This document shows positions 1 to 64,000 of a stretch of 64,000 bases of DNA, piece after piece. The position numbers and the translations under genes were made by a program. Source of the stretch: Candidatus Nomurabacteria bacterium (lineage in GTDB: Bacteria; Patescibacteriota; Minisyncoccia; Phycocordibacterales; UBA918). Under the pieces are notes generated by a model that saw only the letters and a program-made list of their open reading frames with translations, had not been told where the DNA came from and made no database searches. The stretch covers positions 710,440 through 774,439 of the forward strand of contig CP060227.1 of the NCBI GenBank assembly GCA_023898525.1, written 5' to 3'. How positions within the stretch are numbered: position 1 is the first letter of the stretch; each line of letters begins with the position of its first letter.

Positions 1-38
1 AGGGATACGCATAGGCTGCTAAGTTCTCAGAGATCAAA

Positions 39-1172
39 TCAATTACCGCTGTGTAAAACCTCATTGAGAGTTATTTTATTAGGTTTATCCTGAGCTTCAA
101 CTTGTCCTGTTAGACCATTGCGCCAGAAAGTTATACCGTCAACACTAGAAAGTTCCTTGGCTTTAATTTCCTCACCTTTGTAGAAGAGTTTCATACCAGC
201 GGTTACATAAAGACCAGCTTCAATAACACAGAGATCGCCAAGTGATATACCTGTACCAGCATTAGCACCTAAAAGACATCCTCTTCCGATAGTGATTTTT
301 TCTTTACCACCACCAGAAAGTGTGCCCATTATAGATGCACCACCACCGATATCAGTTTGATCACCAACCACTACTCCCGCTGAAATACGACCTTCGACCA
401 TAGAAGTTCCAAGTGTTCCTGCATTGAAGTTTACGAACCCCGCATGCATCACCGTAGTACCCTCTGCCAGATAAGCACCTAGTCTTACATTAGCAGCATT
501 GGCTATACGAACCCCCGAAGGAATTACATAATCTACCATCCGAGGAAACTTATCCACTGCATTAATATGCAAAGGATGCCCTTGGATTTGAGCCTGTAGC
601 TGTCTTTCCTCAAGTTCAGCCAGATGAATCGGTCCTTCATTAGTCCAAGCAAGATTTTTTAGTACACCAAAAATACCATCTAAGTTTATTTCATTTGGCT
701 TAACCTTTCGATGGCTGAGTAAATGTAAACGCAAGAATGCATCAGACACAGTCCTAGGACCAGTATCATAATCAGGGACATCAATAAAGGTTACAACAAC
801 AACTTTTTTACGAACACTACTTTTCTCAAAGGCTTGCGCTGCTTCGTACATAGTCTTGATAGCCTCAATGTTTTCATGAAACTGACCATCTTTTATAAAC
901 GGTGCAAACTTGCTTAAAATTTTAGCAAGTATTTCACTACTGACCTTATAGGTTTCAGTACCATATACCCCGACCACATCAGCTAAAATAGCTGCAGTTC
1001 CGTAGCTACCTTTATATTGTGGTAAAGGAAAAAAGGTATCAAGTATTTCTCCATTTTTATCTACATGTGCTATTCCCAACCCAAAGGCTAGAGGTCGTCT
1101 GTAACCAGCACGCTTTTCAATTTGTGCTACAAACTGATTAAAATCATCTTTTGTGATAATTTCTTTATTCAT
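39..1172 (-). CDS. dapD: 2,3,4,5-tetrahydropyridine-2,6-dicarboxylate N-succinyltransferase (DapD, Gram-positive/actinobacterial type, left-handed beta-helix hexapeptide acyltransferase)
   Basis: Motifs match actinobacterial DapD: '[10 protein letters not shown]', '[10 protein letters not shown]' and hexapeptide repeats '[36 protein letters not shown]...[24 protein letters not shown]'. Start trimmed to the internal ATG at 1170-1172 (MNKEII...), preceded by GGAG. Confidence 0.75.
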
Positions 1173-1301
1173 TATTTTCTCCCGAAAATTTTGTTGGAAA
1201 ATAACTGTCTTGAACAGCCGAAACAACAATACCACGTTTGTTATTTTTGTGCAGAAATTTAATATAGGTAACGCCTGAGGATAATGTGCTTATGCTAATA
1301 A

Positions 1302-1742
1302 TTATTTTTTATGATTTTCTGGTTTGAACATGTCCGCTAACTTTGTTACTGAAGGGAAGACTTTGAGATTTGTAATGTCTTCTTTGCTAACAAATCTTAT
1401 CTCTACACATTCATCAGATGGGGTGAAGTCGAGACTGTTGAACTTAGCTTCATACAAAACATTTACAATCCAAAAACCAAACCTTACACTTTTGTCAGTT
1501 ACAAAGTAAGAAGGTCTATCTGCCATTTCAGTTATCAAGAGACCTGTCTCTTTTTTTACTTCGCTTGTTAACATTTTTTGTATAGTCTCACCCCAATCAA
1601 GCCCACCACCTGGCACATCCCAATAATCATCCTTATCCTTACAAATTAAAAATTTGTCTCTGGTTTCATTTAGCACTAGTGCCTTTACGCTTACTCGATA
1701 AAAACATTCTGGTATCTCGTTCATAGTTGATGGAGTATACAT
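1302..1742 (-). CDS. NUDIX hydrolase
   Basis: Nudix box-like 'GGGLDWGETIQKMLTSEVKKETGL' (GX5EX7REUXEEXGU pattern); protein is 146 aa. Confidence 0.65.
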   Translation of the reverse strand: MYTPSTMNEIPECFYRVSVKALVLNETRDKFLICKDKDDYWDVPGGGLDWGETIQKMLTSEVKKETGLLITEMADRPSYFVTDKSVRFGFWIVNVLYEAKFNSLDFTPSDECVEIRFVSKEDITNLKVFPSVTKLADMFKPENHKK

Positions 1743-1812
1743 TGGTTATAAATTTACTCAAAATTATTTTTTGAAAATTAAATTTTGATTTTAGAATTTT
1801 AATTGAAATTTT

Positions 1813-2736
1813 CTACTTCCGCTTCGAGTGGAATTTTTTGTGGACGGCTCTTAGGTGTGCGTCAGTGACGTGAGTGTAGATCTGAGTGGTACCGATGTGT
1901 GCATGACCAAGGAGCGCCTGCACTGAGCGGAGGTCAGCACCGTTGCTTAAGAGGTCAGTCGCAAAACTGTGACGGATAACGTGCGGAGTAACTTTGCGTA
2001 CAATACCAGCTTTGGCGGCGTAGCGTTTGAGAAGTCTTTGTACTGCGCGCGGGGAGATGCGTGCGTCCTCACCGACATGAGCCTTTTTACCGTAGCGAAT
2101 GAAGAGAGCATCGTCCATGTCTTTGCGAGCCGCTAAATATTTTTTGATCGCTGACTTGGCTTCGTCGGACAAAAACACCACCCGGATTTTGTCACCCTTA
2201 CCTCTGACGGAAAACTCATCACGAGACAAATCGATATCATCAATCGACAAGGAGCAAAGTTCAGAAATACGCAGACCGGTCGAAAACAGAAGTTCCAAGA
2301 TAGCTCGGTCACGCTTACCTTCGAGGCTGTCCGTTGATGGTGCATTAAGAAGACGATTTAGTTCCACGGTCGAGATTAGGTCCAGTGAGCGCTCGGGAAT
2401 TTTGGCTAACTCAATTCTTTCGGGTGATAAAGATTCTACACCCTGCTTACGTAAGTACTTGAGAAACGCGCGTAAAGCAATGAGATAATAGTTCTGAGTC
2501 CGACGTTTCATGGGTTCTGTTTTACCACCAATTTTGGTTCCGGCTTGACGGTTTAGGTAGAGTCGAAATTCACGCACCTGTTTCTCGGTAATATCTCTAG
2601 GGAGTTTTGCCTTACTAAAATCAAAAAATCTGGATATGTAGCGATCATAATTCTCCACCGTCTTTACACTTCGTCCCCTCTCGATTTCCAAGTACTCTAG
2701 AAATTGTTGTTTTAGTTCGACAAGCTTCATACCCAC
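1813..2736 (-). CDS. site-specific tyrosine recombinase XerC/XerD family
   Basis: C-terminal catalytic motifs 'HVIRHSFATDLL...GADLRSVQALLGHAHIGTTQIYTHV' and an N-terminal core-binding domain; 307 aa. Confidence 0.8.
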   Translation of the reverse strand: MGMKLVELKQQFLEYLEIERGRSVKTVENYDRYISRFFDFSKAKLPRDITEKQVREFRLYLNRQAGTKIGGKTEPMKRRTQNYYLIALRAFLKYLRKQGVESLSPERIELAKIPERSLDLISTVELNRLLNAPSTDSLEGKRDRAILELLFSTGLRISELCSLSIDDIDLSRDEFSVRGKGDKIRVVFLSDEAKSAIKKYLAARKDMDDALFIRYGKKAHVGEDARISPRAVQRLLKRYAAKAGIVRKVTPHVIRHSFATDLLSNGADLRSVQALLGHAHIGTTQIYTHVTDAHLRAVHKKFHSKRK

Positions 2737-2794
2737 TATTATACATAGTAAAATTAACCATGGCTTTGACAGCCTGTCTAACTCTTGGCCTGAC

Positions 2795-2823
2795 TTGCTT
2801 TTATTCTTTTTTTATGCTATAGT
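2795..2823 (+). promoter_or_regulatory. sigma70-like promoter upstream of rpsO (TTGCTT-17nt-TATAGT)
   Basis: -35 TTGCTT at 2795-2800, a 17-nt spacer, and -10 TATAGT at 2818-2823. An 89-nt leader with hairpins follows. Confidence 0.3.
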
Positions 2824-2912
2824 AATTCCAACCTTCGCGGTTATCACTGCGTACTCCTTATAGGCACTCACGGTGCGTATCTAGTATAAGAGAGACGTTT
2901 CACAAAAATTTT

Positions 2913-3179
2913 ATGTTAACAAAAAGAGTAAAGGAGAATGTATTAAAGAGTAATCGTCGTCATGATGCTGACACCGGTTCACCGGAAGCTCAGGTGGCGC
3001 TACTCACCAGACAGATTGAAGAACTTTCAACTCACTTGCGCAAGCATAAGAAAGATTTTCACTCTCGTCGTGGACTATTACAGATGGTAGCCGACCGACG
3101 CAAACATCTTAAGTACCTAGAGAAGAAAGACGAGAAAGCCTATAAAGCTACTCTCAAGAATCTCGGTCTTAAGCGATAA
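2913..3179 (+). CDS. rpsO: 30S ribosomal protein S15
   Basis: 88-aa protein 'LTRQIEELSTHLRKHKKDFHSRRGLLQMVADRRKHLKYL' typical of S15, directly upstream of pnp. Confidence 0.9.
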   Translation: MLTKRVKENVLKSNRRHDADTGSPEAQVALLTRQIEELSTHLRKHKKDFHSRRGLLQMVADRRKHLKYLEKKDEKAYKATLKNLGLKR

Positions 3180-3185
3180 AACATT

Positions 3186-3215
3186 ATGCTCCGCTCTGGA
3201 GCATTTTGTTTTTTC
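3186..3215 (+). terminator. intrinsic terminator after rpsO
   Basis: Hairpin ATGCTCC-gctct-GGAGCAT followed by TTTTGTTTTTT. Confidence 0.6.
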
Positions 3216-3276
3216 GAGCTATAGTGTAGTCAGAAGGTTTTTAATAATTATAAAAAGTATTTTAATAAATTAATTC

Positions 3277-3852
3277 ATGAGAATAATTAGACACCCCGAT
3301 CAACGGGTGGCAATTTTGATAGACACACAAAACTTATATCACAGCGCGAAGAATTTATATAAGTCAAAAGTAAATTTTGGTGCGATTATAAAAAGTGCTT
3401 TGGGTGGTAGAAAATTAATTCGTGCCCTGTCTTATGTGGTCAACACTGAGAGTGGAGAGGAGAGTGCTTTCTTCGAGGCATTGGAGAAGGTTGGAATTGA
3501 GATCAAGACCAAGGACTTACAAATTTTTTATGGTGGCGCCAAAAAAGCCGACTGGGATGTGGGAATCGCGATAGATGCTGTCAAACTGGCACATAAAGTT
3601 GATTCAATAATTTTGGCTAGTGGTGACGGAGATTTTATTCCTATGGTGGAATATGTAAAAAGTCAGGGTTGCCAAGTTGAGGTGATTACTTTTGGCCGAT
3701 CGGCTTCATCTCGTTTGCGAGAAGTGGTAGATGACTTTATCGATATGGATGAAAATCCGCAAGAATTTTTAATTGGCTACAAAACTGGACGTCGAAAAAC
3801 AGGATCTAGAAAGCAGGTAAAAAAAAGACAGGCAAGAACTGATGATCTATAG
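3277..3852 (+). CDS. NYN/LabA-like domain protein (putative RNase)
   Basis: Motifs 'VAILIDTQNLYHS...' and 'LASGDGDFIPMVEYVKSQG' are characteristic of the LabA/NYN (PIN-like) fold. Confidence 0.55.
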   Translation: MRIIRHPDQRVAILIDTQNLYHSAKNLYKSKVNFGAIIKSALGGRKLIRALSYVVNTESGEESAFFEALEKVGIEIKTKDLQIFYGGAKKADWDVGIAIDAVKLAHKVDSIILASGDGDFIPMVEYVKSQGCQVEVITFGRSASSRLREVVDDFIDMDENPQEFLIGYKTGRRKTGSRKQVKKRQARTDDL

Positions 3853-3872
3853 AATTCTGAATCCAACACATA

Positions 3873-3910
3873 AAACGCGACTAGGCACTTGTGCCTAGTC
3901 GCGTTTTTGT
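3873..3910 (+). terminator. intrinsic terminator
   Basis: Hairpin AACGCGACTAGGCAC-ttg-TGCCTAGTCGCGTT followed by TTTTG. Confidence 0.6.
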
Positions 3911-4009
3911 TATGCTCATAGTTATTAGCGACAAGCTCTTTTGATTAGTAGATTTCAAAACCTTGAAATCTAAAACCAGAAGGGGTTGTCATAAGTAAAA
4001 AGAATAATC

Positions 4010-6127
4010 ATGCAAAAAGAAATATTTACAACTAAACTTGGAGAGAAAACTTTGACTGCTGAGTTTAATGACATGACAGCGCAAGCTAATGGTTCGGTCA
4101 TTATGACTTATGGGCAGACAGTCGTATTGGTAACTGCAGTTATGGGAAGTCGGGACACAGACCTACCATACTTCCCATTGTCGGTGGAGTTTGAAGAAAA
4201 ATTTTATGCCGCCGGTCAAATTCTCGGCAGTCGATTTATGCGTCGTGAAGGTCGACCGAGTGACGAAGCGATTTTATCAGCTCGTATTGTTGACCGTACC
4301 ATTCGTCCACTTTTTCCTTCTCATCTAAAAACTGATGTACAAGTAGTGGTGACTGTACTAGCGATGGGTGAAGATGATCCAGACGTTCTTGGGGTGATTG
4401 GTGCATCGTTGGCACTTAGTGTTTCTGATATACCTTGGCAAGGTCCGGTTGGGGCAGTTCGTATTGCTAAAAGTGCAAGTAAAGACGAACTTATAATTAA
4501 TCCAACTTATAAGGAGCGTGATGCTGATGACCTAGAATTTGAGATTTTGGCTTGTGGTAAGGACGGAAAAATTAATATGATCGAAACTGGTGCTAACGAA
4601 ATTAGCGAAGATAAAATAATCACAGCGTTGGAAGTCGCCTCGTCTCATCATTTGGTGTTAGAAGAATTTCAAACCAAAATTATTGAGAAACTTGGAAAAG
4701 AAAAACGTGTAGTGGAAGAGCCTGTTTTGCCAGAGAGCTTAGTAAGCTTATATAATTCAGTTTTTAAAACTCAGCTGGAAGATACTATGTTTAGTAATCG
4801 GGCCGGTAAAGATCATATATATGAATTAAAAAAAGATTTTCTAAAAGCCGTGGGAGAATTAGAAGATGATGTTAGCGAAAAATTGGCCGGGCATTTCTTT
4901 GAAGATATGATAGACCTAGAGCTTCACAAGGGTGCGGTGTTGAATAATAAGCGGGCGGATGGTCGAAGTATGGACGAGGTTAGAGAACTGTATGCACAAG
5001 CTGGGGGAGTATCACCGGTTCTTCATGGCTCGGGAATTTTTTATCGTGGTGGTACTCGCATTTTTTCTGCTTTGACTTTAGGTGGACCGGATGCAGCACA
5101 AATGATAGACACCATGGAGGAGCGTGAGGTGAAGAAGCGCTTTATGCACCATTATAACTTTCCTCCATTTTCTGTTGGTGAAACCGGAAGGGTTGGTGGA
5201 TTTAATCGTCGCATGATTGGCCATGGGGCATTAGCGGAAAAAGCACTACAGCCAGTTGTGCCGGATAAAGATGCCTTTCCGTACACCATTCGGCTGGTAT
5301 CAGAAACTATGTCAAGTAACGGATCAAGTTCGATGGGGTCAGTTTGCGCTTCGACCTTGGCCTTGATGGATGGTGGTGTACCAATCAAGCGACCAGTAGC
5401 CGGTATCGCCTCAGGAGTTATGATTTATGAAAACGGCCATGCTCTCCTTACCGATATCCAAGGACCGGAGGATGAATTTGGAGACATGGACTTTAAAGTA
5501 GCTGGGACCACAGAGGGAGTAACGGCAATTCAAATGGATGTAAAGGTTGATGGAATCAGTATACCTATATTAGGTGAAGCCTTGGAAAAGGCTCGGTTGG
5601 CACGTCTACATATATTAGATACCATGACCGCTACTATAGATACCCACCGACCGCACATTTCTCCGAATGCTCCTGAGGTAATTAGTTTAAACATATTACC
5701 AGAGCAAATTGGTTTGGTCATTGGTTCTGGCGGTAAGACCATAAACGCTATAAAGGATGAGTCAGGGGTGGAGGAAATCAATATTGAGGACGATGGCACG
5801 GTCTTTATTACCGGAAAAAATGGCACTACAAAACTAGCTAGTGACAAAATAAAGTCTCTTACCAAACGTTATGAGGTAGGTGAGCGAGCTGAGGCTACTG
5901 TAGTCAAAATAGCCACTTTTGGTGCTTTTGCCAAACTTGATGATTATAATGAAGGTTTGATACATATATCAGAAATTGCTCCAGAGCGGATTGAGTCAGT
6001 CGAAGGTGTGCTTAAGGTTGGGGATGTTGTTCCGGTCGTGGTTTCTAAAATTGAAGACGGTAAAATAGGATTGTCAATAAAGAAAGCAGATCCAGATTTT
6101 ATGGCTAAAAAAGCCACAGGTAACTAG
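4010..6127 (+). CDS. pnp: polyribonucleotide nucleotidyltransferase (PNPase)
   Basis: 705 aa with two RNase PH domains, a KH domain and an S1 domain ('GLIHISEIAPERIESVEGVLKVGDVV'); conserved rpsO-pnp linkage. Confidence 0.95.
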   Translation: MQKEIFTTKLGEKTLTAEFNDMTAQANGSVIMTYGQTVVLVTAVMGSRDTDLPYFPLSVEFEEKFYAAGQILGSRFMRREGRPSDEAILSARIVDRTIRPLFPSHLKTDVQVVVTVLAMGEDDPDVLGVIGASLALSVSDIPWQGPVGAVRIAKSASKDELIINPTYKERDADDLEFEILACGKDGKINMIETGANEISEDKIITALEVASSHHLVLEEFQTKIIEKLGKEKRVVEEPVLPESLVSLYNSVFKTQLEDTMFSNRAGKDHIYELKKDFLKAVGELEDDVSEKLAGHFFEDMIDLELHKGAVLNNKRADGRSMDEVRELYAQAGGVSPVLHGSGIFYRGGTRIFSALTLGGPDAAQMIDTMEEREVKKRFMHHYNFPPFSVGETGRVGGFNRRMIGHGALAEKALQPVVPDKDAFPYTIRLVSETMSSNGSSSMGSVCASTLALMDGGVPIKRPVAGIASGVMIYENGHALLTDIQGPEDEFGDMDFKVAGTTEGVTAIQMDVKVDGISIPILGEALEKARLARLHILDTMTATIDTHRPHISPNAPEVISLNILPEQIGLVIGSGGKTINAIKDESGVEEINIEDDGTVFITGKNGTTKLASDKIKSLTKRYEVGERAEATVVKIATFGAFAKLDDYNEGLIHISEIAPERIESVEGVLKVGDVVPVVVSKIEDGKIGLSIKKADPDFMAKKATGN

Positions 6128-6162
6128 TAACAAATCAGCGTTTTTGTGAGATACTAGTAACA

Positions 6163-7977
6163 ATGGACAATCAAGAAAAGACAAAGACAAAATTGTCAGG
6201 TCTTAGAACCTTCTCTTCTGACCAAGCCCGACATGAAGGTAAAATACAAGGTAAAACAAGCAAAGTAACACCTTCACTACAGGCTATTGTTGATAGTCAT
6301 ATTGAGAAAAATGACTCTCAGGATCTTAGGTCTGAACTTGTCAATTTACCGGCCAACTACAATACTGCTTCTGGTCCAAAAGCTCACGGTGGTGCCTCGT
6401 GGGTGAGTCTATCTGACACAGTTTCAGAAAAAAACCATACCAAGAATAATAAAGTGGTTATTGATAATGAGGGCGCTGGGTCAGCCACGATAATTACTGA
6501 TACCAAGAAAGATCGCTTTAATGTATTTACTGCAACTATTGAATCAATCAAGAGTTGGTTTAAAGAAAAAAAGGCTGAGCGACAAGCAAAAAAAGCTCCT
6601 AAATATACTGTACCTGAAACCACTAGGCGAAAAGGTGTAATTCAAAAGGCCACTTCTCAAACCGGAAAGATTATATCTGGAGATCATGAAAATATTCAGG
6701 AGCGAATTCGTGAGCGACATAGCAAAAAACAGGATGAGCATAATGAGCATAATGTTCCAAACAAAACCAATAACACGGTAGATGATTCTCCTGAGACTAT
6801 TTGGACACCAGACACTGATACCATGTATGAACTTCTTGAGGAGAAGACCGGAGAAGATGCTGTTGTTTCAGCTAAGCAGGAACAACCAAAAGGGTTTGTA
6901 ACGACACAGAATGAAATTATAGTTAACAATCTAGATGAAGTAAAAAGGTCTGAAGCGAAACAGAAAGAAGCTCATACTAAAGCAGTGTCTAAGAAGGACT
7001 TGGTTGAAGAGCGAGAGGTTGATGACGGGTCAAAAGCGTGGGAAGCGGCAAGTAAGTCAGGTGAGGTTCAGGTTAGACCAGAATCACAAGAACAAGGGGG
7101 TGGTAAACCGGTTACATCAGATAAGAAAGAAGAGACCGCTTCGTCATCAGGTGTTTCCGCTACTTTAGCCGATCAGGTCTTACCAAGGTCCAAGGGACAA
7201 CAATCTAATTCGTCAGCTCCTAATAGAGAGCACAAGGGCTTTTTCCTCTCAGCTAACACCAACACGGTTTCTTTTGTAGTGTCGGCTGTTTTTATCGTTT
7301 TAGTAGCAGGTGGTATCGGTGGTACTATTTGGTATCATAATAAGGATAAAATTAGTGTAGTACAGGTTGAGGAATACCCGCGAGTTATTAAAGCGGCTGA
7401 ATTAAATTTGCTCTATCAACCAATAACCAACAAAGAAGACTTTATTCAGCGTATCATCACTGAATATGAGGCGGATGATTATACGGTTACACAGTTTGCC
7501 TTCACAACAACAGCTGAGAAAAACAACCTAATAAAACCCAGTGCACTTTTGTCATTCCTGGGTATTGAACTAGATAGTAACTTTAAACAATCTATCAATT
7601 ACTTGTATTTTGGTGGGATACAATTCACTGATCCATACATCGCTCTTAAGGTGGCAGACAATGTTGCGGGAATTGGTGGTATGTTACTTTGGGAGGATAC
7701 CATGCGTGATGATTTGGCTGATGTTTTCCAATTACCCACTGATGTTCCGGTTGTGACGGATACTTCCACCTCTTCCGAACAACTTTTGTTTATTGAGGAA
7801 AAGGATAAGTCGCAGGTCACTTATGTTGATGCTACTATTGGAGGGGTTGATGTTAGGGTTCTAAAAAATTCAAACGGTGAAGAAGAACTTATCTATGGTT
7901 TCTTAGATAGTAATACTATAATAATTACGAGAAGCAGTACTGCTCTTGGAAAGTTACTAACCTTAATTAACAACTAA
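6163..7977 (+). CDS. hypothetical membrane-anchored protein (Lys/Ser-rich N-terminal region, one TM, C-terminal globular domain)
   Basis: TM segment 'VSFVVSAVFIVLVAGGIGGTIWY'; low-complexity K/E/S-rich N-terminal half; no recognisable family. Confidence 0.45.
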   Translation: MDNQEKTKTKLSGLRTFSSDQARHEGKIQGKTSKVTPSLQAIVDSHIEKNDSQDLRSELVNLPANYNTASGPKAHGGASWVSLSDTVSEKNHTKNNKVVIDNEGAGSATIITDTKKDRFNVFTATIESIKSWFKEKKAERQAKKAPKYTVPETTRRKGVIQKATSQTGKIISGDHENIQERIRERHSKKQDEHNEHNVPNKTNNTVDDSPETIWTPDTDTMYELLEEKTGEDAVVSAKQEQPKGFVTTQNEIIVNNLDEVKRSEAKQKEAHTKAVSKKDLVEEREVDDGSKAWEAASKSGEVQVRPESQEQGGGKPVTSDKKEETASSSGVSATLADQVLPRSKGQQSNSSAPNREHKGFFLSANTNTVSFVVSAVFIVLVAGGIGGTIWYHNKDKISVVQVEEYPRVIKAAELNLLYQPITNKEDFIQRIITEYEADDYTVTQFAFTTTAEKNNLIKPSALLSFLGIELDSNFKQSINYLYFGGIQFTDPYIALKVADNVAGIGGMLLWEDTMRDDLADVFQLPTDVPVVTDTSTSSEQLLFIEEKDKSQVTYVDATIGGVDVRVLKNSNGEEELIYGFLDSNTIIITRSSTALGKLLTLINN

Positions 7978-7981
7978 TATT

Positions 7982-8353
7982 ATGACTGACATAAACGGCT
8001 ACAAACAAAAATTAGAGGAACAACTCGTACAAATTACCGGTGAGCTTGAGTCTTTAGGGGTACAAGATAAGCAAACAGGTGATTGGATTGAAAGACCGGC
8101 AGATCACCAGGTGGAGGCTGATATGAACACCGAAGCTGATATATCGGAAGAACAAGAGGAGCGTCAAGCTACGCTGAGTGATCTTGAGATTGAATACAGA
8201 AATATAAAACGAGCTTTAGAAAAAATTGAAGCTGGGACTTTTGGAATTTGTGAAATTGACAATCATCCGATAGAAGAAGATCGCCTAGCTTATAAACCAA
8301 CCGCTCGCACCTGCAAAGAACACATGAACGAAGAACAGAATCTGCCACTATAA
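7982..8353 (+). CDS. DksA/TraR-family-like protein with degenerate zinc finger
   Basis: C-terminal 'GTFGICEIDNHPIEEDRLAYKPTARTCKEH' fits the TraR/DksA pattern G.YG.CE.C..I...RL...P.A..C..C with C->D and C->H substitutions; N-terminal coiled-coil. Confidence 0.45.
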   Translation: MTDINGYKQKLEEQLVQITGELESLGVQDKQTGDWIERPADHQVEADMNTEADISEEQEERQATLSDLEIEYRNIKRALEKIEAGTFGICEIDNHPIEEDRLAYKPTARTCKEHMNEEQNLPL

Positions 8354-8369
8354 GTTATAATATGTACTA

Positions 8370-9884
8370 ATGAGCGTTGCCTTAGTACATACCATTCAAC
8401 CACATATTCTATCTGGCACGTTAGTCAGAATTGAAGCAGACCTCGCCCGAGGTCTGCATTCATTTTCGATCGTAGGTTTGGCTGGCAAAGCCATCGAGGA
8501 GTCTAAAGATCGTATCAGTAGTGCTATCAAGCATTCGGGCTTTGAATCTCCTAAGAGCAAGAATCAAAAAATTACCATCTCACTGTCACCAGCTGACCTG
8601 AAAAAAGAGGGTCCACTTTTTGATCTGCCAATTGCCATTGCTTATCTGGAAGCGGCTGGAGAACTTAGCGGAAATCAGGATATTTTGTACGTAGGAGAAC
8701 TAGGACTAGACGGTAGTCTAAGACCGATTCGAGGAGTCTTAAATATCACTATGGCCGCCAAACAAAATGGCTATAAGCAAATAGTTGTTCCATGGAATAA
8801 TGCTAAAGAAGCAGCTTTAATAGACGGAATAGAAGTCTTTCCAGCTAAAACCTTAAGTGAAGTAATAAGGCATATAGATAAAAGTCACCCTGAACATAGT
8901 ACTATAAATATTCAACCAACAACCAACCTAGACGATAATAATTGGACGGAAGGCAAGGTAACTCTAGAGGACATCAAAGGACAAGAAAGTGCCAAAAGAG
9001 CGCTTATCATAGCGGCCGCCGGCAGGCATAATGTTATTCTGGTTGGTCCGCCCGGTACTGGTAAGACTATGTTAGCCCGTGCCTTTCAGGGACTTCTGCC
9101 ACCCTTATCTAGAGAGGATGCGTTGGCTGTCACCGCTATTCATTCATTAAGTGGCAGCGGGGAAGCTATTACCAGCACACCACCATTTCGTGCTCCACAC
9201 CACACCGCTTCGCACACAGCCCTGGTTGGTGGTGGTACCAATCCTAAGCCGGGCGAAGTGACCCTAGCTCACAAAGGTGTTTTATTTATGGATGAGTTTC
9301 CCGAGTTTGAAAGACGAAGCCTAGACGCACTTCGCCAACCACTTGAAGATAGAGTGGTAAGTATTTCTCGTATTCAAGGCACTGCACTTTTTCCGGCTGA
9401 CTTTATTTTAGTTGCGGCTATGAACCCTTACCGTGGTACTGAAGACGGGACTACTAACTTAGCTCGCGCTATGCAAGAGACTTACAAGGGTAAAATTTCC
9501 GGACCAATCTTAGACCGCATTGATCTTTGGATTGAAGTACCACATATTGATTATGAGACCTTGTCTAACTTGAAACGAACTATCGGAGAGACAGACAAAG
9601 CAAGAAAAGAAATCGCTACCGCGCGCACTCGCCAAAGTAACCGCTTCGCGGGCAGGGAAGCAAACACCAATGCCGAAATGACCAGTCGCGACATTGACCA
9701 TACTATTACTTTGAGTACGGAAGTATCAGATCTTTTAAAACTTTCTTCCCAAAAACTAAACCTCTCACCCCGCAGTTATCATAGACTGATCAAAGTCGCT
9801 CGTACCATTGCCGACTTAGACGAAACTGATGACATAGGAACTAAGCATGTACTGGAAGCGTTGCAGTATAGAGTGCAAGTTTAG
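8370..9884 (+). CDS. YifB/ComM family Mg-chelatase-like AAA+ ATPase
   Basis: 504 aa with an N-terminal Lon-like domain, Walker A 'GPPGTGKTML', and 'MDEFPEFERRSLDALRQPLEDRVVSISR'. Confidence 0.85.
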   Translation: MSVALVHTIQPHILSGTLVRIEADLARGLHSFSIVGLAGKAIEESKDRISSAIKHSGFESPKSKNQKITISLSPADLKKEGPLFDLPIAIAYLEAAGELSGNQDILYVGELGLDGSLRPIRGVLNITMAAKQNGYKQIVVPWNNAKEAALIDGIEVFPAKTLSEVIRHIDKSHPEHSTINIQPTTNLDDNNWTEGKVTLEDIKGQESAKRALIIAAAGRHNVILVGPPGTGKTMLARAFQGLLPPLSREDALAVTAIHSLSGSGEAITSTPPFRAPHHTASHTALVGGGTNPKPGEVTLAHKGVLFMDEFPEFERRSLDALRQPLEDRVVSISRIQGTALFPADFILVAAMNPYRGTEDGTTNLARAMQETYKGKISGPILDRIDLWIEVPHIDYETLSNLKRTIGETDKARKEIATARTRQSNRFAGREANTNAEMTSRDIDHTITLSTEVSDLLKLSSQKLNLSPRSYHRLIKVARTIADLDETDDIGTKHVLEALQYRVQV

Positions 9885-9952
9885 AATAAGGGTAATATTT
9901 GCTAGAATAAATGAAATGCCAAACCCTGAAAAACTAACCTTATTCCTAAATT

Positions 9953-10741
9953 ATGATAGCGAAAGATTTGAAAATATTGACGAATAAAAAGATTTATATG
10001 GAACGAGTATTTAACTTAAAAACAAAAGATAACAAAAAGATCTATTGTTTTCACAACACTGGAACCAAAAAGAATAAGGCCGTAGCAGTGGCAGTGCATG
10101 GCCTTACAGGCAGTCCAAACGAAAGAAGCCTCTACAATGCAGCTCACAATTTCCCTAAAAAGGGTATAGATGTTTTTAGATCGGCATTTTACTGGTGGTC
10201 TGATAAAAAGCACCGTAAGTTAAGTGAATGCTCTCTAGCGACCCACGCTAATGACCTCAATACCGTTCTTAGATATTTACGACCCAAGTATCAAAATATT
10301 ACTGTTATAGGTCACAGTATCGGTAGTATTGTAATTTTAAAGGCAGATAAATCGCTTTTTGACAACGTTATATTATGGGAACCATCGTATTTGGAAAAAG
10401 GAATAAAGCAGGAGTTAAGTAAAATTTAATTTAACAACCAACACTTTTGGTTGGTTAGAGATAGTTTTGAATATTTGTTAAGTGGAGAATTTGTTGATGA
10501 GTGGGAAAAATTTAATGCTAAAAACGAACTGGATATTGTTAGTAAACTAGAAAAGCCAATCAAAATCATTGCTGCTAAAAAAGGAATACTACTTAAGGGG
10601 AGTAGAGCTTATTACAAAGCCGCCAAAGAACCAAAGGAGCTCACCATAATAAACGGTGCTACTCACTGCTTTGACGAAGAGGGGACAGAAACAGAGTTGT
10701 TGAAAGAAACGTTATCTTGGATAAAGAAATATTCTAAGTAA
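9953..10741 (+). pseudogene. alpha/beta hydrolase interrupted by an in-frame TAA (10427-10429)
   Basis: ORFs 9953..10429 and 10451..10741 are in the same frame with a single TAA between them. The N-terminal part carries the nucleophile elbow 'GHSIGS' and the C-terminal part carries the catalytic His 'ATHCFDE'. The hairpin AACCAAC-acttttg-GTTGGTT lies immediately after the stop. Confidence 0.55.
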
Positions 10742-10746
10742 CATAT

Positions 10747-10779
10747 GAAAACCCCGCGCCGTAGGTGCGGGGTTTTCAT
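10747..10779. terminator. bidirectional intrinsic terminator
   Basis: Stem CCCCGC(gccgtaggt)GCGGGG flanked by A-run and T-run; lies between convergent genes. Confidence 0.6.
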
Positions 10780-10805
10780 TTTATTTTACTTCCAATTCAT
10801 TTAGG

Positions 10806-11756
10806 TTAGAAAGGGTTCTTTGCTCCACGGACTTCAAAGTGAAGATGGGGGCCGGTAGATTTTCCGGTGCTACCCATGGCTCCAATAGTCTGTCCTTGGC
10901 TGACGTAGGCTCCGACTCCAACATCGTTTCGAGAAAGGTGGGCGTAGAGGGTTTGAGTGCCATTTTTATGTTTGATTACAATGTATTGACCATAGCCTCC
11001 GTTCCAACCAGAACTCTTAGAAACAATAACTTCACCGGCCGCAGCTGCTCTAATAGTTGAACCAATTGATCCAGCTAAGTCTACTGCGTTATAACCGTGA
11101 ATACCTTGTGTTTTTACTGCTCCGGGGGCTGGGTGAGTAAAGCCAGCGCTACTGGCGGAGGTAGAGCCGGAGGTTTTAGTCGGCTTAGCTGAAGTGGTTA
11201 TGGCCGGAGCTGAATGAATAGCACCACCAGGTACAACAATCACAGAACCAACTTCAAGTCCATCAGCGCTGGCCAATTGATTATAAGAAAGAATTTCTTC
11301 AGCATCACCCTCGTATTTTTTAGCAATTGAATTTATGGTGTCACCTTTCTTAACTACGTGACGAACTCCGGCTATTGGCAAAATGATCAAAGTTTGTCCG
11401 GCACGGATACTGGTGGCTTTAGTCAAATCGTTGGCCCAAAGTATAGTGTTTACCGTTACTCCATACATCTCGGCTACGTGTGACAAGGTATCGCCTTCGC
11501 GAACGGTGTAGATGCTGATTTCACCGTTTGAAGTGCGATTCAAGGCGATCACATCTTCACCAACTGGTCCGGAAGATACCAAAACTCCATCATCGACTAT
11601 TATTTCAGCTCCGCCACGTCCGCCAAGTGATGAATCAGGGGCTTGGTTGGCTGATAGTAAAGGAATATCAATTGGTGAAGTGGCTGCCGTGTTATTTGAA
11701 TCTGTTTCAAGTGGGGTAGTTGAAGATTTATCAAAAAAACCAGCCTTTACTGACAA
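10806..11756 (-). CDS. LysM-domain M23 family metallopeptidase (peptidoglycan endopeptidase)
   Basis: Two LysM repeats ('YTVREGDTLSHVAEMYGVTVNTILWAN', 'HVVKKGDTINSIAKKY') and the M23 motif 'GSTGKSTGPHLHFEV'. The annotated start is TTG. In frame upstream lies a hydrophobic segment 'YVFILSIIIIP' with no canonical start codon, so the true N-terminus is probably longer. Confidence 0.75.
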   Translation of the reverse strand: MSVKAGFFDKSSTTPLETDSNNTAATSPIDIPLLSANQAPDSSLGGRGGAEIIVDDGVLVSSGPVGEDVIALNRTSNGEISIYTVREGDTLSHVAEMYGVTVNTILWANDLTKATSIRAGQTLIILPIAGVRHVVKKGDTINSIAKKYEGDAEEILSYNQLASADGLEVGSVIVVPGGAIHSAPAITTSAKPTKTSGSTSASSAGFTHPAPGAVKTQGIHGYNAVDLAGSIGSTIRAAAAGEVIVSKSSGWNGGYGQYIVIKHKNGTQTLYAHLSRNDVGVGAYVSQGQTIGAMGSTGKSTGPHLHFEVRGAKNPF

Positions 11757-12209
11757 AGGAATTATGATTATTGAGAGTATAAATACATATTCAACTACGA
11801 CGCTTAAGTTCGAATACGGTGCTCTTTTATATGTCGTCTGATTGGTTTCTGAAGAATTGTTATTAGAATCAGACTCTTGAATGTTAGGTTGAATACTAAA
11901 TCTATTTAAGGACTCACCGCCACGCTGACACTACAGTAAATTTACCGGAAATAAAAAAGACGTAAAACGCCTCTTTTAAACTACTACCTTATCTAATTCA
12001 AGGTATGACTGTAATTTTACTAGACGTACAACCAATCGCAATTGACGAATTCACATTTTTCTTAGAAATTGTAGATAGGTCGTATTTAACTTTATTTTTA
12101 GCCTCGAAATATCTATTGACAAGTATGCGATAAAGTCTTGCAAAAATATGAGTCCAGGAACGCGTGATCAACAGGTTGTGAAGAGGGTGGCATGGTATAG
12201 TAGTGTTTC

Positions 12210-14168
12210 ATGTCTGATCAACCATATTTAGAAGGGCTAAATTCAGCTCAACGGCAGGCAGTTTTGGCTACTGAAGGTCCACTTTTAGTCTTAGCTGGTG
12301 CCGGCTCTGGAAAAACTAGAGTAATTACTCATCGGATTGTTCATTTACTCCACCAAGGAGTTGCACCGTATAACATATTAGCGGTAACTTTTACTAATAA
12401 GGCGGCTAAAGAGATGCGCGAAAGGGTTGAGGTTCTAATAAAAAAGTATCCACCCAGTGAGCGAGCGGTTATTGATGCTCTGCCAACCGTTGCTACATTC
12501 CATTCTTTGGGGGTGCGAATCTTGCGTCAATATCACGAAACTCTTAATTTGCGTCGTCATTTTACTATCTATGATCGGTCTGACAGTTTGCGTACGGTCA
12601 AAGCGGCTTTGGAGAGGGGTGGTTATAATCCAAAAGAGTTTGAACCAAAAAAGATCTTAAGTAAAATCTCACGAGCAAAAGGTGACGCTAAAACGATCAG
12701 TGAGCTGCGCGAGTCTGCCAAAAGTTTGCCTGACCAAGTAGCAGCTACTGTGTGGGGTCATTACGAAGATATCCTTAAGCAAGAGCATGCTTTGGATTTT
12801 GATGATCTTCTCACTAAAACATTATCTTTACTCCAAAACTATCCTAAGGTTAGGGAAGAGTTGCAAAATAAATACAAATACATTCACATTGACGAGTATC
12901 AAGATACTAACGCCGTGCAGTTTTCTATTGCCAAGCAGTTGGCAGGAGAGGTGAAAAACATCTGTGTAGTGGGGGATATCGACCAAAATATTTATTCTTG
13001 GCGCGGTGCTGACATAAAAAACGTCTTGCAATTTGAGCGTGAATTTGCTGGCGCAAAAACAATTTTGCTTGAAGAAAATTATCGTTCAACTAAAACTATC
13101 ATTGCGGCCTCAAATGATGTAATAGAAAAAAATAAAAACCGCGTGCCAAAATCGGTATTTACCAGCAATGATCATGGCGAAAAGATTACTCTCTATGCGG
13201 CTATGACAGGAATTGATGAGGCAGAGTACATAGCTATGACGGCGCAATCATTGATCGAAGAAGGGGTTAGTCCAGCAGAGATTGCGGTTTTATACAGAAC
13301 TAATTTCCAGTCCCGGGCTTTAGAAGAAGCTTTCTTAAATTGTGCTGTGCCATACCAGCTTCTTGGCACTAAATTCTACGAGCGTAAGGAGGTTAAGGAT
13401 GTTTTGTCTTATCTACGCCTAGCTCTAAATCCAGGTAGTACAGCTGATCTGGCTAGGGTTATAAATGAACCGACCCGTGGTATTGGTAAGGTGACAATGC
13501 TTAAAGTTATAGAAGGTCGGCGGTCAGAATTAACCGGAGCAACTCTTGAAAAAGTTAGTCGCTTTGATCAGTTAATGAGTGACATTGCAGATGAGGCTAG
13601 GACGAAACCTTTGTCTGAGACGTTAAAATTTATTATCAAACGGACGGGTATAGAAGCTGATTTAAAAAAGAAAGGGACAGAGGATGATTTGTCTCGCTTG
13701 GAAAACTTGCAGGAATTGGTCACTCTTGGCCAGCGTTACGATGAGCTTGGTCCGGAAGAGGCGGTTGAACAGCTCCTGGAAACAGCTAGTCTGCAAAGTG
13801 ATCAAGACGAATTGAAAGATAAGGATGAACATGATGCGGTACGTCTTATGACCGTGCATGCGGCAAAAGGATTGGAATTTTCTTATGTATTTATCGCTGG
13901 ATTAGAAGAAGGGTTGTTCCCGCATGAACGCTTGGATGATGCTGGGATTGACCATGAGGAAGAAAGAAGGTTGTTTTATGTGGCATTGACACGGGCTAGC
14001 AAGAAACTTTATTTAACTTACGCCCATATGCGCACTATCTACGGTAGTCAGCGGGTGAATATACCATCTTCATTTTTGAATGACATAAGTACAGAACACG
14101 TAGAAAGCGGTAACCCTAATGGTTATGGTGATTCTTCCGGCTACGAAACTACTATTTTTCTTGATTAA
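12210..14168 (+). CDS. pcrA: ATP-dependent DNA helicase PcrA/UvrD
   Basis: Walker A 'GAGSGKTRVITHR', 'VTFTNKAAKEM', 'DEYQDTN', and 'TVHAAKGLEF'; 652 aa. Confidence 0.9.
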   Translation: MSDQPYLEGLNSAQRQAVLATEGPLLVLAGAGSGKTRVITHRIVHLLHQGVAPYNILAVTFTNKAAKEMRERVEVLIKKYPPSERAVIDALPTVATFHSLGVRILRQYHETLNLRRHFTIYDRSDSLRTVKAALERGGYNPKEFEPKKILSKISRAKGDAKTISELRESAKSLPDQVAATVWGHYEDILKQEHALDFDDLLTKTLSLLQNYPKVREELQNKYKYIHIDEYQDTNAVQFSIAKQLAGEVKNICVVGDIDQNIYSWRGADIKNVLQFEREFAGAKTILLEENYRSTKTIIAASNDVIEKNKNRVPKSVFTSNDHGEKITLYAAMTGIDEAEYIAMTAQSLIEEGVSPAEIAVLYRTNFQSRALEEAFLNCAVPYQLLGTKFYERKEVKDVLSYLRLALNPGSTADLARVINEPTRGIGKVTMLKVIEGRRSELTGATLEKVSRFDQLMSDIADEARTKPLSETLKFIIKRTGIEADLKKKGTEDDLSRLENLQELVTLGQRYDELGPEEAVEQLLETASLQSDQDELKDKDEHDAVRLMTVHAAKGLEFSYVFIAGLEEGLFPHERLDDAGIDHEEERRLFYVALTRASKKLYLTYAHMRTIYGSQRVNIPSSFLNDISTEHVESGNPNGYGDSSGYETTIFLD

Positions 14169-14173
14169 ACTTA

Positions 14174-14212
14174 AGATTAAAGGGGCAAAACCTTCGGTTT
14201 TGCCCCTTTAAT
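14174..14212 (+). terminator. intrinsic terminator after pcrA
   Basis: Hairpin GATTAAAGGGGCAAAACC-ttcg-GGTTTTGCCCCTTTAATC. Confidence 0.65.
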
Positions 14213-14234
14213 CTTGTAATTCTATACCTATATA

Positions 14235-15113
14235 ATGTATGCTCAGCGTATGAATAGAAGTAAGGGTGGAGATAATGGTGTTGAAAATCAATCAGACAAA
14301 TTTGTTCACAAAAAATCTTTGGGGCAGAATTTTCTTACCAGTGATGTGGTACCTAGGTGGATGTGTGAAGCCGCTAAGTTAGAAGCGGATGATGTGGTTT
14401 TAGAAATTGGTCCGGGAACTGGTATGTTGACCAGAGCTATATTGGCTCATGGAGCGCGGGTAATAGCTATCGAAGCTGATCAGCGGGCGGTGGAAAGTTT
14501 GAATAATACTTTTACTGATTACGTAAAAGAACAAAAATTAACAATAATTCATGGTGACGTCAGAGAGGTTACTCCTAACAACCTTGGTCTTAAAGATCAT
14601 GGTTTTAAAGTTATCGCTAATATACCTTATTATTTGTCTGGTTATTTACTTCGGCAGTTATTGGAAACCGATATACAACCGATTAATTTGACCTTTTTGA
14701 TTCAGAAAGAGTTAGCCGAGCGGATTGCTCGCGACGCAAAAGAGTCGATTTTGTCATTGTCAGTAAAGGCTTTTGGTTCACCGGTTTATATTAAAACAGT
14801 CACTAAAGGGCATTTTAATCCAAAGCCAAGGGTTGATTCGGCTATATTGAGTATTTATGACATAAACCGTGACAGTTTTCAGGCCTTGGATCTCAAGTTG
14901 TTTTTTCGGTTGGTTCATCTTGGTTTGGGTAATAAACGCAAGCAATTGTTAAGTAACTTAAGTCGCGAGTATGACCGTCCATTGCTTACCTCAATTTTCT
15001 CTTCTTTGTCTATACCAGGTGACGTAAGGGGAGAGGATTTGTCCATAGAGATATGGTTAAGGTTAGCAAAAGAACTATCGACGTCGAGAAACGTTATCGA
15101 AACAGAGCAATAA
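14235..15113 (+). CDS. rsmA: 16S rRNA (adenine1518/1519-N6)-dimethyltransferase
   Basis: 'SLGQNFLTSDVVPRWM' and the SAM-binding motif 'LEIGPGTGMLT'. The true start is probably the internal Met (MNRSK...). Confidence 0.85.
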   Translation: MYAQRMNRSKGGDNGVENQSDKFVHKKSLGQNFLTSDVVPRWMCEAAKLEADDVVLEIGPGTGMLTRAILAHGARVIAIEADQRAVESLNNTFTDYVKEQKLTIIHGDVREVTPNNLGLKDHGFKVIANIPYYLSGYLLRQLLETDIQPINLTFLIQKELAERIARDAKESILSLSVKAFGSPVYIKTVTKGHFNPKPRVDSAILSIYDINRDSFQALDLKLFFRLVHLGLGNKRKQLLSNLSREYDRPLLTSIFSSLSIPGDVRGEDLSIEIWLRLAKELSTSRNVIETEQ

Positions 15114-15205
15114 CAACTAACTACAGAAAAGATTGTAGTCGTCTATACACAGAGAAGTAATTAGTACCGTGTGTTCCTGGTGTATTTACCTGCTATAATG
15201 TTTTT

Positions 15206-16108
15206 ATGCTGCAAAAACTAGACTCAAAAATTATTGGTGCCTCTGTTATCGGGTTTGCCATGGTGGCCGGTGCTTTAGTAATAAATAATATGAATAGAGA
15301 GGTCGCACAAACCCCCTCAGAAGATGCCTCGCTGGCGGTTGTGAATGAAGCTCCACCTCGTAACTTCATTGAAGTTAAAGACTCGAACGATGATGGTTTG
15401 GAAGATTGGCAGGAAGAGTTTTTGTCAGCAGACAAGATTGTTATTTCCAGTACAACTGAGAATTATACTCCACCGACCACGATAACTGGACAGATGGGTA
15501 TTACTTTAATCAGAGAATTGTTGTCATCTAAAGTCTATGCACCATTTGGTTCATCTAATGATGAAATTGTTGATGACTTAGTTACAAATTTAGCCGACAA
15601 AGCCAATGATAAAATATATGATCAGCGAGATATCACTGTCACAGACGATATGTCTGATGATAGTATTCGCAACTACGGTAATGCCTTAGCAGCAGCTATT
15701 ATTGATAATGGTGTCAAAGGAGCTGAGACTGAGTCTGTGGTTCTTCAACGTATTATAAATGGTCAAGATGATAACGGTATCGAAAAACTTCAGACCTTAG
15801 CTGATATGTACGAGAAGACATTAAATGATACGTTGGCTATACTGGTGCCACGTTCTTTTGTCAAAGAGCATCTTGATCTTATTAATGTTTATAATGCCTT
15901 ATTTTATGATGTTGATGCCATGGCTAAACTTGAAGAAGATCCAGCTTTAACCTTGATACGCATGAAGCGTTACGAAGATGATGTTAAGGGGTCTTACTAT
16001 GCTTTTCAAAATGTTTATTTGGCACTAGAAAAACACGTGGAGGTCTTTAAGGAAAATGATCCGGCAATTATCTTTATACAGTTTAGTCCGGATTTTAAAC
16101 GTCAATAA
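15206..16108 (+). CDS. hypothetical membrane-anchored protein
   Basis: N-terminal TM 'IIGASVIGFAMVAGALVINNM'; acidic extracytoplasmic domain; immediately upstream of the beta-helix gene A. Confidence 0.45.
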   Translation: MLQKLDSKIIGASVIGFAMVAGALVINNMNREVAQTPSEDASLAVVNEAPPRNFIEVKDSNDDGLEDWQEEFLSADKIVISSTTENYTPPTTITGQMGITLIRELLSSKVYAPFGSSNDEIVDDLVTNLADKANDKIYDQRDITVTDDMSDDSIRNYGNALAAAIIDNGVKGAETESVVLQRIINGQDDNGIEKLQTLADMYEKTLNDTLAILVPRSFVKEHLDLINVYNALFYDVDAMAKLEEDPALTLIRMKRYEDDVKGSYYAFQNVYLALEKHVEVFKENDPAIIFIQFSPDFKRQ

Positions 16109-16118
16109 ACTTGATATT

Positions 16119-17500
16119 ATGCCCACCCTCCACCACCTCCTCCAAACCACCCTCACCTTCCTCTTCACCCTCACCCTCTCTTTTGTCAGTGTATACATCC
16201 CTCAACCATACCACCAAGTCAACCACGCCGAAGCCGGAGTCGCCACCTTCAGTGGTCAGTTGATGGGTCTGGCCGAACAAGCCGTCAGTGCCGCCGCCAA
16301 CGTGATGTCAGCGGCTATTGAGTCGGTCATCAGATTCAAGGAACTAGTCTGGGACCCCTTAGCCTGGAGTGTGGCCAAGGGCATGATCGCTGTCATGACT
16401 GCCAGTGTGGTCAGGTGGATCAACTCCGGTTTCCAAGGTTCCCCCGCCTTTGTCCAAGACCTGGAATACTACCTCTCCCGGGTTGGAGACCGAGTCTTTG
16501 GTGAATTCGTCAACGAACTCGGTATCGCCCCCTTTGTCTGCCGCCCCTTTAGACTTGACCTCCAAATCGCCCTCAACATCGGCTACCAAAGACACTACCG
16601 CGCCGGTTACCCAATTGGCGCCACCTACTGCAGCCTCGAAGGTGCTCTTGCCAACATCGACAACTTTGTTAACGGTAGCTTCAATGACGGTGGTTGGGAC
16701 ACTTGGTACACTGTCACCACCAGACCCAACACCTATACCCCCTATGGTAACTTCCTCTCCGTCAGTGGTGAAGCGGCTCTCAGAATCAACAACCAACAAG
16801 TTAACGCCACCCGTTTCCTAAACTTCGGTGACGGTTTCATGTCCAAAGCCATCTGTTCCCAAATCCCCATCATCACCGGCGGAGCGATTACCAGAGAACG
16901 TTGTGCTGTCTCTACTCCGGGACAAGTCATCAACCAAACTCTTAACCACCACCTTGGGGCCGGTCTCGACAGCCTCATCGCCGCTGATGAGATCGGTGAG
17001 ATCATTGGTGCTCTGGTGGGCCAACTGGCACAAAAGTCCCTGGAAGGCGCGGCCGGACTCCTTGGTCTCTCTGGTGGTACCGGCTACACCGACCCTAGCT
17101 ACGGTACCTCCTACCTGGATGCTGCTATTACCGAACAAACAGCCAGTTCTGCCGAAGCGGCTATCATCACCAACGCCAGCTCCACCAACGCCTACAACCA
17201 AGCGGCCAACCAAGCCGAACAACAAGGACAACAAAGAGCTGATAATGCACAGGCGGGAGCGGATAGTACGACGAATACTGGTAATACCGAACAACTATTG
17301 CAACAACTGATAGACATACTGGGAAGCGGAACTGTGATCACCCCAACTGACCCTAACACCACCACCCCACCAATTGGTCTTAGTGGTCCAATTGGACCGC
17401 AACCAATCACTGCTACTCCACTTTCCAGTGGTACCATCTTCGCTGCCCCTAATGGTTCCGGTACCGCTTGCTCTGAGGCGATGCCGTGTGATATTTGGAC
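16119..17500 (+). repeat. 1382-nt segment nucleotide-identical to 55368..56749 (N-terminal module of the beta-helix genes)
   Basis: Hand alignment over the leading bases shows identity beginning at the ATG (constant offset 39249). Identity ends after 'gatatttggac' (17501 g vs 56750 t). The embedded six-frame sub-ORFs (e.g. 16359..16799 = 55608..56048) translate identically. Confidence 0.85.
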
Positions 17501-18470
17501 GGCTATTGGTAAGGCAGGGGCGGGAGATGTGGTATTCCTAAGAGGGGGAACTTATCAGGTAACACAAAACATTCCTTTCTATAAACAAGGTACAGCCTCT
17601 AATCCAATAGTATTTGAAAGTTATCTGGGAGAGAAAGCGGTGTTTGACGGTAGTCAGCATGCGAAGGGGACTGGTGTACTTATACGAGTAAACGGAAAAT
17701 ACAATGTTCTTAGAAATATCGAAATTAGAAACATGCCAAGAGAAGGTATCTTTATAGAAGGTACAGACAATATATTGGATGGTGTATATGTTCATGGTAG
17801 CACCCTAGATGGCATCAAAGTCTTTAGTCCATACGCCAACTATCCGTACGGACAATACGGCTCTCGCAACACCATCCGCAACTGTATTGTCCACGACAGT
17901 TCTGATGCTGGATTAACCAGCGCCGGATTTGCTGACGGTGGACAGGCTGATGGTGTGTCAATAGCCTCTGGTGACAGTAACCGAGTGGAACATTGTTTGG
18001 TCTACCACAACTCTGATGACGGTATAGATGCTTGGCGTTCTACCAACACCTACTTTGGCTATAATATTGTTAGCTCTAACGGTATTGCTAGTGGTGACGG
18101 GAATGGTATTAAGGCCGGAAGTTCACAAGGTCAAAGCTTCAATACTCTGGCTGAACGTAATATTGTCTACTCTAACCGGGCTACTGCTCTGGACTATAAT
18201 GGAGGTACTAATGCTACTTTCCGCTATAATACCACTTGGCAAAATGGTCAAGCCCACACCTTCGGCGACGCTATCAATTCTGCTACTGCCAACATCTCCT
18301 CTAACGAACCTCTTGGCTTCATCTCCTCTGGCGCTCAATCTAAAGTCACCAACAACTCCTGGCAACGCTCTGGCACCGTCCAGTTCATCAGCACCAACCC
18401 AAGCTCACCAGACTTCTTAAGACCAACCGTGGGTGGAGGTTTTGAGGACATTGGAGCGTATGCGCAGTAG
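16119..18470 (+). CDS. large surface protein A: signal/TM anchor, conserved GC-rich N-terminal module, and right-handed parallel beta-helix C-terminal cassette
   Basis: Start set at 'MPTLHH' (ATG 16119) to match the paralogue at 55368. PbH1-type repeats ('NCIVHDSSDAGL', 'HNSDDGIDAWRSTNTYFGYNIV'). The cassette is bounded by '...GTIFAAPNGSGTACSEAMPCDIWTA' and the C-terminal tail 'NNSWQRSGTVQFISTNPSSPDFLRPTVGGGFEDIGAYAQ'. Confidence 0.75.
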   Translation: MPTLHHLLQTTLTFLFTLTLSFVSVYIPQPYHQVNHAEAGVATFSGQLMGLAEQAVSAAANVMSAAIESVIRFKELVWDPLAWSVAKGMIAVMTASVVRWINSGFQGSPAFVQDLEYYLSRVGDRVFGEFVNELGIAPFVCRPFRLDLQIALNIGYQRHYRAGYPIGATYCSLEGALANIDNFVNGSFNDGGWDTWYTVTTRPNTYTPYGNFLSVSGEAALRINNQQVNATRFLNFGDGFMSKAICSQIPIITGGAITRERCAVSTPGQVINQTLNHHLGAGLDSLIAADEIGEIIGALVGQLAQKSLEGAAGLLGLSGGTGYTDPSYGTSYLDAAITEQTASSAEAAIITNASSTNAYNQAANQAEQQGQQRADNAQAGADSTTNTGNTEQLLQQLIDILGSGTVITPTDPNTTTPPIGLSGPIGPQPITATPLSSGTIFAAPNGSGTACSEAMPCDIWTAIGKAGAGDVVFLRGGTYQVTQNIPFYKQGTASNPIVFESYLGEKAVFDGSQHAKGTGVLIRVNGKYNVLRNIEIRNMPREGIFIEGTDNILDGVYVHGSTLDGIKVFSPYANYPYGQYGSRNTIRNCIVHDSSDAGLTSAGFADGGQADGVSIASGDSNRVEHCLVYHNSDDGIDAWRSTNTYFGYNIVSSNGIASGDGNGIKAGSSQGQSFNTLAERNIVYSNRATALDYNGGTNATFRYNTTWQNGQAHTFGDAINSATANISSNEPLGFISSGAQSKVTNNSWQRSGTVQFISTNPSSPDFLRPTVGGGFEDIGAYAQ

Positions 18471-18586
18471 TGTTCTAAAGAATAGTGAACTATTACTTTA
18501 ATATCTGTGAGTGGTGTGATATATTTAAATAAGGAAAGTTGTTTGTGTTTCCTGCTCCTTTGACTATTTTTTTTGTGGAGGTTATC

Positions 18587-18742
18587 ATGAATAAGAAAAC
18601 ACAAGGCGGTAGTGGTGGTGCTTTTCGACCTAATAATGATGGTATTTCGTCAAGCATCCCCGGGTTTTTAGGTTATGGTGGCTCAGCTTATGTTTGCGAT
18701 TGCGGACAGTGCGGATATTGCCAGCAGAAGGCAAAAACTTGA
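18587..18742 (+). CDS. small Gly/Cys-rich peptide (51 aa), a possible secreted/bacteriocin-like or zinc-ribbon peptide
   Basis: RBS GGAGG (18577-18581) lies 5 nt before the ATG. Peptide 'MNKKTQGGSGGAFRPNNDGISSSIPGFLGYGGSAYVCDCGQCGYCQQKAKT'; two terminator hairpins follow. Confidence 0.4.
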   Translation: MNKKTQGGSGGAFRPNNDGISSSIPGFLGYGGSAYVCDCGQCGYCQQKAKT

Positions 18743-18763
18743 TTAATCGGCCTATTAAGAGGA

Positions 18764-18849
18764 AATCTCGGCTGTTTCGGCAGTCGAGATTATTTTATTT
18801 GTGGAGGGGTTTACCCCGCAAAAAGACAAAGTCTTTTTGCGGGGTAAAC
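18764..18849 (+). terminator. tandem terminator hairpins
   Basis: Hairpin 1 is AATCTCGGCTG-tttcgg-CAGtCGAGATT followed by a T-rich tract; hairpin 2 is GTTTACCCCGCAAAAAGAC-aaa-GTCTTTTTGCGGGGTAAAC. Confidence 0.55.
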
Positions 18850-18851
18850 GG

Positions 18852-18880
18852 TTGCCGAATATCTCTAAATACCGTATAGT
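18852..18880 (+). promoter_or_regulatory. sigma70-like promoter upstream of fusA (TTGCCG-17nt-TATAGT)
   Basis: -35 at 18852-18857, -10 TATAGT at 18875-18880, and a ~130-nt leader before fusA. Confidence 0.3.
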
Positions 18881-19011
18881 ATCGACGTTAAGCCTATTTG
18901 GCTTTTTCTTTTCTCCAAGACCACGCATTTGTGTTCTGTTGGTATGAAAGGGAGTATCACATTATTAATAGATACATATATTAAGTATTAAGTAATTTTT
19001 TAGTAAATTTT

Positions 19012-21174
19012 ATGGCACGAGAATTTCCAATTGATCGCATGCGCAACTTCGGTATTGTGGCGCACGTGGACGCTGGTAAAACTACTACCTCAGAACGCGT
19101 ACTTTTCTATACCGGTATGAGCCACAAGATCGGTGAGGTGCACGATGGAGCAACTGTTACCGACTGGATGGAGCAGGAGCGAGAGCGTGGTATTACTATT
19201 ACCGCGGCGGCTATTTCTTGTAACTGGTCAAAGACGATGGAGGCTGACCGCAAGGACAAGAGCAAAATGTTCACTTTCAACATTATTGATACTCCGGGAC
19301 ACATAGACTTTACAGCTGAAGTGAAGCGCTCCATGCGTGTGCTTGATGGCGCGGTGGTGGTATTTGATGGTGCAGCTGGAGTGGAGCCACAGACTGAGAC
19401 TAACTGGGGTTACGCTGACGAAGCTAATGTACCGCGTATTTGTTTTATCAACAAGATGGACAAGCTGGGGGCTGACTTCGATGCTTCAGTAAAATCCATT
19501 CACGATCGTTTGTCTAAGAAAGCAGTACGTATCCAGCTTCCAATTGGAGCAGAAAATGACATGAGTGGAGTAGTGGATCTAATAACCATGAAAGCTTATC
19601 GTTTTGGTGGTGAGATGGGAATGGATGTAACTGAGGAGGAAATCCCGGCTGATTTGCTTGATGAGGCTAAGAAATGGCGCGGTGAGTTGATTGAAAAGGT
19701 GGTAGAGCATGACGACGCTTTGATGGAAGCTTATCTGGGAGGTGAAGAGCCGAGTCTAGAAGATCTTAAGAAGACTCTACGTAAGGCTGTGATTGCTAAT
19801 GAGATATTTCCGATTATGACCGGTACTGCCCTAAAGAACATTGGTGTACAACTTGTACTTGATGCGGTGGTTGATTATCTGCCTTCACCGGTTGACTTGC
19901 CAGCGGTACAAGGGATTAATCCAAAGAATGATGAAGCGATTGAGCGAAAAGCTTCAGACGACGAACCTTTCTGTGCTCTAGCTTTCAAATTGCAGGATGA
20001 CAAATTTGTTGGTCAGCTGGCTTTCTTCCGTGTTTACTCTGGTACAGTCAAGTCTGGTTCTTATATTCTAAACGCTTCAACTGGGAACAAAGAAAGAGTC
20101 GGACGTATCGTGCGGCTTCAGGCTGATAAGCGAACTGAAATTGAAGAAGTATACGCAGGAGAAATTGCGGCGGCCGTAGGTATCAAGGAGGTAAAGACTT
20201 CACATACTCTATGTGATGAGGCTAATCCGATTATTCTTGAACAAATTACTTTCCCAGAACCGGTGGTGGCCCTACGAGTAGAGCCAAAGACCAAAAATGA
20301 CCAAGAAAAGATGAGTACTGCTCTAAAGCGCTTGTCTGATGAGGATCCGACCTTTAAGGTGTCTACCGATGAAGAAACTCTCGAAACTATTATTGCCGGT
20401 ATGGGTGAGCTACACCTAGATATTATCGTAGATCGTATGAAGCGAGAGTTTGGAGTTGAGGCCAACATCGGTGCGCCACAAGTGGCTTATCGAGAGACTA
20501 TCCAAGGTTCAGCTGAGGCAGAACACAAGTATGTCAAGCAGTCTGGTGGTCGTGGTCAGTATGGTCACGTGAAGATTCGTATCAAACCACTTGAGCCTTT
20601 AGCTGAAGATGAGACAGTGGCTAAAAATGTAACTCGTGAAGATCACTTTGAGTTTATTAACAATATTAAGGGAGGTGTGATTCCGCAGGAATATATTCCA
20701 GCTGTGATGAAGGGTTGTAAGGAAGCAATGGCTCGCGGTTATGTGGCTGGCTACAAGATGGAAGATGTATCAGTCGAGCTCTTTGATGGTTCTTACCACG
20801 ATGTAGACTCCTCAGAAATAGCTTTCAAACTAGCTGGTATTAACGCTTTCAAAGATGCGGCCAAGAAAGCTAATGCGGTTATTCTTGAACCAATTATGAA
20901 GGTGGAGGTACGTACACCAGATGAATATATGGGTGACATCAATGGAAATATTTCTTCAAAACGTGGACAGGTTGAAGGAACTGAAGAAATGGGTGGACGA
21001 ACTATTGTACACGCTAAAGTGCCACTGTCTGAGATGTTTGGTTACACCAATATTCTACGCTCTATGACCCAAGGTCGTGCCTCTATGACTATGGAGTTTG
21101 ATCACTATGAAGTCGTACCACCAAACGTAGCGATGGAAATCAAAAAAGCTCGTGGTGTTAAGGATGAGGGATAG
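19012..21174 (+). CDS. fusA: elongation factor G
   Basis: G-domain motifs '[10 protein letters not shown]', 'DTPGH', and 'NKMD'; 720 aa. Confidence 0.95.
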
Positions 21175-21203
21175 GAAAGAGTAAAACACTGACTAATGCA
21201 AAG

Positions 21204-21238
21204 AAAACCGCACACCCGAAGGGTGTGCGGTTTTCTGT
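21204..21238 (+). terminator. intrinsic terminator after fusA
   Basis: Hairpin AAAACCGCACACCC-gaa-GGGTGTGCGGTTTT followed by CTG. Confidence 0.65.
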
Positions 21239-21706
21239 TGGCAAATTAATAAGACCCCAGTTTTATTGGGGCCTACTTTAATTTTGGATTAAAAATCTAA
21301 ATAGCCATTGGCTCATTAAGTAGTAGTGAATCAACGCGTCTTGCATAATAAACATATACAGTCACTACAACATTTACGAATATCAGTTATCACAATGTGT
21401 TGTTTGGTTACTGATACCCCGTGCCTTCAGGTCGGGGTAGTTCATTATATAGGAGTAAACTAACGTTGGGCTATACTTTTAAGGTTAGTAACTGTAGGTC
21501 TTGCAAATCCCTGAGACTTTGGTACTATTGCCGAACCGCATACAGCTTAGTCTGTTTTTGTGGAGCGAACATAGTACTGCTCTTTCACACGTTCTCCGTG
21601 TCCATTCTAAGCGCGATTGTTCTCGCGCCGCCTAGAATGTACGCTGGAGACACAGCTTTTTAGCGTCTGTGTGCGGAATTATAATTATTAATTTATCTTT
21701 CATAAT

Positions 21707-22900
21707 ATGGCAGATGCATTTGATCGTTCAAAGCCGCACATTAACGTAGGAACCATTGGTCACGTAGACCACGGTAAGACTACTTTGACGGCTGCAATTC
21801 TTAACACTCTTAACACTCGCGGTAATGGCTACTCAGCTAACGTGAAGGCTGTTGAGGATATTGATAAGGCACCAGAAGAAAAAGCTCGAGGTATTACTAT
21901 TTCGCTCTCACACTCTGAGTACGAAACTCCAAATCGTCACTATGCGCACATCGACGCGCCTGGTCACGCTGACTACATTAAAAACATGATTACTGGTGCT
22001 GCCCAGATGGATGGCGCTGTACTTGTGGTAGCTGCCACTGATGGTGCGATGCCACAAACTCGTGAGCACGTTCTTCTTGCTAAGCAGGTTGGTGTACCAA
22101 AGATTATTGTTTTCTTGAACAAATGTGACATGGTAGATGATGAGGAAATGATCATGCTTGTTGAAGAAGAGCTTCGTGAGCTTCTAACTAATAATGGTTT
22201 TGATGGAGAAAATGCTCCAATCATAAAAGGTTCTGGTCTTAAGGCCCTTGAAGACCCTTCTTCAGAGTGGGGTGACAAGATTATTGAGTTGGCTGATGCT
22301 ATGGATTCATACTTCCCAACACCGGAACGTGATCTTGATAAGCCATTTTTGATGCCAATTGAGGACATCTTCTCAATTGAAGGACGAGGTACTGTAGTAA
22401 CTGGTCGTGTAGAGCGTGGTGCTGTAAAGGTTGGTGAAGAAGTAGAAATCGTTGGTATCAAGGATACTACAACCACTACCGTTACTGGTGTAGAAATGTT
22501 TAACAAGCAACTAGACGCTGCACAGGCTGGAGACAACGCTGGTATCTTGCTTCGTGGTACAAAGAAAGAAGATGTACACCGTGGTCAGGTATTGGCTAAA
22601 AAGGGTTCTGTAACTCCACATACTGAATTTGAAGCAGAAGTATACGTGCTTTCAAAGGATGAAGGTGGACGTCACACTCCTTTCTTCACTGGTTACAAGC
22701 CACAATTCTACATCCGAACTACTGACGTAACAGGAGATGTAACTCTAAACGAAGGTGTGGAAATGGTTATGCCAGGTGATACTGCAACCTTTAAGGTGAA
22801 ATTAGTAGCTCCAGTAGCGCTTGAAGATCAACAAAACTTTGCGATTCGCGAAGGTGGTAAAACAGTTGGTGCTGGTGTGGTAACTAAGATTATCGCTTAA
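21707..22900 (+). CDS. tuf: elongation factor Tu
   Basis: '[13 protein letters not shown]', 'DAPGHADY', and 'NKCD'; 397 aa. Confidence 0.95.
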
Positions 22901-22930
22901 ATTAATTTTTAGTTTAAACACAAAGTACTT

Positions 22931-23284
22931 ATGGCAACAGATACTACAAAAAAAGACGTAAAGCCCGCTGCTGGTGAAATAAACAAGCTACGCATTAGGG
23001 TCCGCGCGTACGAAAATAAGATCCTTGATGCAAGCACTAAGCAGATAATTGATACAGCTCTTCGGTTTGACGCCAAAGTAGTTGGTCCGATTCCACTACC
23101 GACCGAGATTAAGAAATATACAGTCAACCGTTCTACGTTCGTGTATAAAGACGCGCGAGAACAATTTGAAATGCGAATGCATAAGCGAGTGATTGATATT
23201 CTTAATCCAAGTCCAAAGGTGGTAGAAGCTTTGACCAATCTATCTTTACCGTCTGGAGTAAATATCGATGTGAAGATGATGTAG
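22931..23284 (+). CDS. rpsJ: 30S ribosomal protein S10
   Basis: 'KLRIRVRAYENKILDASTKQIIDTA...GPIPLPTEIKKYTVNRSTFVYKDAREQFEMRMHKRVIDI'. Confidence 0.9.
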   Translation: MATDTTKKDVKPAAGEINKLRIRVRAYENKILDASTKQIIDTALRFDAKVVGPIPLPTEIKKYTVNRSTFVYKDAREQFEMRMHKRVIDILNPSPKVVEALTNLSLPSGVNIDVKMM

Positions 23285-23306
23285 TAGTGTTTGCCAAAAC
23301 AAAACA

Positions 23307-23340
23307 AAAGCCCCGCGCCTACGGCGCGAGGCTTTTGTTT
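23307..23340 (+). terminator. intrinsic terminator after rpsJ
   Basis: Hairpin GCCCCGCGCC-tac-GGCGCGAGGC followed by TTTTGTTT. Confidence 0.55.
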
Positions 23341-23393
23341 ATTGCAAATATGTTGTATAGTTTTGGATACTTTGTTCTTTTTGAGGTCTGTTT

Positions 23394-23570
23394 ATGGAAA
23401 ATAAATGTGATAACTGTAGTGAGTTTGCATTAAATATATGTGAATGGGATGGTGATTGTATGGGCAGGGTTTATGTTTTTAGAGCATGTTCTAAAGAGTG
23501 CAAAGAAATTATTGTACAAAGATTACAGCAAGAACATTTATGCTCATCTGATGAGCGGGGTTTCTTTTGA
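23394..23570 (+). CDS. small Cys-rich (zinc-ribbon-like) protein, 58 aa, inserted between rpsJ and rplC
   Basis: ORF 'MENKCDNCSEFALNICEWDGDCMGRVYVFRACSKECKEIIVQRLQQEHLCSSDERGFF' is below the ORF-track cutoff. A GAGG lies 7 nt before the ATG, and the hairpin GAGCGCTTTTTTT/AAAAAAAGCGCTC (23569-23596) follows. Confidence 0.35.
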   Translation: MENKCDNCSEFALNICEWDGDCMGRVYVFRACSKECKEIIVQRLQQEHLCSSDERGFF

Positions 23571-23602
23571 GCGCTTTTTTTTCTAAAAAAAGCGCTCTTT
23601 GC

Positions 23603-23754
23603 TTGCAAAAGGTTGAAAAATCAGTATACTAGCCACAGCTTTTAAAGACCTACGTACAGGAGGTGAGAAATCACTCCTAGACCAATGGGCACAAACCGCG
23701 TGATTTACGTTGGACTTTGTGTTCGCGTAATCACGCGGTTTGTTATTGGGTCTT
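23603..23754 (+). promoter_or_regulatory. promoter (TTGCAA-16nt-TATACT) plus structured leader upstream of rplC
   Basis: -35 at 23603-23608 and -10 at 23625-23630. The leader contains hairpin AGGAG-gtgagaaatca-CTCCT and a long stem ACAAACCGCGTGATTACG...CGTAATCACGCGGTTTGT (23691-23744), enclosed by AAGACC/GGGTCTT. Confidence 0.35.
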
Positions 23755-23784
23755 AGAGCTAATTATTAGTTTAGTTCACAGTAA

Positions 23785-24402
23785 ATGAAATTCATTATTG
23801 GAACCAAGGCGGGCATGACCCAGGTCTTTGATGAAAATGGTGTGTGTAAAGCCGCCACTATTCTCAAAGTTGAACCAACTCGTGTTACACAAGTGAAGCG
23901 AGTGGACACTGATGGGTATGACGCTGTTCAGTTAGCTACCGGTGAACAAAAAGATCATCGAGTGGTGAAGGCACAAAAAGGTCACTTCGGTGCCGGGGTT
24001 CGTTATGTAAAGGAATTCCGACCAAAAGTAAATGAAGCTAACACTGTAGCGGATGTTGCAAAAGACTCAACTTTTGATGCGTCAATTTTCAGTGCTGGTG
24101 ACACTATCGTTGTAAAGGCGGTATCTAAGGGTAAGGGTTTCCAGGGAGTGGTTAAGCGACACGGCTTTGCCGGAGGTCGTCGTACTCATGGACAAAAACA
24201 CTCAGAACGTGAGCCGGGATCTATCGGAGCTACCGGTAACCGAGTGTTAAAGGGAACTAGGATGGCTGGTCGTATGGGTAGTGATACTATTACGATTAAA
24301 AATCTACGAGTTTTGCAGGTTAACCCTGACGAAAATATATTGCTCGTTTCAGGAGCAGTACCAGGTCGAAAAGGAACATTAGTAGAGGTGCGTGGCATCT
24401 AA
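23785..24402 (+). CDS. rplC: 50S ribosomal protein L3
   Basis: 'GTKAGMTQVFDENG', 'GKGFQGVVKRHGFAGG'. Confidence 0.9.
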   Translation: MKFIIGTKAGMTQVFDENGVCKAATILKVEPTRVTQVKRVDTDGYDAVQLATGEQKDHRVVKAQKGHFGAGVRYVKEFRPKVNEANTVADVAKDSTFDASIFSAGDTIVVKAVSKGKGFQGVVKRHGFAGGRRTHGQKHSEREPGSIGATGNRVLKGTRMAGRMGSDTITIKNLRVLQVNPDENILLVSGAVPGRKGTLVEVRGI

Positions 24403-24418
24403 GTTTAAGCATTAATAT

Positions 24419-25102
24419 ATGGACGCAAAAATATATTCAACCGAAGGTAAAGAGACTGGAAAGATTACTCTTCCGGAATCTGTCTTTGGCGTAAAGTGGA
24501 ATGCTGACTTGGTGCACGAAGTAGTGGTTGGTATGCAGGCAAATGCTCGCGAGTCAGCTGCTCACACCAAGGATCGTAGTGAGGTAAGTGGTGGTGGTAA
24601 GAAGCCTTGGAAGCAGAAAGGTACCGGTCGTGCTAGACACGGTTCACGCCGATCTCCGATTTGGACTGGAGGAGGAGTGACTCATGGGCCACGAAATGAA
24701 AAGGATTATTCAGTCAAGATAAATAAGAAAGTACGAGCGAAGGCTTTGGCAACAGTGTTGTCTCGCAAGCTAAGTGACGCCGAGGTTATCTTTGTTGATT
24801 CTCTAAATTTCGCAGAGCCAAAAACCAAGGATGGCAAGCAGGTCATCAAGGCTTTGGCAACTGGAACTAACCAAGCTTCACTGGCTACTAAGCGCAAAAA
24901 TACGGCGCTTGTAGTTCTTCCGACTCGTAACGAAGCGGTGGAACTTAGTTTCCGTAACTTTGGCAACATTGAAGTGGCGCAAGCCAAGGACATCAACCCA
25001 GTTGATCTTCTTACTTACAAGTACGTAGTAATAGCTGAGCCAGCTAGCAGTGTAGAGGTTTTCTCTAAGCGAGTGGGCGGTTCTGCAGTTGCTACTAAAT
25101 AA
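24419..25102 (+). CDS. rplD: 50S ribosomal protein L4
   Basis: 'GGGKKPWKQKGTGRARHGSRRSPIWTGGGVTHGP'. Confidence 0.9.
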   Translation: MDAKIYSTEGKETGKITLPESVFGVKWNADLVHEVVVGMQANARESAAHTKDRSEVSGGGKKPWKQKGTGRARHGSRRSPIWTGGGVTHGPRNEKDYSVKINKKVRAKALATVLSRKLSDAEVIFVDSLNFAEPKTKDGKQVIKALATGTNQASLATKRKNTALVVLPTRNEAVELSFRNFGNIEVAQAKDINPVDLLTYKYVVIAEPASSVEVFSKRVGGSAVATK

Positions 25103-25112
25103 TTAATTAACT

Positions 25113-25487
25113 ATGGCTCTCTTTAGTCGAAAAGAAGAAAAGAATGAAGAGCAAGCTAAGACTGCTGTGGTGGCTAAGGCTAAGGCCAAAGCACTACCGG
25201 TAGATTACAATCTTTCTGATGTAATCAAGGGTCTTAGAATTACTGAAAAAGCGGTAAAGCAAGGTGACCAGAATGTTTATACATTCAATGTAAACCGAGC
25301 TGCTACTAAGTTTCAGGTTCGTGATGCAGTCAAAGCGCTCTACAATGTGACGCCGGTGAAGGTTAACATCGTCAATAAAAAGCCAGCGGCGCGTTTGTCT
25401 GGTTCGAAAAACAAAATGGTGAAAGTACCAGGATCGAAAAAAGCTTACGTATACCTTAAGAAAGGTGACACAATCAATCTTGTTTAA
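25113..25487 (+). CDS. rplW: 50S ribosomal protein L23 (with Lys/Ala-rich N-terminal extension)
   Basis: 'VIKGLRITEKAVKQGDQNVYTFNVNRAATKFQVRDAVKALYNV'. Confidence 0.85.
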   Translation: MALFSRKEEKNEEQAKTAVVAKAKAKALPVDYNLSDVIKGLRITEKAVKQGDQNVYTFNVNRAATKFQVRDAVKALYNVTPVKVNIVNKKPAARLSGSKNKMVKVPGSKKAYVYLKKGDTINLV

Positions 25488-25565
25488 TTTAGCGAACTTC
25501 GCGAAAAAATTATTATCAGTTAGGAAGATAAGAGAATAATACTCACTATTTTCTAACCAAAAGTT

Positions 25566-26426
25566 ATGAAAAAATATAAACCAACTTCGGCTGGTCGACG
25601 TGATGGGTCGGTCATCGAATATAAGAAAAAACTTACATCAACTGACAGTAATCCGTACAAGCGGTTGACTGTCGGAAAGAAAAATACCGGAGGACGAAAT
25701 AGCCAAGGTCGTATTACTACTCACTACCGTGGTGCTGGTAACAAAAAGAATTATCGAATGGTAGACTTCCGTTATGATAAGAAGGATATTCCAGCTAGAG
25801 TAGAAACGATTGAGTACGATCCTAACCGCTCTGGTTTCATCGCTCTTGTTGTTTATAAGGATGGTGAGCGTCGCTATATTTTGGCGCCACAAAAACTAAA
25901 GCAGCACGATGAAATTATCACGTCTGAAAAGGCTAAGGTCAAAGTCGGTAATCGCTTACCACTTGGCACTATTTCGGTTGGTACTTTTGTCTACAACGTA
26001 GAAATCAAGCCGGGGGCTGGTGCTAAGCTAGCTCGTTCAGCTGGTAACTACGCTGAAGTGGTAGCACAAGATGACTCATACACTCTGCTTAAGATGCCGT
26101 CGACTGAAGTACGTCGTGTATCAGCTAGTGCTTGGGCTTCAATCGGTGCTGTATCAAACGAAGAGTACCGTTTGGTAGATATCGGTAAAGCTGGACGTGC
26201 TCGTCATAGGGGACTTCGTCCGAAGACTCGTGGTGCGGCTCGTAACGCAGTTGATCACCCACACGGAGGTGGTGAAGGACGATCACCACGTGGACACCGT
26301 CGTCAACGAACTAAACAAGGTCGTCCAACCGGAAAGGGACAAAAGACTCGTTCACCAAAGAAATACTCAAATGTATTTATTGTTTCTCGTCGCAAGCCAG
26401 GCCGGCTGATGGGCGGAAAAAGATAA
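25566..26426 (+). CDS. rplB: 50S ribosomal protein L2
   Basis: 'GRNSQGRITTHYRGAGNKKNYRMVDF', 'HPHGGGEGRSPRG'. Confidence 0.9.
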   Translation: MKKYKPTSAGRRDGSVIEYKKKLTSTDSNPYKRLTVGKKNTGGRNSQGRITTHYRGAGNKKNYRMVDFRYDKKDIPARVETIEYDPNRSGFIALVVYKDGERRYILAPQKLKQHDEIITSEKAKVKVGNRLPLGTISVGTFVYNVEIKPGAGAKLARSAGNYAEVVAQDDSYTLLKMPSTEVRRVSASAWASIGAVSNEEYRLVDIGKAGRARHRGLRPKTRGAARNAVDHPHGGGEGRSPRGHRRQRTKQGRPTGKGQKTRSPKKYSNVFIVSRRKPGRLMGGKR

Positions 26427-26431
26427 AACAA

Positions 26432-26466
26432 AAAACCTACGCGAAAAGCGTAGGTTTTTTGTTTTA
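26432..26466 (+). terminator. intrinsic terminator after rplB (left edge of accessory island 1)
   Basis: Hairpin CCTACGC-gaaaa-GCGTAGG followed by TTTTTTG; a second hairpin CACTGTGC-ctgc-GCACAGTG lies at 26469-26488. Confidence 0.6.
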
Positions 26467-26756
26467 GCACTGTGCCTGCGCACAGTGCGTATCTTTTTCC
26501 GAGCCGCAGGCATGTTTTTATTTTATTTCCTAAAAATAAAAACGGCCGAGGCGGGGTCGCGAGTACTTACTAGAATTGGAGTGTTAACGAACAATTATAG
26601 TTAGTAACTTGTGACGAAAGAGGTAAACCAAAAAAACTTACACAGAAGTGTTTTTGTTGTGTTAGAAAATACTTGCTTTTGACCGTTAAAAATGTAAAGT
26701 GTTCCCAATAGACTCTATTCCAGAGTCCTTTTATGTTCCTTAAGGAGATCTTTATC

Positions 26757-27377
26757 ATGAGTACAGAAAACCGAAAAGTCGTTAAGCTTGGTGATACTTT
26801 TGTTGCTTATATAGACGATAGTACTACTTGTGTTGGTATCGTTATTGAAAATGGTGTGGGTAGAAACAATGAGTCTTCACTGGTACTGGTATTAAGTTGG
26901 TTGACTACTACACCAAATCGTTTACCTGCTGCTGATGTTTTTGATAGACTTGGAGAAAGCTATGGATTTCCAACATTTAAAGAAATAAAAACGAGATTTA
27001 TTTTCCCGTATACTTTTGAAAACGAAATTAAATTATGTGAAAAACAGAGTAATGAATGGTGGGAAGAATTTCAGGATGGAGTATTGCGTGAAGGTTGTAA
27101 TTTGGTTGCGCGATATTTTAGTCCTAAAAATTCTTATGTGTTGACGTGTGTGGATGCTTCGCAGAAACTTATGCAAGGTATTGATCTTACTACAGACGAT
27201 AAGTTTAAATATTTTGGAACGGAAAAACTTCTCCTGCTGTGGGCTGTGCTTTTTCGTAAATTTCCAGATAAAGTAATACAATATCCTACTGAATTCCATT
27301 CCCAATCCGATCATACGGTTTATCGTGTTACTCTTGAAGGAGAATCTGTTAAAATAAAAACCGAAACTCGAGTTTAA
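26757..27377 (+). CDS. hypothetical protein
   Basis: Start trimmed to ATG 26757 (MSTENRKV...), preceded by AGGAGA; no recognisable domain. Confidence 0.45.
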   Translation: MSTENRKVVKLGDTFVAYIDDSTTCVGIVIENGVGRNNESSLVLVLSWLTTTPNRLPAADVFDRLGESYGFPTFKEIKTRFIFPYTFENEIKLCEKQSNEWWEEFQDGVLREGCNLVARYFSPKNSYVLTCVDASQKLMQGIDLTTDDKFKYFGTEKLLLLWAVLFRKFPDKVIQYPTEFHSQSDHTVYRVTLEGESVKIKTETRV

Positions 27378-27438
27378 TAAAAAGTTAGCCATAATACGTA
27401 CAGTGTTATGGCTAATTTCTAAATCGTAATTACAATCA

Positions 27439-27702
27439 CTACCCATACAACTCACTATGCGTCCCAATCGCTACAAACCTCACTATCTCATTTTTTTCTA
27501 TAATTACATATATCGCTCTAGTATCTCCAGTCACATCTATACTAAAATAACCTCGCCATTTTCCGGAGAGTCGGTGATTACGCAGACTTGGATCTTGTGG
27601 GGTTTCAATAAATTTTTCTAAGACAACAATGACTTTCTTTTTTGTAGCTTTGGGAAGCTTTGCAAAGTCTTTCTCAAAACTTTTGGAAAGAATATATTGC
27701 AT
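27439..27702 (-). CDS. type II toxin, RelE/YafQ family mRNA interferase
   Basis: 'HRLSGKWRGYFSIDVTGDTRAIYVI...VRFVAIGTHSELYG' matches the YafQ/RelE pattern (H.L.G.W.GYR...D..LIY...RTGTHS.LF). Confidence 0.7.
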   Translation of the reverse strand: MQYILSKSFEKDFAKLPKATKKKVIVVLEKFIETPQDPSLRNHRLSGKWRGYFSIDVTGDTRAIYVIIEKNEIVRFVAIGTHSELYG

Positions 27703-27703
27703 A

Positions 27704-27985
27704 CTAGAGAGATTTTAGGTGAGTGATGAGGTCTTTTTCAGACTTGAATGGACCGACAAAGTCACCAGCTTCATATTCTTTTTGGGCTTGTTCCAAGATA
27801 CTTTCTAGGTATGGGGCAGGGCGGTGATTGCTAGCGGAAAGGGTGATTTCTTTATCGCGAACAAATTGCTTAAGAAAAGCATTGATTACTGTACTGAGTG
27901 GTACACCAAGTTCTTCGGCTACTTTTTTAGCTTCTTTCTTCAGAGCTTTGTCGGTTTTTACATTTAGGATAGTGTGTGTATTCAT
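27704..27985 (-). CDS. type II antitoxin, DinJ/RelB family (RHH)
   Basis: Start trimmed to 'MNTHTILNVKTDKALKKEAKKVAEELGVPLSTVINAFLKQFV' (DinJ-like). The gene sits 1 nt upstream of the toxin, in the classic antitoxin-toxin order. Confidence 0.7.
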   Translation of the reverse strand: MNTHTILNVKTDKALKKEAKKVAEELGVPLSTVINAFLKQFVRDKEITLSASNHRPAPYLESILEQAQKEYEAGDFVGPFKSEKDLITHLKSL

Positions 27986-28003
27986 ATATACTAAAGTATA
28001 TAT
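27984..28003. promoter_or_regulatory. palindromic operator candidate at the DinJ-YafQ promoter (ATATATAC-TAAA-GTATATAT)
   Basis: Perfect 8-bp inverted repeat overlapping the antitoxin start, plus a nearby GTCA-agtaa-TGAC (28029-28041). Confidence 0.3.
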
Positions 28004-28137
28004 TTTGGTATATATAGTGTCAAGTAATGACAGGAACATTTTTGTTAAACGGTATTAAAAAATAATTGAAAAAGAACTTAAAAAACAATTATGATACTAT
28101 TTAATCAGAACTAATCTAATTGAACGGAGGGTTCTTT

Positions 28138-28380
28138 ATGAGTGAAAAGGAGAAATTCATTGCTGATGTAATGATTCGTTATAACTGGAGCAGAAAGGAT
28201 GCAGAAGAAACTTGGTCAAAGTCACAACTTATAAAATATTGGTTACTTTTTATTTTTGTTCCACTTCTTGCAACTTTTACCTCAGATTTTTTTGTAGTTA
28301 AGTCTGAAACCTTAATTGAATTTTTAGGTCAATTTTTAATTTGGTTTTTCTTGTCTTTACTGTGTTTGTATATGAGTTAG
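28138..28380 (+). CDS. small hypothetical membrane protein (2 TM)
   Basis: RBS GGAGGG before ATG 28138. Hydrophobic segments 'LIKYWLLFIFVPLLATF' and 'FLGQFLIWFFLSLLCLYM'. A terminator hairpin follows at 28388-28420. Confidence 0.4.
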   Translation: MSEKEKFIADVMIRYNWSRKDAEETWSKSQLIKYWLLFIFVPLLATFTSDFFVVKSETLIEFLGQFLIWFFLSLLCLYMS

Positions 28381-28387
28381 AGAGTAA

Positions 28388-28420
28388 TAAAACCACTGTG
28401 TAGAGCAGTGGTTTTTATTT
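28388..28420. terminator. bidirectional intrinsic terminator
   Basis: Hairpin AAAACCACTG-tgtagag-CAGTGGTTTTT. Confidence 0.6.
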
Positions 28421-28437
28421 AATTATTTTAAAAATGT

Positions 28438-29334
28438 TTACCTCAACGCCCTCCGCCATCCAGCTTCCACTGCTTCTTTCTCCGTACAAAACCACTGCTC
28501 CCCTTTATCTTCGGAGATAATTGTCTTAGTGTAATATTGCTGTCCCGGTACGTGATAAATTTTTTCACCGCTTTTACTGATATTTCCTTTTATTAAGCAA
28601 TTGGAAGTATTTGTTGTAACTACTTCGCTGGTATTGGTATTTTGGTTTGTATCTAACGTGTTGATGCTAGTAGGGCTAGCTTCAAAATTATCACAAGCAC
28701 CATCTGCCCAGAGACCAACTTTGTTTTCTTTGGCGTAGGTTTCGGCGGCTTTGTACTTCGCTTGTCTATCATAGGGGAGGTTATAGGTATACTCATAGGC
28801 AAAACCAGAACGGATCATGGTTTCACCAAAGTCACTACTGTCTGGGAGGCTTATGTAGGCAAGGGTACGACCATATTTATCATAAGTACCTTGACTGTCA
28901 TCGTAAGTAATAATTACTTTTTGGTCGCTCAGTAATCTTTTGGCTTCAGCAGAAGCTTCTCGGCCAAAACATTCTACTGTTTTTTCAGGATGAACTGTTT
29001 CGGGGGTATTGATACCAATTACTCGTATGGTTTCTATTTTTCCATTTAGGTCAACTTTGACCGTATCACCATCTACAACATACAGAACCTTGCCCCCGGT
29101 TCCACTTGTGTCGGATAGATTGTTCTGTGTCTCGATGCTGTTATTGCTTGTACTGGCGCCGCCTATAACCAAGGCCTCTTGTGAGGTGGGTTCTGGCTTC
29201 GTGTTGATGGTAGCCTCGGGGTTGGTTATCTCTGGTGGCTGGTTTTGTTGATCTTTTGGTTCAGGTGTTATGAGTGCCAAGACAAATAAAAAGGCAATAA
29301 TATAAAAAGTTTTGTTTTTAAGTTTACCTAACAT
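28438..29334 (-). CDS. secreted thermonuclease (SNase/micrococcal-nuclease family) with a C-terminal Cys-flanked domain
   Basis: N-terminal signal/TM 'FYIIAFLFVLALI'. The SNase core is 'VVDGDTVKV...IRVIGINTPE...ECFGREASAEAKRLL...YDKYGRTLAYI'. The C-terminal part is 'CLIKGNISKSGEKIYHVPGQQYYTKT...WFCTEKEAVEAGWRRA'. Confidence 0.75.
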   Translation of the reverse strand: MLGKLKNKTFYIIAFLFVLALITPEPKDQQNQPPEITNPEATINTKPEPTSQEALVIGGASTSNNSIETQNNLSDTSGTGGKVLYVVDGDTVKVDLNGKIETIRVIGINTPETVHPEKTVECFGREASAEAKRLLSDQKVIITYDDSQGTYDKYGRTLAYISLPDSSDFGETMIRSGFAYEYTYNLPYDRQAKYKAAETYAKENKVGLWADGACDNFEASPTSINTLDTNQNTNTSEVVTTNTSNCLIKGNISKSGEKIYHVPGQQYYTKTIISEDKGEQWFCTEKEAVEAGWRRALR

Positions 29335-29351
29335 GCGGTAGTTGTCTTTGG

Positions 29352-29594
29352 CTAAAAGTTTTTATAAGTCTTATCATTTCTTCTACTTATTTCCAAAATA
29401 TCTATTCTGTCGCGATTGGCTAAAAAGATTATACGAATTTTTTCTTTACGTACTCGAAAAACATCTGAATAACCAACCAACTTTTTTACATCGACCTGCT
29501 TTGTTTTACCCTCTTTTATGAGTTCAAGAATATCTGACAAGTCACTCAGTTCCTTGTTTGATAGTTTTTTAAGAAACTTTTCGTTTCTGTCCAT
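29352..29594 (-). CDS. type II toxin, ParE/RelE family
   Basis: 'FLKKLSNKELSD...KKLVGYSDVFRVRKEKIRIIFLANRDRIDILEISRRNDKTY' fits the ParE_toxin/RelE pattern. Confidence 0.65.
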   Translation of the reverse strand: MDRNEKFLKKLSNKELSDLSDILELIKEGKTKQVDVKKLVGYSDVFRVRKEKIRIIFLANRDRIDILEISRRNDKTYKNF

Positions 29595-29838
29595 GTGATT
29601 TTATTGAGGCTAACAATTCATCAATAGGCATACCTGTGCCAATTTCTTTAGGGAAGTCTACTATTGTTTCCCATCTTGTCTCGGAGTCATTATCGACTGG
29701 TGTTAATTTGAAAAGGGGGGTGGATCGGCGAAACACAGTTATAGACTCACCTTTGTTAACGCGAGCTATGTATTCTTCCATGTTCTCCCTCAACTCTTTT
29801 AAGCCAATCGTTTTAGTATTTTTTGCTTTTATAGGCAT
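29569..29838 (-). CDS. type II antitoxin, Phd/YefM family
   Basis: 'TIGLKELRENMEEYIARVNKGESITVFRRSTPLFKLTPV'; overlaps the downstream toxin gene by 26 nt. Confidence 0.7.
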   Translation of the reverse strand: MPIKAKNTKTIGLKELRENMEEYIARVNKGESITVFRRSTPLFKLTPVDNDSETRWETIVDFPKEIGTGMPIDELLASIKSHGQKRKVS

Positions 29839-29845
29839 GATTAGT

Positions 29846-29867
29846 AAGTTTATCTTAAGATAAACTT
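29846..29867. promoter_or_regulatory. perfect 22-bp palindrome AAGTTTATCTT|AAGATAAACTT immediately upstream of the Phd antitoxin (operator candidate)
   Basis: Read directly from the sequence; located 8 nt upstream of the antitoxin start. Confidence 0.4.
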
Positions 29868-29878
29868 TGGATCAATAT

Positions 29879-30199
29879 CTATACTCCCGGTTTTTTCTCT
29901 CTTGTTCTAAAGCTAAAACCGGCTAATTTTTTGTGTAAAGAAAGGGTATGAAATATATGAGGAGCCAGCTCTCCGTTACAGTGTACCGCTACTTTTTGGG
30001 TGCTTTGGCCGCTGATAATCAATTCCATGCCGGCGGTAGTGAAGACTCCGGTTATATGACGTTTGCCGGTTTTGCTACGTCTTCTTTTAATAATTCCCGG
30101 AGAAACTAGAGTTACTCCAGGAATTGTTTCCAGTATTTGTACGACCCCCTCTGCCGTTTCGGTGAGGGTGGTGTGTGTCCCTCCACGAATTTTTTTCAT
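29879..30199 (-). CDS. hypothetical protein (106 aa)
   Basis: ORF with basic patch 'GIIKRRRSKTGKRHITG'; no confident family assignment. Confidence 0.35.
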   Translation of the reverse strand: MKKIRGGTHTTLTETAEGVVQILETIPGVTLVSPGIIKRRRSKTGKRHITGVFTTAGMELIISGQSTQKVAVHCNGELAPHIFHTLSLHKKLAGFSFRTREKKPGV

Positions 30200-30299
30200 G
30201 CTTATATAATGACATGAATTTGATTCTGTGTCTAGGATTTTACTAGTCTGAATTCAAATCAAAGACCACAGCGTATTACGCCGTGGCTTTTATAATGAG

Positions 30300-30857
30300 T
30301 TATTTCATCAATGGACTTTGTATCATCATTAGGTGTCGGTCTACCCACTTACCTTGTTTAAAAACTGACTTTGGTACAGTACCGATATGAGTGAAACCGC
30401 ATTTTTGGTAACATTTCATACCGCGTGGGTTGGTGCTCAGGACAGATAGGGTTATAGTGCGCAACCCTCGTTGTTTGAAAGACCAGTAGAGCATGGTCTC
30501 AAGAGTTTGCGTGCCATAGCCGTTACCCCAGTACTCTTTGTTGCCAATAGCTATGCCGAAGGAACCTTCAAGATGAACATTGTTTATTCGGTCAATTCCT
30601 GTGGTACCAATCAGCTTTTGGTCTTTTCTGTGGTATATTCCCAGCTGCAGCTTTTTATCATTTTTGTACATTTTTGAAATGTAGTCCTTCTCAAACTCGG
30701 TAGTGATTGGAAATTCGCCGCCGTTTAGAAATTGGTTAACCTCAGGATCTTGAAACCACTCTAGGATTTTGTGTGCATCATGTTCTTCCAGTAAAACTAA
30801 GTCAAGGTCCTTGGTGGTTAGAAAAACTTGCTGCTTGGTTTTAATGATTGTACTCAT
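30300..30857 (-). CDS. GNAT family N-acetyltransferase (RimJ/RimL-like)
   Basis: 'IAIGNKEYWGNGYGTQTLETMLYWSFKQRGLRTITLSVLSTNPRGMKCYQKCGF' is the acetyl-CoA binding motif region. Confidence 0.8.
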   Translation of the reverse strand: MSTIIKTKQQVFLTTKDLDLVLLEEHDAHKILEWFQDPEVNQFLNGGEFPITTEFEKDYISKMYKNDKKLQLGIYHRKDQKLIGTTGIDRINNVHLEGSFGIAIGNKEYWGNGYGTQTLETMLYWSFKQRGLRTITLSVLSTNPRGMKCYQKCGFTHIGTVPKSVFKQGKWVDRHLMMIQSPLMK

Positions 30858-31166
30858 TTAAAAGATCTCCTTATATATTTATTAGTAAAAACTGAAAGTC
30901 AAAATAAATAACCTCGACATCCAGTCGAGGTTATATTTTTTTAAATATAGAGACTTTTAATTAATTAAAACCATAACCACGACCAGATACCGGCGATGAA
31001 CTTATCGTCATGACTGAATATGACACGATAAAGAACTCAGTAATCACTGAAGTGTTCTTAATTAGGTTGTGGTTAATAATATTTTGCATGTATTAATGAA
31101 GACGGGTGGCGTCGGGGTTTCTTACGGTTATTTGTTGTTAATCTTAATTAATAAGATGGTACAATA

Positions 31167-32678
31167 ATGAGTAATAAATTATTTGTTAAGCCACGTTTTA
31201 TCATGCAAGTTCAAAAAGTTTCGCTTTCAGTTTTAGTTATCAGCTTTGTATTCGCCTTGCTTTTCTTCCTAGCCCCATCTTTTTCTTATGCTCAAGCAGT
31301 GGAAGACTGTCAATTTAGCCGCACCTTGGAGGATGGGGTTGATGGTGAGGATGTGCGCTGTTTGCAAAGGTATTTAAATGCTTCTGGTTTTCAAATTGCG
31401 GAAAGTGGCCCGGGGGCACCAGGAGGTGAAACTTCGCTTTTTCGAACTTTGACCAGGGAAGCGGTGGTTAAGTGGCAGCAGGCTAAAAAGATAACCCCGG
31501 CTAGTGGAGTGTTTGGAGATAAGTCTAGAGCGGTCTATATGATGGATGTCTTGGCTAAACTTCAATTAGAAAAAAGTAAACAGGAAGCACCTTTGGTGAC
31601 GATTAATCCTATATCTGTAGTTAAACCACAGCCGACTGTTGTGGCCCAAGTAACTAGCTCTAATACCAAGGACAAAGAAGAGGCAGAAAGACAAATAATA
31701 TTTGTTTTGGCTATGATAATCGACGCTTACGAAGAAATAGGTAATATACGTAGTGATGATCCAGACGAAGCTGCAGATATTGATGAAGATGTACAGAGTG
31801 CTTTGAGAGACTTAGGTGATGTCCTCGAACAATACTTTGACGGAGAATTTAAGAGATCTAAAAGTTTAGCCCTTGATGTGCTGGATGATGCGACTGATTC
31901 TTTTGAGGACGCTGGTGGTGAGTCAGATAAAAGCAAGGCCGAAGATATCCTTGATGATGTCGAAGATTTATACAATGACATTGATGATTTGATTGACGAG
32001 GCAGAAGACGAAGATGAAGAAGTGGGTGATGCTCCTGACTTACTAGGTGAAGCGAAAGATCACTTGGATGATGCCAAAGATGCTTTCGATGATGGTGTAT
32101 ATAGTCAGGCTATTAGTGACGCGCTTGATGCTGAGGAGCTGCTAGAGGAAGCCCGTGGCGAGATAGATATAATTTCAGAAAATGATGCAGAGGCGTTTGT
32201 TGAAGATGTGCGAGATGAGCTAGGAAATGCTAGGGATGAGGTAAGTGACTCTAATGCAGACAGGGATGATGTAGAGGAAGCCGAGGGTCTTCTTGATAGC
32301 GCGGAACGTCGTCTAAAGAAAGCTGACATAGCTGTTGATGAAGAAGATTTTCGTAAGGCCGCTGATCTGGCGAAAGAGGCAGAGGAAATGATAGACGAGG
32401 CCCTTGATTTGGTGGATGGGTCAACAAAACGTGACGATGATGATAAGGCAGAAGATGCTTTAGATGATGCTAAGGATGAGCTGGGAGATGCTTGGAAAAA
32501 AGCAGAGAAGGCAAGTGATAAGGGAAAAAGTACTCGTAGTACAGAAAAGAAGTTAGCTAAGGCCGATGATCTATTGGACGAAGCGGGAGATGCGCTGGAT
32601 GATGAGGATTATGATGAGGTGCTAGATTTGGTAGATGAGGCACTAGACTTGATTGATGAAGCTTTGGATGAGATTTAG
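31167..32678 (+). CDS. secreted acidic repeat protein with a putative peptidoglycan-binding (PG_binding_1-like) domain
   Basis: Signal/TM 'VSLSVLVISFVFALLFFLAPSFSYAQA'. PG-binding-like 'CLQRYLNASGFQIAESGPGAPGGETSLFRTLTREAVVKWQQAKKITPASGVFGDKSRAVY'. A ~350-aa D/E-rich repetitive region follows (LDDAKDAFDDG..., LDEAGDALDDEDYDEVLDLVDEALDLIDEALDEI). Confidence 0.55.
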   Translation: MSNKLFVKPRFIMQVQKVSLSVLVISFVFALLFFLAPSFSYAQAVEDCQFSRTLEDGVDGEDVRCLQRYLNASGFQIAESGPGAPGGETSLFRTLTREAVVKWQQAKKITPASGVFGDKSRAVYMMDVLAKLQLEKSKQEAPLVTINPISVVKPQPTVVAQVTSSNTKDKEEAERQIIFVLAMIIDAYEEIGNIRSDDPDEAADIDEDVQSALRDLGDVLEQYFDGEFKRSKSLALDVLDDATDSFEDAGGESDKSKAEDILDDVEDLYNDIDDLIDEAEDEDEEVGDAPDLLGEAKDHLDDAKDAFDDGVYSQAISDALDAEELLEEARGEIDIISENDAEAFVEDVRDELGNARDEVSDSNADRDDVEEAEGLLDSAERRLKKADIAVDEEDFRKAADLAKEAEEMIDEALDLVDGSTKRDDDDKAEDALDDAKDELGDAWKKAEKASDKGKSTRSTEKKLAKADDLLDEAGDALDDEDYDEVLDLVDEALDLIDEALDEI

Positions 32679-32704
32679 GATTAAGTAAAATAATTCATAA
32701 AACA

Positions 32705-32739
32705 AAAAACGGTTTTCGCTTTGCGAAAACCGTTTTTTT
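32705..32739 (+). terminator. intrinsic terminator (copy 1 of a repeated element)
   Basis: Hairpin AAAACGGTTTTCGC-ttt-GCGAAAACCGTTTTTTT; near-identical to 33477..33507. Confidence 0.65.
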
Positions 32740-32778
32740 CATTGTCGTATCATTATTTTTTATATATACTCTACGTAG

Positions 32779-33453
32779 ATGTGGATAGTATTTTATACGT
32801 TTTTAAATTGTTTGGAGGCAATAGCTGTGAATACTTATGAACAAGCTTTACAATATAGAGCAAATTGTTTGAGGAAATTTGCTGACAGTCATCCAGAGTT
32901 GTGTGACCAGTCAGGGGAGGCTTTTTGGCCAATTCCGGTCATGATGTCGCTTATTTTTTCCAGAGGAATTAATTTATTGCAGGAAGAAATTGTTTAACTA
33001 TACGCACAAAACAATTGGCCGTTAGCAGAAGAGGTGTCCAAGATAAGAAATTTACTGGTCAAATTAGCTGCTGAGGGTGATTTAGGGGAAGATCATGTCG
33101 CTCCTTATCTAGCAGATCATCCAACACTACCCTCTTCTTTTGGTGACGGTCATTTTTTTGAACATTATCAAAAAGTCTTAAAACTCAACGATCCATTTAA
33201 GATACTTGGTTTTTTATACAGTATTGAAGTTGGATCGCTCGAGTTTGTGAAAGTTTTGGTAGAGAGAGGCTTGGTTAAGGAAGGTGGTTTATTTGCAAAA
33301 ATACACTTGAAAGTAGAGGAAAAGCATCGTAATTTAGCGATTTCAATTAGGGAAATGGTTATGCCTGAAACTTTTCGCAATAAATATAGGGCCGGTTTTG
33401 TGGGCGGTTGTGAGCTTCATGACGCTATGTATAAAAAAATAGCCAATAGTTAG
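32779..33453 (+). pseudogene. hypothetical protein gene interrupted by an in-frame TAA (32995-32997)
   Basis: ORFs 32779..32997 and 33034..33453 are in the same frame, separated only by one TAA; their family resemblance is uncertain. Confidence 0.4.
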
Positions 33454-33476
33454 AAGGTTGTCGGCTATGATTTAAG

Positions 33477-33507
33477 GCGGTTTTCGCTTTGCGAAAACCG
33501 TTTTTTT
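33477..33507 (+). terminator. intrinsic terminator (copy 2 of the repeated element)
   Basis: Hairpin GGCGGTTTTCGC-ttt-GCGAAAACCGTTTTTTT. Confidence 0.65.
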
Positions 33508-33692
33508 GTTGACTATATTAGTAAGTTTTTGTATTGTTTGGGCTGGTTTAATGTTATGAGGGTTTGTTGTAATGAGAAAGAGAACTGGTATATATTTCGG
33601 TTATTTTACAGATGTGAGATTTAAAAATGGAAGTTATCATTTTGAATTTACACATCATAAACATGTTAGTTTAATAGAAGTACCAATCGATA

Positions 33693-33881
33693 TTGTCTGT
33701 AAAAAAAAGTGTGGATGATAGTTTTCAAGTTAAGCTTGTAATAACTAGAGAAAGGAGAGAACCTGTAAGGCAGTTAATAGTCGACAATACTTTGGTTGTT
33801 GTTGAATTTGAAGATGGAAACCTGAAGGAAGTATACACACTCAGTCCTCAGGGGGTCTATGGTATCCCTTCTAAGTCTTAG
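33693..33881 (+). CDS. small hypothetical protein (possibly the 3' part of a gene frameshifted at an A8 run, 33572..33881)
   Basis: TTG-start ORF followed by a strong terminator. The upstream ATG ORF (33572..33718, other frame) would fuse to it if the A8 run at 33701-33708 were A7. Confidence 0.3.
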   Translation: MSVKKSVDDSFQVKLVITRERREPVRQLIVDNTLVVVEFEDGNLKEVYTLSPQGVYGIPSKS

Positions 33882-33886
33882 GTCTT

Positions 33887-33925
33887 AAGCCCGACAGTCG
33901 CAAAGCGACTGTCGGGCTTGTTCAT
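33887..33925 (+). terminator. intrinsic terminator (right edge of island 1)
   Basis: Hairpin AAGCCCGACAGTCGC-aaa-GCGACTGTCGGGCTT. Confidence 0.6.
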
Positions 33926-33929
33926 TTCA

Positions 33930-34096
33930 TTGACTTTTTTCTTTATTTCCAGTATTCTAGCAGGCGTTCCAACCTCAGTGAGGAATTAAGGATTCTATCT
34001 AAATCCTTATGTGTCACCTCACAAAAGTTATGAAGTTTAAGGGTTGGGAACCTCTGTTAAGGACGGCCGTTACCTTTCTTTACAAGAGGTTCCCAA
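33930..34096 (+). promoter_or_regulatory. promoter (TTGACT-17nt-TATTCT) and structured leader upstream of rpsS
   Basis: -35 at 33930-33935 and -10 at 33953-33958. A 12-bp stem TTGGGAACCTCT/AGAGGTTCCCAA (34044-34055/34085-34096) encloses the palindromic ACGGCCGT. Confidence 0.35.
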
Positions 34097-34148
34097 AACG
34101 CACTGAATTTTTTATGAAAGTGTGTATTTATTCGTATTAGTTAAGTAT

Positions 34149-34490
34149 ATGTCACGATCACTCTATAAAGGACCATATGTAGATGAGAAGTTGTTGAAGA
34201 AGATCGCCGGAAAAAAACCCGGAGAGGGTGGTGTCATCAAAACTTGGGCTCGCGCATCAGTGATTTCGCCTGAGATGGTAGGCTTTACCTTTGGTGTCCA
34301 CAACGGAAAAACTCATATTGAAGTTTTGGTAGCAGAAGAAATGGTAGGCCATCGGCTTGGTGAATTCTCTCCAACTAAGAAGTTCCATCGTCATGGAGGT
34401 AAGATGCAGAAAGAACTAGAACAGAAGAAGAAGGAAGCAGAAATTGCTGCTGCTAAAGCCGCTAAGTCTGCTGCCACTAGTAAGAAATAG
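34149..34490 (+). CDS. rpsS: 30S ribosomal protein S19 (with Lys/Ala-rich C-terminal extension)
   Basis: Start trimmed to '[12 protein letters not shown]...'; '[40 protein letters not shown]'. Confidence 0.85.
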
Positions 34491-34493
34491 TTT

Positions 34494-34817
34494 ATGAAAG
34501 CAATTCTAAAAAATTACCGTCAGTCACCACGCAAAGTTCGTTTGGTCGCTGATGTGGTACGAGGAAAAAAAGTTGCTGACGCGCTAGCTACCCTACGATT
34601 TGTAGATAAGCGAGCGGCCGGCCCATTTGCAAAGGTGATTGAGTCTGCGGTTGCTAATGCTGTTCAGGCAGGTAAGCAAGCAGATAAACTCTTTGTTAAG
34701 AAAGTAGCGGTCGATAAAGGAATGGTATTGAAAAGATTCATGCCTCGTGCTCGCGGTTCTGCGTCACGCATTAACAAGCGAAATAGCCACATCTCAGTTG
34801 AGTTAGGTGAAAAATAA
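34494..34817 (+). CDS. rplV: 50S ribosomal protein L22
   Basis: 'AILKNYRQSPRKVRLVADVVRGKKVADALATLRF'. Confidence 0.85.
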   Translation: MKAILKNYRQSPRKVRLVADVVRGKKVADALATLRFVDKRAAGPFAKVIESAVANAVQAGKQADKLFVKKVAVDKGMVLKRFMPRARGSASRINKRNSHISVELGEK

Positions 34818-34822
34818 TATTT

Positions 34823-35539
34823 ATGACACACGTAGCACATCCATATGTACAACGTATTGGCGTAAATCGCGATTGGAAGAGTCGCTGGTTTACAGCTGAT
34901 CCAAAGAAGTTTCGCGAGTATCTACGTTCAGATGCTGCTATCCGAAAGTTTCTTCATAAGAAACTTAAGGGCATGTCAGTTGATACTGTAGAGATTGAGC
35001 GAAATCAAAAAGAGGTTCGTATTATTATCAAGACTTCACGACCAGGTTTGATTATTGGTCGCAGTGGTGAAGGAGCAACTAAGCTAAAGAAAGAAATTGA
35101 TCTATTACTTCGTTCACAAAAATTGACTGACAAACCGGAAGTCAAACTTGATATTGAAGAGGTTCGTTCTCCAGAGTCTAGTGCCAACATTGTTGGACAA
35201 ATGATTGCTGAAGGACTAGAAAAACGTATTACTTTTCGTCGAGTGATGAAGCAGACCATTGAAAAGGTGATGGCTAATCGCGATGTTCAGGGTGTACGTA
35301 TTATTCTTTCCGGTCGTCTTGGTGGCGCTGATATGGCCAGAAAGGAGGAATTAAAGAAAGGTCGAATCCCACTACAAACTTTGCGCGCTGATATTGACTT
35401 TGCTCGTGTTACTGCCAATTTGCCTTATGGTGCCATCGGTATCAAGGTTTGGATTTACCGCGGACAAGTCTTTGCCGATCGTCGTGGTGGTCAAGTTGAA
35501 GCCGCGACACGCGCAAATCACTTAGACCATAAAGCGTAA
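34823..35539 (+). CDS. rpsC: 30S ribosomal protein S3
   Basis: KH domain 'IIIKTSRPGLIIGRSGEG' and 'GVRIILSGRLGGADMARKE'. Confidence 0.9.
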   Translation: MTHVAHPYVQRIGVNRDWKSRWFTADPKKFREYLRSDAAIRKFLHKKLKGMSVDTVEIERNQKEVRIIIKTSRPGLIIGRSGEGATKLKKEIDLLLRSQKLTDKPEVKLDIEEVRSPESSANIVGQMIAEGLEKRITFRRVMKQTIEKVMANRDVQGVRIILSGRLGGADMARKEELKKGRIPLQTLRADIDFARVTANLPYGAIGIKVWIYRGQVFADRRGGQVEAATRANHLDHKA

Positions 35540-35551
35540 TCATACTGAATT

Positions 35552-35986
35552 ATGTTATTTCCAAAAAAAGTAAAACATCGCAAGTGGCAGGTTGGGCGCA
35601 AGAGTCCTGAGAAACTAAGTCGACCAGATACTCGTGGTATCACTGTTGCCTTTGGTACTTACGGACTACGCGCTACTTCACCGTCTCGCGTAAAATCAAA
35701 TCAAATTGAAGCAGCTCGTCGAGTGATTTCAAGAACCTTAGGTAAGACCGGTAGAATTTGGATTAGAATTTTCCCTGATCAGCCAATCACTAAAAAAGCG
35801 GCTGAAGTACCGATGGGTAAAGGAAAAGGAGATCCAGAGTACTTTGTTTTTGAAGTACATCCTGGTCGAATTCTTTTTGAGGTCGAAGGAGTACCAGAAG
35901 ATTTAGCTCGCGAAGCCTTTCGTAAGGCGGTAGCTAAGCTCCCATTACAAGGTAAACTCGTGCGTCGCGAAGAAACGACAGCGTAA
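35552..35986 (+). CDS. rplP: 50S ribosomal protein L16
   Basis: 'MLFPKKVKHRKWQVGR', 'RIFPDQPITKKAAEVPMGKGKGDPEYFV'. Confidence 0.9.
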   Translation: MLFPKKVKHRKWQVGRKSPEKLSRPDTRGITVAFGTYGLRATSPSRVKSNQIEAARRVISRTLGKTGRIWIRIFPDQPITKKAAEVPMGKGKGDPEYFVFEVHPGRILFEVEGVPEDLAREAFRKAVAKLPLQGKLVRREETTA

Positions 35987-35998
35987 TAATCTGAGCTT

Positions 35999-36199
35999 AT
36001 GATAAAAATGTCAGACATAAGAAGTAAGACGGATGCGGAGTTGACTGAGATCGTAAAATCCGCCCGTGAGACTGTTCGCGCTGAACGTTTCAAAGATAAA
36101 TTTAGTCGAAAGGCCGGTGTGATAAATGATGCTAAGCAAGAAATTGCCAGAGCTCTAACTGAACTATCAGCCCGTCGTCGTAATAATGACGCCAAATAA
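35999..36199 (+). CDS. rpmC: 50S ribosomal protein L29
   Basis: 'IRSKTDAELTEIVKSARETVRAERFK'. Confidence 0.8.
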   Translation: MIKMSDIRSKTDAELTEIVKSARETVRAERFKDKFSRKAGVINDAKQEIARALTELSARRRNNDAK

Positions 36200-36204
36200 T
36201 AAGT

Positions 36205-36465
36205 ATGACAACAGAAAATACAACAACTGTATCAAATCGTCGTACCTTGCGTGGCACTGTGGTTTCTACCAAAATGCAAGACACTATCACGGTAGCGGTC
36301 GAGCGTTATGTGAAGCATCCAAAGTACAAAAAGTTCATGCGACGCACGAAGAAATATTTGGTACACGATGCAGGTAATACTGCAAAAGAAGGAGAAGTGG
36401 TCGATATTAAAGAAGCACGCCCGTTTTCAAAGCGAAAGCGTTTTGAGCTCGTAAAGACAAAATAA
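36205..36465 (+). CDS. rpsQ: 30S ribosomal protein S17
   Basis: 'RRTLRGTVVSTKMQDTITVAVERYVKHPKYKKFMRRTKKYLVHD'. Confidence 0.85.
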   Translation: MTTENTTTVSNRRTLRGTVVSTKMQDTITVAVERYVKHPKYKKFMRRTKKYLVHDAGNTAKEGEVVDIKEARPFSKRKRFELVKTK

Positions 36466-36466
36466 T

Positions 36467-36838
36467 ATGATCCAACCACAAACAATAGTAAAAATCACTG
36501 ACAACTCAGGTGCCAAAATAGGACGTGTTTTCAAGGTGCTAGGTGGTTCAAAGAAACGCTACGCTGAGCTTGGGGAGATGGTGGTACTGTCAGTACAAAC
36601 AGCTGAGCCACGTAAGCAAGTGAAGAAAAAAGATGTTGTGTACGGGGTCGTCGTACGTCAGCGCAAGCCATTTCGTCGCAAGGATGGTTCCTATGTGAGC
36701 TTTGATGACAATGCCGTGGTGCTTGTCGATAAGGTTAAAAAAGAACCAAAAGCCAACCGTGTGTTTGGTCCAATTCCTCGCGAATTATCTGAGGCTGGTT
36801 ATCAGAAAATAGTTTCACTTGCACCTGAGGTGGTATAA
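36467..36838 (+). CDS. rplN: 50S ribosomal protein L14
   Basis: 'MIQPQTIVKITDNSGAKIGRVFKVLGG'. Confidence 0.9.
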   Translation: MIQPQTIVKITDNSGAKIGRVFKVLGGSKKRYAELGEMVVLSVQTAEPRKQVKKKDVVYGVVVRQRKPFRRKDGSYVSFDDNAVVLVDKVKKEPKANRVFGPIPRELSEAGYQKIVSLAPEVV

Positions 36839-36862
36839 GTAGACTAGTTAAATAGTATAACT

Positions 36863-37174
36863 ATGAAAATCAGAAAAGGAGATACAGTACAAATACTTGC
36901 CGGAAAAGATAAAGGTAAGACAGGAACAGTCCTAACCGCCTTACCTAGAACCGAACAGGTTATTATTGAAGGGGTAAATGTAGTCAAGAAACATCAGAAG
37001 AATCGTCGAACTCGTTCCCAAGGACAAATTATTGAGAAGAGCTTGCCGATACACGTATCAAATGTTGCCCTTATGGAGGGTGATAAGACTGTACGTGCCG
37101 GATATAGCTTTGAAGGTGAGGGTGAAAAGCGAAAGAAAATTCGCGTAGCTCGACCTAGCGGTAAGAAAATATAG
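36863..37174 (+). CDS. rplX: 50S ribosomal protein L24
   Basis: 'MKIRKGDTVQILAGKDKGKTGTV', KOW motif. Confidence 0.85.
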   Translation: MKIRKGDTVQILAGKDKGKTGTVLTALPRTEQVIIEGVNVVKKHQKNRRTRSQGQIIEKSLPIHVSNVALMEGDKTVRAGYSFEGEGEKRKKIRVARPSGKKI

Positions 37175-37175
37175 T

Positions 37176-37724
37176 ATGGAAACGATACAAACACGTATTA
37201 AAAATGCCTACGAGGCTATGAAAGGTGACTTTGGCTACAAAAATGTCATGCAGGCGCCGAAGATTGAAAAGATTGTGCTTTCAGTTGGTACTGGACGAGT
37301 ACAAGACAAAGCAAGAATTGCTTTAATCCAAGATCGTCTAGCTCGCATCACCGGACAAAAAGCGTCACCTAGGCCAGCTAAGAAATCAATTGCTTCATTT
37401 AAGCTTCGCGAAGGTGATGTGATCGGTTACCAAGTGACTTTGCGAGGAGCGCGCATGCGACATTTTCTTGATAAGCTGATCAATATCGCAATCCCTCAGA
37501 CTCGCGACTTTCACGGACTTAAGGTGACAGCGATAGACGATATGGGTAACTACACTATTGGAATCAAGGATCATACGATCTTTCCGGAGTGTAGTGATGA
37601 AGAGCTTAAAGATGTCTTCTCATTAGCTATCACTTTGGTGACTACCACCAAAGACAAGAAAGAAACTGAAGCCTTCTTGCGTCAGATTGGTTTGCCGCTT
37701 AAGAAGGAAGAAGAGGGTAAATAA
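37176..37724 (+). CDS. rplE: 50S ribosomal protein L5
   Basis: 'KNVMQAPKIEKIVLSVGTG', 'RDFHGL...GNYTIGIKDHTIFPE'. Confidence 0.9.
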   Translation: METIQTRIKNAYEAMKGDFGYKNVMQAPKIEKIVLSVGTGRVQDKARIALIQDRLARITGQKASPRPAKKSIASFKLREGDVIGYQVTLRGARMRHFLDKLINIAIPQTRDFHGLKVTAIDDMGNYTIGIKDHTIFPECSDEELKDVFSLAITLVTTTKDKKETEAFLRQIGLPLKKEEEGK

Positions 37725-37765
37725 TAATTTGGTTTTTTTAAACTTGATTTTAGTTACCAAGACAC

Positions 37766-37803
37766 GCAAAAACGCCGCCCATATATGGGCGGCGTTTTTG
37801 CGT
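37766..37803 (+). terminator. intrinsic terminator after rplE (left edge of island 2)
   Basis: Hairpin GCAAAAACGCCGCCC-atatat-GGGCGGCGTTTTTGC. Confidence 0.65.
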
Positions 37804-37876
37804 ACTTAAACCGATTATGAAAAAAGTAAAATACATGCTATATATAAATCAGATTAACTAGACATAAGGAGATGTT

Positions 37877-38398
37877 ATGAGTTCTGATTATTTTCAGGGA
37901 GTAGTTCTGCTACTGGTGTGTTTGCTACTATTGATACAGCCTATTATGAAATGGTATGCGTACTATACACCAAAGTACAGGCCGACTTTAGGCGGATTAA
38001 GAGAGCTTTGGAAAGAGTTAAAAAAGGATGTTTTTGGAGTTACTTTAGAATTAAATGGTGAGAAGGTGTCTGAAAATAGACTAAAAGAACTGATTGAGTC
38101 TCGTGGTTATATGAGTTCAGATTGGTCGGCCATTTTTACATATATACCTAGTCTAGAGCAAGGGATGCATGGTTCAATTGATTTCCGTGCTCTAGATACT
38201 GAACCCAGGAAGATTCATTTTCGTTCAAGCCAAAGCAATACTACGGTAACTTCAAACTGGGCTTTTGGTCTTAGGAAAGACGATATAGAAAAATTTAAAA
38301 CAATCGCTAAATATGGGATATCTTGTCCACCTCGGTGGCAGAAGGTTGTCTTCTATCTTGCACCGTCTTTTTATGTAAAAAAATATTTTCAAAGTTAA
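37877..38398 (+). CDS. hypothetical membrane-anchored protein
   Basis: RBS AGGAG before the ATG; N-terminal TM 'VVLLLVCLLLLIQPIMKWY'; no recognisable family. Confidence 0.45.
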   Translation: MSSDYFQGVVLLLVCLLLLIQPIMKWYAYYTPKYRPTLGGLRELWKELKKDVFGVTLELNGEKVSENRLKELIESRGYMSSDWSAIFTYIPSLEQGMHGSIDFRALDTEPRKIHFRSSQSNTTVTSNWAFGLRKDDIEKFKTIAKYGISCPPRWQKVVFYLAPSFYVKKYFQS

Positions 38399-38481
38399 GT
38401 ATAATATGTTCGTTTAAGCGCCGCGTTTACTGTGGCGCTTTTTCAAATCAGGGTTTAAAAAATGTTATTATATTATGCATT

Positions 38482-39327
38482 ATGTACATAATATTTGATA
38501 TCGGGGGGACAAAGACACGGGTGGCGGCAAGCGAGGATCTTAAGACTTATGGTACGCCACTAAAATTTGACACCCCACTAAATTATGGAGAAGCAATTGC
38601 GGTAATCAGTAAGGCAATAGAAGAAGTTAGTCAGGGTAAGGAAATTAAAGGAATGGCAGGCGGAATTCGTGGTCGACTAAGGCGCGACAAGAGTGGACTC
38701 ATGGGTGAGGTGGTTTTGACCGATTGGGTGGACAAGCCATTGGTTGATGATCTAAGTAAGAAGTTTGGTGCGCCGGTTTTCATAGAAAATGACACGGCTA
38801 TTGTGGGTCTTGGAGAGGCTGTTTTCGGTGCCGGGCACGGCTATGATATTGTAGCCTATCATACGGTCAGTACTGGAGTTGGAGGAGCTAGATTGGTTGG
38901 AGGGAAGGTTGATGTGGCTAGTATTGGCTTTGAACCTGGACACCAGATTCTAGATTTAGATCAGAGTATTTTTGGTAAAGAAACTTTGCATACACTAGAA
39001 AATCTGGTTTCCGGTACCGCTCTACAAGATCGTCGAGGAGTGAAGCCTTACGAAATAGACCAGTCTGATCCGGTTTGGGATGAGTTGGCTTATTATTTGG
39101 CGGTTGGTCTTCGCAACACCATTTTGTACTGGTCGCCGGACGCGATTGTGCTTGGTGGTTCAATGGTGGTGGGTGATCCGCGTATTTTTAGAGAGGATAT
39201 TATAAAACATACCGAAAAAGTGCTAGACGGCTTTGTACCGTGTCCACCTATTCTTGATGCGACTCTAAAAGATGAAGGAGGTTTATATGGAGCGATAGCA
39301 CTGTTGTCAGAGAAGCTTGGTAAGTAG
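38482..39327 (+). CDS. ROK/BadF-type sugar kinase family protein (glucokinase/N-acetylglucosamine kinase-like)
   Basis: Start trimmed to 'MYIIFDIGGTKTRVAA' (ATP-binding phosphate-1 motif); 'FIENDTAIVGLGEAVFGAGHG' and 'VSTGVGGARLVGGK'. Confidence 0.65.
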   Translation: MYIIFDIGGTKTRVAASEDLKTYGTPLKFDTPLNYGEAIAVISKAIEEVSQGKEIKGMAGGIRGRLRRDKSGLMGEVVLTDWVDKPLVDDLSKKFGAPVFIENDTAIVGLGEAVFGAGHGYDIVAYHTVSTGVGGARLVGGKVDVASIGFEPGHQILDLDQSIFGKETLHTLENLVSGTALQDRRGVKPYEIDQSDPVWDELAYYLAVGLRNTILYWSPDAIVLGGSMVVGDPRIFREDIIKHTEKVLDGFVPCPPILDATLKDEGGLYGAIALLSEKLGK

Positions 39328-39361
39328 GTTTGGTTTTAAAAGGTAAAAAAAGTAAGAGGGT

Positions 39362-39400
39362 AAAACAAGTAGGGTGGCCGAAGGCCGCCCTACTTGTTTT
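39362..39400 (+). terminator. intrinsic terminator hairpin (copy 1 of a repeated element)
   Basis: AAAACAAGTAGGGTGGCC-gaa-GGCCGCCCTACTTGTTTT; differs at 2 positions from the copy at 41569..41607. Confidence 0.6.
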
Positions 39401-39444
39401 ACATAGTAACAGCAATTAATACACGTAAGTATTGCTATAATTAT

Positions 39445-41551
39445 CTTATGTCAAATCCAGAAATAATAAAGTATGTAAAACAGCAGCTATCAGCTGGGTA
39501 CTCTAAAGAGAAAATAATCAAAGTTCTACTTTCAAGTGGTTGGAAAAAAGAAGATATTGACAATGCTTTTATAGAGGCTGAAGGAGGGGTTTATGAGTTA
39601 AATCAAACCGAAGGCATTACTGACTTACGGATAAATAACAGTTTGGAAGCTGCAGATAAAGAAGTTGTGGAGAAAGAAACTATTTCTGAGATAACTGAAC
39701 CAAAGGCTAACTTAACACCGGTTTTTAGTATTAGCGACAGTAATTGCCGGAGTTACTTTGTTTGGGGTTATTCAGATTAGCTACAATCAATCAATAATAT
39801 TTAATATTTTTAATCTCTTTGCCATACCAGCTTATGTGGTGGTCGGTATCTTGGTGTTTATATCACTGCGAATATTTAAACGTTTGTACAGAACTACAGG
39901 TAAATCCATCCGGTCTTTTTTGATGATTTTATCCACATACTTTTTAAGTATAATCGCTCTCATATATTTGTTTTATTTAGGAGTTGAACTCTATTCGGTT
40001 AACATACCCGGCACATCTATGTGGGGTTATTTCTTTGTAGCTGCGACTGCTGTACAGATATCTTATGCTGTATTTCATCTAGGTCTTGTCCTATTGATGG
40101 TTTTAATGATTAAGAACATTAAGAAAAAGCCAGTATCGGCATCGGCTGCTGAGTCGAGTCCAATGTTTGTGAAGATAAGTAATGTGACTATATCTATTGC
40201 TGTGTTGTTGCTTATTTATTTTCTGGGTTTGGTGTCTCCGCTTGCAAAAATGACGGGGTCGCAATCTTTATGTAGCCTCGTTTACCATACACATGTTAAG
40301 ACAGAGTGTTTAACGGAAAACTCTATAAATATTAAGGATTCGGTTTATAAAACTGAAGCGGGTAATTTTGGTGTCATTGTCGATGATGAAATGATAGGTG
40401 ATATTGAAGTGGTGGGCGATAAGATAGTTTATACTCTCGTGGAGCGTGAAATGGGCAATACTGTTGTATCTGTTGTTTATGATGGTAAGGTTTTGGGTGA
40501 ATATGAGGCTGTATACAGACTTACAGACCTAGATGGCAAATTAGCTTACTTGATTGAGAATAAAACAGGATCCAGAAGCCCGTATACTCTATTTTATGAT
40601 GGAGAAAAATATATGGATCTCAACAAAGATGTTTATGATTTAACAAATATAAATGGAAAGGTAGCCTTTAAGGTATATGATATGAATAACCCTTACGTAT
40701 ACTTTGATGGGAAGAATTATAACAATAATTATGTTTATGTAGATTTACTTATTGCTTATTCTGGTCAGCCAGCCTTTGTCGGCAAAAGAGATTCACAATA
40801 TTATATTGCAATAGGAGACCAGGAGTTTGGTCCTTATTCAGGTATGGGTACTTTGGATGAGAAAGACGGACACTTGTTTTCATTAATTATAAATAACGGA
40901 GACCTACAGGCTTTTGTGGACGGACAAGTTGGTTGGATAGGAAAAAAGTATAATGATGATAAGATCACATCCTTTGCTAATAATAGTAGCTTAGGAAAGG
41001 TGAGAAGGATAGTTGATCTAATTGACGGTCAGTTATCAACTGTTGTCAGCAAAAACGGTAAGGGCGTATTAGTTGTTGGAGATCAGGAAGTGACAGAAGT
41101 AGCCTCTTATGATTCCGGACCATATATTATTGACGGCAAGTTAGGTTACTTGGCTTTAAATAGCGACGGTTCATCACAATTTATGATTGATGATCAGATG
41201 GTGCCTAATAATATCTTTAATGAGCCTGTCTATGATGTGGCTGTATCAAAGTCAGGTAAAATTGCTGTCCAAACCAAAGATAAAAATGACGTTATCAGGG
41301 TCTATGTTGATGGACAGATTGTATATGAAGGAGGTGCTAGTATTAACAGTATACAAAAAGGTATAAATTTTGTAGGAGATAAGTTGCTTTTTAGTATCAC
41401 AGGAAGTGATGGGGTTTCGGATCTTTGGTATAACAACGCAATTATTAAAGGTAATTATCTAAATTTTAAACAAACTATTGCTTTGAATGATAAGTTATTG
41501 ATTTTTGCAGAGAAAAAAGATGGTAAGGGTATTATTTTGTTAGAACAGTGA
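39445..41551 (+). CDS. hypothetical multi-TM protein with a large beta-rich repeat ectodomain; apparent +1 frameshift at a T5 run (39722-39726)
   Basis: Frame-1 ORF (MSNPEIIKYVKQQLSAGYSKEKIIKV...) ends at 39780. Frame-2 upstream of the annotated 39758 start reads 'FLVLATVIAGVTLFGVIQ...' (TM helices) with no start codon. Deleting one T from the T5 run fuses the frames. The C-terminal domain has repeated 'YxDGK/VxDGQ' beta-strand modules. Confidence 0.45.
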
Positions 41552-41568
41552 TTTTAGTATGTGACTAT

Positions 41569-41607
41569 AAAACAAGTGGGGCGGCCGAAGGCCGCCCTAC
41601 TTGTTTT
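41569..41607 (+). terminator. intrinsic terminator hairpin (copy 2 of the repeated element)
   Basis: AAAACAAGTGGGGCGGCC-gaa-GGCCGCCCTACTTGTTTT. Confidence 0.6.
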
Positions 41608-41666
41608 CTCAAACCAAAAGTGTAACATTGCAAATCTGAATAACAACTGGTTCTTTGGAGGGTAAG

Positions 41667-41900
41667 ATGAAGATCAGAACCATGCTCCTACTGTTCTTGG
41701 TACTGCTATCACCAACCTGTGTTAAGGCAAAGATTGTTCACATAGAGCATTTTATATTAGTAGCCAATATAAATATTCACAGCCATCAGCTCCCTGGCTT
41801 AAGGTACTGTGTTCAAACTGTGAGCCGACCGGTTTATATAGATAACCTCGGTCACCCAGTCCTGGGTGTCAGAAAGGTAGAAATAAGGTGTCATAATTAA
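41667..41900 (+). CDS. small secreted hypothetical protein (signal peptide)
   Basis: RBS GGAGGG before ATG 41667; 'MKIRTMLLLFLVLLSPTCVKA' is signal-peptide-like. Confidence 0.4.
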   Translation: MKIRTMLLLFLVLLSPTCVKAKIVHIEHFILVANINIHSHQLPGLRYCVQTVSRPVYIDNLGHPVLGVRKVEIRCHN

Positions 41901-41928
41901 GTTAGTATATTAGGTGATAAGGTTAAGT

Positions 41929-41959
41929 AAAAATCCCCGACCGGTGCGGGGATTTTTTT
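41929..41959. terminator. bidirectional intrinsic terminator
   Basis: Hairpin AAAAATCCCCG-accggtg-CGGGGATTTTTTT between convergent genes. Confidence 0.65.
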
Positions 41960-41961
41960 AG

Positions 41962-42360
41962 TTATGAGCTGAGAGAAAGTATAGCTGCAACTCTTTCTTT
42001 CGTTTCGGTGTACGAATCATTTCCTGGATCTAACTCTATTGCCATTTCTATAAAATATAATGCCTCGTTGTTATTTTGTAATGACAGTATTGATCCCAAA
42101 ACATAAGCAGCTTTGGCCAAGTTAAGCTTATGTTTCTCTTGGCAATCACAATCCATCTCTTTTGAGGTGTTGTATTCTTCAGAAGCGTTTCTAAAAGTTT
42201 GGCGGGCAAAGGCCTCGGCCTCTGTCTGCTTCCCTATAGATACAAAAGCGTGGATCTTGTCATAATGTACAATTACCTCGGAACAACTTTCTTTATAAAT
42301 AAAAAACAACGAAATAATCAACGGCATTACAGCTACAAGAATCGTTATTATTTTCTTCAT
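41962..42360 (-). CDS. small membrane-anchored TPR-like protein
   Basis: N-terminal TM 'IITILVAVMPLIISLFFIY'; TPR-like 'AAYVLGSILSLQNNNEALYFIEMAIELDPGN'. Confidence 0.45.
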   Translation of the reverse strand: MKKIITILVAVMPLIISLFFIYKESCSEVIVHYDKIHAFVSIGKQTEAEAFARQTFRNASEEYNTSKEMDCDCQEKHKLNLAKAAYVLGSILSLQNNNEALYFIEMAIELDPGNDSYTETKERVAAILSLSS

Positions 42361-42420
42361 CAGCTTTTCCTTGTACTTAGTTGAACAGATTTACGGATAA
42401 CAATACAACATAAAAGATAA

Positions 42421-42456
42421 AAAACAACCCCGAAACGAGTTCGGGGATTTTGGGTT
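42421..42456. terminator. intrinsic terminator hairpin
   Basis: CCCCGAA-cgag-TTCGGGG flanked by A-run and T-run. Confidence 0.55.
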
Positions 42457-42462
42457 TATATC

Positions 42463-42957
42463 TTATAGCTCTTTTATCTTTCCAGAAGGATAAGCGATAA
42501 ATAAAGGTCTATGATCCTGGATTTTTATTGTATAAGGATCGACCTCTAATACTTTTATTGGTTTGTGAAGAATTTTCGATAATTCCAGAAAATTTTTATG
42601 GGAGCGAGGAAATGCGCCAAGATCCTCATAGTCTTTAATCTCTAGAGGTAGTTCAACTTCTGCATATTTAAGTGTATGTCTGTTCAATCCACCCCAACTA
42701 AAATTAAAAGGAAAGTTTCTAGGTACTGGCTCTGTTTGAGGGTTAAAAACCGGACGTAACATTTGTGGTGTTACTCCAATGGCTATTAGGAGATCTTCTA
42801 AATTAACGTCATAGTCTTCACCAATAAATATGTAGGTGTGCATGTCGATTCTATTGCAATGTGACTTTGCATCAAAAATAAGTATATCAGCCTCTACAAA
42901 TTTTTGCCTTATTTCTACATACAGTTCAGCAATTTCTTTTGTATATTCATATCCCAT
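42463..42957 (-). CDS. hypothetical protein
   Basis: Start trimmed to ATG (MGYEYTKE...), preceded by AAGGAG with a 5-nt spacer; no recognisable family. Confidence 0.45.
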   Translation of the reverse strand: MGYEYTKEIAELYVEIRQKFVEADILIFDAKSHCNRIDMHTYIFIGEDYDVNLEDLLIAIGVTPQMLRPVFNPQTEPVPRNFPFNFSWGGLNRHTLKYAEVELPLEIKDYEDLGAFPRSHKNFLELSKILHKPIKVLEVDPYTIKIQDHRPLFIAYPSGKIKEL

Positions 42958-43065
42958 TTCTTCTCCTTTCAATGAGTATTTGTAAAAAATTACATTTACG
43001 AATTTCCTTAAGTATTTAATAACGAATTAGTAGAAAAGTCAATGGTTTGTAATAGATTGAAACGA

Positions 43066-43093
43066 TTGACAATACCTATATTTCTGATATTCT
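43066..43093 (+). promoter_or_regulatory. sigma70-like promoter (TTGACA-16nt-TATTCT) restarting the spc segment upstream of rpsN
   Basis: -35 at 43066-43071 and -10 at 43088-43093; ~160-nt leader before the GTG start of S14. Confidence 0.35.
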
Positions 43094-43252
43094 TCTTGGC
43101 AAGGCGATGGGTGGGTAACTCGTAAGAAAACCTGGCCGGAGCTGCTTGATTTGCCCAAATTTGAATAAATTTATGAGCAAATTAAGCGATTATCAGGAAG
43201 TAAGTCACGACAAACTACGTGATACTACTTCATAGAAATAACTAAATAAAAA

Positions 43253-43438
43253 GTGGCGAAAATTTCAGTAAAGGTTCGCGCTACGCGCGAACCAAAATTC
43301 GCTTCCAGAGTCGTAAGACGCTGTAAGTTGTGTGGTCGCAAACACGGATACATGCGGGATTTTGATGCCTGCCGAATCTGTTTTCGCGAGTTAGCCCATG
43401 AGGGACATATACCAGGTATAAAGAAATCATCATGGTAG
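43253..43438 (+). CDS. rpsZ: 30S ribosomal protein S14 type Z (zinc-binding)
   Basis: 61 aa with '[23 protein letters not shown]' (CxxC...CxxC); GTG start. Confidence 0.85.
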
Positions 43439-43830
43439 GAGATATTATTGGCGACATGATCATTCGTCTAAAGAATGCCGGAGTGGTAGGTAAGAAAGAG
43501 GTAGAAATGCCTTACTCTAAGCTTCGTCATGCGGTAGCGGATAAACTGGTCGCAGCCGGATATATAGAGAAGGCCGAGCAACAAGGAAAGAGGGATAAGG
43601 TTCAAAAAACCTTAGTGGTGACTTTGAAGTATGAGGACGGACGACATCGAATTGATGGTGTTAAACGTATCTCAAAACCAGGTCGTCGCCTATACACAAA
43701 GGTCGCAAATATTCACAAAGTTAAGTTTGGTAAAGGGCATATGATCCTATCTACACCAGCTGGTATTCTCACTAATGAGGAGGCTAAGGCTAAAAATGTA
43801 GGTGGTGAACAGCTTTTTATCATTTGGTAA
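43432..43830 (+). CDS. rpsH: 30S ribosomal protein S8
   Basis: '[28 protein letters not shown]', '[17 protein letters not shown]'. Confidence 0.85.
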
Positions 43831-43834
43831 ACGT

Positions 43835-44365
43835 ATGAGTCGATTAGGAAAACAACCAGTAACCATTCCAGCCGGTGTCACAGTTACTTGTGATGGTGGA
43901 TTACTAACGGTAACCGGACCAAAAGGTACTCTAAAAAGAGACGTTAAGTCAGATGTGGTATTTGCAATTGATGGTAATACTTTGACTCTAACACCAAAGG
44001 ACACTCCAGACGCACCTGCTTTGTGGGGTACTTATGCCGCTCATGTACGCAATATGATCAAGGGTGCAACCGAAGGTTTCACCAAAATTCTTGATATTGA
44101 GGGAGTTGGGTACAGGGCTGAAGTTAAGGGTAATACTTTGGTACTTAACATGGGCTTTTCACACCCCGTACCGCTAGAAGTGCCAGAAGGATTGTCGGCT
44201 GTTGTCGAAAAGAGTTCTATCACTCTAAGTGGAGCTGATAAGGACTTGCTCGGGCAATTTGCTGCCAATGTACGTAAAGTACGAAAACCAGAGCCATACA
44301 AAGGTAAAGGAATTCGATACCGAGGAGAGTATATTATTCGCAAACAAGGTAAAAAGGCTGCGTAA
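43835..44365 (+). CDS. rplF: 50S ribosomal protein L6
   Basis: Start trimmed to 'MSRLGKQPVTIPAGVTVT'; 'GYRAEVKGNTLVLNMGFSHPV'. Confidence 0.85.
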   Translation: MSRLGKQPVTIPAGVTVTCDGGLLTVTGPKGTLKRDVKSDVVFAIDGNTLTLTPKDTPDAPALWGTYAAHVRNMIKGATEGFTKILDIEGVGYRAEVKGNTLVLNMGFSHPVPLEVPEGLSAVVEKSSITLSGADKDLLGQFAANVRKVRKPEPYKGKGIRYRGEYIIRKQGKKAA

Positions 44366-44386
44366 GGCCGTAATTCAATTTGAGCT

Positions 44387-44737
44387 ATGGAAAAAACACA
44401 GTATAAAAATACAAAGCGCGCCTCTCGTCACAATCGAATTCGCGCCAAGGTAACTGGAACAGCTGAGCGTCCACGACTAGCTGTCTTTAGAAGCAATCGC
44501 TTCATCTATGCCCAGCTAATCAATGATGTAACAGGGAAAACTTTAGCAGCAGCCGATTCTCGGAAAGTTGAAGGAAAGACTTTGACTGAGCGAGCTAATG
44601 CTGTTGGTACAGTAATTGCTAAAAAAGCTAAAGAAGCCGGAGTAGAAAAGGTGGTCTTTGACCGCGGAGGATATCGTTACCAGGGGACAGTAGCGTCACT
44701 AGCTGATAGTGCACGAGCTGGAGGTTTGGTATTTTAA
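44387..44737 (+). CDS. rplR: 50S ribosomal protein L18
   Basis: '[27 protein letters not shown]', '[12 protein letters not shown]'. Confidence 0.85.
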
Positions 44738-44756
44738 AAAATTAAACTAAAAAATA

Positions 44757-45395
44757 ATGTCAGAAACAAAACAGCAGGAAGCTACAACTGACTCAGTGTC
44801 AGAAGCAGAAGTGGCAACAGTCGCTTCGACCGATGCACCAGCTGTGCCTGAATCAGGAGAAAAAGGAACTGAACGAAACGGGCGCGGGCGCAGAGGTCAA
44901 GGAGGAAACGAAAGACGAGGTCAGCGTCGTCCCAGGCGTGGTGGTCGCCCAGAGAGGGTTCGCCCAGAATTTGATCAAAAAATTATCAGTATCCGTCGAG
45001 TTACTCGTGTGATGGCCGGTGGTCGTCGCTTCAGTTTTTCAGTGTCGATGGTGATTGGTGATAAGAAAGGTAAGGTTGGTGTTGGTATCGGTAAGGCTGG
45101 TGATACACAGCTAGCTATTGAAAAGGCGGTACGCGACGCTAAGAAGAACATGATTGTGGTGACTATGAACAAAGATAGTCATATTCCCCACGATGTACAT
45201 ACTAAGTATGCATCTAGTGAGGTGATGATTATGCCGGCTCCCGGTCGTGGGTTGGTGGCTGGATCTTCAGTGCGTACCGTACTCGAACACGCTGGAGTGA
45301 AGGATGTTACTGCAAAAATCTTTTCACGCAGTAAGAACAAACTTAACAACGCTCGTGCTGCAATCGAAGCACTTAAACTTCTAAGAAAAAACTAG
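44757..45395 (+). CDS. rpsE: 30S ribosomal protein S5 (with Arg/Gly-rich N-terminal extension)
   Basis: 'IISIRRVTRVMAGGRRFSFSVSMVIGDKKGKVGVGIGKAGDTQLAIEKA'. Confidence 0.9.
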   Translation: MSETKQQEATTDSVSEAEVATVASTDAPAVPESGEKGTERNGRGRRGQGGNERRGQRRPRRGGRPERVRPEFDQKIISIRRVTRVMAGGRRFSFSVSMVIGDKKGKVGVGIGKAGDTQLAIEKAVRDAKKNMIVVTMNKDSHIPHDVHTKYASSEVMIMPAPGRGLVAGSSVRTVLEHAGVKDVTAKIFSRSKNKLNNARAAIEALKLLRKN

Positions 45396-45396
45396 T

Positions 45397-45849
45397 ATGC
45401 AGTTACATGAACTAAAACCTACTTCCGTCAAAAAGACCGCCAAGCGTATTGGTCGGGGCGGAAAGCGAGGTAAGACTTCAGGTCGTGGTATGAAAGGGCA
45501 GACCGCCCGTGCTGGAAACAGTACTCGTCCAGAAATCCGCGAGCAGATCAAGAAGCTACCAAAGCTTCGAGGGCACGGTGTAAACCGCGCTCGCACTGTA
45601 AACAGCGGTAAGGAGGCAGTGGTGGTGGTGAACTTAGCTCGCTTAGAAGCAGTGTTTGCTTCAGGTGATACTGTTTCACCTAAGACACTGGTAGCCAACA
45701 AGGTGGTATCAGCAACTTCTAAGAAAGCTCCTCTGGTAAAGATTCTTGGGACTGGTGAAATCACTAAGAAATTAACGATTGAAAATTGTCAGATATCAAA
45801 ATCAGCCGAGGAAAAGATCGAAAAAGCTGGTGGAAAGATTATAAAATAG
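45397..45849 (+). CDS. rplO: 50S ribosomal protein L15
   Basis: 'MQLHELKPTSVKKTAKRIGRGGKRGKTSGRGMKGQ'; follows rpsE directly (no L30 gene). Confidence 0.85.
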   Translation: MQLHELKPTSVKKTAKRIGRGGKRGKTSGRGMKGQTARAGNSTRPEIREQIKKLPKLRGHGVNRARTVNSGKEAVVVVNLARLEAVFASGDTVSPKTLVANKVVSATSKKAPLVKILGTGEITKKLTIENCQISKSAEEKIEKAGGKIIK

Positions 45850-45862
45850 GTAATATAAGGGT

Positions 45863-47134
45863 ATGCAAACATTTTTTCGTAAGCTCACTCTAATCTTTAC
45901 CGAACCAGCAATTCGCAATCGTGTTTTAGTGATTTTAGCCGCTTTGGTTATCTTTAGGCTTTTGGCTTCTATTCCAATTCCGGGCGTTGACCAAAACGTG
46001 CTACAACAATTCTTTAACAACAACCAATTTCTTGGTCTTTTGAACATCTTCTCTGGAGGTGGTTTGGCCAACTTGTCGATTGTGATGCTTGGTGTAGGCC
46101 CTTTCATTACAGCTTCTATTATCATGCAGCTTATGACAGTGATGTCGCCGAAGATAAAGAGCTTGTATACAGAGGAAGGAGAAGCGGGGCGGGCTAAATT
46201 TACACAGTACAGTCGTCTTTTGACATTGCCTCTAGCTATTTTGCAGGGATTTGGTTTTCTAACTCTTTTGCAAAGCCAGGGGGTCATTAGCGGATTGTCC
46301 ACCTTTGACTTTATAGTCAACGTGATCTTGATTACAGCCGGTTCAATGCTGCTGATGTGGATTGGTGAACTTATCACTGAGTATGGTATTGGGAACGGTG
46401 TTTCCATCATCATCTTCGCCGGTATTGTGGCTACTTTGCCGTCTACCGTTAGTCAGTTGTCATTTACTTTTGACCAATCGCAGCTACCGCTTTACATTGG
46501 TTTCTCATTGGTGTCATTACTTATCATTTATGCGGTGGTAGTTATGACCGAAGCTGAACGTCCGGTGCCTATCACTTACGCTAAACAAAGCCGTGGGGGT
46601 ATGACTTATGGAGGTAGCTCTTCATACTTACCACTTCGTCTAAACCAGGCTGGTGTGATTCCAATCATCTTTGCTCTTTCTATCTTGCTTTTCCCGCAAA
46701 TGGTATTGAATATTCTCACGGCTTTTGATTTGCCGTGGGTGGCTGGAGCAAATGAAACCGTTACTGCTTTGATGAATAATCAATTTGTGTACGGTGGAAT
46801 TTACTTTATCTTGGTATTTCTGTTTACTTTCTTCTACACAGCTATTACCTTTGACCCAGAGTCTGTAGCGAAGAACCTACAGCGAAATGGTTCGTATGTA
46901 CCGGGTATTCGTCCGGGAGCACAAACTTCAGAATATCTCGGTAATTTGATCACTAGGCTGACCTTGGTCGGAGCGACTTTCTTGGGCATCGTGGCTATTG
47001 TTCCAATCGGAATGCAGATGGCAACCGGTATTGCTGCTTTAGCTATTGGTGGTACAGCCGTCTTGATTGTGGTACAGGTAGTACTTGATCTGATTCGTCG
47101 TCTTGATGCTCAGGTATCAATGCGTGAGTATTAG
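45863..47134 (+). CDS. secY: preprotein translocase subunit SecY
   Basis: 10-TM protein with 'GVGPFITASIIMQLM' and 'GIGNGVSIIIFAGIVA'. Confidence 0.9.
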   Translation: MQTFFRKLTLIFTEPAIRNRVLVILAALVIFRLLASIPIPGVDQNVLQQFFNNNQFLGLLNIFSGGGLANLSIVMLGVGPFITASIIMQLMTVMSPKIKSLYTEEGEAGRAKFTQYSRLLTLPLAILQGFGFLTLLQSQGVISGLSTFDFIVNVILITAGSMLLMWIGELITEYGIGNGVSIIIFAGIVATLPSTVSQLSFTFDQSQLPLYIGFSLVSLLIIYAVVVMTEAERPVPITYAKQSRGGMTYGGSSSYLPLRLNQAGVIPIIFALSILLFPQMVLNILTAFDLPWVAGANETVTALMNNQFVYGGIYFILVFLFTFFYTAITFDPESVAKNLQRNGSYVPGIRPGAQTSEYLGNLITRLTLVGATFLGIVAIVPIGMQMATGIAALAIGGTAVLIVVQVVLDLIRRLDAQVSMREY

Positions 47135-47184
47135 AGTCAGAACTCACACACCTAGCGAACTTCTTCGTTAAAACTATGAAAAAC

Positions 47185-47215
47185 AAAAGGCCGGCCCCTA
47201 CGGGGCCGGCCTTTT
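47185..47215 (+). terminator. intrinsic terminator after secY
   Basis: Hairpin AAAAGGCCGGCCCC-tac-GGGGCCGGCCTTTT followed by GTTT. Confidence 0.65.
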
Positions 47216-47291
47216 GTTTACAATTCATCATATATATGTTATAAAGTCTATCAGGTTTTGTTTTGATTAACTCCAACTAGGAGCAACTAAA

Positions 47292-47411
47292 ATGGATAAA
47301 CTATATCCTTTAATTGTGCTTGCGGGGACATTGGCTATATTCTTACCGGGAACCATTTATTATGCTTGTGAAATTATAAAATATATAGCAACACTCAAGG
47401 CGGGTAAATAA
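47292..47411 (+). CDS. small hydrophobic peptide (39 aa)
   Basis: RBS TAGGAG 8 nt before the ATG; 'MDKLYPLIVLAGTLAIFLPGTIYYACEIIKYIATLKAGK'. Below the ORF-track cutoff, so speculative. Confidence 0.25.
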   Translation: MDKLYPLIVLAGTLAIFLPGTIYYACEIIKYIATLKAGK

Positions 47412-47472
47412 CTTTATTAAAAAGAGTGACCAGAAGACTGTATTGTGATTAGCGATATGGTCTTTTTTGTTT

Positions 47473-48105
47473 CTAATACTTATCCTTAAAAGAATATCCC
47501 AAGGGTACGGCACTGTGAACTGGTTTCCAGGTGTCGGTCTTTAGCCACTGACGATAGGTATCAAATACAGTCAAGGCCACTGTTTGTGGGGAGTGTCGCG
47601 AGGTGTCGATGACTAAGTCAAAGTGTTCTGGGTTGTATGGGTCAACACCGTAAAGCTCTCGAAAACGTGAACGCTCAGTCTCCATACGATTCTTTACTTG
47701 CTTGGCTACACTATCCAGAGACTCAGCCACCTCACCGCTCTTGGTACGCATATTGTTGCTAACCGCGTCTTTGTAGATACGCACGGTGGCGACTTGGATA
47801 TCAAGGTCTAGATAAACTTTAAATGATTCTGGTAACCAATAAAAGCCTAAACGTGAATCAATGACAATGTCTTTCTTATTTCTTAGTTTTCGCAGATATT
47901 CATCAATTTGCGTATCCAGGTTATGGTCATCGAGGGCTTTGGCATTGTATTCGGCTAGCGTCATCCCTTCGCGGGCCAAGATATTACGCACCATATCACC
48001 GGAAGAGTGTCTGGTATAACCTAAGAGTTCTGCTACTTTGTCGGCGGTCGAGGATTTTCCACTGCCTGGCTTGCCGGAAATTGTGATGATATGCTTTCGG
48101 TTCAT
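47473..48105 (-). CDS. cytidylate kinase-like P-loop kinase (archaeal-type cmk family)
   Basis: Start trimmed to 'MNRKHIITISGKPGSGKSSTADKVAELLGY'; overall resemblance to archaeal-type CMP kinases. Confidence 0.55.
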   Translation of the reverse strand: MNRKHIITISGKPGSGKSSTADKVAELLGYTRHSSGDMVRNILAREGMTLAEYNAKALDDHNLDTQIDEYLRKLRNKKDIVIDSRLGFYWLPESFKVYLDLDIQVATVRIYKDAVSNNMRTKSGEVAESLDSVAKQVKNRMETERSRFRELYGVDPYNPEHFDLVIDTSRHSPQTVALTVFDTYRQWLKTDTWKPVHSAVPLGYSFKDKY

Positions 48106-48169
48106 GATGCTTGTAGCATACCATAAATATTGTTGCGAAGAAGGCAAAAAACTGGTACTCTCGGATGGC

Positions 48170-48766
48170 ATGTTAGACAATATAAACGGCCATGTCTTGA
48201 TTGTAATGGCGCCAACAGGTAGCGGGAAGGGAACTTTAATTAAAGAAGCTCTAAAAACATTTCCAGACTTATACGTTACTATTTCGTGTACGACACGGGC
48301 AATGCGTCCAGGTGAGGTTAATGGTAAGGACTACTACTTCATTTCATCGACTGACTTTGACCAAAAGATTGCTGACGGAGAATTTTTGGAATGGGCGACA
48401 TTTGGTAATAATCGTTATGGTACTCTAAAGAGTGAGATTATACCGCGTTTACAGGATGGTCAGGTGGTGATTGCAGAAATCGATGTTCAGGGAGTTGAGC
48501 AGTTACATTCTCTTATAGCAAAAGATCACATCACGACAGTCTTTATTGAAGCGGGTGGATGGGAAAATCTCAAAGCGCGAGCGCTCGCGCGAGCTCAAAT
48601 GAGTGAAGAGGAGCTACAAGCACGTTACGAACGTTATTTAGTAGAAGTAGCTTCGAAGGATATTGCTGACGTAATTATCGATAATTCAACAAATGATTTT
48701 ACTCCTGCTAAAGTCGCTTTCTGTGAACTGGTTGAGTCATTGAGAAATCGTGTTTATAACGATTAA
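48170..48766 (+). CDS. gmk: guanylate kinase
   Basis: Start trimmed to 'MLDNINGHVLIVMAPTGSGKGTL'; 'TTRAMRPGEVNGKDYYFIS' and 'GEFLEWATFGNNRYGT'. Confidence 0.8.
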   Translation: MLDNINGHVLIVMAPTGSGKGTLIKEALKTFPDLYVTISCTTRAMRPGEVNGKDYYFISSTDFDQKIADGEFLEWATFGNNRYGTLKSEIIPRLQDGQVVIAEIDVQGVEQLHSLIAKDHITTVFIEAGGWENLKARALARAQMSEEELQARYERYLVEVASKDIADVIIDNSTNDFTPAKVAFCELVESLRNRVYND

Positions 48767-48799
48767 CAGTTTGTTTGTATTTATTCATATACTAAAAAT

Positions 48800-49396
48800 A
48801 TGGAACCACTAACCTTAATATTTATCGGTCCGCAAGGTAGCGGCAAAGGAACCCAGATTAGCAAAATAAAATCAGTAATTACCAAGCTTGATCCAAATCG
48901 CAAGTTGCTCGATATACAAACCGGTCGATTATTTCGCACTCTTACTGATAAGCAAGATACCTTTGCGCAAAGAAAAATAAAAACCTCACTAAGTGCTGGA
49001 GTTTTGCAACCGGATTTCTTAACCTACGTTTTGTGGGGACAGGAAATGCTTCAAGAGTTAGATCCTGATAGCCATTTGCTAATCGATGGTTTTCCACGCA
49101 CGGTGGCACAGGCAAAGACTTTAGCGGGAGCGTTTGAATTCTTTGAACGCAAAAACATTCACTTGATAAACTTAGATACACCGGAAGATATTGTTAAAGA
49201 GAGAATGAAAAGCCGAGCCAGAGCCGATGATACTCCGGAGTCGATTGAAAGTCGTTTGCGCTGGTATCGCGAGCACGTTTTGCCGGTAATTGAATACTAC
49301 AGAGAAGCGTCTAACGTAACCGTTCATGACATAAAAGGTGATGAAAGTATAGAAGACGTGCACAAACAAGTTATGTTTGCCCTTAAATTAAACTAA
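48800..49396 (+). CDS. adk: adenylate kinase
   Basis: 'LIFIGPQGSGKGTQ', 'DGFPRTVAQA', and a LID-less short form. Confidence 0.85.
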   Translation: MEPLTLIFIGPQGSGKGTQISKIKSVITKLDPNRKLLDIQTGRLFRTLTDKQDTFAQRKIKTSLSAGVLQPDFLTYVLWGQEMLQELDPDSHLLIDGFPRTVAQAKTLAGAFEFFERKNIHLINLDTPEDIVKERMKSRARADDTPESIESRLRWYREHVLPVIEYYREASNVTVHDIKGDESIEDVHKQVMFALKLN

Positions 49397-49398
49397 TT

Positions 49399-50172
49399 AT
49401 GATTACCAAAAAAACACCGGAAGAAATTGAAATATTAAAAGAAGCTGGTTCAATATTAGCCAAATGTCTAAAAGAGTTGGCGAAAGAGGCAGTAGCTGGA
49501 AACACTACTTTAGATATTGATGATCGGGCGATGGAACTGGTCGAAGAGTACGGGGTAGAGCCGGTACTTTTGGGTTATCATCCTGGTTTTGCTGATCGGG
49601 CTTATCCAGCTGCTATTTGTGTATCGGTCAATAATTGTGTTCAACACGGTATTCCCAGCGAGGAGTTAAAGCTAAAGGAGGGTGATGTTGTGAATATTGA
49701 CATGTCGATTGGTCACAAGGGAATGGTGGTGGACTCTGGTATCACTGTGGGTGTTGGTGAGATTTCTGCGGATGCGCGGAAACTTTTAGACGTCACGAGA
49801 GAAGCTTTAGCTCATGGCATAAAGGCAGCTAAGCCCGGCAATCACATCGGAGACATTAGTGCGACTATTCAAGAGTTTGTAGAGAGTCGCGGACTTTCGA
49901 TAGTAGAGGAGCTGTGTGGACACGGAGTCGGGTACGCTGTCCACGAAGATCCAACTATTCCAAACTTTGGCAAAGCCGGTACTGGTCCCAAGATAGAGGT
50001 GGGGCATGTTTATGCGATTGAGCCGATTGTAAATTTCGGAAAGAAGGACGTGTACTTCGATGACGAAGGTGACGGCTACAGTGTCTATACCAAAGACGGC
50101 TCTATTTCTGCACACTTCGAGCACACTGTGGCGATTACTGAGAGTGGTCCGGTGATAATGACTAAGGAATAG
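49399..50172 (+). CDS. map: type I methionine aminopeptidase
   Basis: 'VCVSVNNCVQHGIP', 'GDVVNIDMS', 'HGVGYAVHEDP'. Confidence 0.9.
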   Translation: MITKKTPEEIEILKEAGSILAKCLKELAKEAVAGNTTLDIDDRAMELVEEYGVEPVLLGYHPGFADRAYPAAICVSVNNCVQHGIPSEELKLKEGDVVNIDMSIGHKGMVVDSGITVGVGEISADARKLLDVTREALAHGIKAAKPGNHIGDISATIQEFVESRGLSIVEELCGHGVGYAVHEDPTIPNFGKAGTGPKIEVGHVYAIEPIVNFGKKDVYFDDEGDGYSVYTKDGSISAHFEHTVAITESGPVIMTKE

Positions 50173-50188
50173 CTTCAAAACTTAACTT

Positions 50189-50494
50189 TTGAAAGAGTCG
50201 GTGTATACTTTTGGTATGAATACTATCGCTATTGATACTTATAAGATGATAAATAAGCTTACGGCAAAAGGTTTTACCACTGAACAAGCTGAGGGTATTA
50301 TCGAAACTATTACTGAGAGCGACCATGTAACTAACGGTTCGCTTAAAAGTATGCTCCAAGAGACAGCGCAGGAATTGAAACTAGAGATGAGAAGTCAACG
50401 AGTTAATACCATAAAATGGGTGGCCGGTATGCTGCTGGCTCAAGCCGCTTTGGTGGCAACTTTAGAAAGGTTGTTGGATTATACCAAGACCTGA
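50189..50494 (+). CDS. DUF1640/CCDC90-like family protein with C-terminal TM
   Basis: 'IDTYKMINKLTAKGFTTEQAEGIIETITE' matches the DUF1640 N-terminal signature; C-terminal hydrophobic 'WVAGMLLAQAALVATL'. Confidence 0.45.
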   Translation: MKESVYTFGMNTIAIDTYKMINKLTAKGFTTEQAEGIIETITESDHVTNGSLKSMLQETAQELKLEMRSQRVNTIKWVAGMLLAQAALVATLERLLDYTKT

Positions 50495-50574
50495 ACTGTA
50501 AGGGGGTAGTAATTATTTACTGCAAAATTAATTGCCTCGTTTAATCAATGTATTCAATTTCTACTTTTTGTTAT

Positions 50575-50604
50575 AAAAACCGCCCTGTGTTTGGGCGGTT
50601 TTTA
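50575..50604. terminator. bidirectional intrinsic terminator
   Basis: Hairpin AAAAACCGCCC-tgtgttt-GGGCGGTTTTT. Confidence 0.65.
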
Positions 50605-50619
50605 CTGAGTGTCTAAAAT

Positions 50620-51573
50620 TCAAAATATCAATAGACCGTTATCAAAATCTCTAAAGAAATTACAGACTCCAATAATAGCCATTGTCATTACTATCAAATC
50701 CAAGGATGAATCTAGGTTATGTCCAGTATAACAACCAGTATTAGCTTGATCGATAAGTAATTGGGCGCCGCCACTGGCGTTTGGTACTTTGATGTGAAAT
50801 AATTTGCCATACAATCGTATTTCTAGACCGCTTGCTATCGGATCAAATTTACCAACTTTGTTGTTGGCTGCTTCCCAGGATGGTTCTGTCAGTAGACAGC
50901 GTCTCTTAAACAGATCTTTTTCTAGTTTCCCGAAAACAATAGTTTTTGCAATGCTATTAAGCAAATTAATCTTAGTGAGAATCGCTGGAGATAATTCTAG
51001 ATTCAGATCCGGTTTAATATTATAGCTGCTGTAGCCAGAACCAGTAAATGTTTTCAGGAACATCTGCTGCTGGATGCTGTTTAACGCAAATTGGTTTTCT
51101 GATCCACCTGCTTGAGTTCTAAATGTTTCCGCAATACTTTGTGTCAGTATTGACAATGCTTCAGCCGCGCGATTGAGTTTCTGAAAATCAGGATAAACTG
51201 TTGCTGGAGCATGTGGTCTGTCGGGACCCAGAAAAGGAAGATAGATTGTAAATGAAACCGTATCACCACCAAAAGTCACCTCAACGTCATCGATACGTTT
51301 TAAAGTAAGTATCTGTGTTAGATCCGGGTTATTTAGGTCTAATAAAGCATTATACATAGACATGCTGGTAATCAATTTTATTCCTTCTTCCGTCACCTTA
51401 AACTTTGTAAATTCTGGACTACCATTAGCATTAGATAATATTGAATATGTCATCGACATCTCCTTTGTAAAAAGGGTTTTATGAAAATTGCTTCTGAGCG
51501 CTAGATTACCATAAAATTGTCTGGTGTAAATAAGAAAACCACCCGATGATGCTTGGGCGGTTTTGTGTTGCAT
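50620..51573 (-). CDS. hypothetical protein
   Basis: 317-aa ORF on the minus strand; no recognisable family; first of a 3-gene minus-strand cluster. Confidence 0.4.
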   Translation of the reverse strand: MQHKTAQASSGGFLIYTRQFYGNLALRSNFHKTLFTKEMSMTYSILSNANGSPEFTKFKVTEEGIKLITSMSMYNALLDLNNPDLTQILTLKRIDDVEVTFGGDTVSFTIYLPFLGPDRPHAPATVYPDFQKLNRAAEALSILTQSIAETFRTQAGGSENQFALNSIQQQMFLKTFTGSGYSSYNIKPDLNLELSPAILTKINLLNSIAKTIVFGKLEKDLFKRRCLLTEPSWEAANNKVGKFDPIASGLEIRLYGKLFHIKVPNASGGAQLLIDQANTGCYTGHNLDSSLDLIVMTMAIIGVCNFFRDFDNGLLIF

Positions 51574-51588
51574 TGTAGTCTTTAGGAT

Positions 51589-52251
51589 TTATTTTTTTTC
51601 AATGTAAGTCTGTTTTAAAAACTTATCCCAAAATAGACTTAAAGCAACAAGTAAGATTACTTGTTGCAGAGTTGAGGTCAATCCAAAACTGCTGTAGATA
51701 TTGCCGTTGGCCGATAGTGTATATGGCTGCAGATATGTTTCGCTTTCCGGATTGGGTATATTTACATTTAGTTGACCATTAACGATCTGAATTAAAAAAC
51801 CGTTATTTCCTGAGTTGGACCGCTGTAATATATCATACCGAGCAGATGAATCATTTACCGTGAGTCTGGTGTGGTGTCGTAGCGCCTCTTTTTCACAATG
51901 ACTAAGTAATTTTTTACCCCCTGGTGAAACGGCTCCACTAATAATTTCCATTGCTGGGTTTGTAAAGTTGACGATAAGATCCAGACTAACCCGATTGAGA
52001 TTTCTAGTGGCCACCACCTCTACAAACATTAATTGTAGATCAGAACTTAACGCTAACTCTCTTATTTTATCTTGATCAGTAGTGTTTAATTCTACTATTA
52101 GATTGTTTAGGTTGCGCGTTAGGTTAGCTAACATTGATACTACCTCACCCAGGGCAAAGTTCGGGTATTGTTGATTACCTTGTTTTGCTTGACTAAAGTA
52201 AGGGAGTTTGATTCCAATTTCTGCCTGGTTATTCCCGTATAAGGTATCCAT
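51589..52251 (-). CDS. hypothetical protein with C-terminal TM
   Basis: 220-aa ORF; C-terminal hydrophobic 'LQQVILLVALSLFW'; overlaps the upstream ORF by 112 nt in another frame. Confidence 0.4.
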   Translation of the reverse strand: MDTLYGNNQAEIGIKLPYFSQAKQGNQQYPNFALGEVVSMLANLTRNLNNLIVELNTTDQDKIRELALSSDLQLMFVEVVATRNLNRVSLDLIVNFTNPAMEIISGAVSPGGKKLLSHCEKEALRHHTRLTVNDSSARYDILQRSNSGNNGFLIQIVNGQLNVNIPNPESETYLQPYTLSANGNIYSSFGLTSTLQQVILLVALSLFWDKFLKQTYIEKK

Positions 52252-52406
52252 ATTTTGTGGTTAAAGATACTCTTTAACTGATCGTTTCCTTGTCCATTTA
52301 AAACATGAATAAGCAATTTGTTGCTGATTATTACGACCAGGCCACTTTCAGTTGCAATGATTTTGTACATTTCTGGTATGTCACCATTAAGTTTTCCTAA
52401 TTCCAT
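52140..52406 (-). CDS. hypothetical protein (possible N-terminal part of 51589..52251, disrupted at an A-run)
   Basis: 88-aa ORF. Inserting one A in 'CACAAAATATGG' (minus strand, ~52241-52248) fuses it in frame to 'MDTLYGNN...'. Confidence 0.3.
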   Translation of the reverse strand: MELGKLNGDIPEMYKIIATESGLVVIISNKLLIHVLNGQGNDQLKSIFNHKIWIPYTGITRQKLESNSLTLVKQNKVINNTRTLPWVR

Positions 52407-52537
52407 CTTCCTAACTCCAAAAAAAAGTTATTGAAAACTACTTCCGCCAGCTAAATTACCACACATATAATTTAAAGCAATAGCTTGAATAATGGGCATT
52501 AAATAGCTATACTGCCAGTAAATTTTAAACAAATATT

Positions 52538-53143
52538 ATGAAAAAATTACCACATCAAGAGAGGACTTTTATTATTTTAAAACCAGATACGGTTCAGCGT
52601 AGTTTGGTTGGTGAAGCGATCAAGAGAATCGAGCGAACCGGTCTTAAGTGTACAGCTATGAAGATGTTTGTGCCGGACGAGGAAAGACTGCTTAAGCACT
52701 ACAACAAATCTGACGAGTGGTTTTTGAAAAAGGGAACTAACGTCGTGGAAGACCTTAAAGCTCAGGGTTTGCCGGTTGATAAGGAGCCGATTGAGTACGG
52801 CCGTGACATTATCCGTACTATCGTAACCTACATGACAGCCGGTCCGGTCGTGGCGATGGTTTGGGAGGGTAATCAGGCAGTCAAGGTCGTGACTAAGATT
52901 GTTGGTACCACTGAGCCTGCTACTTCAGATGTTGGAACTATCCGTGGTGATTATACAATTGACTCCTATGGGCACGCTTCATTTGAGAATCGCGCCGTGC
53001 GAAACTTGGTGCACTGTTCTGATGCGGTGGAGGAAGCCGAACGAGAAATTGCGATTTGGTTTACTGAGGGTGAGGTTATGCAATATGCTACTGCTCAAGA
53101 AAGGATTATGTATGATGTAAACTTGGATGGTAAGGATGAGTAA
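52538..53143 (+). CDS. ndk: nucleoside diphosphate kinase (long form)
   Basis: 'ERTFIILKPDTVQRSLVGEAIKRIERTGL', 'GTIRGDY', and 'NLVHCSDAVEEAEREIAIWF' (active-site His). Confidence 0.75.
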   Translation: MKKLPHQERTFIILKPDTVQRSLVGEAIKRIERTGLKCTAMKMFVPDEERLLKHYNKSDEWFLKKGTNVVEDLKAQGLPVDKEPIEYGRDIIRTIVTYMTAGPVVAMVWEGNQAVKVVTKIVGTTEPATSDVGTIRGDYTIDSYGHASFENRAVRNLVHCSDAVEEAEREIAIWFTEGEVMQYATAQERIMYDVNLDGKDE

Positions 53144-53163
53144 TTGAGGGGTTGGGATGAGGA

Positions 53164-53206
53164 AATCAAAGACCGGAAAGCGAAGCTTTCCGGTCTTTGA
53201 TTTTTA
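53164..53206 (+). terminator. intrinsic terminator after ndk
   Basis: Hairpin AATCAAAGACCGGAAAGC-gaa-GCTTTCCGGTCTTTGATTTTT. Confidence 0.7.
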
Positions 53207-53246
53207 TAAATTGCCTAAAAATACGTTCGGGTGTAAAATTACTGAA

Positions 53247-53438
53247 GGAACCACAAATAACGTATGTTCCGATTAAACATACACGCAGGGTTGCCAGCAG
53301 TCGCAAGTGATAATGAGAACTTTATGGAGAATTTCATAGAGATTTCAGACCTCATTTGGAAATGGTACCCACCTGGATTTTCCAGGAGCATGCGTAAGTG
53401 GTTCCCGTGAAAAAACACCTCGATGAGAGGTGTTTTTT
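53247..53438 (+). ncRNA. candidate structured RNA (riboswitch-like 5' leader or sRNA) ending in an intrinsic terminator
   Basis: Long-range closing stem GGAACCAC..ACGTATG (53247-53266) pairs with CATGCGT..GTGGTTCC (53389-53405). There is an internal hairpin CCTGGA-tttt-TCCAGG. Terminator AAAAACACCTC-gatgag-GAGGTGTTTTTT (53410-53438) lies 28 nt before the next ATG. Class unassigned. Confidence 0.3.
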
Positions 53439-53465
53439 CACGCTCATTTAGAGTATTATAAAGTT

Positions 53466-53852
53466 ATGATTAAGAATATTTCTTTGTTGACAGTGGTTGT
53501 GTTGTGGTTAGTATTTGCGACGGCTCATGCTTTCTTCAAAACAACAGAGCTATATTGGTTTTATCTATGGCTTGATATCCCGATGCATTTGGCTGGTGGT
53601 TTTTTAGTGGTGATGACTTGGTTTGTTTTGCAAAGGAGGTTTATAGCGGGTGAAAAAATTTTTAGTCAAAAATTTTTTCACCCGCTCATCATCCTCGCCA
53701 TCATGATGGTTGCTTGGGAAATATATAAATATATGATTGGCGATATTGTTATGGACAATTATGTATCCGATACCATCCTTGATCTGATAATGGGTACGGT
53801 AGGTGGACTAATTGCTTTTAAGTTATTCTTATCACGTACAATAGACAAATAA
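53466..53852 (+). CDS. small hypothetical membrane protein (4 TM)
   Basis: Start trimmed to 'MIKNISLLTVVVLWLVFA'; hydrophobic helices throughout; no CrcB or SMR motifs. Confidence 0.45.
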   Translation: MIKNISLLTVVVLWLVFATAHAFFKTTELYWFYLWLDIPMHLAGGFLVVMTWFVLQRRFIAGEKIFSQKFFHPLIILAIMMVAWEIYKYMIGDIVMDNYVSDTILDLIMGTVGGLIAFKLFLSRTIDK

Positions 53853-53855
53853 TTT

Positions 53856-55217
53856 ATGCAATCAACTTTAGGATTTTACGGAGGAGTAGGGTCGGTGACA
53901 GGGGCAAATTTTATGTTAGACACCGGTAAGGTGGCTATCTTGGTTGATTGTGGTTTGGTACAAGGGGACTGTTTTGCAATGGAGAAAAACGCTGAGCCTT
54001 TTGTTTATGATCCAGCTCATATTGATGTGCTACTGGTCACTCATGCGCACGCTGATCATATTGGTCGTATTCCTAAGCTGGTACGCGATGGTTTTAAGGG
54101 AGTTATTTATAGTACCGAGCCGACCAGAGAGTTAACTGGTGTGATGTTGCAAGACGCTCTTAAGGTAATGGAGTATGAGGCTAAGCGTTATGGGGTAGAG
54201 GTTTTGTATGATAAACACAACATCGACTCAGCGCTTGGACTGTGGCAAAGTGTTGACTACGAGGAAGTGATTGGCTTATCAGACAATGTTGAGGCCTGGT
54301 TCACCGACGCGGGTCATATACTAGGATCTGCTATGGTACATCTAAAACGAGGTGATAAGAAAATAGTCTTTACAGGTGATATCGGCAACATACCCCAACC
54401 GCTCCTTAAGGCGCCAGTTATCCCTAAGGATTATGATTATCTGGTAATGGAAAGTGTGTATGGTGATCGTTTGCACGAAGAGGTGGAAGAAAGAACTGCC
54501 TTACTTCGACATCATATAGAAGAGACACAAAAGAGAAAGGGAACACTGATCATCCCGGCTTTCTCCTTAGAACGTACGCAAGGTATGCTCTATGAAATTA
54601 ACAACATGGTGGAAGCGGGAGAGGTTGATCCGCTGCCTGTCTTTCTTGATTCACCACTCGCCATTACAGTTACTGATATTTATCGTGGGTTTACTCGGTA
54701 CTTAAGACCAGAGATACAAGACCAAATAAGAAACGGCGATGACATATTCGATTTTTCCGGTCTTAAGTTTACCGAAACTAAGAAAGATTCTGAATCAATT
54801 TCGCGGGTTGACGATCCAAAGATTATTATTGCCGGTTCTGGTATGAGTCATGGTGGCCGGATTTTAAAACACGAAAGAGACTATCTTGGTGATCCAAAGA
54901 CAACTCTGCTTTTGGTTGGTTATCAGGCAGTGGGTAGTATGGGTAGGCTGCTCCAAGACGGAGCTAAGACTATAAATATAGACGGTAGCAAGGTGAAGGT
55001 GCGGGCTCAGGTGGCACAAATCCGTGGTTATTCCGGACACGCTGACCGAGACCAGCTTTTGGAGTTGGTGGCCCATGGTGGTGACAAAGCCAAACAAATA
55101 TTTGTCACAATGGGGGAAGAGCGTTCGTCACTGTTTTTGACTCAGCGCTTACATGATTATTTAGGCTTAAATGCCGTAGCGCCGGATCTGAATCAGGAAG
55201 TAGTGATAGAGTTTTAA
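53856..55217 (+). CDS. MBL-fold beta-CASP family RNA-metabolising hydrolase (RNase J/CPSF-like)
   Basis: 'VLLVTHAHADHIGRIPKL' (HxHxDH) and 'GYSGHADRDQLLELV' (beta-CASP C-terminal motif). Confidence 0.75.
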   Translation: MQSTLGFYGGVGSVTGANFMLDTGKVAILVDCGLVQGDCFAMEKNAEPFVYDPAHIDVLLVTHAHADHIGRIPKLVRDGFKGVIYSTEPTRELTGVMLQDALKVMEYEAKRYGVEVLYDKHNIDSALGLWQSVDYEEVIGLSDNVEAWFTDAGHILGSAMVHLKRGDKKIVFTGDIGNIPQPLLKAPVIPKDYDYLVMESVYGDRLHEEVEERTALLRHHIEETQKRKGTLIIPAFSLERTQGMLYEINNMVEAGEVDPLPVFLDSPLAITVTDIYRGFTRYLRPEIQDQIRNGDDIFDFSGLKFTETKKDSESISRVDDPKIIIAGSGMSHGGRILKHERDYLGDPKTTLLLVGYQAVGSMGRLLQDGAKTINIDGSKVKVRAQVAQIRGYSGHADRDQLLELVAHGGDKAKQIFVTMGEERSSLFLTQRLHDYLGLNAVAPDLNQEVVIEF

Positions 55218-55367
55218 AAAACTAAACCCCCGTGCCGTAGGCGAGGGGTCAATCCATCTTTTATGATTTTTGTTAATATAACAAGCTCCTAATACACACA
55301 CCATCAATAAAATCAGGCATAATCTCTACATTTCATTGCTATAATAATAAAATAACCCACATTATCT

Positions 55368-57989
55368 ATGCCCACCCTCCACCACCTCCTCCAAACCACC
55401 CTCACCTTCCTCTTCACCCTCACCCTCTCTTTTGTCAGTGTATACATCCCTCAACCATACCACCAAGTCAACCACGCCGAAGCCGGAGTCGCCACCTTCA
55501 GTGGTCAGTTGATGGGTCTGGCCGAACAAGCCGTCAGTGCCGCCGCCAACGTGATGTCAGCGGCTATTGAGTCGGTCATCAGATTCAAGGAACTAGTCTG
55601 GGACCCCTTAGCCTGGAGTGTGGCCAAGGGCATGATCGCTGTCATGACTGCCAGTGTGGTCAGGTGGATCAACTCCGGTTTCCAAGGTTCCCCCGCCTTT
55701 GTCCAAGACCTGGAATACTACCTCTCCCGGGTTGGAGACCGAGTCTTTGGTGAATTCGTCAACGAACTCGGTATCGCCCCCTTTGTCTGCCGCCCCTTTA
55801 GACTTGACCTCCAAATCGCCCTCAACATCGGCTACCAAAGACACTACCGCGCCGGTTACCCAATTGGCGCCACCTACTGCAGCCTCGAAGGTGCTCTTGC
55901 CAACATCGACAACTTTGTTAACGGTAGCTTCAATGACGGTGGTTGGGACACTTGGTACACTGTCACCACCAGACCCAACACCTATACCCCCTATGGTAAC
56001 TTCCTCTCCGTCAGTGGTGAAGCGGCTCTCAGAATCAACAACCAACAAGTTAACGCCACCCGTTTCCTAAACTTCGGTGACGGTTTCATGTCCAAAGCCA
56101 TCTGTTCCCAAATCCCCATCATCACCGGCGGAGCGATTACCAGAGAACGTTGTGCTGTCTCTACTCCGGGACAAGTCATCAACCAAACTCTTAACCACCA
56201 CCTTGGGGCCGGTCTCGACAGCCTCATCGCCGCTGATGAGATCGGTGAGATCATTGGTGCTCTGGTGGGCCAACTGGCACAAAAGTCCCTGGAAGGCGCG
56301 GCCGGACTCCTTGGTCTCTCTGGTGGTACCGGCTACACCGACCCTAGCTACGGTACCTCCTACCTGGATGCTGCTATTACCGAACAAACAGCCAGTTCTG
56401 CCGAAGCGGCTATCATCACCAACGCCAGCTCCACCAACGCCTACAACCAAGCGGCCAACCAAGCCGAACAACAAGGACAACAAAGAGCTGATAATGCACA
56501 GGCGGGAGCGGATAGTACGACGAATACTGGTAATACCGAACAACTATTGCAACAACTGATAGACATACTGGGAAGCGGAACTGTGATCACCCCAACTGAC
56601 CCTAACACCACCACCCCACCAATTGGTCTTAGTGGTCCAATTGGACCGCAACCAATCACTGCTACTCCACTTTCCAGTGGTACCATCTTCGCTGCCCCTA
56701 ATGGTTCCGGTACCGCTTGCTCTGAGGCGATGCCGTGTGATATTTGGACTGCAGCGGCTAAGGCCAAGGCGGGAGATGTGGTATTCCTTAGAGGGGGAAC
56801 TTACAATATTACAAGGCGAATAACTATGGATAACCAAGGTACCGCCTCCAACCCGGTGATCTATGAGAGTTACCCAGGGGAGAAGGCGGTGTTTGATGGT
56901 AGTCAGCATGTAAAGGGGACTAATGTTTGGTTAAGAATCTCTGGCAAGTTTATCAAGTTGCGTAACTTAGAAGTTAAAAACATGCCAAGAGAAGGTGTGT
57001 TTATAAGTGGTACTGATAATATAGTCGAAGGTTTAAATGTTCATGGAAGTGGTCTGAGCGGTATACACATATTCAGTCCCTATGAAGCGTACCCTTATGG
57101 TCAATATGGCTCTAGAAACACAATTATTAACAATACTGTTTATGACAGTTCAGATGTAGGTCTTGCTTCTGGCGGTATTGGTAATGGAGGAAACGCAGAT
57201 GGCATAAAGATTTCAAGTGGAGGTGATAACAAAATAAAGAACAATCTAGTATACAAGAACTCCGATGATGGTATTGACGCTTGGCGATCGACCAATACTT
57301 ATATTGGTTACAATATTGTTCATTCAAGTGGTCTTGGAGATGGTGATGGTAACGGTATTAAGGCTGGAGGTAAGTCTCCTAGTTCAGGTACATATGTTGA
57401 ACGAAATATATCATACTCAAATAAGTCAAGTGGTATTGATCACAACACAGGTGTTAATTTAACTTTTATCAATAATACTACCTGGAATAATCCTGTTGGT
57501 TATAGAATAGGTTCTGATACAAAAGCTATTAATAACATCGCAGCAGAAACCAGTATATTTGGTGTCGGTACCCAAACCAACAACTCCTGGCAACACTCCG
57601 ATACTCTTCAGTTCATCAGTACCGACCCTAACTCACCTGACTTCTTAAGACCGACAGTTGGAGGAGGATTTGAGGATATTGGAGTGTATGGTACCGGTGG
57701 TGGTACTACTCAGACACCTACTCCACCAACCCCAACCCCTACTCCAATTGGTCTTGGTGGCCCAATCGGCCCACAACCAGTCACTGCTACCGCTCTAGCT
57801 AAAGGTACTATCTTTGCTGCCCCTAACGGCTCCGGTACCGCTTGCTCAGACGCTAATCCTTGCGACATCTGGACAGCAGTTGGCAAAGCGGGTGCAGGGG
57901 ATGTGGTGTTCTTGAGAGGGGGAACATACAGGTTAAATGGTATTTTAGACATATCAAAGCACGGTACCGCATCAAACCAAACCCGATAA
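55368..57989 (+). CDS. large surface protein B: same N-terminal module as gene A plus a divergent beta-helix cassette B1; terminated by a frameshift at the start of a second cassette
   Basis: The first 1382 nt are identical to 16119..17500. Cassette B1 'DIWTAAAKAKAGDVVFLRGGTYNITRR...NNSWQHSDTLQFISTDPNSPDFLRPTVGGGFEDIGVYG' is followed by linker 'TGGGTTQTPTPPTPTPTPIGLGGPIGPQP' and the start of cassette B2. The stop at 57987 results from an AAACC-AAACC tandem duplication. Confidence 0.7.
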   Translation: MPTLHHLLQTTLTFLFTLTLSFVSVYIPQPYHQVNHAEAGVATFSGQLMGLAEQAVSAAANVMSAAIESVIRFKELVWDPLAWSVAKGMIAVMTASVVRWINSGFQGSPAFVQDLEYYLSRVGDRVFGEFVNELGIAPFVCRPFRLDLQIALNIGYQRHYRAGYPIGATYCSLEGALANIDNFVNGSFNDGGWDTWYTVTTRPNTYTPYGNFLSVSGEAALRINNQQVNATRFLNFGDGFMSKAICSQIPIITGGAITRERCAVSTPGQVINQTLNHHLGAGLDSLIAADEIGEIIGALVGQLAQKSLEGAAGLLGLSGGTGYTDPSYGTSYLDAAITEQTASSAEAAIITNASSTNAYNQAANQAEQQGQQRADNAQAGADSTTNTGNTEQLLQQLIDILGSGTVITPTDPNTTTPPIGLSGPIGPQPITATPLSSGTIFAAPNGSGTACSEAMPCDIWTAAAKAKAGDVVFLRGGTYNITRRITMDNQGTASNPVIYESYPGEKAVFDGSQHVKGTNVWLRISGKFIKLRNLEVKNMPREGVFISGTDNIVEGLNVHGSGLSGIHIFSPYEAYPYGQYGSRNTIINNTVYDSSDVGLASGGIGNGGNADGIKISSGGDNKIKNNLVYKNSDDGIDAWRSTNTYIGYNIVHSSGLGDGDGNGIKAGGKSPSSGTYVERNISYSNKSSGIDHNTGVNLTFINNTTWNNPVGYRIGSDTKAINNIAAETSIFGVGTQTNNSWQHSDTLQFISTDPNSPDFLRPTVGGGFEDIGVYGTGGGTTQTPTPPTPTPTPIGLGGPIGPQPVTATALAKGTIFAAPNGSGTACSDANPCDIWTAVGKAGAGDVVFLRGGTYRLNGILDISKHGTASNQTR

Positions 57990-58861
57990 CATTTGAAAGC
58001 TACCCGGGGCAGAAAGCGGTGTTTGATGGCAGTAATCATCCTCGTGGTGCTAATATTAAAATTAGAATTAGCGGTAGCTTCATTCATTTTAGAAATATTG
58101 AAATCAGAAATATGCCAAAAGAAGGTATAATGATTGAAGGTTTTTCTGGAACCCAAACAGCTGGTAACGACAATTTAATTGAGGGAGTTACCGTGCATAA
58201 TAATGGATTGTCTGGAATACATGTATTTAGTCCTTACGATGAATATCCATATGGTGCCTTTGGCTCACGAAATGTTATACGAAATTGTACAGTCTATAGA
58301 AATTCTGATTATACTGGTGATCCTACTAGTGGCGGTAATGCAGATGGTATTAAGATATCTAGTGGTGATTCAAACCGTGTCGAAAACTGCATAAGCTATG
58401 AAAACTCTGACGACGGAATTGATGCGTGGCGATCTACTAATACTTACTTTGGTTATAATATTTCCTATGGAAACGGTATCAATAACCCAGGTCATGATGG
58501 TAATGGTATAAAGGCTGGCGGCATATCAGCGATTACTAATGGAACAATTGTCGAGAGAAACCTAATTTATAATAACCTAGGTTATGGTGGTATTATTCAT
58601 AACAATGGTAAGGATCTGACATTTATAAATAATACTGTATGGAATAATGCGAATTATAGTATTGCTCATTCAAAAGAGGTGGTTAGTCGCAACAATATAG
58701 CTGTTGGACAGTTAGGGCCTAGTAATCCAGCGGTAGCTACCAACAACTCCTGGCAACGCTCCGGCACCGTAGAGTTCATCAGTACCAACCCAAGCTCACC
58801 AGACTTCCTAAGACCAACCGTCGGGGGAGGGTTTGAGGATATTGGGGTGTATGCGCAGTAG
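57744..58861 (+). pseudogene. frameshifted, promoterless third beta-helix cassette (B2), a 'silent cassette' candidate
   Basis: The cassette begins with the conserved junction 'PIGLGGPIGPQPVTATALAKGTIFAAPNGSGTACSDANPCDIWTA' in the gene-B frame and continues after the frameshift in ORF 57860..58861 ('PITFESYPGQKAVFDG...NNSWQRSGTVEFISTNPSSPDFLRPTVGGGFEDIGVYAQ'). Confidence 0.55.
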
Positions 58862-58896
58862 ATACGGTAATTAATATAGAGTAAATAGTAGATAAG

Positions 58897-58925
58897 TAAA
58901 AAGAGCGCACCGCGCTCTTTTTACT
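58897..58925. terminator. bidirectional intrinsic terminator
   Basis: Hairpin AAAAAGAGCGC-acc-GCGCTCTTTTT between convergent beta-helix gene B and rplT. Confidence 0.65.
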
Positions 58926-58928
58926 TAT

Positions 58929-59273
58929 TTACTTAACGTTCTCTACAATTCTTGCAAAAGCTTCTGGTCGGTCTTTTGCGATAGTGGCTAGAACCTTACG
59001 GTCTAGTTCAACATTTTTGTCCTTAAGTTGCTTTATAAAACGGCTATATTTTAGACCAAGAGCCATCAAAGCGGCGTTGATACGAACTGTCCAAAGGCGA
59101 CGAAAATCATTCTTTCTATCCTTACGGTGGGCAAAAGCGTGTAGCTGTGCATGATAGATAGCTTCGCGGGCTACTCGCTTTTTCTTTGATCGTTGTAGAC
59201 GATAGCCTTTAACTTCATCAAGAATATTGCGTCGTCTTTTCTGGGCCATTAGGCCTCCTTTTACTCGTGCCAT
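58929..59273 (-). CDS. rplT: 50S ribosomal protein L20
   Basis: 'MARVKGGLMAQKRRRNILDEVKGYR...'. Confidence 0.9.
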   Translation of the reverse strand: MARVKGGLMAQKRRRNILDEVKGYRLQRSKKKRVAREAIYHAQLHAFAHRKDRKNDFRRLWTVRINAALMALGLKYSRFIKQLKDKNVELDRKVLATIAKDRPEAFARIVENVK

Positions 59274-59304
59274 ATTATCTGTTTATTACTACTAAAATTT
59301 GAGA

Positions 59305-59496
59305 TTACGCACCGGTCTTTGGTAGAAAACGGCGAGTAATACGCTTACTAAGGGTAAGAGTCTGGGCGCGTTTGCGGCGCAGGCGCTGCTGTCCGCTCTG
59401 GCGAGCGTTGAAGTGGTTTTGTCCGGGTTTACGAGCCACTAACTTACCATTTTTTGTCACTTTTATTCTTTTTGTGAATGATTTATTTGTCTTCAT
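59305..59496 (-). CDS. rpmI: 50S ribosomal protein L35
   Basis: 'MKTNKSFTKRIKVTKNGKLVARKPGQNHFNA'. Confidence 0.85.
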   Translation of the reverse strand: MKTNKSFTKRIKVTKNGKLVARKPGQNHFNARQSGQQRLRRKRAQTLTLSKRITRRFLPKTGA

Positions 59497-59572
59497 AATT
59501 TAATATCTTTGCTAGATTTGAAGTGACAGAACTATAGCGTATCTGAGCATCAATGTCAAAGCTTTTTCTAGC

Positions 59573-60325
59573 TTAAATCATCCCACCCTCAAGTAGGTCG
59601 TCCAGGCTCTTTTTCTTTGATTTTCCAACAATTTTTTCCTTGTTAGTAACTTCTTTTTTAGTATCAGCTTTTAGGACCGGTTTACTATTACCACCTTTTT
59701 GCCCAGCCATTCTTTCGAGTGTGATAGTGAAACCTTTAGGACTTTTTTTTATTTCGTCGGCTACTTTATATTCGGCTGGAATTATCTTTAAAAATCTGTC
59801 TAAACGCTCTTTGAGGAAGTTTTCTTCCATATATTTGTAGCGACCCCAGAGGAAGAGATCTATTTTTACTCTGTGTCCCTCTTCTAGCCACTCTGCCACC
59901 CGTTTAGCTTTTAGTTGTTGATCGTGTTCACCAGTACCAATTTTGACTTGAACACTCTTGGTCTCTGTGACATGGGACTTGGCCTTTACTTCACGAGCTT
60001 TTCGGCCGGTTTGATAGCGGTATTTACCAAAATCCATAATTTTAGCCACTGGAGGAGTCGCGTTTGGAGAAATTTCAATAAGGTCCAAATTGCGTGACTC
60101 GGCTTCTTTTAACGCTTCCGGCACACTCAAAACACCCAAGTTTTCACCTTCGGGTCCAACGACTCGCAATTCTTCAGCTCTAATAGCCTGATTGATACGA
60201 GTTCTATTTTTGTTGTAATTGGTGTAAGGTTTTGACAAGAAAATTTGGCTTAATGAATAATAATCTAGCTTTAACTGAGATGTGCCTTGTGAACTACTGA
60301 TTTTTGCAGTACCAACGTCAGGCAA
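59573..60325 (-). CDS. infC: translation initiation factor IF-3 (start codon uncertain; Lys-rich C-terminal extension)
   Basis: 'RINQAIRAEELRVVGPEGENLGVLSVPEALKEAESRNLDLIEISPNATPPVAKIMDFGKYRY'. The conserved core begins ~43 codons after the annotated Met; IF3 commonly uses a non-AUG start (candidate ATC at 60194-60196). Confidence 0.8.
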   Translation of the reverse strand: MPDVGTAKISSSQGTSQLKLDYYSLSQIFLSKPYTNYNKNRTRINQAIRAEELRVVGPEGENLGVLSVPEALKEAESRNLDLIEISPNATPPVAKIMDFGKYRYQTGRKAREVKAKSHVTETKSVQVKIGTGEHDQQLKAKRVAEWLEEGHRVKIDLFLWGRYKYMEENFLKERLDRFLKIIPAEYKVADEIKKSPKGFTITLERMAGQKGGNSKPVLKADTKKEVTNKEKIVGKSKKKSLDDLLEGGMI

Positions 60326-60454
60326 CTATTGGTTGACAAACTTTACCATAATTGTCACTTTAAGCAACTACTTTTTAACAACATCATAGATATCGACATG
60401 CTGATAACTAATTAGGTATATACATCGGCTAATGGTGATACAATAAAGTTTAAT

Positions 60455-61108
60455 ATGTCTAGACTAAAGTCTAATGATGCTGAGACTGCAAAGCGTGCCC
60501 CGAGAAGGCAGGTCTCTAAAAAAACTACACCAAAAATCAAAAAGAAAGCAGTTCCTGCGCCAGCTCCCGCTATACCGATACCTAGGGTGGTTGAAGTTGA
60601 TGGTGTTGATTCGACTTTTGAAAGAAAGGCTCCTACAACATTAGGAGTGTCAACCGGAAGTAAGTCTCGAGTTTCTAAAAGAGGAGTAATAATAGTTGCT
60701 GTGTTAATTGTTGTTCTCGGTGCAACTTTATGGATTGGTTTTTCGGATAAAGGCCAAATTGATGTTTCAGAAAAAATAGCTGAACGAAATGCTAAGATCG
60801 CTAGTGGTGATACAAGTTCAATAGAGGAGAGCCCTCGTGGTGGCAGTCAGGTTATTCCGGTTCAAAATACTACTCCGAGTGTTCCTAATGGCGGCTTGCG
60901 TGGGAGAGGAGTAGGTACAGCTAAGGTTAGTCAGCCACCGGTTGAGGATTCAATTGAATCTGCCAGCAGCACCGCTACTAGTACCGCAACTAGTACGGAT
61001 GTTTCTACTAATGAAGAGGGTAATAGTACTTCAACTGAATCGGGTGCTACAGCCGGAGAAACTGAGGTGGTGAACGAGACTGGTGCGGATCAGGTTACTA
61101 CTGAATAA
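60455..61108 (+). CDS. hypothetical membrane-anchored Ser/Thr-rich protein
   Basis: TM 'GVIIVAVLIVVLGATLWIGF'; C-terminal low-complexity 'SASSTATSTATSTDVSTNEEGNSTSTESGATAGETE'. Confidence 0.45.
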   Translation: MSRLKSNDAETAKRAPRRQVSKKTTPKIKKKAVPAPAPAIPIPRVVEVDGVDSTFERKAPTTLGVSTGSKSRVSKRGVIIVAVLIVVLGATLWIGFSDKGQIDVSEKIAERNAKIASGDTSSIEESPRGGSQVIPVQNTTPSVPNGGLRGRGVGTAKVSQPPVEDSIESASSTATSTATSTDVSTNEEGNSTSTESGATAGETEVVNETGADQVTTE

Positions 61109-61133
61109 CATTCCATTTTTGTCAGTGTAATTT

Positions 61134-61544
61134 TTACGAGCCCTTCTCAGATCTTTTAGCTAAACAGGCAGTGCACTGACAATTAGCTCGACCAATGATT
61201 TCATCCAAATACCACTTGCCGTAGTTGTAAGTAATTTCATCTCCAACTTTAATTTTTTTAGTAGCGTATATAAAGATGTGTTCCTCCTTGTCGTCTATTT
61301 CTGGTTTGCTGTTTGGTTTACAGGAATGGTTTATATAACGAGCCAAGTTTTCCCGGCCCTTAGCATCAATTGTCCATTCGTCATTAAGCTCGAATAGATA
61401 TTTACCGCCACGTCGGTTGGCTTCGTCTTCAGAAATTTTTTCACCGGTATACTCAATAATAAAATCACCTTTTTTAAAATCTCGATTAGCAAATAAACCA
61501 AGACCAGTGTTTGTTTTCTTTACATTTACGTCTATGTTTTCCAT
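61134..61544 (-). CDS. SET-domain protein (putative lysine methyltransferase)
   Basis: 'GLGLFANRDFKKGDFIIEYTGE', 'ARYINHSCKPNS' (NHSC motif), and post-SET Cys cluster 'CQCTAC'. Confidence 0.7.
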   Translation of the reverse strand: MENIDVNVKKTNTGLGLFANRDFKKGDFIIEYTGEKISEDEANRRGGKYLFELNDEWTIDAKGRENLARYINHSCKPNSKPEIDDKEEHIFIYATKKIKVGDEITYNYGKWYLDEIIGRANCQCTACLAKRSEKGS

Positions 61545-61578
61545 GATCTAAGTATTATAGTTCCTTGAGGTTTGTTTT

Positions 61579-63993
61579 TTGGATTGTTTTAAACAGGAAG
61601 AAAAAAATGCTGGCAATATTTTTGTTATCATTATCGGTATGAATCGGGTTCTTGAGAAGTACATTAGAGCAGCTGATTATTTATCAGCTGCCCAGATTTA
61701 TTTGCGTGATAATTTTCTACTTAAAGAGCCGCTCAAGCGAGAACATATAAAACCCCGCTTGCTTGGACACTGGGGTACTTGTCCAGGAATAAACTTCACC
61801 TACGCACATCTCAACCGGGCTATCATTGAGCATGATTTACAAATGATGTTTGTGCTTGGTCCGGGACATGGCTTTCCGGCTGTGCAAGCCAATCTTTTTT
61901 TGGAGGGTACATTATCTAAATATTATAGTGATATTACTAAGGACAGTAACGGCATTGCCGAAATAGTTGGTCGTTTTAGTTGGCCGTACGGTTTTCCGAG
62001 TCATAGTAATCCAGAAGCACCCGGGGTGATTCTTGAAGGTGGAGAACTCGGTTATTCATTGTCGACTTCTTATGGTGCTGTTTTAGATAACCCTGATTTA
62101 ATTGTTGCCTGTTTGGTTGGTGACGGCGAGGCAGAGACAGGACCGATCGCTACCGCTTGGCATTTAAATAAACTAATTGACCCAGCGACAAATGGTGCAG
62201 TTTTGCCTATATTACATCTCAATGGGTATAAGATTTCTGGCCCTACTTTCTTTGGTCGAATGAATAATGAGGAATTGGAAGCGCTCTTTAGAGGTTATGG
62301 TTATGAACCACACTTTGTTGACGCTTATACCGATGAAGATGTTCATGAGACTATGAAAGATACTCTTGATAGAGCCGTATCAGCCATTCGTTTTACTCAG
62401 CATTGTGCCCGAGAAGGTAGTCTGCACGACAATCCCCGTTGGCCGATGATTATCCTTCGGACTCCAAAAGGGTGGCATAGTATTGCTCAGATTCGTGATA
62501 AAAAAATTGAAGACAATCACTATTCACACCAGGTTATTGCTGATGGTGCTCTCCATAATGAGGAGGAGTTTGAATTACTTGAAAACTGGCTTCGTTCCTA
62601 TAACTTTAATGAGCTGTTTGATGGTGAAAAATTTGACTCAGATATTGAGTCCCTAATACCAAGATCTGATCGCAGGATGGGGGACAATAAGCATGCTTTT
62701 GGTGGTGATCCCTACTATCAGCCACTCAATCTTCCGCAACTGACAGATTATGCAGTAAGTGCTACCTGTAGTTTGGATGACCCGATTTGTGGAGAGGTTA
62801 GCAGTATGGAAAAAATTGGTGCCTACCTTAGAGATACGATGCGTAACAATGAAGCTAATCGTAATCTTAGATTATTTTCTCCCGACGAAACTTACTCCAA
62901 CAAGTTACAAGCGGTTTTTGAATATACTAACCGTACTTTTGTATGGCCGCACAAAGATTGGGACAGAAACCTGTCCCGAGACGGGCGTGTTATGGAAATG
63001 TTGTCAGAACACAGCCTCCAAGGTCTGTTGCAAGGCTATGTTTTAACAGGTAGGCATGGTGTGTTTGCTTCTTATGAGGCTTTTATACAAATTGTTTCCA
63101 GTATGGCTGATCAGTACGCAAAATTCCTAAAGATTGCGCGCGAGGTATCGTGGCGAGGGACGATTTCGTCTCTCAATTACATACTGACTTCAACTGGCTG
63201 GCGACAAGAACACAACGGCTTCTCTCATCAAAACCCTGGTTTTATTGATGGAGTTTTGCAGCGACAAGGCTGTTTTACCAATGTCTACTTTCCAGCTGAT
63301 GCCAACACGGCCTTAGCAACTTTTAGGCAAATGCTTCAGTCTACTAAGGAAATAAATGTTTTAGTTTGTGCTAAACGACCGTTACCAATCTGGAGAACGG
63401 TCGAAGAGGCGGAAAAAGATGTTAGGGAAGGTATATCAATCTGGGATTTTGCTAGCGATGATGATCCTCACGTTGTCTTGGCGGCGGCTGGTGATTATCC
63501 GACACAAGAGGTGTTGGCGGCGATCAGTATTGTTCGCCGAGAACTACCGGATCTTCGTATGCGCTTTGTAAGTATTACCTCGCTATCAGCACTGGGTATG
63601 GGTAACTCAGAGTGTCGTATCTTAGCTCATTCTTTTGAGGATTACTTTACGGAGGATAAACCAATCATAATCAACTTTCATGGTTACCCGCAAACAATGA
63701 AGCAGGTATTGTTTGATTATGGTTGTGACGCTGGTCGGGTACGAGTTCATGGTTATGAGGAGTCTGGTTCCACCACTACCGCTTTTGATATGATGGTTCG
63801 TAATCGGGTTGATCGCTTCCATTTAGCTATGGAAATATACGCGCAGGCAGCTCATCAGGAGGTGACTGATGAGGAGACAGCCAGGCGTTTGACAGACTCC
63901 CTTCATGATAAGTTGGCTGAACACCGTACATATATTATTGAACATGGTGATGATCCAATCGAAATAGCAAATTGGGTATGGCATTCACGTTAA
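61579..63993 (+). CDS. xfp: xylulose-5-phosphate/fructose-6-phosphate phosphoketolase
   Basis: 'YLSAAQIYLRDNFLLKEPLKREHIKPRLLGHWGTCPGINF' and the TPP-binding region 'GPGHGFPAVQANLFLEGT'; 804 aa. Start at either 61579 or the internal ATG at 61639. Confidence 0.9.
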   Translation: MDCFKQEEKNAGNIFVIIIGMNRVLEKYIRAADYLSAAQIYLRDNFLLKEPLKREHIKPRLLGHWGTCPGINFTYAHLNRAIIEHDLQMMFVLGPGHGFPAVQANLFLEGTLSKYYSDITKDSNGIAEIVGRFSWPYGFPSHSNPEAPGVILEGGELGYSLSTSYGAVLDNPDLIVACLVGDGEAETGPIATAWHLNKLIDPATNGAVLPILHLNGYKISGPTFFGRMNNEELEALFRGYGYEPHFVDAYTDEDVHETMKDTLDRAVSAIRFTQHCAREGSLHDNPRWPMIILRTPKGWHSIAQIRDKKIEDNHYSHQVIADGALHNEEEFELLENWLRSYNFNELFDGEKFDSDIESLIPRSDRRMGDNKHAFGGDPYYQPLNLPQLTDYAVSATCSLDDPICGEVSSMEKIGAYLRDTMRNNEANRNLRLFSPDETYSNKLQAVFEYTNRTFVWPHKDWDRNLSRDGRVMEMLSEHSLQGLLQGYVLTGRHGVFASYEAFIQIVSSMADQYAKFLKIAREVSWRGTISSLNYILTSTGWRQEHNGFSHQNPGFIDGVLQRQGCFTNVYFPADANTALATFRQMLQSTKEINVLVCAKRPLPIWRTVEEAEKDVREGISIWDFASDDDPHVVLAAAGDYPTQEVLAAISIVRRELPDLRMRFVSITSLSALGMGNSECRILAHSFEDYFTEDKPIIINFHGYPQTMKQVLFDYGCDAGRVRVHGYEESGSTTTAFDMMVRNRVDRFHLAMEIYAQAAHQEVTDEETARRLTDSLHDKLAEHRTYIIEHGDDPIEIANWVWHSR

Positions 63994-64000
63994 TTGTAAA

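Follow-up and report, generated by a model that had tools for sequence, protein, structure and literature searches.

A predicted envelope-anchored polysaccharide lyase family in a Candidatus Nomurabacteria genome, with an N-terminal module identical between paralogues

Bacterial paralogues undergo concerted evolution by gene conversion (for example, tufA/tufB), and GC-biased gene conversion (gBGC) operates in bacteria as well. Constant parts joined to alternative partners are a feature of Neisseria pilE/pilS, which has a bank of silent, 5'-truncated copies and a G-quadruplex (G4) initiator, as well as of the Rhs/CdiA proteins, in which the C-termini are toxins. Among the polysaccharide lyases of family PL9, Pel9A binds Ca2+ through Asp209, Asp233 and Asp237 and uses Lys273 as the catalytic base (PMC10992409). 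T4SS genes are reported to be essential for epibiotic growth in Saccharimonadia, while the VirB2 pilin arrays of Patescibacteria, Bartonella and Anaplasma are tandem, small and highly divergent, averaging 25% identity (PMC12102498).

The locus described here belongs to a 1.09-Mb genome of Ca. Nomurabacteria (Paceibacteria, CPR), in which a stretch of 64 kb was analysed as a whole (the window, to which all positions refer). The first-pass annotation had described two genes (A and B), 39 kb apart, which share an identical N-terminal stretch of 1382 nt from the ATG and then diverge into different beta-helix domains. Both statements were borne out: position-by-position comparison of 16118-17500 with 55367-56749 gave 0 mismatches (1383/1383 positions, offset 39249), and different enzyme domains are joined to this constant part. 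The left edge of the identity lies 1 nt 5' of the ATG, upstream of which A and B are ~30% identical (the random level) and the flanks are unrelated. The first mismatch falls at 17501/56750, after which identity drops to 60-80% and then lower. Beyond this repeat, one palindrome is the sole other repeated 31-mer in the 64-kb window. The features of both genes are the following (position, strand, description):

15206..16108, + strand: gene of a conserved 300-aa membrane protein, which precedes the N-terminal module (N-module) gene in 73/80 Paceibacteria loci
16118..17500, + strand: repeat copy 1, from the start codon of gene A to ~20 codons inside the PL9 domain
16119..18470, + strand: gene A (783 aa; USN87456.1 / MCB9811216.1), N-module, linker and one PL9 domain
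16119..17132, + strand: N-module core (aa 1-338), with the WINSGFxGSPxFVQD motif and GC3 of ~0.64
16137..16193, + strand: the one hydrophobic helix of the N-terminus (aa 7-25), predicted to act as a signal peptide or signal-anchor, with the conserved YxPQP and AEA motifs following it
17133..17438, + strand: low-complexity linker, rich in Q/A/N/T/P, which in the alignment replaces the alpha-helical C-terminal tail of canonical members
17439..18467, + strand: putative PL9 lyase domain A, with predicted Ca2+ ligands D611, D633 and D637 and base K665 (18111-18113)
55367..56749, + strand: repeat copy 2, which begins at the start codon of gene B and runs onward
55368..58861, + strand: gene B before the frameshift, N-module, PL9 (B1), Thr/Pro linker and PL9 (B2)
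56688..57689, + strand: putative PL9 lyase domain B1, with D611, D633, D637 and K665 (B numbering)
57750..58861, + strand: putative PL9 lyase domain B2, out of frame with respect to B1, with D991, D1013, D1017 and K1047 intact (numbering of the repaired ORF)
57974..57983, + strand: 5-nt tandem duplication (AAACC followed by AAACC), which frameshifts gene B ~80 codons into B2 and was also recovered independently in the per-run assemblies L005 and L006
58892..58928, no strand assigned: terminator-like 17-bp hairpin after B2

By homology, A, B1 and B2 are assigned to the PL9 family of polysaccharide lyases. Pfam Beta_helix (PF13229) was matched in gene A, gene B and a third ORF, and PF22842 in homologues; a profile of the three domains and their homologues matched Pel9A (1RU4; E=6.6e-36, chain residues 14-349 of 400) as well as the rhamnogalacturonan lyase 5OLQ (E=2e-14). 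The Pel9A residues Asp209/233/237 and Lys273 align to invariant D611, D633, D637 and K665 in A and B1, with equivalents in B2. Since the Ca2+ ligands and the catalytic lysine are kept, the domains are predicted to retain activity and to depolymerise uronic-acid polysaccharides by beta-elimination, probably at the cell surface. Of the earlier description as 'tailspike-like or polysaccharide-lyase-like', the second half thus stands on the match to Pel9A, while the first is imprecise. The protein identity of the three domains to one another is 63-69%, and the divergence of ~50% claimed previously is to be replaced by the measured 31-37%. The proteins closest to them come from Polyangiaceae, Nitrosomonas and others and are uncharacterised.

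Each beta-helix had also been said to be bracketed by a shared 5' junction (~80% identical in DNA) and a shared 3' tail (~85-90%). Both were found, the junction copies being 75-95% and the tail copies 78-91% identical. Their interpretation as conserved recombination flanks, however, had to be abandoned: the two motifs are family-wide conserved termini of the PL9 domain, which occur (50-58% identity) in stand-alone proteins of Polyangiaceae, Nitrosomonas and others, and conservation across such unrelated phyla is explained by constraint on the protein. Apart from the identical tract, no run of recent conversion among A, B1 and B2 was significant in DNA (permutation p = 0.24-0.90).

Gene B is presently annotated as USN87506.1 (873 aa, 55368-57989, stop at 57987-57989) and USN87507.1 (249 aa), with the third beta-helix ORF at 57860-58861 in a frame that differs from that of gene B. 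It is the 5-nt duplication that places B2 out of frame with B1, and deletion of one AAACC copy restores a single ORF of 1162 aa (N-module, PL9 and PL9). A terminator-like site was looked for between B1 and B2 and none was found; downstream of B2, the terminator is followed by rplT. B2 is the second in-frame lyase domain of gene B, recently inactivated by the duplication. It is frameshifted, as had been noted, but it is not the silent, promoterless cassette for which it had been taken.

The N-module represents an uncharacterised, fast-evolving family that is widespread in Paceibacteria, with a typical length of 460-570 aa and with varied C-terminal extensions in other members (for example, Fib_succ_major). 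Searches for a Pfam or PDB match, and for homology to the T4SS components listed in PMC12102498 (VirB1-11, Prg and Trs families), returned none; structure models were of low confidence (pLDDT 52 and 65) and fold searches gave no match. The helix at aa 7-25 reaches a Kyte-Doolittle maximum of 1.63 (AF2 helix 2-26, pLDDT 88-96), residues Y26, P28 and A39 are invariant, and the core holds four invariant or near-invariant cysteines (C141, C171, C246 and C262). The module is predicted to combine one membrane helix at its N-terminus with a largely helical domain that contains cysteines and lies outside the cytoplasm.

In all loci with enough downstream sequence (74/74), the gene order is UvrD-KsgA-300aa-Nmod-TrbL_3-PrgI-TraC-like-VirB4, which places the N-module directly upstream of VirB6/VirB3/VirB4-like genes in 74/74 informative species; a PL9 domain is present at none of these syntenic loci (0/74). 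Gene A is the positional orthologue of this Paceibacteria gene: UvrD, KsgA and the 300-aa gene lie upstream of it, and the upstream half of the synteny is thereby kept in the window. Downstream lie a 51-aa ORF and then EF-G, and no T4SS gene was found in the 64-kb window; the VirB4 of this genome (USN87330.1) is 126 accession numbers from gene A. Among the best 150 of 5475 matches (from 1.84 billion representatives), fusion of the N-module to a lyase occurs in this genome only. Synteny and sequence features suggest both the location of the module and its possible tie to the T4SS-like machine, and the A and B proteins would be situated at the surface.

The modularity is stronger than the first-pass annotation had seen, as a third copy of the N-module is attached to an unrelated lyase. 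The lyase of this gene C (USN87532.1, same genome, outside the window) is PL1-like (9BUJ, E=1e-34); the N-module of C shows 1 difference in 338 aa from A/B and its linker identity is patchy. Gene D of the same genome (USN87528.1) encodes two PL9 domains (D1 and D2) and peptidoglycan-binding domains, with its own signal peptide. The lyase family thus comprises at least four genes with five PL9 domains and one PL1-like domain, and the N-module is present in at least three copies. At the protein level, a mosaic structure is seen in the five PL9 domains: D1 is similar first to A and further along to B2 (Fisher p=1e-6 uncorrected, about 1e-3 after Bonferroni), while the tails of D1 and D2 are 94% identical vs 58% overall. 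The mosaic patches are only 70-90% identical and are therefore old. Genes C and D were compared as protein, and the case for conversion across all copies is one of protein identity.

The N-core is further distinguished by its GC3 of 0.64, against 0.355 +/- 0.053 in 53 window ORFs (z=5.4), and it is an outlier against 68 single-copy orthologues as well, in which the GC3 offset from UvrD ranges from -0.15 to +0.11. GC3 is high over aa 1-360, which is also the part common to A, B and C, and repeated GC-biased conversion (gBGC) is the likeliest cause. Horizontal replacement by a GC-richer allele could also raise GC3, but at the protein level the top match is the orthologue at the syntenic locus of the nearest relative, where GC3 is 0.41.

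Taken as a whole, the locus probably represents a small, lineage-specific family of envelope-anchored lyases that evolves by duplication, mosaic recombination and recent gene conversion, without programmed cassette switching. The N-module would be the local version of a conserved Paceibacteria protein normally encoded just upstream of VirB6-, VirB3- and VirB4-like genes. Its gene would have left the neighbourhood of the T4SS-like genes and increased in number to at least three copies, with the native C-terminal tail swapped for a low-complexity linker and lyase domains, giving rise to A (one PL9), B (two PL9, the second recently broken) and C (one PL1-like). The 1383-nt identity may be regarded as the footprint of recent non-reciprocal homologous recombination (gene conversion) between paralogues, limited on the 5' side by the edge of homology at the start codon and on the 3' side by the opening turn of the PL9 domain, where conservation is strong; the lyase domains would be older paralogues, diverged and with occasional segment exchange. 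The earlier proposal of recent gene conversion or duplication is upheld, as 1383 identical nt beside lyase domains that differ by ~31-35% at the nucleotide level need a recent event of one kind or the other. Furthermore, a reciprocal crossover between the direct repeats would delete 39 kb (with EF-G, EF-Tu and ribosomal-protein genes), so that conversion products alone would be expected to survive. It is unusual, however, for a conversion tract to extend as far as the outermost base of homology, since strand invasion normally needs flanking homology.

That the identity is an artefact, with one chimeric junction or with two diverged copies homogenised by polishing, is scarcely credible, even though the exact 1.38-kb repeat exceeds the short-read insert length and the sequence of its interior is known at the level of assemblies. 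The path upA-N-cassA-37kb-N-cassB is the only linear one that uses all edges, whereas the alternative leaves a 39-kb circle with EF-G, EF-Tu and ribosomal-protein genes. In an independent draft assembly (GCA_020632175.1), an 81-kb contig matches 6119-28470 at 100% identity and continues through copy A into the flanks on both sides; the per-run unitig L007 starts at 17471, which lies precisely k-1 bases short of where the copies diverge, as expected of a true two-way branch; and gene C has the same module with 1 aa change only. The per-run assemblies match the reference wherever they overlap it, L005 and L006 being 100% identical to 57656-59854, both with the 5-nt duplication. Both of these unitigs break at 57656, the B1/B2 junction. 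Given a real repeat, a one-off duplication or fusion is rather unlikely to be its source. Here, the 5' 1.38 kb of A (or B) would have replaced the signal-peptide end of an already present, secreted tandem-PL9 gene resembling D, with the right join made by recombination in the conserved PL9 head, the left join illegitimate at the start codon, and no continuing concerted evolution. Such an event agrees with the start of identity exactly at ATG-1 without upstream homology, with the existence of tandem-PL9 genes that have their own signal peptide (gene D in the same genome, P0243 elsewhere) and with the restriction of the N-module-lyase fusion to this genome among the best matches. Nevertheless, the illegitimate join would have to fall precisely at the start codon, and such an event leaves unexplained a third near-identical N-module on a non-homologous PL1-like lyase with patchy linker identity, as well as a GC3 excess limited to the part common to all three copies. 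We infer gene conversion rather than a one-off duplication.

Programmed switching, in which a constant expression module would receive lyase cassettes by targeted recombination at the flanks, with B2 as silent donor and variation in the population as the outcome, is decidedly improbable. It draws on the N-module being present on three C-terminal lyase arrangements in one genome, on the termination of the identity tract within the conserved head motif, on the mosaic PL9 domains with tails homogenised within and between genes, and on two runs in which the unitig stops, without an evident reason, at the B1/B2 junction. Yet the flanks answer to protein constraint, B2 is an in-frame domain with a 5-nt duplication and not a 5'-truncated silent copy, the cassettes number only three to five without a donor bank, A, B1 and B2 lack significant DNA identity runs beyond the tract, the mosaic patches are old, and the arrangement is the same in two sequencing runs and two assemblies. 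The likeness to pilE/pilS and to Rhs/CdiA orphan modules that had been proposed finds no support: promoterless, 5'-truncated silent copies were sought in the 64 kb and none was found; no G-quadruplex motif (G3+N1-7 x4) occurs on either strand of the window; a regular-expression search of A and repaired B returned no VENN or PxxxxDPxGL motif; and downstream of A or B2 there is no cognate immunity gene, nor any toxin/immunity pair. It is also conceivable, though improbable, that the N-module is an exposed, cargo-bearing T4SS part and that recombination between N-modules and mosaic lyases re-assorts surface depolymerases across cells. If so, cells would differ in the host or environmental polysaccharide that they can cut (host-range or 'antigenic' variation in a CPR bacterium), and such re-assortment would have left its marks in the B1/B2 unitig break and in the 5-nt duplication, which looks reversible. 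A new recombination mechanism is not evidenced by the locus, and the pattern looks like ordinary gene conversion in a small recombining enzyme family.

With gene conversion as the preferred reading, the locus offers a clean natural case, in a reduced genome, of concerted evolution that is restricted to one module and marked by a GC3 signature. It also bears on the widespread T4SS-like system of Patescibacteria, since the conserved, unnamed neighbour of VirB6/VirB4 is fast-evolving, has extracytoplasmic features and is able to bear enzymatic cargo, which in this 1.09-Mb genome takes the form of three arrangements of predicted pectate-lyase-type depolymerases. The N-module is thus a testable candidate for a surface-exposed component, and a candidate activity, which might let an ultra-small cell feed or reach a host surface, is the cutting of acidic capsule or EPS.

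In comparison with described systems, the likeness to Neisseria pilE/pilS is superficial (a constant 5' part, variable 3' parts and conserved border sequence), as the silent bank and the G4 initiator are absent here and the borders are protein-constrained. A conserved N-terminal carrier with alternative C-terminal domains is shared with Rhs/CdiA, but the toxins of those proteins are replaced here by predicted PL9 or PL1-like polysaccharide lyases. To Pel9A and other PL9 lyases (1RU4; BT4170-type 5OLQ) there is full-length homology, with the right-handed beta-helix, Ca2+ aspartates and catalytic lysine alike, the difference being that the lyase is fused behind a putatively membrane-anchored, CPR-specific module and stands in tandem in gene B. 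Concerted evolution of paralogues is matched by the sharp-edged identity tract in diverged genes, its limitation to the homologous region, the raised GC3 and the mosaic remainder; here, however, the N-terminal module alone has been homogenised, probably by conversion, and the enzymatic domains continue to differ. In relatives, the N-module gene lies in the same block as the VirB6-, VirB3- (PrgI) and TrsD/TraC-like genes and VirB4 of the chromosomal Patescibacteria T4SS (MPF-FATA-like; Quinonero-Coronel et al. 2025, PMC12102498), whereas here it stands apart from those genes, in several copies and joined to lyases. As in the VirB2 arrays, a surface-exposed, T4SS-linked part appears to have been multiplied, possibly to match different host surfaces; there it is the pilins that diverge, whereas the present genome keeps its T4SS-linked part identical and varies the enzymes attached to it.

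The first-pass annotation had pointed to an identical 5' segment in two genes lying 39 kb apart, and a position-by-position comparison bears this out with corrections: 16118-17500 and 55367-56749 agree at 1383/1383 positions (0 mismatches), at an offset of 39249. Both genes begin with the same N-terminal part (the N-module) and continue into beta-helix cassettes, one in gene A (cassette A) and two in succession in gene B (B1 and B2):

16119-18470, gene A, 783 aa, USN87456.1
55368-57989, gene B, 873 aa, USN87506.1
57860-58861, B2 fragment, a beta-helix ORF in a different frame from gene B, USN87507.1

In both genes the 5' edge of the tract is placed one base before the ATG, and the 60 bases 5' of it are ~30% identical between the two, which is the random level; that the tract extends as far as the start codon would reflect the end of homology at this point. 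On the 3' side the first mismatch is at 17501, where identity falls to 80%, then to 60-70% and lower. One palindrome excepted, the window holds no further repeated 31-mer. Two 40-nt GC-rich palindromes (AAAACAAGTAGGGTGGCCGAAGGCCGCCCTACTTGTTTT; 39361-39400 and 41568-41607), 95% identical, flank the ORF 39758-41551 and a further perfect palindrome is found at 37764-37803; all three probably represent one type of bidirectional terminator.

The source is a Ca. Nomurabacteria MAG (contig of 1,087,875 bp), and a chimeric assembly at the repeat is unlikely because an independent draft (GCA_020632175.1, 81-kb contig) is 100% identical to 6119-28470 and covers copy A with both flanks, a per-run unitig starts at 17471, exactly k-1 bases ahead of the divergence of the tract, and two per-run assemblies match 57656-59854 exactly. 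The other possible resolution of the repeat would leave a 39-kb circle with EF-G, EF-Tu and the S10 ribosomal-protein operon. A separate observation is that per-run unitigs from two sequencing runs (L005 and L006) both start at 57656, in the B1 tail; since no repeated 31-mer is present there within the window, this stretch would have to recur in another sequence of the samples (a paralogue or a strain variant at the B1/B2 junction). Just 3' of the S10/L3/L4/L23/L2 genes, the minus strand carries a ParE/RelB-type toxin-antitoxin pair (~27439-27985; L008 21321-21867).

Residues 1-338 of the N-module are part of a large Paceibacteria family, with 365 matches in the first search and 417 confirmed loci in species-representative genomes, the usual protein length being 460-570 aa. 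Conserved features include a single N-terminal hydrophobic helix, the motifs YxPQP, AEA and WINSGFxGSPxFVQD, four invariant or near-invariant cysteines, a Gly-rich segment (GLLGLSGGTGYT) and a helical C-terminal tail with a conserved Trp at its end; other members bear different C-terminal extensions (for example, Fib_succ_major). No family or structure match was obtained in Pfam, NCBIfam, PHROGs or PDB sequences, and two AlphaFold2 runs were of low confidence, with fold searches returning no match. The gene order around the N-module is UvrD, KsgA, a 300-aa membrane protein, N-module, TrbL_3 (VirB6-like), PrgI (VirB3-like), TraC-like and VirB4, and is kept in 74/74 loci that reach far enough downstream, among 80 species loci; the remaining 6/80 end at most ~1.7 kb from the N-module match and are hence outside this count. 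This synteny, together with the conserved place directly upstream of the VirB6-like gene, ties the N-module to T4SS-like genes. A survey of Patescibacteria T4SS lists VirB4, TrsD, VirB3, VirB6, VirB2-like pilins and others, and the N-module family is not described in it (PMC12102498). Between species the N-module is 30-57% identical, vs 49-85% for UvrD and 54-94% for VirB4, and is by these sequence comparisons fast-evolving. Viewed class-wide, the UvrD-to-VirB4 block is essentially invariant, yet the N-module within it retains only that 30-57%; VirB4 was also observed to be extraordinarily conserved (84-94% identity over >100 protein clusters, from the 80 Paceibacteria loci L009-L088 and a VirB4 search). 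None of the 80 Paceibacteria N-module loci has a PL9 domain (0/80).

In the present genome, the upstream context of gene A is canonical (ComM, LysM/M23, UvrD, KsgA and the 300-aa gene, with 58-85% identity to their counterparts in the nearest relative). Downstream, EF-G comes where each related genome has the VirB6-like gene (18471-19011, 19012-21174), and this is a synteny breakpoint. No TrbL_3, PrgI, TraC-like or VirB4 homologue is present in the 64-kb window; the VirB4 of this genome is USN87330.1, 94% identical to that of the relative and 126 accession numbers before gene A. A Cys-rich 51-aa ORF (…CDCGQCGYCQQKAKT; 18587-18742, plus strand) without a family match occupies the interval between gene A and EF-G, and the NCBI draft has a gene call for it (L008 12469-12624).

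In genes A and B, the helical tail of the family is swapped for a Q/A/N/T/P-rich linker and lyase domains. An exhaustive search of representative proteins added two genes of the same genome. Gene C (USN87532.1, 880 aa) differs from A/B at one position (I251L) in its first 338 residues, and continues through a patchily identical linker into a PL1-like pectate lyase (9BUJ, E=1.4e-34; VexL 6FI2). Gene D (USN87528.1, 1178 aa) starts with a signal peptide of its own, followed by PL9, CARDB, PL9 and two PG_binding_1 (peptidoglycan-binding) domains. The two (P0242 and P0244 in the searches) lie ~21-25 genes downstream of B2; the lyase part of gene C carries thrombospondin-type Ca-binding repeats, and lyase genes take up ~1% of the 1.09-Mb genome. 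No fusion of N-module and lyase was found outside this genome in the best 150 of 5475 matches, gene C had no match in GTDB-representative genomes, and a search of JGI metagenomes for strain variants of the fusion genes by exact 50-mer gave no match, likewise for gene A.

All three C-terminal domains (A, B1 and B2) match Pfam Beta_helix. Cassette A has homologues at 100% coverage and 50-58% identity in Polyangiaceae, 'Deltaproteobacteria', Nitrosomonas and other groups; these are secreted, stand-alone proteins with PF13229/PF22842. A profile built from A, B1, B2 and 21 homologues matched the pectate lyase Pel9A (1RU4, E=6.6e-36, residues 14-349 of 400) and the PL9 rhamnogalacturonan lyase 5OLQ (E=2e-14). 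The Ca2+ ligands of Pel9A are Asp209, Asp233 and Asp237 and its catalytic base is Lys273 (PMC10992409); shifted by the 25-residue signal-peptide offset to chain residues 184, 208, 212 and 248, these positions align (HMMER) to family-invariant columns, corresponding to D611, D633, D637 and K665 in A and B1, with equivalents in B2. Each cassette is thus a polysaccharide lyase domain of the PL9 type in which the catalytic residues are intact, with activity and substrate inferred. Their pairwise protein identity is 63-69%, closer than the ~50% divergence initially proposed. Phage tailspike identity was also considered and rejected, there being no PHROG match. In a neighbour-joining tree of PL9 domains, A, B1, B2 and D1 (the first such domain of gene D) cluster weakly (37%), and D2 (the second) joins a foreign domain.

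The first-pass annotation had further proposed that conserved recombination flanks bracket the cassettes and that B2 is a silent cassette, and neither proposal survives. In alignments, the 5' motif (IGPQPV..T.L..GT.FAAP.GSGT.CS.A.PCD.WTA) and the 3' motif (NNSWQRSG.V.F.STDP.S.DFLRPT.GGGFEDIGAYA) are found in PL9-like proteins of other phyla, P0121 from Polyangiaceae starting with IGPQSVVPTSLSQGTIFAAPKGSGNACSEASPCDIWTA and ending with DNSWQRSGSVTFISTNPKSNDFLKPTVGGGFEDIGAHAP; the flanks are therefore ends that the domain family as a whole conserves, and not recombination sites particular to the cassettes. Where residues are identical, codon identity is 0.6-0.8 at the ends vs 0.25-0.55 in the interior of A, B1 and B2, which leaves room for some homogenisation at the cassette ends. 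The 5-nt insertion that sets B2 apart from A and B1 is a tandem duplication (AAACC|AAACC, 57974-57983), present in both per-run assemblies. Removal of one AAACC copy yields one 1162-aa ORF (N-module, PL9 of B1, Thr/Pro linker, PL9 of B2), and no terminator-like site was found between B1 and B2; thus gene B is a tandem-lyase gene that was truncated recently, with B2 as its second domain. A 17-bp hairpin is located 3' of B2, and PL9 domains in tandem also occur in other proteins (P0243 and P0246, for example). Programmed ribosomal frameshifting at the duplication was set aside, no slippery site being recognisable on inspection.

Third-position composition sets the shared part apart. The N-core (aa 1-360) has a GC3 of 0.64, vs 0.355 +/- 0.053 for 53 other ORFs of the window (maximum 0.48; z=5.4), and the difference between N-module and UvrD is +0.29 here vs -0.15 to +0.11 in 68 single-copy orthologues. 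GC3 falls to 0.33-0.38 at aa 361-440, approximately where the identity with gene C ends, and the compositionally odd stretch is therefore the part common to all three copies. This excess is consistent with GC-biased gene conversion acting repeatedly on that segment. An alternative source of it is a foreign, GC-richer allele that replaced the native one; the best protein match, however, comes from the nearest relative and is the orthologue in syntenic position (GC3 0.41), and GC-rich members of the family are more distant. Several spurious ORFs of 138-160 aa in other frames of the N-module (16359-17310, both strands) are a by-product of its high GC and, being within the repeat, recur at 55608-56559.

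Apart from the conversion suggested for the N-core, the five PL9 domains are mosaic at the protein level. D1 tracks A to alignment column 265 (39 vs 14 informative sites) and then B2 (6 vs 26), with shared indels (Fisher p=1.2e-6; ~2e-3 corrected for roughly 1800 tests); B2 has a breakpoint near column 125 (p=5.6e-7), and the tails of D1 and D2 are 94% identical, vs 58% overall. In the DNA of A, B1 and B2, identity runs beyond the tract (longest-run permutation p = 0.24-0.90) and 5' vs 3' heterogeneity (p = 0.18) are not significant. The PL9 exchanges are so regarded as old, with the 1383-nt tract as the sole recent event visible.

Taken together, the N-module would be an extracytoplasmic, membrane-anchored envelope protein, which in this lineage may serve as an anchor presenting lyases on the cell surface; gene D seems to achieve such display via peptidoglycan-binding domains instead. 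Probable targets are acidic polysaccharides (for example, host capsule or EPS) or pectin-like polymers from the environment. Non-reciprocal homologous recombination may hold the anchors identical while the enzymes remain different, a reciprocal A/B exchange being expected to remove essential genes, and the 3' end of the tract would fall within that turn of the lyase domain which is best conserved. The main value of the locus is that it flags a protein without a name, encoded next to the Patescibacteria T4SS genes, conserved and fast-evolving, as one likely to be exposed and to bear cargo. From the original interpretation, the constant module joined to varied enzyme domains is retained, as is recent recombination; dedicated flanks, a silent cassette and the logic of pilE/pilS or Rhs/CdiA are not, and membership in either of these two systems was rejected. 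The kinds involved are known ones, namely the PL9/PL1 lyase family, concerted evolution and recruitment of a T4SS-linked protein; the variant is new.

Follow-up and report, generated by a model that had tools for sequence, protein, structure and literature searches.

A lineage-wide break between rplB and rpsS in the S10 operon of Paceibacteria, with a conserved candidate leader RNA upstream of rpsS

In a metagenome-assembled genome of Candidatus Nomurabacteria (Paceibacterota, CPR), 7.7 kb of non-ribosomal genes separates rplB, which ends at position 26426, from rpsS, which starts at 34149. This region is probably the form taken here by an ancient break in the S10 operon that is shared across the lineage, and not a recently acquired mobile island. 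Positions refer to the window, the 64,000-nucleotide stretch of DNA that was analysed. Coordinates and Pfam matches confirm that the gene order of the S10 cluster is interrupted here, as the initial annotation had noted, and a hairpin with perfect 19-bp arms that overlaps the rplB stop agrees with its claim that a terminator closes the upstream unit. Its proposal that rpsS and the genes downstream restart from their own promoter and structured leader, both of them predictions, is also upheld, since both are conserved and the main hairpin covaries. The elements that frame the break are as follows.

25566-26426, + strand: rplB (L2), Pfam Ribosomal_L2_N and Ribosomal_L2_C, final gene of the rplC-rplD-rplW-rplB unit
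26424-26466, no strand: predicted bidirectional intrinsic-terminator hairpin (A-run, 19-bp arms 100% complementary, T-run)
26467-26488: second hairpin after the rplB terminator
33930-33958, + strand: predicted rpsS promoter, TTGACT-17-TATTCT
33965-34148, + strand: rpsS 5' leader, roughly 185 nt, fold z = -4.2
33965-33978, + strand: leader 5' motif CGTTCCAACCTCAG
33978-34022, + strand: leader hairpin P0
34046-34097, + strand: leader hairpin P1, apical GG-CCGUUA-CC
34098-34132, + strand: leader hairpin P2, a GC hairpin, with U-rich tail
34149-34490, + strand: rpsS (S19), Pfam Ribosomal_S19, E 2.7e-32

The rpsS gene, whose start ATGTCACGATCA is kept in 23 relatives, heads the unit rpsS-rplV-rpsC-rplP-rpmC-rpsQ-rplN-rplX-rplE, which ends at 37724. 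Terminator-like sites are enriched between 22.8 and 38 kb, with 30 found against 10.8 +/- 3.6 in shuffles. The metagenomic origin of the window, together with a warning in the initial annotation, raises the prospect of an assembly or binning chimera in which unrelated DNA links two ribosomal-protein contig ends. This is hardly credible, because a separate 81-kb contig of GCA_020632175.1 carries 20.9 kb of this sequence at 100% identity, the same L2 protein is also recorded on a 1.09-Mb contig, and the order rplB, antisense DUF2103 gene, rpsS leader, rpsS recurs in dozens of independent metagenome-assembled genomes, metagenome contigs and closed chromosomes. The complete chromosome CP060229.1 (L024) shows the same arrangement with a 5.4-kb gap. 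Protein P0001, identical to the L2 encoded here, carries the name Candidatus Nomurabacteria L2.

The genes rplB and rpsS adjoin in most bacteria. Their description as normally adjacent holds for bacteria generally, but not for this lineage. The synteny comparison that had been suggested as a check finds them contiguous (<60 bp) in just 2 of the 65 related genomes with both genes, and otherwise 0.1-10 kb apart. Using L2 identity as a proxy for phylogeny, the gap measures at least 1 kb in 19 of the 20 loci at 74% identity or above in which rpsS was found. Parsimony across identity bands indicates that the break is an ancestral trait of a wide clade, the Paceibacteria, a group of very small uncultured bacteria. 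Six neighbouring ribosomal-gene junctions are tight, with medians of 24-60 bp. Across the 27 loci at 66% identity or more, the rpsJ/rplC gap never falls below 350 bp, and rplE/rpsN is open in 39 of 41 loci. The smallest rplB/rpsS gaps, in L027 (260 bp) and L031 (411 bp), contain a promoter and leader with at most two ORFs of 53-68 amino acids; the former also has a GC-rich hairpin with a T-run immediately upstream of the promoter. That these gaps hold only regulatory elements apart from such short frames is consistent with an operon that split first and was filled later.

We propose that the S10-spc cluster of Paceibacteria (CPR/Patescibacteria) is cut at three fixed junctions, rpsJ/rplC, rplB/rpsS and rplE/rpsN, which would divide it into separately transcribed modules. 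In the window, the downstream modules that begin with rplC, rpsS and rpsN are each preceded by a promoter-like site and a long 5' leader. The upstream module would be closed by the strong bidirectional terminator right after rplB, and transcription of rpsS-rplE would start at the conserved promoter. DNA lying between this terminator and promoter would be transcriptionally insulated from essential genes, so that insertions there may be harmless. Such an accretion zone would retain an old core, made up of the antisense DUF2103 gene and that for an acidic, peptidoglycan-binding surface protein, joined in the nearest relatives by a GNAT acetyltransferase. Its fast-turnover cargo would comprise two toxin-antitoxin (TA) pairs, a secreted nuclease, ORFs without a family and decaying pseudogenes. 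The genes found in the gap are listed below.

26757-27377, + strand: i214, ORF of 206/214 aa, variable cargo, GC 0.35
27439-27702, - strand: YafQ/ParE-superfamily toxin, PF15738, 41.7 bits against a cut-off of 30
27704-27985, - strand: RelB/DinJ antitoxin, PF04221, 25.6 bits against 22.4
28138-28380, + strand: i86, small hydrophobic ORF, variable cargo, GC 0.31, followed by a terminator at 28389-28415
28438-29334, - strand: secreted staphylococcal-nuclease-family protein (SNase), PF00565, E 2.4e-25
29352-29594, - strand: 80-aa ORF, putative toxin and partner of Phd, overlapping the phd stop
29569-29838, - strand: Phd/YefM-family antitoxin, TIGR01552, 31.2 bits against a cut-off of 20.8; weak Pfam match to PF02604
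29879-30199, - strand: DUF2103-family 106-aa protein (i106), gap resident conserved in relatives
30300-30857, - strand: GNAT acetyltransferase, Acetyltransf_3, E 1e-21; terminator at 30287-30265, minus strand
31167-32678, + strand: secreted, very acidic repeat protein with N-terminal PG_binding_1 (Pfam); terminator at 32704-32738
32827-33453, + strand: pseudogene, interrupted by an in-frame TAA (32995-32997), a Lys codon in L002
33572-33881, + strand: gene frameshifted at an A8 run (33701-33708); terminator at 33886-33920

Profile matches bear out the secreted nuclease, GNAT and acidic peptidoglycan-binding protein first assigned to this gap, and the hypothetical ORFs are present as well. The DUF2103 gene lies inside the rplB/rpsS gap of 18 related genome loci and of 25 of the 26 metagenome contigs that carry both flanking genes. 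It is always antisense to the ribosomal genes and nearly always adjoins rplB; in one exceptional locus it sits between the translational GTPase genes bipA and ychF. Orthologues of the acidic protein, which shows internal repeats, occur in 11 genome loci, on the + strand every time and mostly directly 3' of rplB. The GNAT is confined to three loci, this genome and its closest relatives L002 and L006.

These residents could conceivably be translation-linked factors kept for their function, with the GNAT acetylating ribosomal proteins in the manner of RimJ/RimL and the DUF2103 protein associated with the ribosome. Pfam Acetyltransf_3 takes in RimJ and RimL, the GNAT has weak NCBIfam matches to S5- and S18-alanine acetyltransferases, and the positions of the DUF2103 gene beside rplB and between GTPase genes fit such a role. 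We nevertheless regard this as unlikely. The GNAT scores fall far under the equivalog cut-offs (RimJ, 27 bits against 190; RimI, 25 against 86), its best NCBIfam match is PseH, and its distribution is limited to the three loci. Moreover, the genes run antisense to the ribosomal ones and have terminators of their own, and a search with a structural model of the DUF2103 protein found no informative structural neighbour.

The cargo is more variable. The ORF i214 is absent from all relatives examined. Among the loci compared, SNase is present in this genome only and missing from L002 and L006; it carries an N-terminal hydrophobic segment and matches the PADLOC candidate family 'SNc+LTD' (E 2.9e-45). 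Both genes initially described as interrupted have intact relatives. The pseudogene at the distal end corresponds to one intact gene of 208/209 amino acids in L002 and L008, and on either side of it stands one copy of a terminator repeated exactly over 30 nt (32710-32739 and 33478-33507). The frameshifted gene has as its homologue a 111-aa gene in L006. The residents have a GC content of 0.41-0.44 and most cargo ORFs one of 0.31-0.36; the window averages 0.415.

Of the two type II TA modules claimed for the region, YafQ, RelB/DinJ and Phd score above their family cut-offs, whereas the 'ParE' call does not stand, as the 80-aa partner of Phd has no ParE/RelE match in Pfam, NCBIfam, PADLOC or PDB sequences. 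The RelB/DinJ gene has a promoter-like site, TTGACA-17-TATACT (28023-27995, minus strand), that matches at 11 of 12 positions. The same cassettes occupy the same place in L002, the closest relative (L2 94% identical), where they are decaying. In the 10 kb compared at that locus, beyond which lies the remainder of its gap including rpsS, the antitoxin of the first pair is 89% identical and yafQ 78% identical with a stop at codon 2, while only the C-terminal 45 amino acids of the 80-aa ORF remain as a remnant.

The initial annotation had interpreted the whole block as a discrete, TA-stabilised island within an otherwise intact operon. Two TA modules, a nuclease, pseudogenes and a lower GC content (0.38 against 0.42-0.43) between genes that are neighbours in most bacteria would suit a recently acquired mobile element, as would the lack of i214, i86, SNase and phd in the closest relative. 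This reading is very improbable and is rejected for the block as a whole. The break is present in 63 of 65 related loci; the DUF2103, acidic-protein and GNAT genes have orthologues in the corresponding gap of relatives; L002 carries the TA cassettes too, in decayed form; and conservation of the distal promoter and leader reaches well past this genome. No integrase, transposase, tRNA or flanking direct or attachment repeat was found at the gap. Old residents beside variable, AT-richer cargo, in a region that lacks these mobility features, point instead to a terminator-insulated accretion zone. Recent insertion could still account for sub-segments only, such as the SNase region at about 28.4-29.3 kb.

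The predicted rpsS promoter is conserved in sequence and position among relatives. Its bare consensus occurs at chance frequency (32 sites against 32.8 expected). The extended box TTGACTTTT...GTATTCT/GTACTAT precedes the P1 hairpin at 15 of the 19 genome loci and is found in 49 of 72 metagenome contigs, nearly always 77-101 nt before the searched motif, compared to 0.3% of background windows.

Comparative evidence indicates that the rpsS leader is a previously uncatalogued folded RNA; no matching family was found in Rfam. The loop of P1, CCGUUA, is invariant, and 13 of the 17 pairs in the hairpin show compensatory changes. Its pairing holds in 97.6% of cells across 69 distinct sequences, and none of 500 shuffles reaches the observed values. 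It matches once per locus, always upstream of rpsS, as is also the case in all 74 metagenome contigs whose downstream sequence is long enough. Of 60 distinct leaders, 42 have a P2-like terminator hairpin, compared with 3.5% of shuffled sequences. P2 and the start codon are separated by another 100-150 nt in about half of the leaders, a complication for any simple attenuator model. Upstream of rplC lies a second leader that is likewise conserved and covarying.

The rpsS leader is probably autoregulatory or an attenuator. A ribosomal protein encoded downstream would bind P1 and control read-through or translation, much as in the L4-mediated attenuation of the E. coli S10 leader. The hairpins might instead serve only to stabilise or process the mRNA, or act as a constitutive pause site or terminator, with no ribosomal-protein binding site. 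Hairpins occur at the 5' ends of many bacterial ribosomal-protein transcripts, P2 resembles a plain terminator, and a search of E. coli rRNA found no sense-strand mimic of P1. We consider this possible but doubtful, since the 6-nt apical loop stays invariant and internal-loop nucleotides are conserved despite changes through most of the stem, which suggests sequence-specific recognition rather than a generic stabiliser.

Several known systems share features with this region. The TA cassettes resemble chromosomal type II cassettes (RelB/DinJ-YafQ, Phd-toxin) in being small and two-gene, with the antitoxin first and overlapping or abutting frames. Unlike the cassettes of variable regions, they appear here as passengers that neither define nor maintain the gap, and they differ from known chromosomal examples in that the second toxin has no recognisable family and homologous copies are decaying in L002. 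The E. coli S10 operon leader mediates L4-dependent, NusA-dependent attenuation as well as translational control. Like it, the rpsS leader is the 5' leader of an S10-cluster transcription unit, combines a hairpin of protein-recognition type with a terminator-like hairpin and U-rich tail downstream of it, and presumably serves feedback by a ribosomal protein encoded downstream. However, the Paceibacteria leader precedes rpsS rather than rpsJ, and because L4 is encoded in the preceding unit its ligand must differ from L4. It also differs from the known Rfam ribosomal leaders, matching none in sequence or structure.

Comparative genomics has revealed other clade-restricted structured leaders that lie inside the S10 cluster before a subset of its genes, among them an Alphaproteobacteria L2 leader upstream of rplB-rpsS-rplV-rpsC and an Archaeoglobi L4 leader upstream of rplC (Eckert and Weinberg 2020, PMC7247131). 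That study describes no leader immediately 5' of rpsS, and its main text nowhere uses the words Parcubacteria, Patescibacteria or 'candidate phyla'. The leaders described here differ in accompanying a physical split of the operon and kilobases of inserted genes. As far as the available part of the published account of translational gene clusters extends, the junctions it describes are similar in that a few genes are inserted first and full disconnection comes later. The disconnections covered there fall mostly between operons, with one within the rpoBC operon, whereas those in Paceibacteria lie within the S10 and spc operons. Compared to the cases in that part of the account, the Paceibacteria breaks are also distinct in occurring at three fixed junctions in nearly every locus sampled, each with what appears to be a dedicated conserved promoter and leader.

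The 7,722 bp between rplB and rpsS in this Candidatus Nomurabacteria/Paceibacterota (CPR) metagenome-assembled genome hold a terminator followed by accessory genes, as the initial annotation had described. Both flanking genes are confirmed by Pfam, and the terminator expected after rplB is present as a perfect bidirectional hairpin. Terminator-like sites are enriched about threefold in the region. The features referred to below are:

25566-26426, rplB
26424-26466, perfect bidirectional terminator hairpin, overlapping the rplB stop
26757-27377, plus strand, ORF i214
28138-28380, plus strand, ORF i86
28438-29334, staphylococcal-nuclease homologue
29352-29594, 80-aa ORF overlapping phd
29879-30199, minus strand, 106-aa DUF2103 gene
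31167-32678, plus strand, very acidic secreted protein with a PG_binding_1 domain
32827-33453, interrupted gene, in-frame TAA at 32995-32997
33572-33881, frameshifted gene, A8 run
33930-33958, promoter match TTGACT-17-TATTCT
33965-34148, rpsS leader with hairpins P0 (33978-34022), P1 (34046-34097) and P2 (34098-34132)
34149-34490, rpsS

Two type II toxin-antitoxin (TA) modules had been proposed among these genes. The putative DinJ-YafQ module stands, as a pair of small abutting genes (27702/27704) whose predicted products both exceed the curated Pfam cut-offs (YafQ_toxin 41.7 versus 30; RelB 25.6 versus 22.4). Of the supposed Phd-ParE module, the Phd antitoxin is retained, with a TIGR01552 score of 31.2 against a cut-off of 20.8 and a Pfam score under its cut-off. 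The ParE label of its overlapping partner is dropped, being without support in every library searched: the 80-aa ORF has no ParE/RelE match in Pfam (E up to 5), NCBIfam, PADLOC or PDB sequences. The acetyltransferase belongs to the general GNAT family (Acetyltransf_3 78.5 versus 25.4). Its assignment as RimJ, RimL or RimI is not supported by the NCBIfam equivalogs, with scores of 27.2 versus 190 for PRK10809 (RimJ) and 25.2 versus 86.4 for TIGR01575 (RimI). The 106-aa protein scores 21.4 bits against the DUF2103 (PF09876) gathering cut-off of 22.4; many of its close homologues bear a precomputed PF09876 match, and NCBI names one of them a DUF2103 protein.

The secreted nuclease has a hydrophobic N-terminal segment and matches the PADLOC candidate defence family 'SNc+LTD' (E 2.9e-45). 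It is the sole match in a PADLOC scan of the gap ORFs, which finds no recognised defence system and no partner gene nearby. Two genes had been called interrupted, and both calls are borne out by related loci. The nonsense-mutated gene corresponds to a single intact gene of 208/209 aa in L002, the closest relative, and in L008, and the frameshifted gene to a 111-aa gene in L006. An exact 30-nt terminator-hairpin repeat, CGGTTTTCGCTTTGCGAAAACCGTTTTTTT, flanks the nonsense-mutated gene at 32710-32739 and 33478-33507. Farther apart, by 4.1 kb, are the arms of a 25-nt inverted repeat (22/25 positions; 26741-26765 and 30849-30873) at the starts of i214 and the GNAT gene, where it spans the ribosome-binding site and first three codons (ATGAGTACA). 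This repeat could be the scar of an inversion, or else a translation-initiation region that was copied.

The initial annotation took the interval to be an inserted, TA-stabilised island. Its GC content is 0.38 versus 0.42 in the flanks (sd 0.045, 600-bp windows), and this average is composite. The residents, which are the gap genes common to relatives (those for DUF2103, the acidic protein and GNAT), have a genome-typical GC of 0.41-0.44. Most of the variable cargo ORFs lie at 0.31-0.36 (0.31-0.37 for cargo ORFs and pseudogenes together), and relB and phd are intermediate at 0.38-0.40. Scans of the ORFs from 26.4 to 34.1 kb with Pfam, NCBIfam and PADLOC reveal no integrase, recombinase, transposase or other mobility gene, and there is no tRNA anywhere in the window. 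A repeat search finds internal repeats only, none of them direct repeats that bracket the block. Nor is there an empty site, the smallest rplB|rpsS gap among relatives with L2 identity of at least 66% being 260 bp. A recent mobile island, without mobility gene, tRNA, bracketing repeat or empty site in relatives, is therefore rejected. The core gap genes are orthologous across relatives and sub-segments alone vary; an ancient, clade-wide operon split with a zone of gene accretion replaces the island reading.

A chimeric contig join had also been raised as an alternative. Window positions 15566-36426 match an 81-kb contig of GCA_020632175.1 at 100% identity, and the window L2 protein is also recorded on a 1.09-Mb contig. 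A chimera is excluded because independent closed chromosomes, for example CP060229.1 with a 5.4-kb gap, show the same breaks in the cluster.

The extent of the split can be judged from a survey in which one genome per species was taken, giving 80 loci with L2 identity of 58-87%, and the window proteins were mapped onto all of them. In the nearest L2 homologues (94% and 86% identity), rplB does not directly precede rpsS, and the 106-aa gene, the GNAT gene and a gene of about 500 aa follow rplB in common. The contiguity of the two genes that an insertion would lead one to expect in related genomes is rare in the lineage.

Distances between neighbouring ribosomal-protein genes at the surveyed loci
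rplB to rpsS, all loci: below 60 bp in just 2 of 65, 0.1-10 kb in the rest
rplB to rpsS, L2 identity at least 74%: 1 kb or more in 19 of 20, counting the loci in which rpsS was found
rplB to rpsS, L2 identity 66-74%: 0.4-1.2 kb in 7 of 7 loci
rpsJ to rplC, L2 identity at least 66%: at least 350 bp in 27 of 27 loci
rplE to rpsN: open in 39 of 41 loci
rplC-rplD, rplD-rplW, rplW-rplB, rpsS-rplV, rplV-rpsC and rpsC-rplP, same loci: medians 24-60 bp

The six tight junctions combined yield three cases above 300 bp. Because rplB|rpsS, rpsJ|rplC and rplE|rpsN are open and six others are tight, the cluster has been cut at three specific junctions across the group.

The other two breaks are also present in the window. 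The rpsJ-rplC gap measures 500 bp and contains, alone between two terminators, a Cys-rich 58-aa ORF (23394-23570) with several C-x2-C-like pairs and no family match. The rplE|rpsN break covers 5.5 kb (37725-43252; rplE ends at 37724 and rpsN begins at 43253). It holds a ROK-family kinase gene (38323-39327), a gene for a protein of 597 aa whose N-terminal part is hydrophobic, and ORFs on both strands. Upstream of rpsN, TTGACA-16-TATTCT with a TG-extended -10 box (43066-43093) precedes a leader about 160 nt long.

Two observations concern other parts of the window. The interval 47135-48800, from secY (45863-47134) to adk (48800-49396), is a further deviation from the standard order of the spc operon, since it holds a guanylate kinase gene (48038-48766) and, on the minus strand, an ORF of 235 aa (47473-48180). 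Three paralogues, each coding for about 800-870 aa, occupy 16056-18470, 55368-57989 and 61579-63993. The first has precomputed Pel9A-like beta-helix Pfam matches and shares 95% DNA identity with the second over 1.7 kb.

When ORFs from all rplB|rpsS gaps are clustered into families, a few residents stand out from a changing background. The DUF2103 family occurs at 18 loci, on the minus strand without exception, and among 26 additional metagenome contigs with both rplB and rpsS its gene is present in 25. Of three divergent DUF2103 homologues, two adjoin rplB. The third (locus L175, 7001-7321; 62% identical) lies away from rplB, flanked by bipA and ychF, both genes for translational GTPases; this placement gives a weak hint of a translation-related role. 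The acidic PG-binding family is found at 11 loci, always on the plus strand and usually directly after rplB. In many relatives, as seen in the 70-380 nt that follow rplB in L017, L028, L021, L041, L016 and L024, the gene comes shortly after rplB in the same orientation, so that it may ride there on the ribosomal-protein transcript. In the window, L002 and L006 it is instead placed at the distal end of the gap, suggesting that this sub-clade has undergone a rearrangement. The GNAT gene is common to L002 and L006 only.

Turnover of the remaining genes is evident in L002. Its relB is 89% identical to the window copy, its yafQ has a stop at codon 2, and its second toxin is a 45-aa remnant. The L002 gap lacks i214, i86, the nuclease and phd; instead, it opens with another gene and carries a block of four (LGT, radical SAM and others). 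A search for S19 returned no protein on the 623-kb contig of L002, and exact look-up of the window S19 protein gave no match. TA cassettes are also carried in the rpsJ|rplC gap of L006; they are recurrent passengers of the gaps and not their cause. The smallest gaps among mid-distance relatives, 260 bp in L027 and 411 bp in L031, consist of promoter and leader with at most two ORFs of 53-68 aa, and in L027 the promoter is also immediately preceded by a GC-rich hairpin that has a T-run. These small gaps fit an order of events in which a transcriptional split would have come first and genes then accumulated in the insulated spacer.

A promoter and structured leader had been proposed to restart transcription at rpsS, and both prove to be conserved in relatives. 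As a bare consensus, the TTGACT-17-TATTCT match is at chance level (32 sites versus 32.8 expected). A promoter box of the form TTGACTTTT...GTATTCT or GTACTAT lies upstream of P1 at 15 of 19 genome loci. It recurs in 49 of 72 metagenome contigs, nearly always 77-101 nt 5' of the motif used in the search, compared with 0.3% of background windows. Downstream of the promoter, 52 of the 72 contigs share a 5' motif, GTTCC..AACCTC. Together with the structures described next, these elements extend the original proposal to a candidate new RNA motif.

P1 is the long main hairpin of the leader and has a CCGUUA loop. RNAalifold applied to 18 sequences yields 17 pairs, 13 of which have compensatory changes, and these counts lie above 500 of 500 shuffles and every slid control. 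Across 69 distinct sequences, 97.6% of cells are paired versus 45-76% when partners are slid. Individual pairs switch identity, one being UA in 33 sequences and CG in 30, another CG in 37 and AU in 26. The strand of P1 is fixed because G-U pairs are frequent. A covariance model finds exactly one match per locus, on the sense strand upstream of rpsS. A metagenome scan by the apical motif returned 84 contigs, of which 80 were analysed and 74 had enough downstream sequence; in all 74, rpsS starts 76-317 nt after the motif on the same strand. In its consistent 5'-UTR placement and its covariation, the rpsS leader shows two of the features looked for in an autoregulatory ribosomal-protein leader RNA.

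Directly 3' of P1 is P2, a GC hairpin with a U-rich tail. Hairpins of this type occur in 42 of 60 distinct leaders versus 3.5% of shuffles, and their stem sequences differ. The fold of the whole leader has z = -4.2. No Rfam 15 family matches at gathering level anywhere in the window, and at permissive E-values the rpsS and rplC leaders draw their best matches from unrelated families that score well under threshold. E. coli rrnH (16S, 23S, 5S) was searched for an rRNA mimic of P1 with model R1 and with the loop motif; these rRNAs, which are those of E. coli and not of the host, contain no sense-strand match to either. The invariant P1 loop region GGCCGUUACC (34069-34078) agrees with the reverse complement of E. 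coli 16S 259-268, which we take to be the helix 11 loop region, at 9 of 10 positions. This complementarity is within chance expectation (10 matches at up to two mismatches versus 4.9 expected) and is no more than a lead.

The region before rplC resembles the rpsS leader in conservation. Its promoter, TTGCAA-16-TATACT at 23603-23630 (promoter and leader region 23585-23784), is conserved. About 25 relatives share both this promoter and the 150 nt ahead of rplC (about 23630-23784), which are conserved to the same degree as the rpsS leader. The motifs AAAGACCTAYGT and GACCAATGGGCAC are present, as is a long-range stem that covaries, AAACCGCG...CGCGGTTT, in which 7 of 14 pairs are compensatory and after which comes a T-rich run. 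This region is a candidate second ribosomal-protein leader, possibly of L4 type, and supports the idea that each module has gained its own control region.

The gene order, the terminator and promoter motifs with their conservation, the covarying structure and the strict association of P1 with rpsS are matters of observation. A mechanism built on them would begin with rplC-rplB transcripts ending at 26466. Promoter-like sites and terminators punctuate every gap unit, and the convergent and divergent cargo genes would be expressed from their own signals. Transcription of rpsS-rplE would start at the 33930-33958 promoter. One of the ribosomal proteins encoded in the rpsS-rplE unit could bind P1 and modulate either termination at P2 or translation initiation. 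This last step is modelled on the E. coli S10 leader, which contains an L4-controlled attenuator.

The furthest-reaching interpretation is one to which we give a little less than even confidence. It holds that the S10-spc cluster of Paceibacteria was ancestrally cut at the three fixed junctions rpsJ|rplC, rplB|rpsS and rplE|rpsN, and that its modules acquired their own promoters and a new leader class. The rpsS leader, consisting of P1 and an attenuator hairpin, and the rplC leader would be undescribed, CPR-specific autoregulatory RNAs, and the insulated gaps safe-harbour hot spots for lineage-specific genes such as those for surface proteins, TA systems and nucleases. The S10-spc cluster is regarded as the most rigid bacterial operon, and both CPR phylogenomics and checks of metagenomic bins routinely take its genes to be co-linear on a single scaffold. 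A whole class with three open junctions, filled by 0.1-10 kb of variable genes, alters this expectation. It offers a natural system for the subdivision of an essential operon, in which terminator, promoter and leader would come first and gene accretion later. The two leaders are testable candidates for ribosomal-protein feedback in organisms that have reduced, unusual ribosomes and no cultured model. The gaps themselves are places to seek surface and defence genes that vary between strains of these episymbiont-like bacteria.

A literature search on the CPR S10 operon, ribosomal leaders and synteny found no report of the split or of the leaders. Comparable cases come from other groups. In Gammaproteobacteria and Bacilli, insertions have been documented with which the separation of translational operons begins (PMC8046335); in the sections of that paper drawn on here, the events differ in lying mostly between operons. 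Clade-specific leaders inside the S10 cluster include an L2 leader in Alphaproteobacteria and an L4 leader in Archaeoglobi (PMC7247131). The same survey has no leader directly before rpsS, and its main text does not mention CPR lineages. Operon fragmentation and ribosomal-protein leaders are thus known kinds of phenomena, and we rate the arrangement described here as an instance of them and not as a new category.

Follow-up and report, generated by a model that had tools for sequence, protein, structure and literature searches.

In the uncultured, tiny bacteria of the class Paceibacteria (Patescibacteria), the row of ribosomal protein genes appears to be divided between L5 and S14 by an ancestral boundary, made of a terminator and a promoter, which tolerates insertions and is followed by an mRNA leader that mimics the binding site of ribosomal protein S8. 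Taken together, I consider this the best explanation of the observations, with a probability of about 0.72. In the window, i.e. the whole stretch of 64,000 nucleotides that was analysed (host named Candidatus Nomurabacteria in the source record), the gap between the two genes is a 5.5-kb block with six non-ribosomal genes (Table 1). The ribosomal protein row would thus consist of separate units, with S19...L5 being terminated and S14-S8-L6...SecY being transcribed from a putative sigma-70-type promoter of its own, and the L5/S14 junction is, as far as the compared loci indicate, a recurrent insertion spot with a changing set of unrelated genes.

Table 1. Genes, predicted terminators and other features of the L5/S14 junction; positions are counted from the first nucleotide of the window.
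Feature	Position	Strand	Remarks
rplE (L5)	37176-37724	+	Pfam Ribosomal_L5 and L5_C; closes upstream unit S19...L5
rplE intrinsic terminator	37764-37803	+	perfect 20+20 palindrome, then UUUUUG
173-aa ORF	37877-38398	+	one N-terminal hydrophobic helix; AAGGAG upstream; GC 0.370
Terminator hairpin of 173-aa ORF	38416-38445	+	-15.6 kcal/mol
ROK-family sugar kinase, 281 aa	38482-39327	+	PF00480
Hairpin copy 1	39362-39400	+	ROK terminator; -35.6 kcal/mol
Frameshifted gene	39448-41551	+	frame break at T5 run 39722-39726; GC 0.351
Hairpin copy 2	41569-41607	+	terminator of frameshifted gene; -32.3 kcal/mol
77-aa ORF, signal-like N-terminus	41667-41900	+	positional orthologue of 81-aa ORF in locus L002
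Bidirectional terminator of the convergent 77-aa and 132-aa genes	41929-41957	.	-14.7 kcal/mol
132-aa ORF	41962-42360	-	N-terminal hydrophobic segment, weak TPR-like C-terminus
164-aa ORF	42463-42957	-	169 aa if TTG at 42972 is the start; GC 0.341
Putative promoter of S14...SecY unit	43066-43093	+	TTGACA-16-TATTCT, TG before -10 hexamer
rpsN 5' leader	43100-43252	+	about 150 nt, three predicted hairpins; -42.9 kcal/mol, z = -3.4
S8-site mimic hairpin	43197-43231	+	last leader hairpin; covariance-model match 43182-43237, 64.7 bits
rpsN (S14)	43253-43438	+	GTG start; Pfam S14 1.1e-22
rpsH (S8)	43432-43830	+	start overlaps rpsN end by 7 nt (ATGGTAG)

The sequence-only reading of this stretch had placed a strong hairpin behind the stop codon of rplE, a restart of the row at rpsN behind its own promoter and a block of non-ribosomal genes in between, and these three observations hold. 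The palindrome behind rplE folds with -34.3 kcal/mol (z = -9.4), S14 is a 61-aa protein of the zinc type (CxxC...CxxC), and the position of the rpsH start inside the end of rpsN implies translational coupling of the two genes. Promoter-like matches as such occur in the region at chance level (37 found, 35.3 expected). The call for the S14 promoter is supported by its conservation, together with the following GGCAAGGCG and the downstream leader, in the related loci L002, L004, L085 and L087. The content of the block varies between relatives, and its GC content is 0.371, compared to 0.415 for the window.

A spacer between L5 and S14 is present in all 42 distinct related loci, with lengths from 51 to 5528 nt, whereas it measures at most 29 nt in the three outgroups from distant bacteria (L079, L081 and L083); the break in the operon is therefore ancestral and older than the block, which did not cause the split, contrary to what had been proposed. 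Even in short spacers of 90 to 200 nt, the order of terminator, promoter and leader is kept, with a hairpin and T-run followed by TTGACA/TAnnnT. A simple scanner recovers the hairpin with T-run behind L5 in 27 of the 42 loci and a strict promoter before S14 in 19, so that the boundary elements cannot be demonstrated in every locus. Spacers longer than 300 nt are almost confined to L2/S19 and L5/S14, and the open reading frames in the gaps of different loci are mostly without mutual relationship. Of the transcription units of the row, at least four of which the sequence-only reading had proposed, three show evidence of terminators, promoters or leaders. DNA that arrives downstream of one unit's terminator and upstream of the following promoter would disturb neither unit, so that the boundary would tolerate insertions and come to be filled differently in each lineage.

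In most bacteria the S10, spc and alpha ribosomal protein genes form a contiguous cluster, a state represented here by the three outgroups only. The order S19-L22-S3-L16-L29-S17-L14-L24-L5-S14-S8-L6-L18-S5-L15-SecY is kept, but the cluster differs from the contiguous state by clade-wide openings at L2/S19 and L5/S14, which hold 0.05 to 5.5 kb of variable DNA. The spc operon of Escherichia coli starts at rplN, before L14, whereas here the boundary of the units falls between rplE and rpsN. Hotspots of chromosomal insertion that are flanked by conserved core genes are a general concept of comparative genomics, and the junction resembles them in its fixed flanks, its variable cargo mostly without assigned function and its fast turnover among close relatives. 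However, the gene row that it interrupts is the most conserved one of the genome, it carries no mobility genes, and its units are single genes with a terminator each. The contiguous row serves as the standard set of markers with which uncultured bacteria are placed in trees and genome bins are judged, so that two fixed openings of up to several variable kilobases in the whole class affect binning, synteny-based annotation and marker extraction; they also show at which places very small genomes accept additional genes.

The last hairpin of the rpsN leader is probably an autoregulatory operator for S8. Its core, AAGUCA (43202-43207) and UGAUACU (43220-43226), is identical to the S8 site in helix 21 of the E. 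coli 16S rRNA, corresponding to A595-A600 and U638-U644, respectively. It includes the nucleotides named for S8 recognition, i.e. A595-(A596-U644), (G597-C643)-U641 and the invariant A642 (PMC4176348). Among 34 distinct leader sequences, the equivalents of G597, U598, A640, A642 and C643 are invariant, and both stems covary: 93% of the cells are paired, compared to 76.8% in shuffled alignments and 28-50% in slid registers. Double changes fill 92 cells, compared to 28.6 in the shuffles, none out of 500 of which reaches the observed value, and they are found in nine of the 13 pairs; the 596-644 pair is not formed in 12 of the 34 sequences in the register used. A covariance model scanned over 926 kb gives a single match in each locus, invariably on the coding strand and just 5' of rpsN, with no further match in the window. 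The distance to the rpsN start is mostly 21 to 37 nt; about nine loci have a distance of 82 to 174 nt, several of them with a second element between the hairpin and rpsN. Against the E. coli 16S gene, the leader model gives a weak match in the helix 21 stretch (nt 594-645, 5 bits, E = 2.7), which covers the 5' part of the S8 site, and another weak match on the opposite strand of the gene; helix 21 of E. coli has a long distal extension. The leader matches no family in Rfam 15.

The target site of S8 in the E. coli spc operon was reportedly described by Cerretti and co-workers in 1988, and the structure of the S8-mRNA complex is said to have been reported by Merianos and co-workers in 2004. Similar to that operator, the present hairpin has the form of an mRNA helix broken by an asymmetric internal loop, copies the 16S helix 21 site and belongs to the transcript that encodes S8, with translationally coupled downstream genes. 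However, the E. coli operator overlaps the start codon of rplE, while the hairpin here belongs to a 5' leader, at a distance of 27 nt from the rpsN start, with rplE in a different transcription unit 5.5 kb upstream behind a terminator; the site would therefore work like the E. coli one without being a member of its RNA family. Surplus S8, made beyond the supply of 16S rRNA, would bind the hairpin of the leader, and this binding would lower the translation of S14 and, via the overlapping start, also that of rpsH and the genes downstream of it. The hairpin can be recognised by its sequence, as the rRNA site is copied nucleotide for nucleotide. Very little is known of how the Patescibacteria regulate their genes, and the leader offers a case, open to direct testing, of autoregulation being relocated once an operon has been cut anew. 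According to the title of the survey by Fu and co-workers from 2013, in which the E. coli operator is treated, most regulatory RNAs of E. coli ribosomal proteins are narrowly distributed to the Gammaproteobacteria (PMC3616713). If the assignment is true, the rpsN leader would count as a second S8 operator, placed independently of the first and found outside that group.

The genes of the block appear ordinary: a sugar kinase, orphan secreted and membrane proteins and one pseudogene. The kinase scores 110.1 bits against the ROK profile, with a gathering cut-off of 22.9, and its residues 4-276 cover profile positions 4-293 of 294, but all NCBIfam glucokinase and fructokinase models stay far below their cut-offs (e.g. 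ROK_glcA_fam, 80.9 vs. 260), which leaves it without an equivalog assignment. The N-terminal DIGGT motif is present. ROK proteins have a zinc-binding CxCGxxGCxE motif, which is not found in this one; the corresponding place reads GHQILDLDQSIFGKETLHTLENLVSG and contains no cysteines. With a core-like GC content of 0.456, compared to 0.34-0.37 for the three genes specific to this genome, and with close homologues in the lineage that number in the thousands, the gene looks like a native one at the L5/S14 position. Orthologues follow L5 immediately in L002, L085 and L087 (79, 77 and 75% identity, respectively), so that the position is common to four lineages, even though in the window rplE and ROK have become separated by the 173-aa gene and a second terminator. 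Loci with and without the gene are interleaved inside one clade: it was not found at this position in the close relatives L003, L004, L048, L049 and L044/45, and a 70% identical homologue in L088 is located elsewhere.

The 77-aa and 132-aa genes are also conserved in position, with orthologues in L002, the closest relative: a fast-evolving one of 81 aa for the former (E = 4e-4) and a 162-aa open reading frame for the latter (E = 5e-5). The latter had been described as a TPR mini-protein; the gene is there, but its TPR similarity is weak (TPR_1, E = 0.022) and below the Pfam cut-off. The 173-aa, the 700-aa frameshifted and the 169-aa (in its longer form) genes are the only ones in the block that are specific to this genome when compared to the related loci. 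The first of these gave no match in Pfam, NCBIfam, PHROG or PADLOC and was not found in any related locus. The last encodes a cytoplasmic orphan protein with 38 representatives among 1.84 billion proteins and an AF2 model of pLDDT 93, which has no fold match in PDB or BFVD. The term accessory island, which the sequence-only reading would have given up if relatives carried the same genes at this position as ancestral content, therefore fits only in part: the content is variable and three genes are specific to this genome, but the ROK, 77-aa and 132-aa genes are found at the same position in relatives.

The frameshift noted in the long membrane protein gene is real. Deletion of one T from the T5 run joins the two open reading frames of 110 and 597 aa into a protein of 700 aa, and an intact homologue of 689 aa (P0002) aligns over 100% of this protein with 63% identity. 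The three assemblies possibly go back to a single sampling site, in which case the frameshift might be a variant within the population. The restored product has an N-terminal domain of about 45 aa, five predicted membrane helices and a repeat ectodomain of 414 aa, modelled as all beta (pLDDT 70) with only generic beta-propeller matches (TM about 0.3). Only two protein clusters among 5.8 billion give a match, and the sole homologue of the gene lies in a non-ribosomal context, adjoining an IS30-like transposase. The two near-identical 39-nt hairpins reported around this gene were confirmed: they are the only copies in 64 kb, differ at two positions, and none would be expected by chance. In L002, ROK and the small secreted gene are separated by one hairpin only, which is homologous to copy 2, and the pair in the window delimits exactly the 2.2-kb segment that is absent from L002. 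On grounds of parsimony, this difference would be a gain in the window lineage rather than a loss in L002. The youngest recognisable event would then be the gain of the 2.2-kb membrane protein gene at the site of the single ROK terminator seen in L002, with the inserted gene already inactivated by the frameshift. As a whole, the block may consist of an older layer, made of the native-looking ROK gene, the secreted mini-protein and the TPR-like protein (the latter two shared with L002), and a younger one of three AT-richer orphan genes, each gene probably being insulated by its own hairpin.

The simplest objection to all this is an assembly artefact, either a chimeric join or a repeat collapsed at the palindromic hairpins, as the NCBI contig JACKGB010000006.1 ends inside the block, at window position 41235, and the Logan contig SRR12358676_225800 begins at 37774, within the palindrome of the rplE terminator. 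However, the former is identical to window positions 27176-41235 and includes the exact L5 protein, the latter is identical to positions 37774-44785, and the two overlap by 3.4 kb with 100% identity and jointly span both junctions. An open reading frame and its repeats run uninterrupted across 41235, a third contig, from NCBI and 1,087,875 bp (1.09 Mb) long, holds the same genes, namely ROK and the frameshifted gene, the latter called in truncated form, and the layout L5-ROK-...-S14 occurs independently in L002, L085 and L087; a chimera, against which the sequence-only reading had cautioned, is thereby ruled out, and an artefact of any kind has a negligible chance of being the explanation. The notion that a single horizontally acquired island or mobile element split an intact spc operon agrees with the low GC content of the block, the three orphan genes missing from relatives and the transposase next to the homologue of the frameshifted gene elsewhere. 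However, the break is found in all 42 relatives, also in those without any inserted gene, the ROK gene is core-like and in place in four lineages, and the content is layered and not of one age. Moreover, no integrase, transposase or recombinase was found in the block (Pfam, NCBIfam, PHROGs, PADLOC), no tRNA in the window and no repeats pairing the outer borders, so that this scenario is largely refuted and very improbable.

Alternatively, the location itself could be functional, in that read-through of the rplE terminator would tie the expression of ROK, and maybe that of adjacent genes, to growth rate and the synthesis of ribosomes. In four lineages the gene comes directly behind L5, in the same orientation, and it is widespread and conserved in the class, but the terminator behind rplE is very stable, the 173-aa gene and its terminator intervene in the window, and relatives lack ROK at this position or, as L088, carry it elsewhere, which makes such coupling doubtful. 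About equally unlikely seems a role of the hairpins as dedicated recombination sites, or as a REP-like family, moving single-gene cassettes into terminators with duplication of the hairpin. Seven palindromic terminators duplicated within 8 kb are present in about 1 Mb of loci, all in L2/S19 or L5/S14 junctions, with four bracketing a single gene and the pair in the window matching the segment missing in L002; this sampling is biased, as the loci are centred on these two junctions. The hairpins share with REP/BIME-type elements and bidirectional intrinsic terminators the GC-rich perfect palindrome, the intergenic location and the flanking A- and T-tracts, but instead of being dispersed over the 64 kb they form two local copies around one gene. 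No further copy was found in the window, even with up to three mismatches, nor was any in 40 of the loci or in viral contigs, and within this search the suggested REP-like element finds no support. Also against such cassettes, no recombinase was found in the vicinity, reading the sequence by eye revealed no integron attC-type R/L boxes, the hairpins resemble ordinary terminators of A-tract, stem and U-tract whose sequence differs between lineages, and local duplication followed by gene conversion accounts for the pattern as well. I would give as little credence to the wider picture in which L2/S19 and L5/S14 are landing pads for a hairpin-duplicating exchange of single-gene cassettes with no recognisable recombinase in bacteria of very small genome size, adjoined by an S8 operator of an undescribed class that would keep the downstream ribosomal unit autonomous. 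In that picture, the two hairpin copies, being perfect palindromes, are both direct and inverted repeats, and the pair could later delete or invert the gene between them.

Six non-ribosomal genes separate rplE from rpsN (ORF calls and Pfam), and this 5.5-kb block, hereafter the island, is real where the sequence-only reading had placed it, as the flanking genes, the ORFs, the terminator and the TTGACA-16-TATTCT promoter were all located (see table). The palindrome after rplE folds with -34.3 kcal/mol (z = -9.4 against shuffles) and is followed by a U-run, and a hairpin of -11 to -36 kcal/mol is found downstream of every island gene by scan and folding. The promoter match alone weighs little, because a scan detected 37 such sites against 35.3 in shuffles. 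The promoter plus its downstream sequence (GGCAAGGCG...) is kept in the related loci L002 (the closest relative), L004, L085 and L087. A tRNA scan of the window found none, and Rfam at gathering scores returned chance-level matches only over the whole window.

Coordinates of the features discussed, in the window unless a related locus (L number) is named
Feature	Position	Basis or detail
Repeated coding segments	16118-18470 and 55367-58861	
Overlapping ORFs in second repeat copy	55368-57989 and 57860-58861	
First island (L2|S19 junction)	27400-34100	gene calls, identical NCBI contig
First-island part common to window and L002	31156-34144	~3 kb
Identical 30-nt hairpins around 139-aa ORF	32710-32739 and 33478-33507	first island
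Terminator upstream of rpsS leader	33886-33920	
Promoter-like site upstream of rpsS leader	33930-33958	
rpsS (S19) leader	34041-34100 (+)	12-bp stem
rplE (L5)	37176-37724	Pfam
Terminator palindrome after rplE, perfect 20+20 nt	37764-37803	repeat search + folding
ROK-family sugar kinase	38482-39327 (+)	Pfam
39-nt hairpin, two copies	39362 and 41569	
T5 run in frameshifted gene	39722-39726	
Gene for 164-aa protein	42463-42957 (minus)	
Promoter TTGACA-16-TATTCT	43066-43093	TG precedes -10 hexamer
Last hairpin of rpsN leader	43197-43231	GAAGU-A-A-G-UCACG / loop / CGUGA-UA-C-U-ACUUC
rpsN, 61-aa zinc-type S14, GTG start	from 43253	Pfam
rpsH (S8)	43432-43830	start overlaps rpsN by 7 nt
L5-terminator copies around ROK	L085 5920/6857; L087 5932/6848	near-identical
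Further duplicated hairpins	L049 7109/7267; L023 6070/6349; L035 4235/4729	in L2|S19 or L5|S14

Ribosomal and island proteins were mapped in 35 genome loci collected via L5 and 44 metagenome loci collected via S8. L5 and S14 are 51-5528 nt apart in each of the 42 distinct related loci, most widely in the window, and no more than 29 nt apart in three distant bacteria. Short spacers (90-200 nt) still keep the order of hairpin with T-run, TTGACA/TAnnnT and leader, and spacers above 300 nt within the ribosomal row are almost confined to L2|S19 and L5|S14. The comparison argues that the L5|S14 break is ancestral. Gap ORFs from one locus mostly show no relation to those from another, and a rough neighbour-joining tree based on five ribosomal proteins interleaves the loci with and without the ROK-family kinase (ROK) in one clade; the content of the junction therefore changes quickly. 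Part of the island, including ROK, is old by its conservation, with ROK directly after L5 in the window, L002 (79% identical), L085 (77%) and L087 (75%), while a 70%-identical homologue sits elsewhere in L088. Of the proposal that an accessory island splits the spc operon, the non-ribosomal block thus stands, but the break is shared by the relatives and ROK is conserved in place. Ordinary and orphan genes have accumulated in layers within a gap of ancestral origin in the ribosomal-protein row, and the island is not a single accessory unit that split an operon. I found nothing relevant on an interrupted spc operon in Patescibacteria/CPR in the literature searched.

In L024, L028 and L030, no rpsN was found within 3.6-10 kb after rplE and a conserved set of unrelated genes follows there, so that this sub-clade seems to have relocated its whole S14...SecY unit. 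In L008, L015-L017 and L023, S14 is longer, its N-terminus reaching upstream of the short zinc-type form, so that members of the clade have different S14 types at this one junction.

The synteny comparison that had been suggested divides the island genes in two. ROK and the 77-aa and 132-aa genes are conserved at this position, the latter two as weak positional orthologues of an 81-aa secreted protein (E = 4e-4) and a 162-aa TPR-like protein (E = 5e-5) of L002, where the order is ROK, one hairpin, the 81-aa gene, the 162-aa gene on the minus strand and the S14 promoter. ROK has a core-like GC content (0.456) and thousands of close homologues in the class; it passed Pfam but no substrate-specific NCBIfam model, and its sequence is without the cysteine motif at the usual place. 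Specific to the window genome are the AT-richer (GC 0.34-0.37) 173-aa, frameshifted and 164/169-aa genes. An exhaustive search among 1.84 billion proteins placed the 164/169-aa protein in an orphan family of 38 representatives; a word-indexed homology search with the 169-aa form returned only itself, and a very confident AlphaFold model of the 164-aa form (pLDDT 93) was matched by no structure in PDB or BFVD. One relative from the exhaustive search is a 2430-aa protein with eight matching stretches. A phage or defence reading was dropped, as PHROGs and PADLOC gave nothing usable on the island proteins.

A chimeric contig had also been considered, and the contig is not chimeric. Window 27176-41235 is matched without a difference by the 81-kb NCBI MAG contig JACKGB010000006.1, which stops there, inside the island, and a 7-kb Logan contig from a separate assembly (run SRR12358676, from the activated sludge of the source community) is identical to 37774-44785, spanning the island into S14, S8, L6 and L18; the two overlap by 3.4 kb. 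Furthermore, the ROK protein recurs unchanged on an NCBI contig of 1.09 Mb (1,087,875 bp), on which the frameshifted gene is called in truncated form, and the L5-ROK-...-S14 layout occurs in three other genomes.

The frameshift itself is seen in both window-identical contigs, which span the T5 run, and the truncated call agrees with it. Removing one T of this run joins ORFs of 110 and 597 aa in adjacent frames into a 700-aa protein, as the claim of a frameshifted gene implied, and an intact 689-aa homologue, P0002, aligns with it end to end (63% identity) and reads across the junction. The protein is predicted to begin with a small domain, to cross the membrane with five helices and to carry an all-beta repeat ectodomain of 414 aa, for which a fold search gave generic beta-propeller matches only. 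Among 5.8 billion, just two protein clusters match the 700-aa protein, its own and that of P0002. A programmed frameshift is unlikely, as CCG GUU UUU AGU lacks good +1 re-pairing and P0002 does without a shift. The gene is more likely a pseudogene. The P0002 gene has an IS30-like transposase as neighbour, in a non-ribosomal context, and no hairpins surround it at that locus. A similarity of 13/16 nt between the stretches that follow the stop codons of the frameshifted gene and of the L002 ROK was judged too short to interpret.

The frameshifted gene is enclosed, as had been noticed, by two near-identical 39-nt hairpins, which differ at two positions; by chance none would be expected in 64 kb. 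Between ROK and the small secreted gene, L002 has only one hairpin, whose flanks (AAAACA...ACTTGTTTTC) are homologous, whereas in the window two copies enclose the 2.2-kb gene, so that the pair delimits the indel exactly. A gain in the window lineage is more parsimonious, because the gene is missing from L085 and L087 too and has its sole homologue at another place. Duplicates of near-identical palindromic terminators recur, 0.1-0.9 kb apart and several enclosing a single gene: a 139-aa ORF in the first island, and ROK in L085 and L087, where a lineage-specific loop common to both copies points to recent duplication or gene conversion. All seven hairpin duplications in ~1 Mb of loci fall in the two open junctions, which is suggestive only, because the sampled loci are centred on those junctions. 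The pair may have arisen by local duplication plus gene conversion, or by recombination at the hairpin; no recombinase was found. A REP-like element, for which more copies had been sought, is not indicated, with no further 39-nt copy in the 64 kb, the loci searched or viral contigs. Integron-like hairpins were rejected, as there is no intI and reading the sequence showed no RYYYAAC/GTTRRRY boxes.

The most interesting element within these coordinates is a mimic of the S8 binding site before rpsN. Three hairpins are predicted in the S14 leader of ~150 nt, and the core of the last (flank GGAUUUAU), AAGUCA...UGAUACU, equals A595-A600 and U638-U644 of E. coli 16S rRNA; the compared sequence was confirmed as 16S rRNA in 5426/5426 E. 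coli genomes. The heart of the S8 site consists of the triples A595-(A596-U644) and (G597-C643)-U641 plus the invariant A642 (PMC4176348). In 34 distinct leader sequences the equivalents of G597, U598, A640, A642 and C643 are invariant, and both flanking helices covary, with 93% of cells paired against 76.8% in shuffles and 28-50% in slid registers, and 92 double-change cells against 28.6 in shuffles. Across 926 kb a covariance model detects a single site per locus, always upstream of rpsN on its coding strand and mostly 21-37 nt before the start codon, with no other match in the window; against E. coli 16S it finds the right place, though with a score that is not significant.

I propose that this putative operator varies a known regulatory principle: excess S8 would bind the leader hairpin and reduce translation of S14 and the coupled genes, the rpsH start overlapping rpsN by 7 nt. 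In E. coli the S8 operator overlaps the rplE start, whereas here the mimic heads the unit that starts with rpsN. In more distant relatives the hairpin is absent and other short leaders are present instead. No Rfam 15 family matches the S14 leader, two r-leader surveys report no S8 leader beyond the E. coli type, and the literature searched held nothing relevant on an S8 or rpsN leader in Patescibacteria/CPR.

A second conserved leader, with a 12-bp stem around an invariant GGCCGUUACCU core, precedes rpsS and follows a terminator and a promoter-like site. It is common to 11 related loci; in its stem, five pairs carry compensatory double changes, and 92% of cells are paired, as opposed to 42-61% in slid registers. 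The element is a candidate ribosomal-protein leader. It has no Rfam match, and at E-value thresholds of 10 and 1 neither the S14 nor the S19 leader gave more than chance-level matches. A third type, GUUCCAGGAAU-[hairpin]-AUUCGGAACUAAAUUCnnAAUAGUCnCU..GCUCC..UCAUUUAAUG, is not present in the window. It stands directly before the start codon of S14 (L054, L056, L063-L065, L077, L085, L087) or S19 (L011, L063, L067, L072) depending on the genome, so the same element occurs on two ribosomal-protein units; L063 carries it at both.

The first island encodes a ParE/RelB toxin-antitoxin pair, an SNase-domain protein, an acetyltransferase and a 503-aa protein with a PG_binding_1 domain. Elsewhere in the window, two large repeated coding segments match at 100% identity over up to 300 nt and at 95% over 215 nt, with a local GC content of ~0.50-0.52 against a window mean of 0.415, and the second copy is apparently split into overlapping ORFs.
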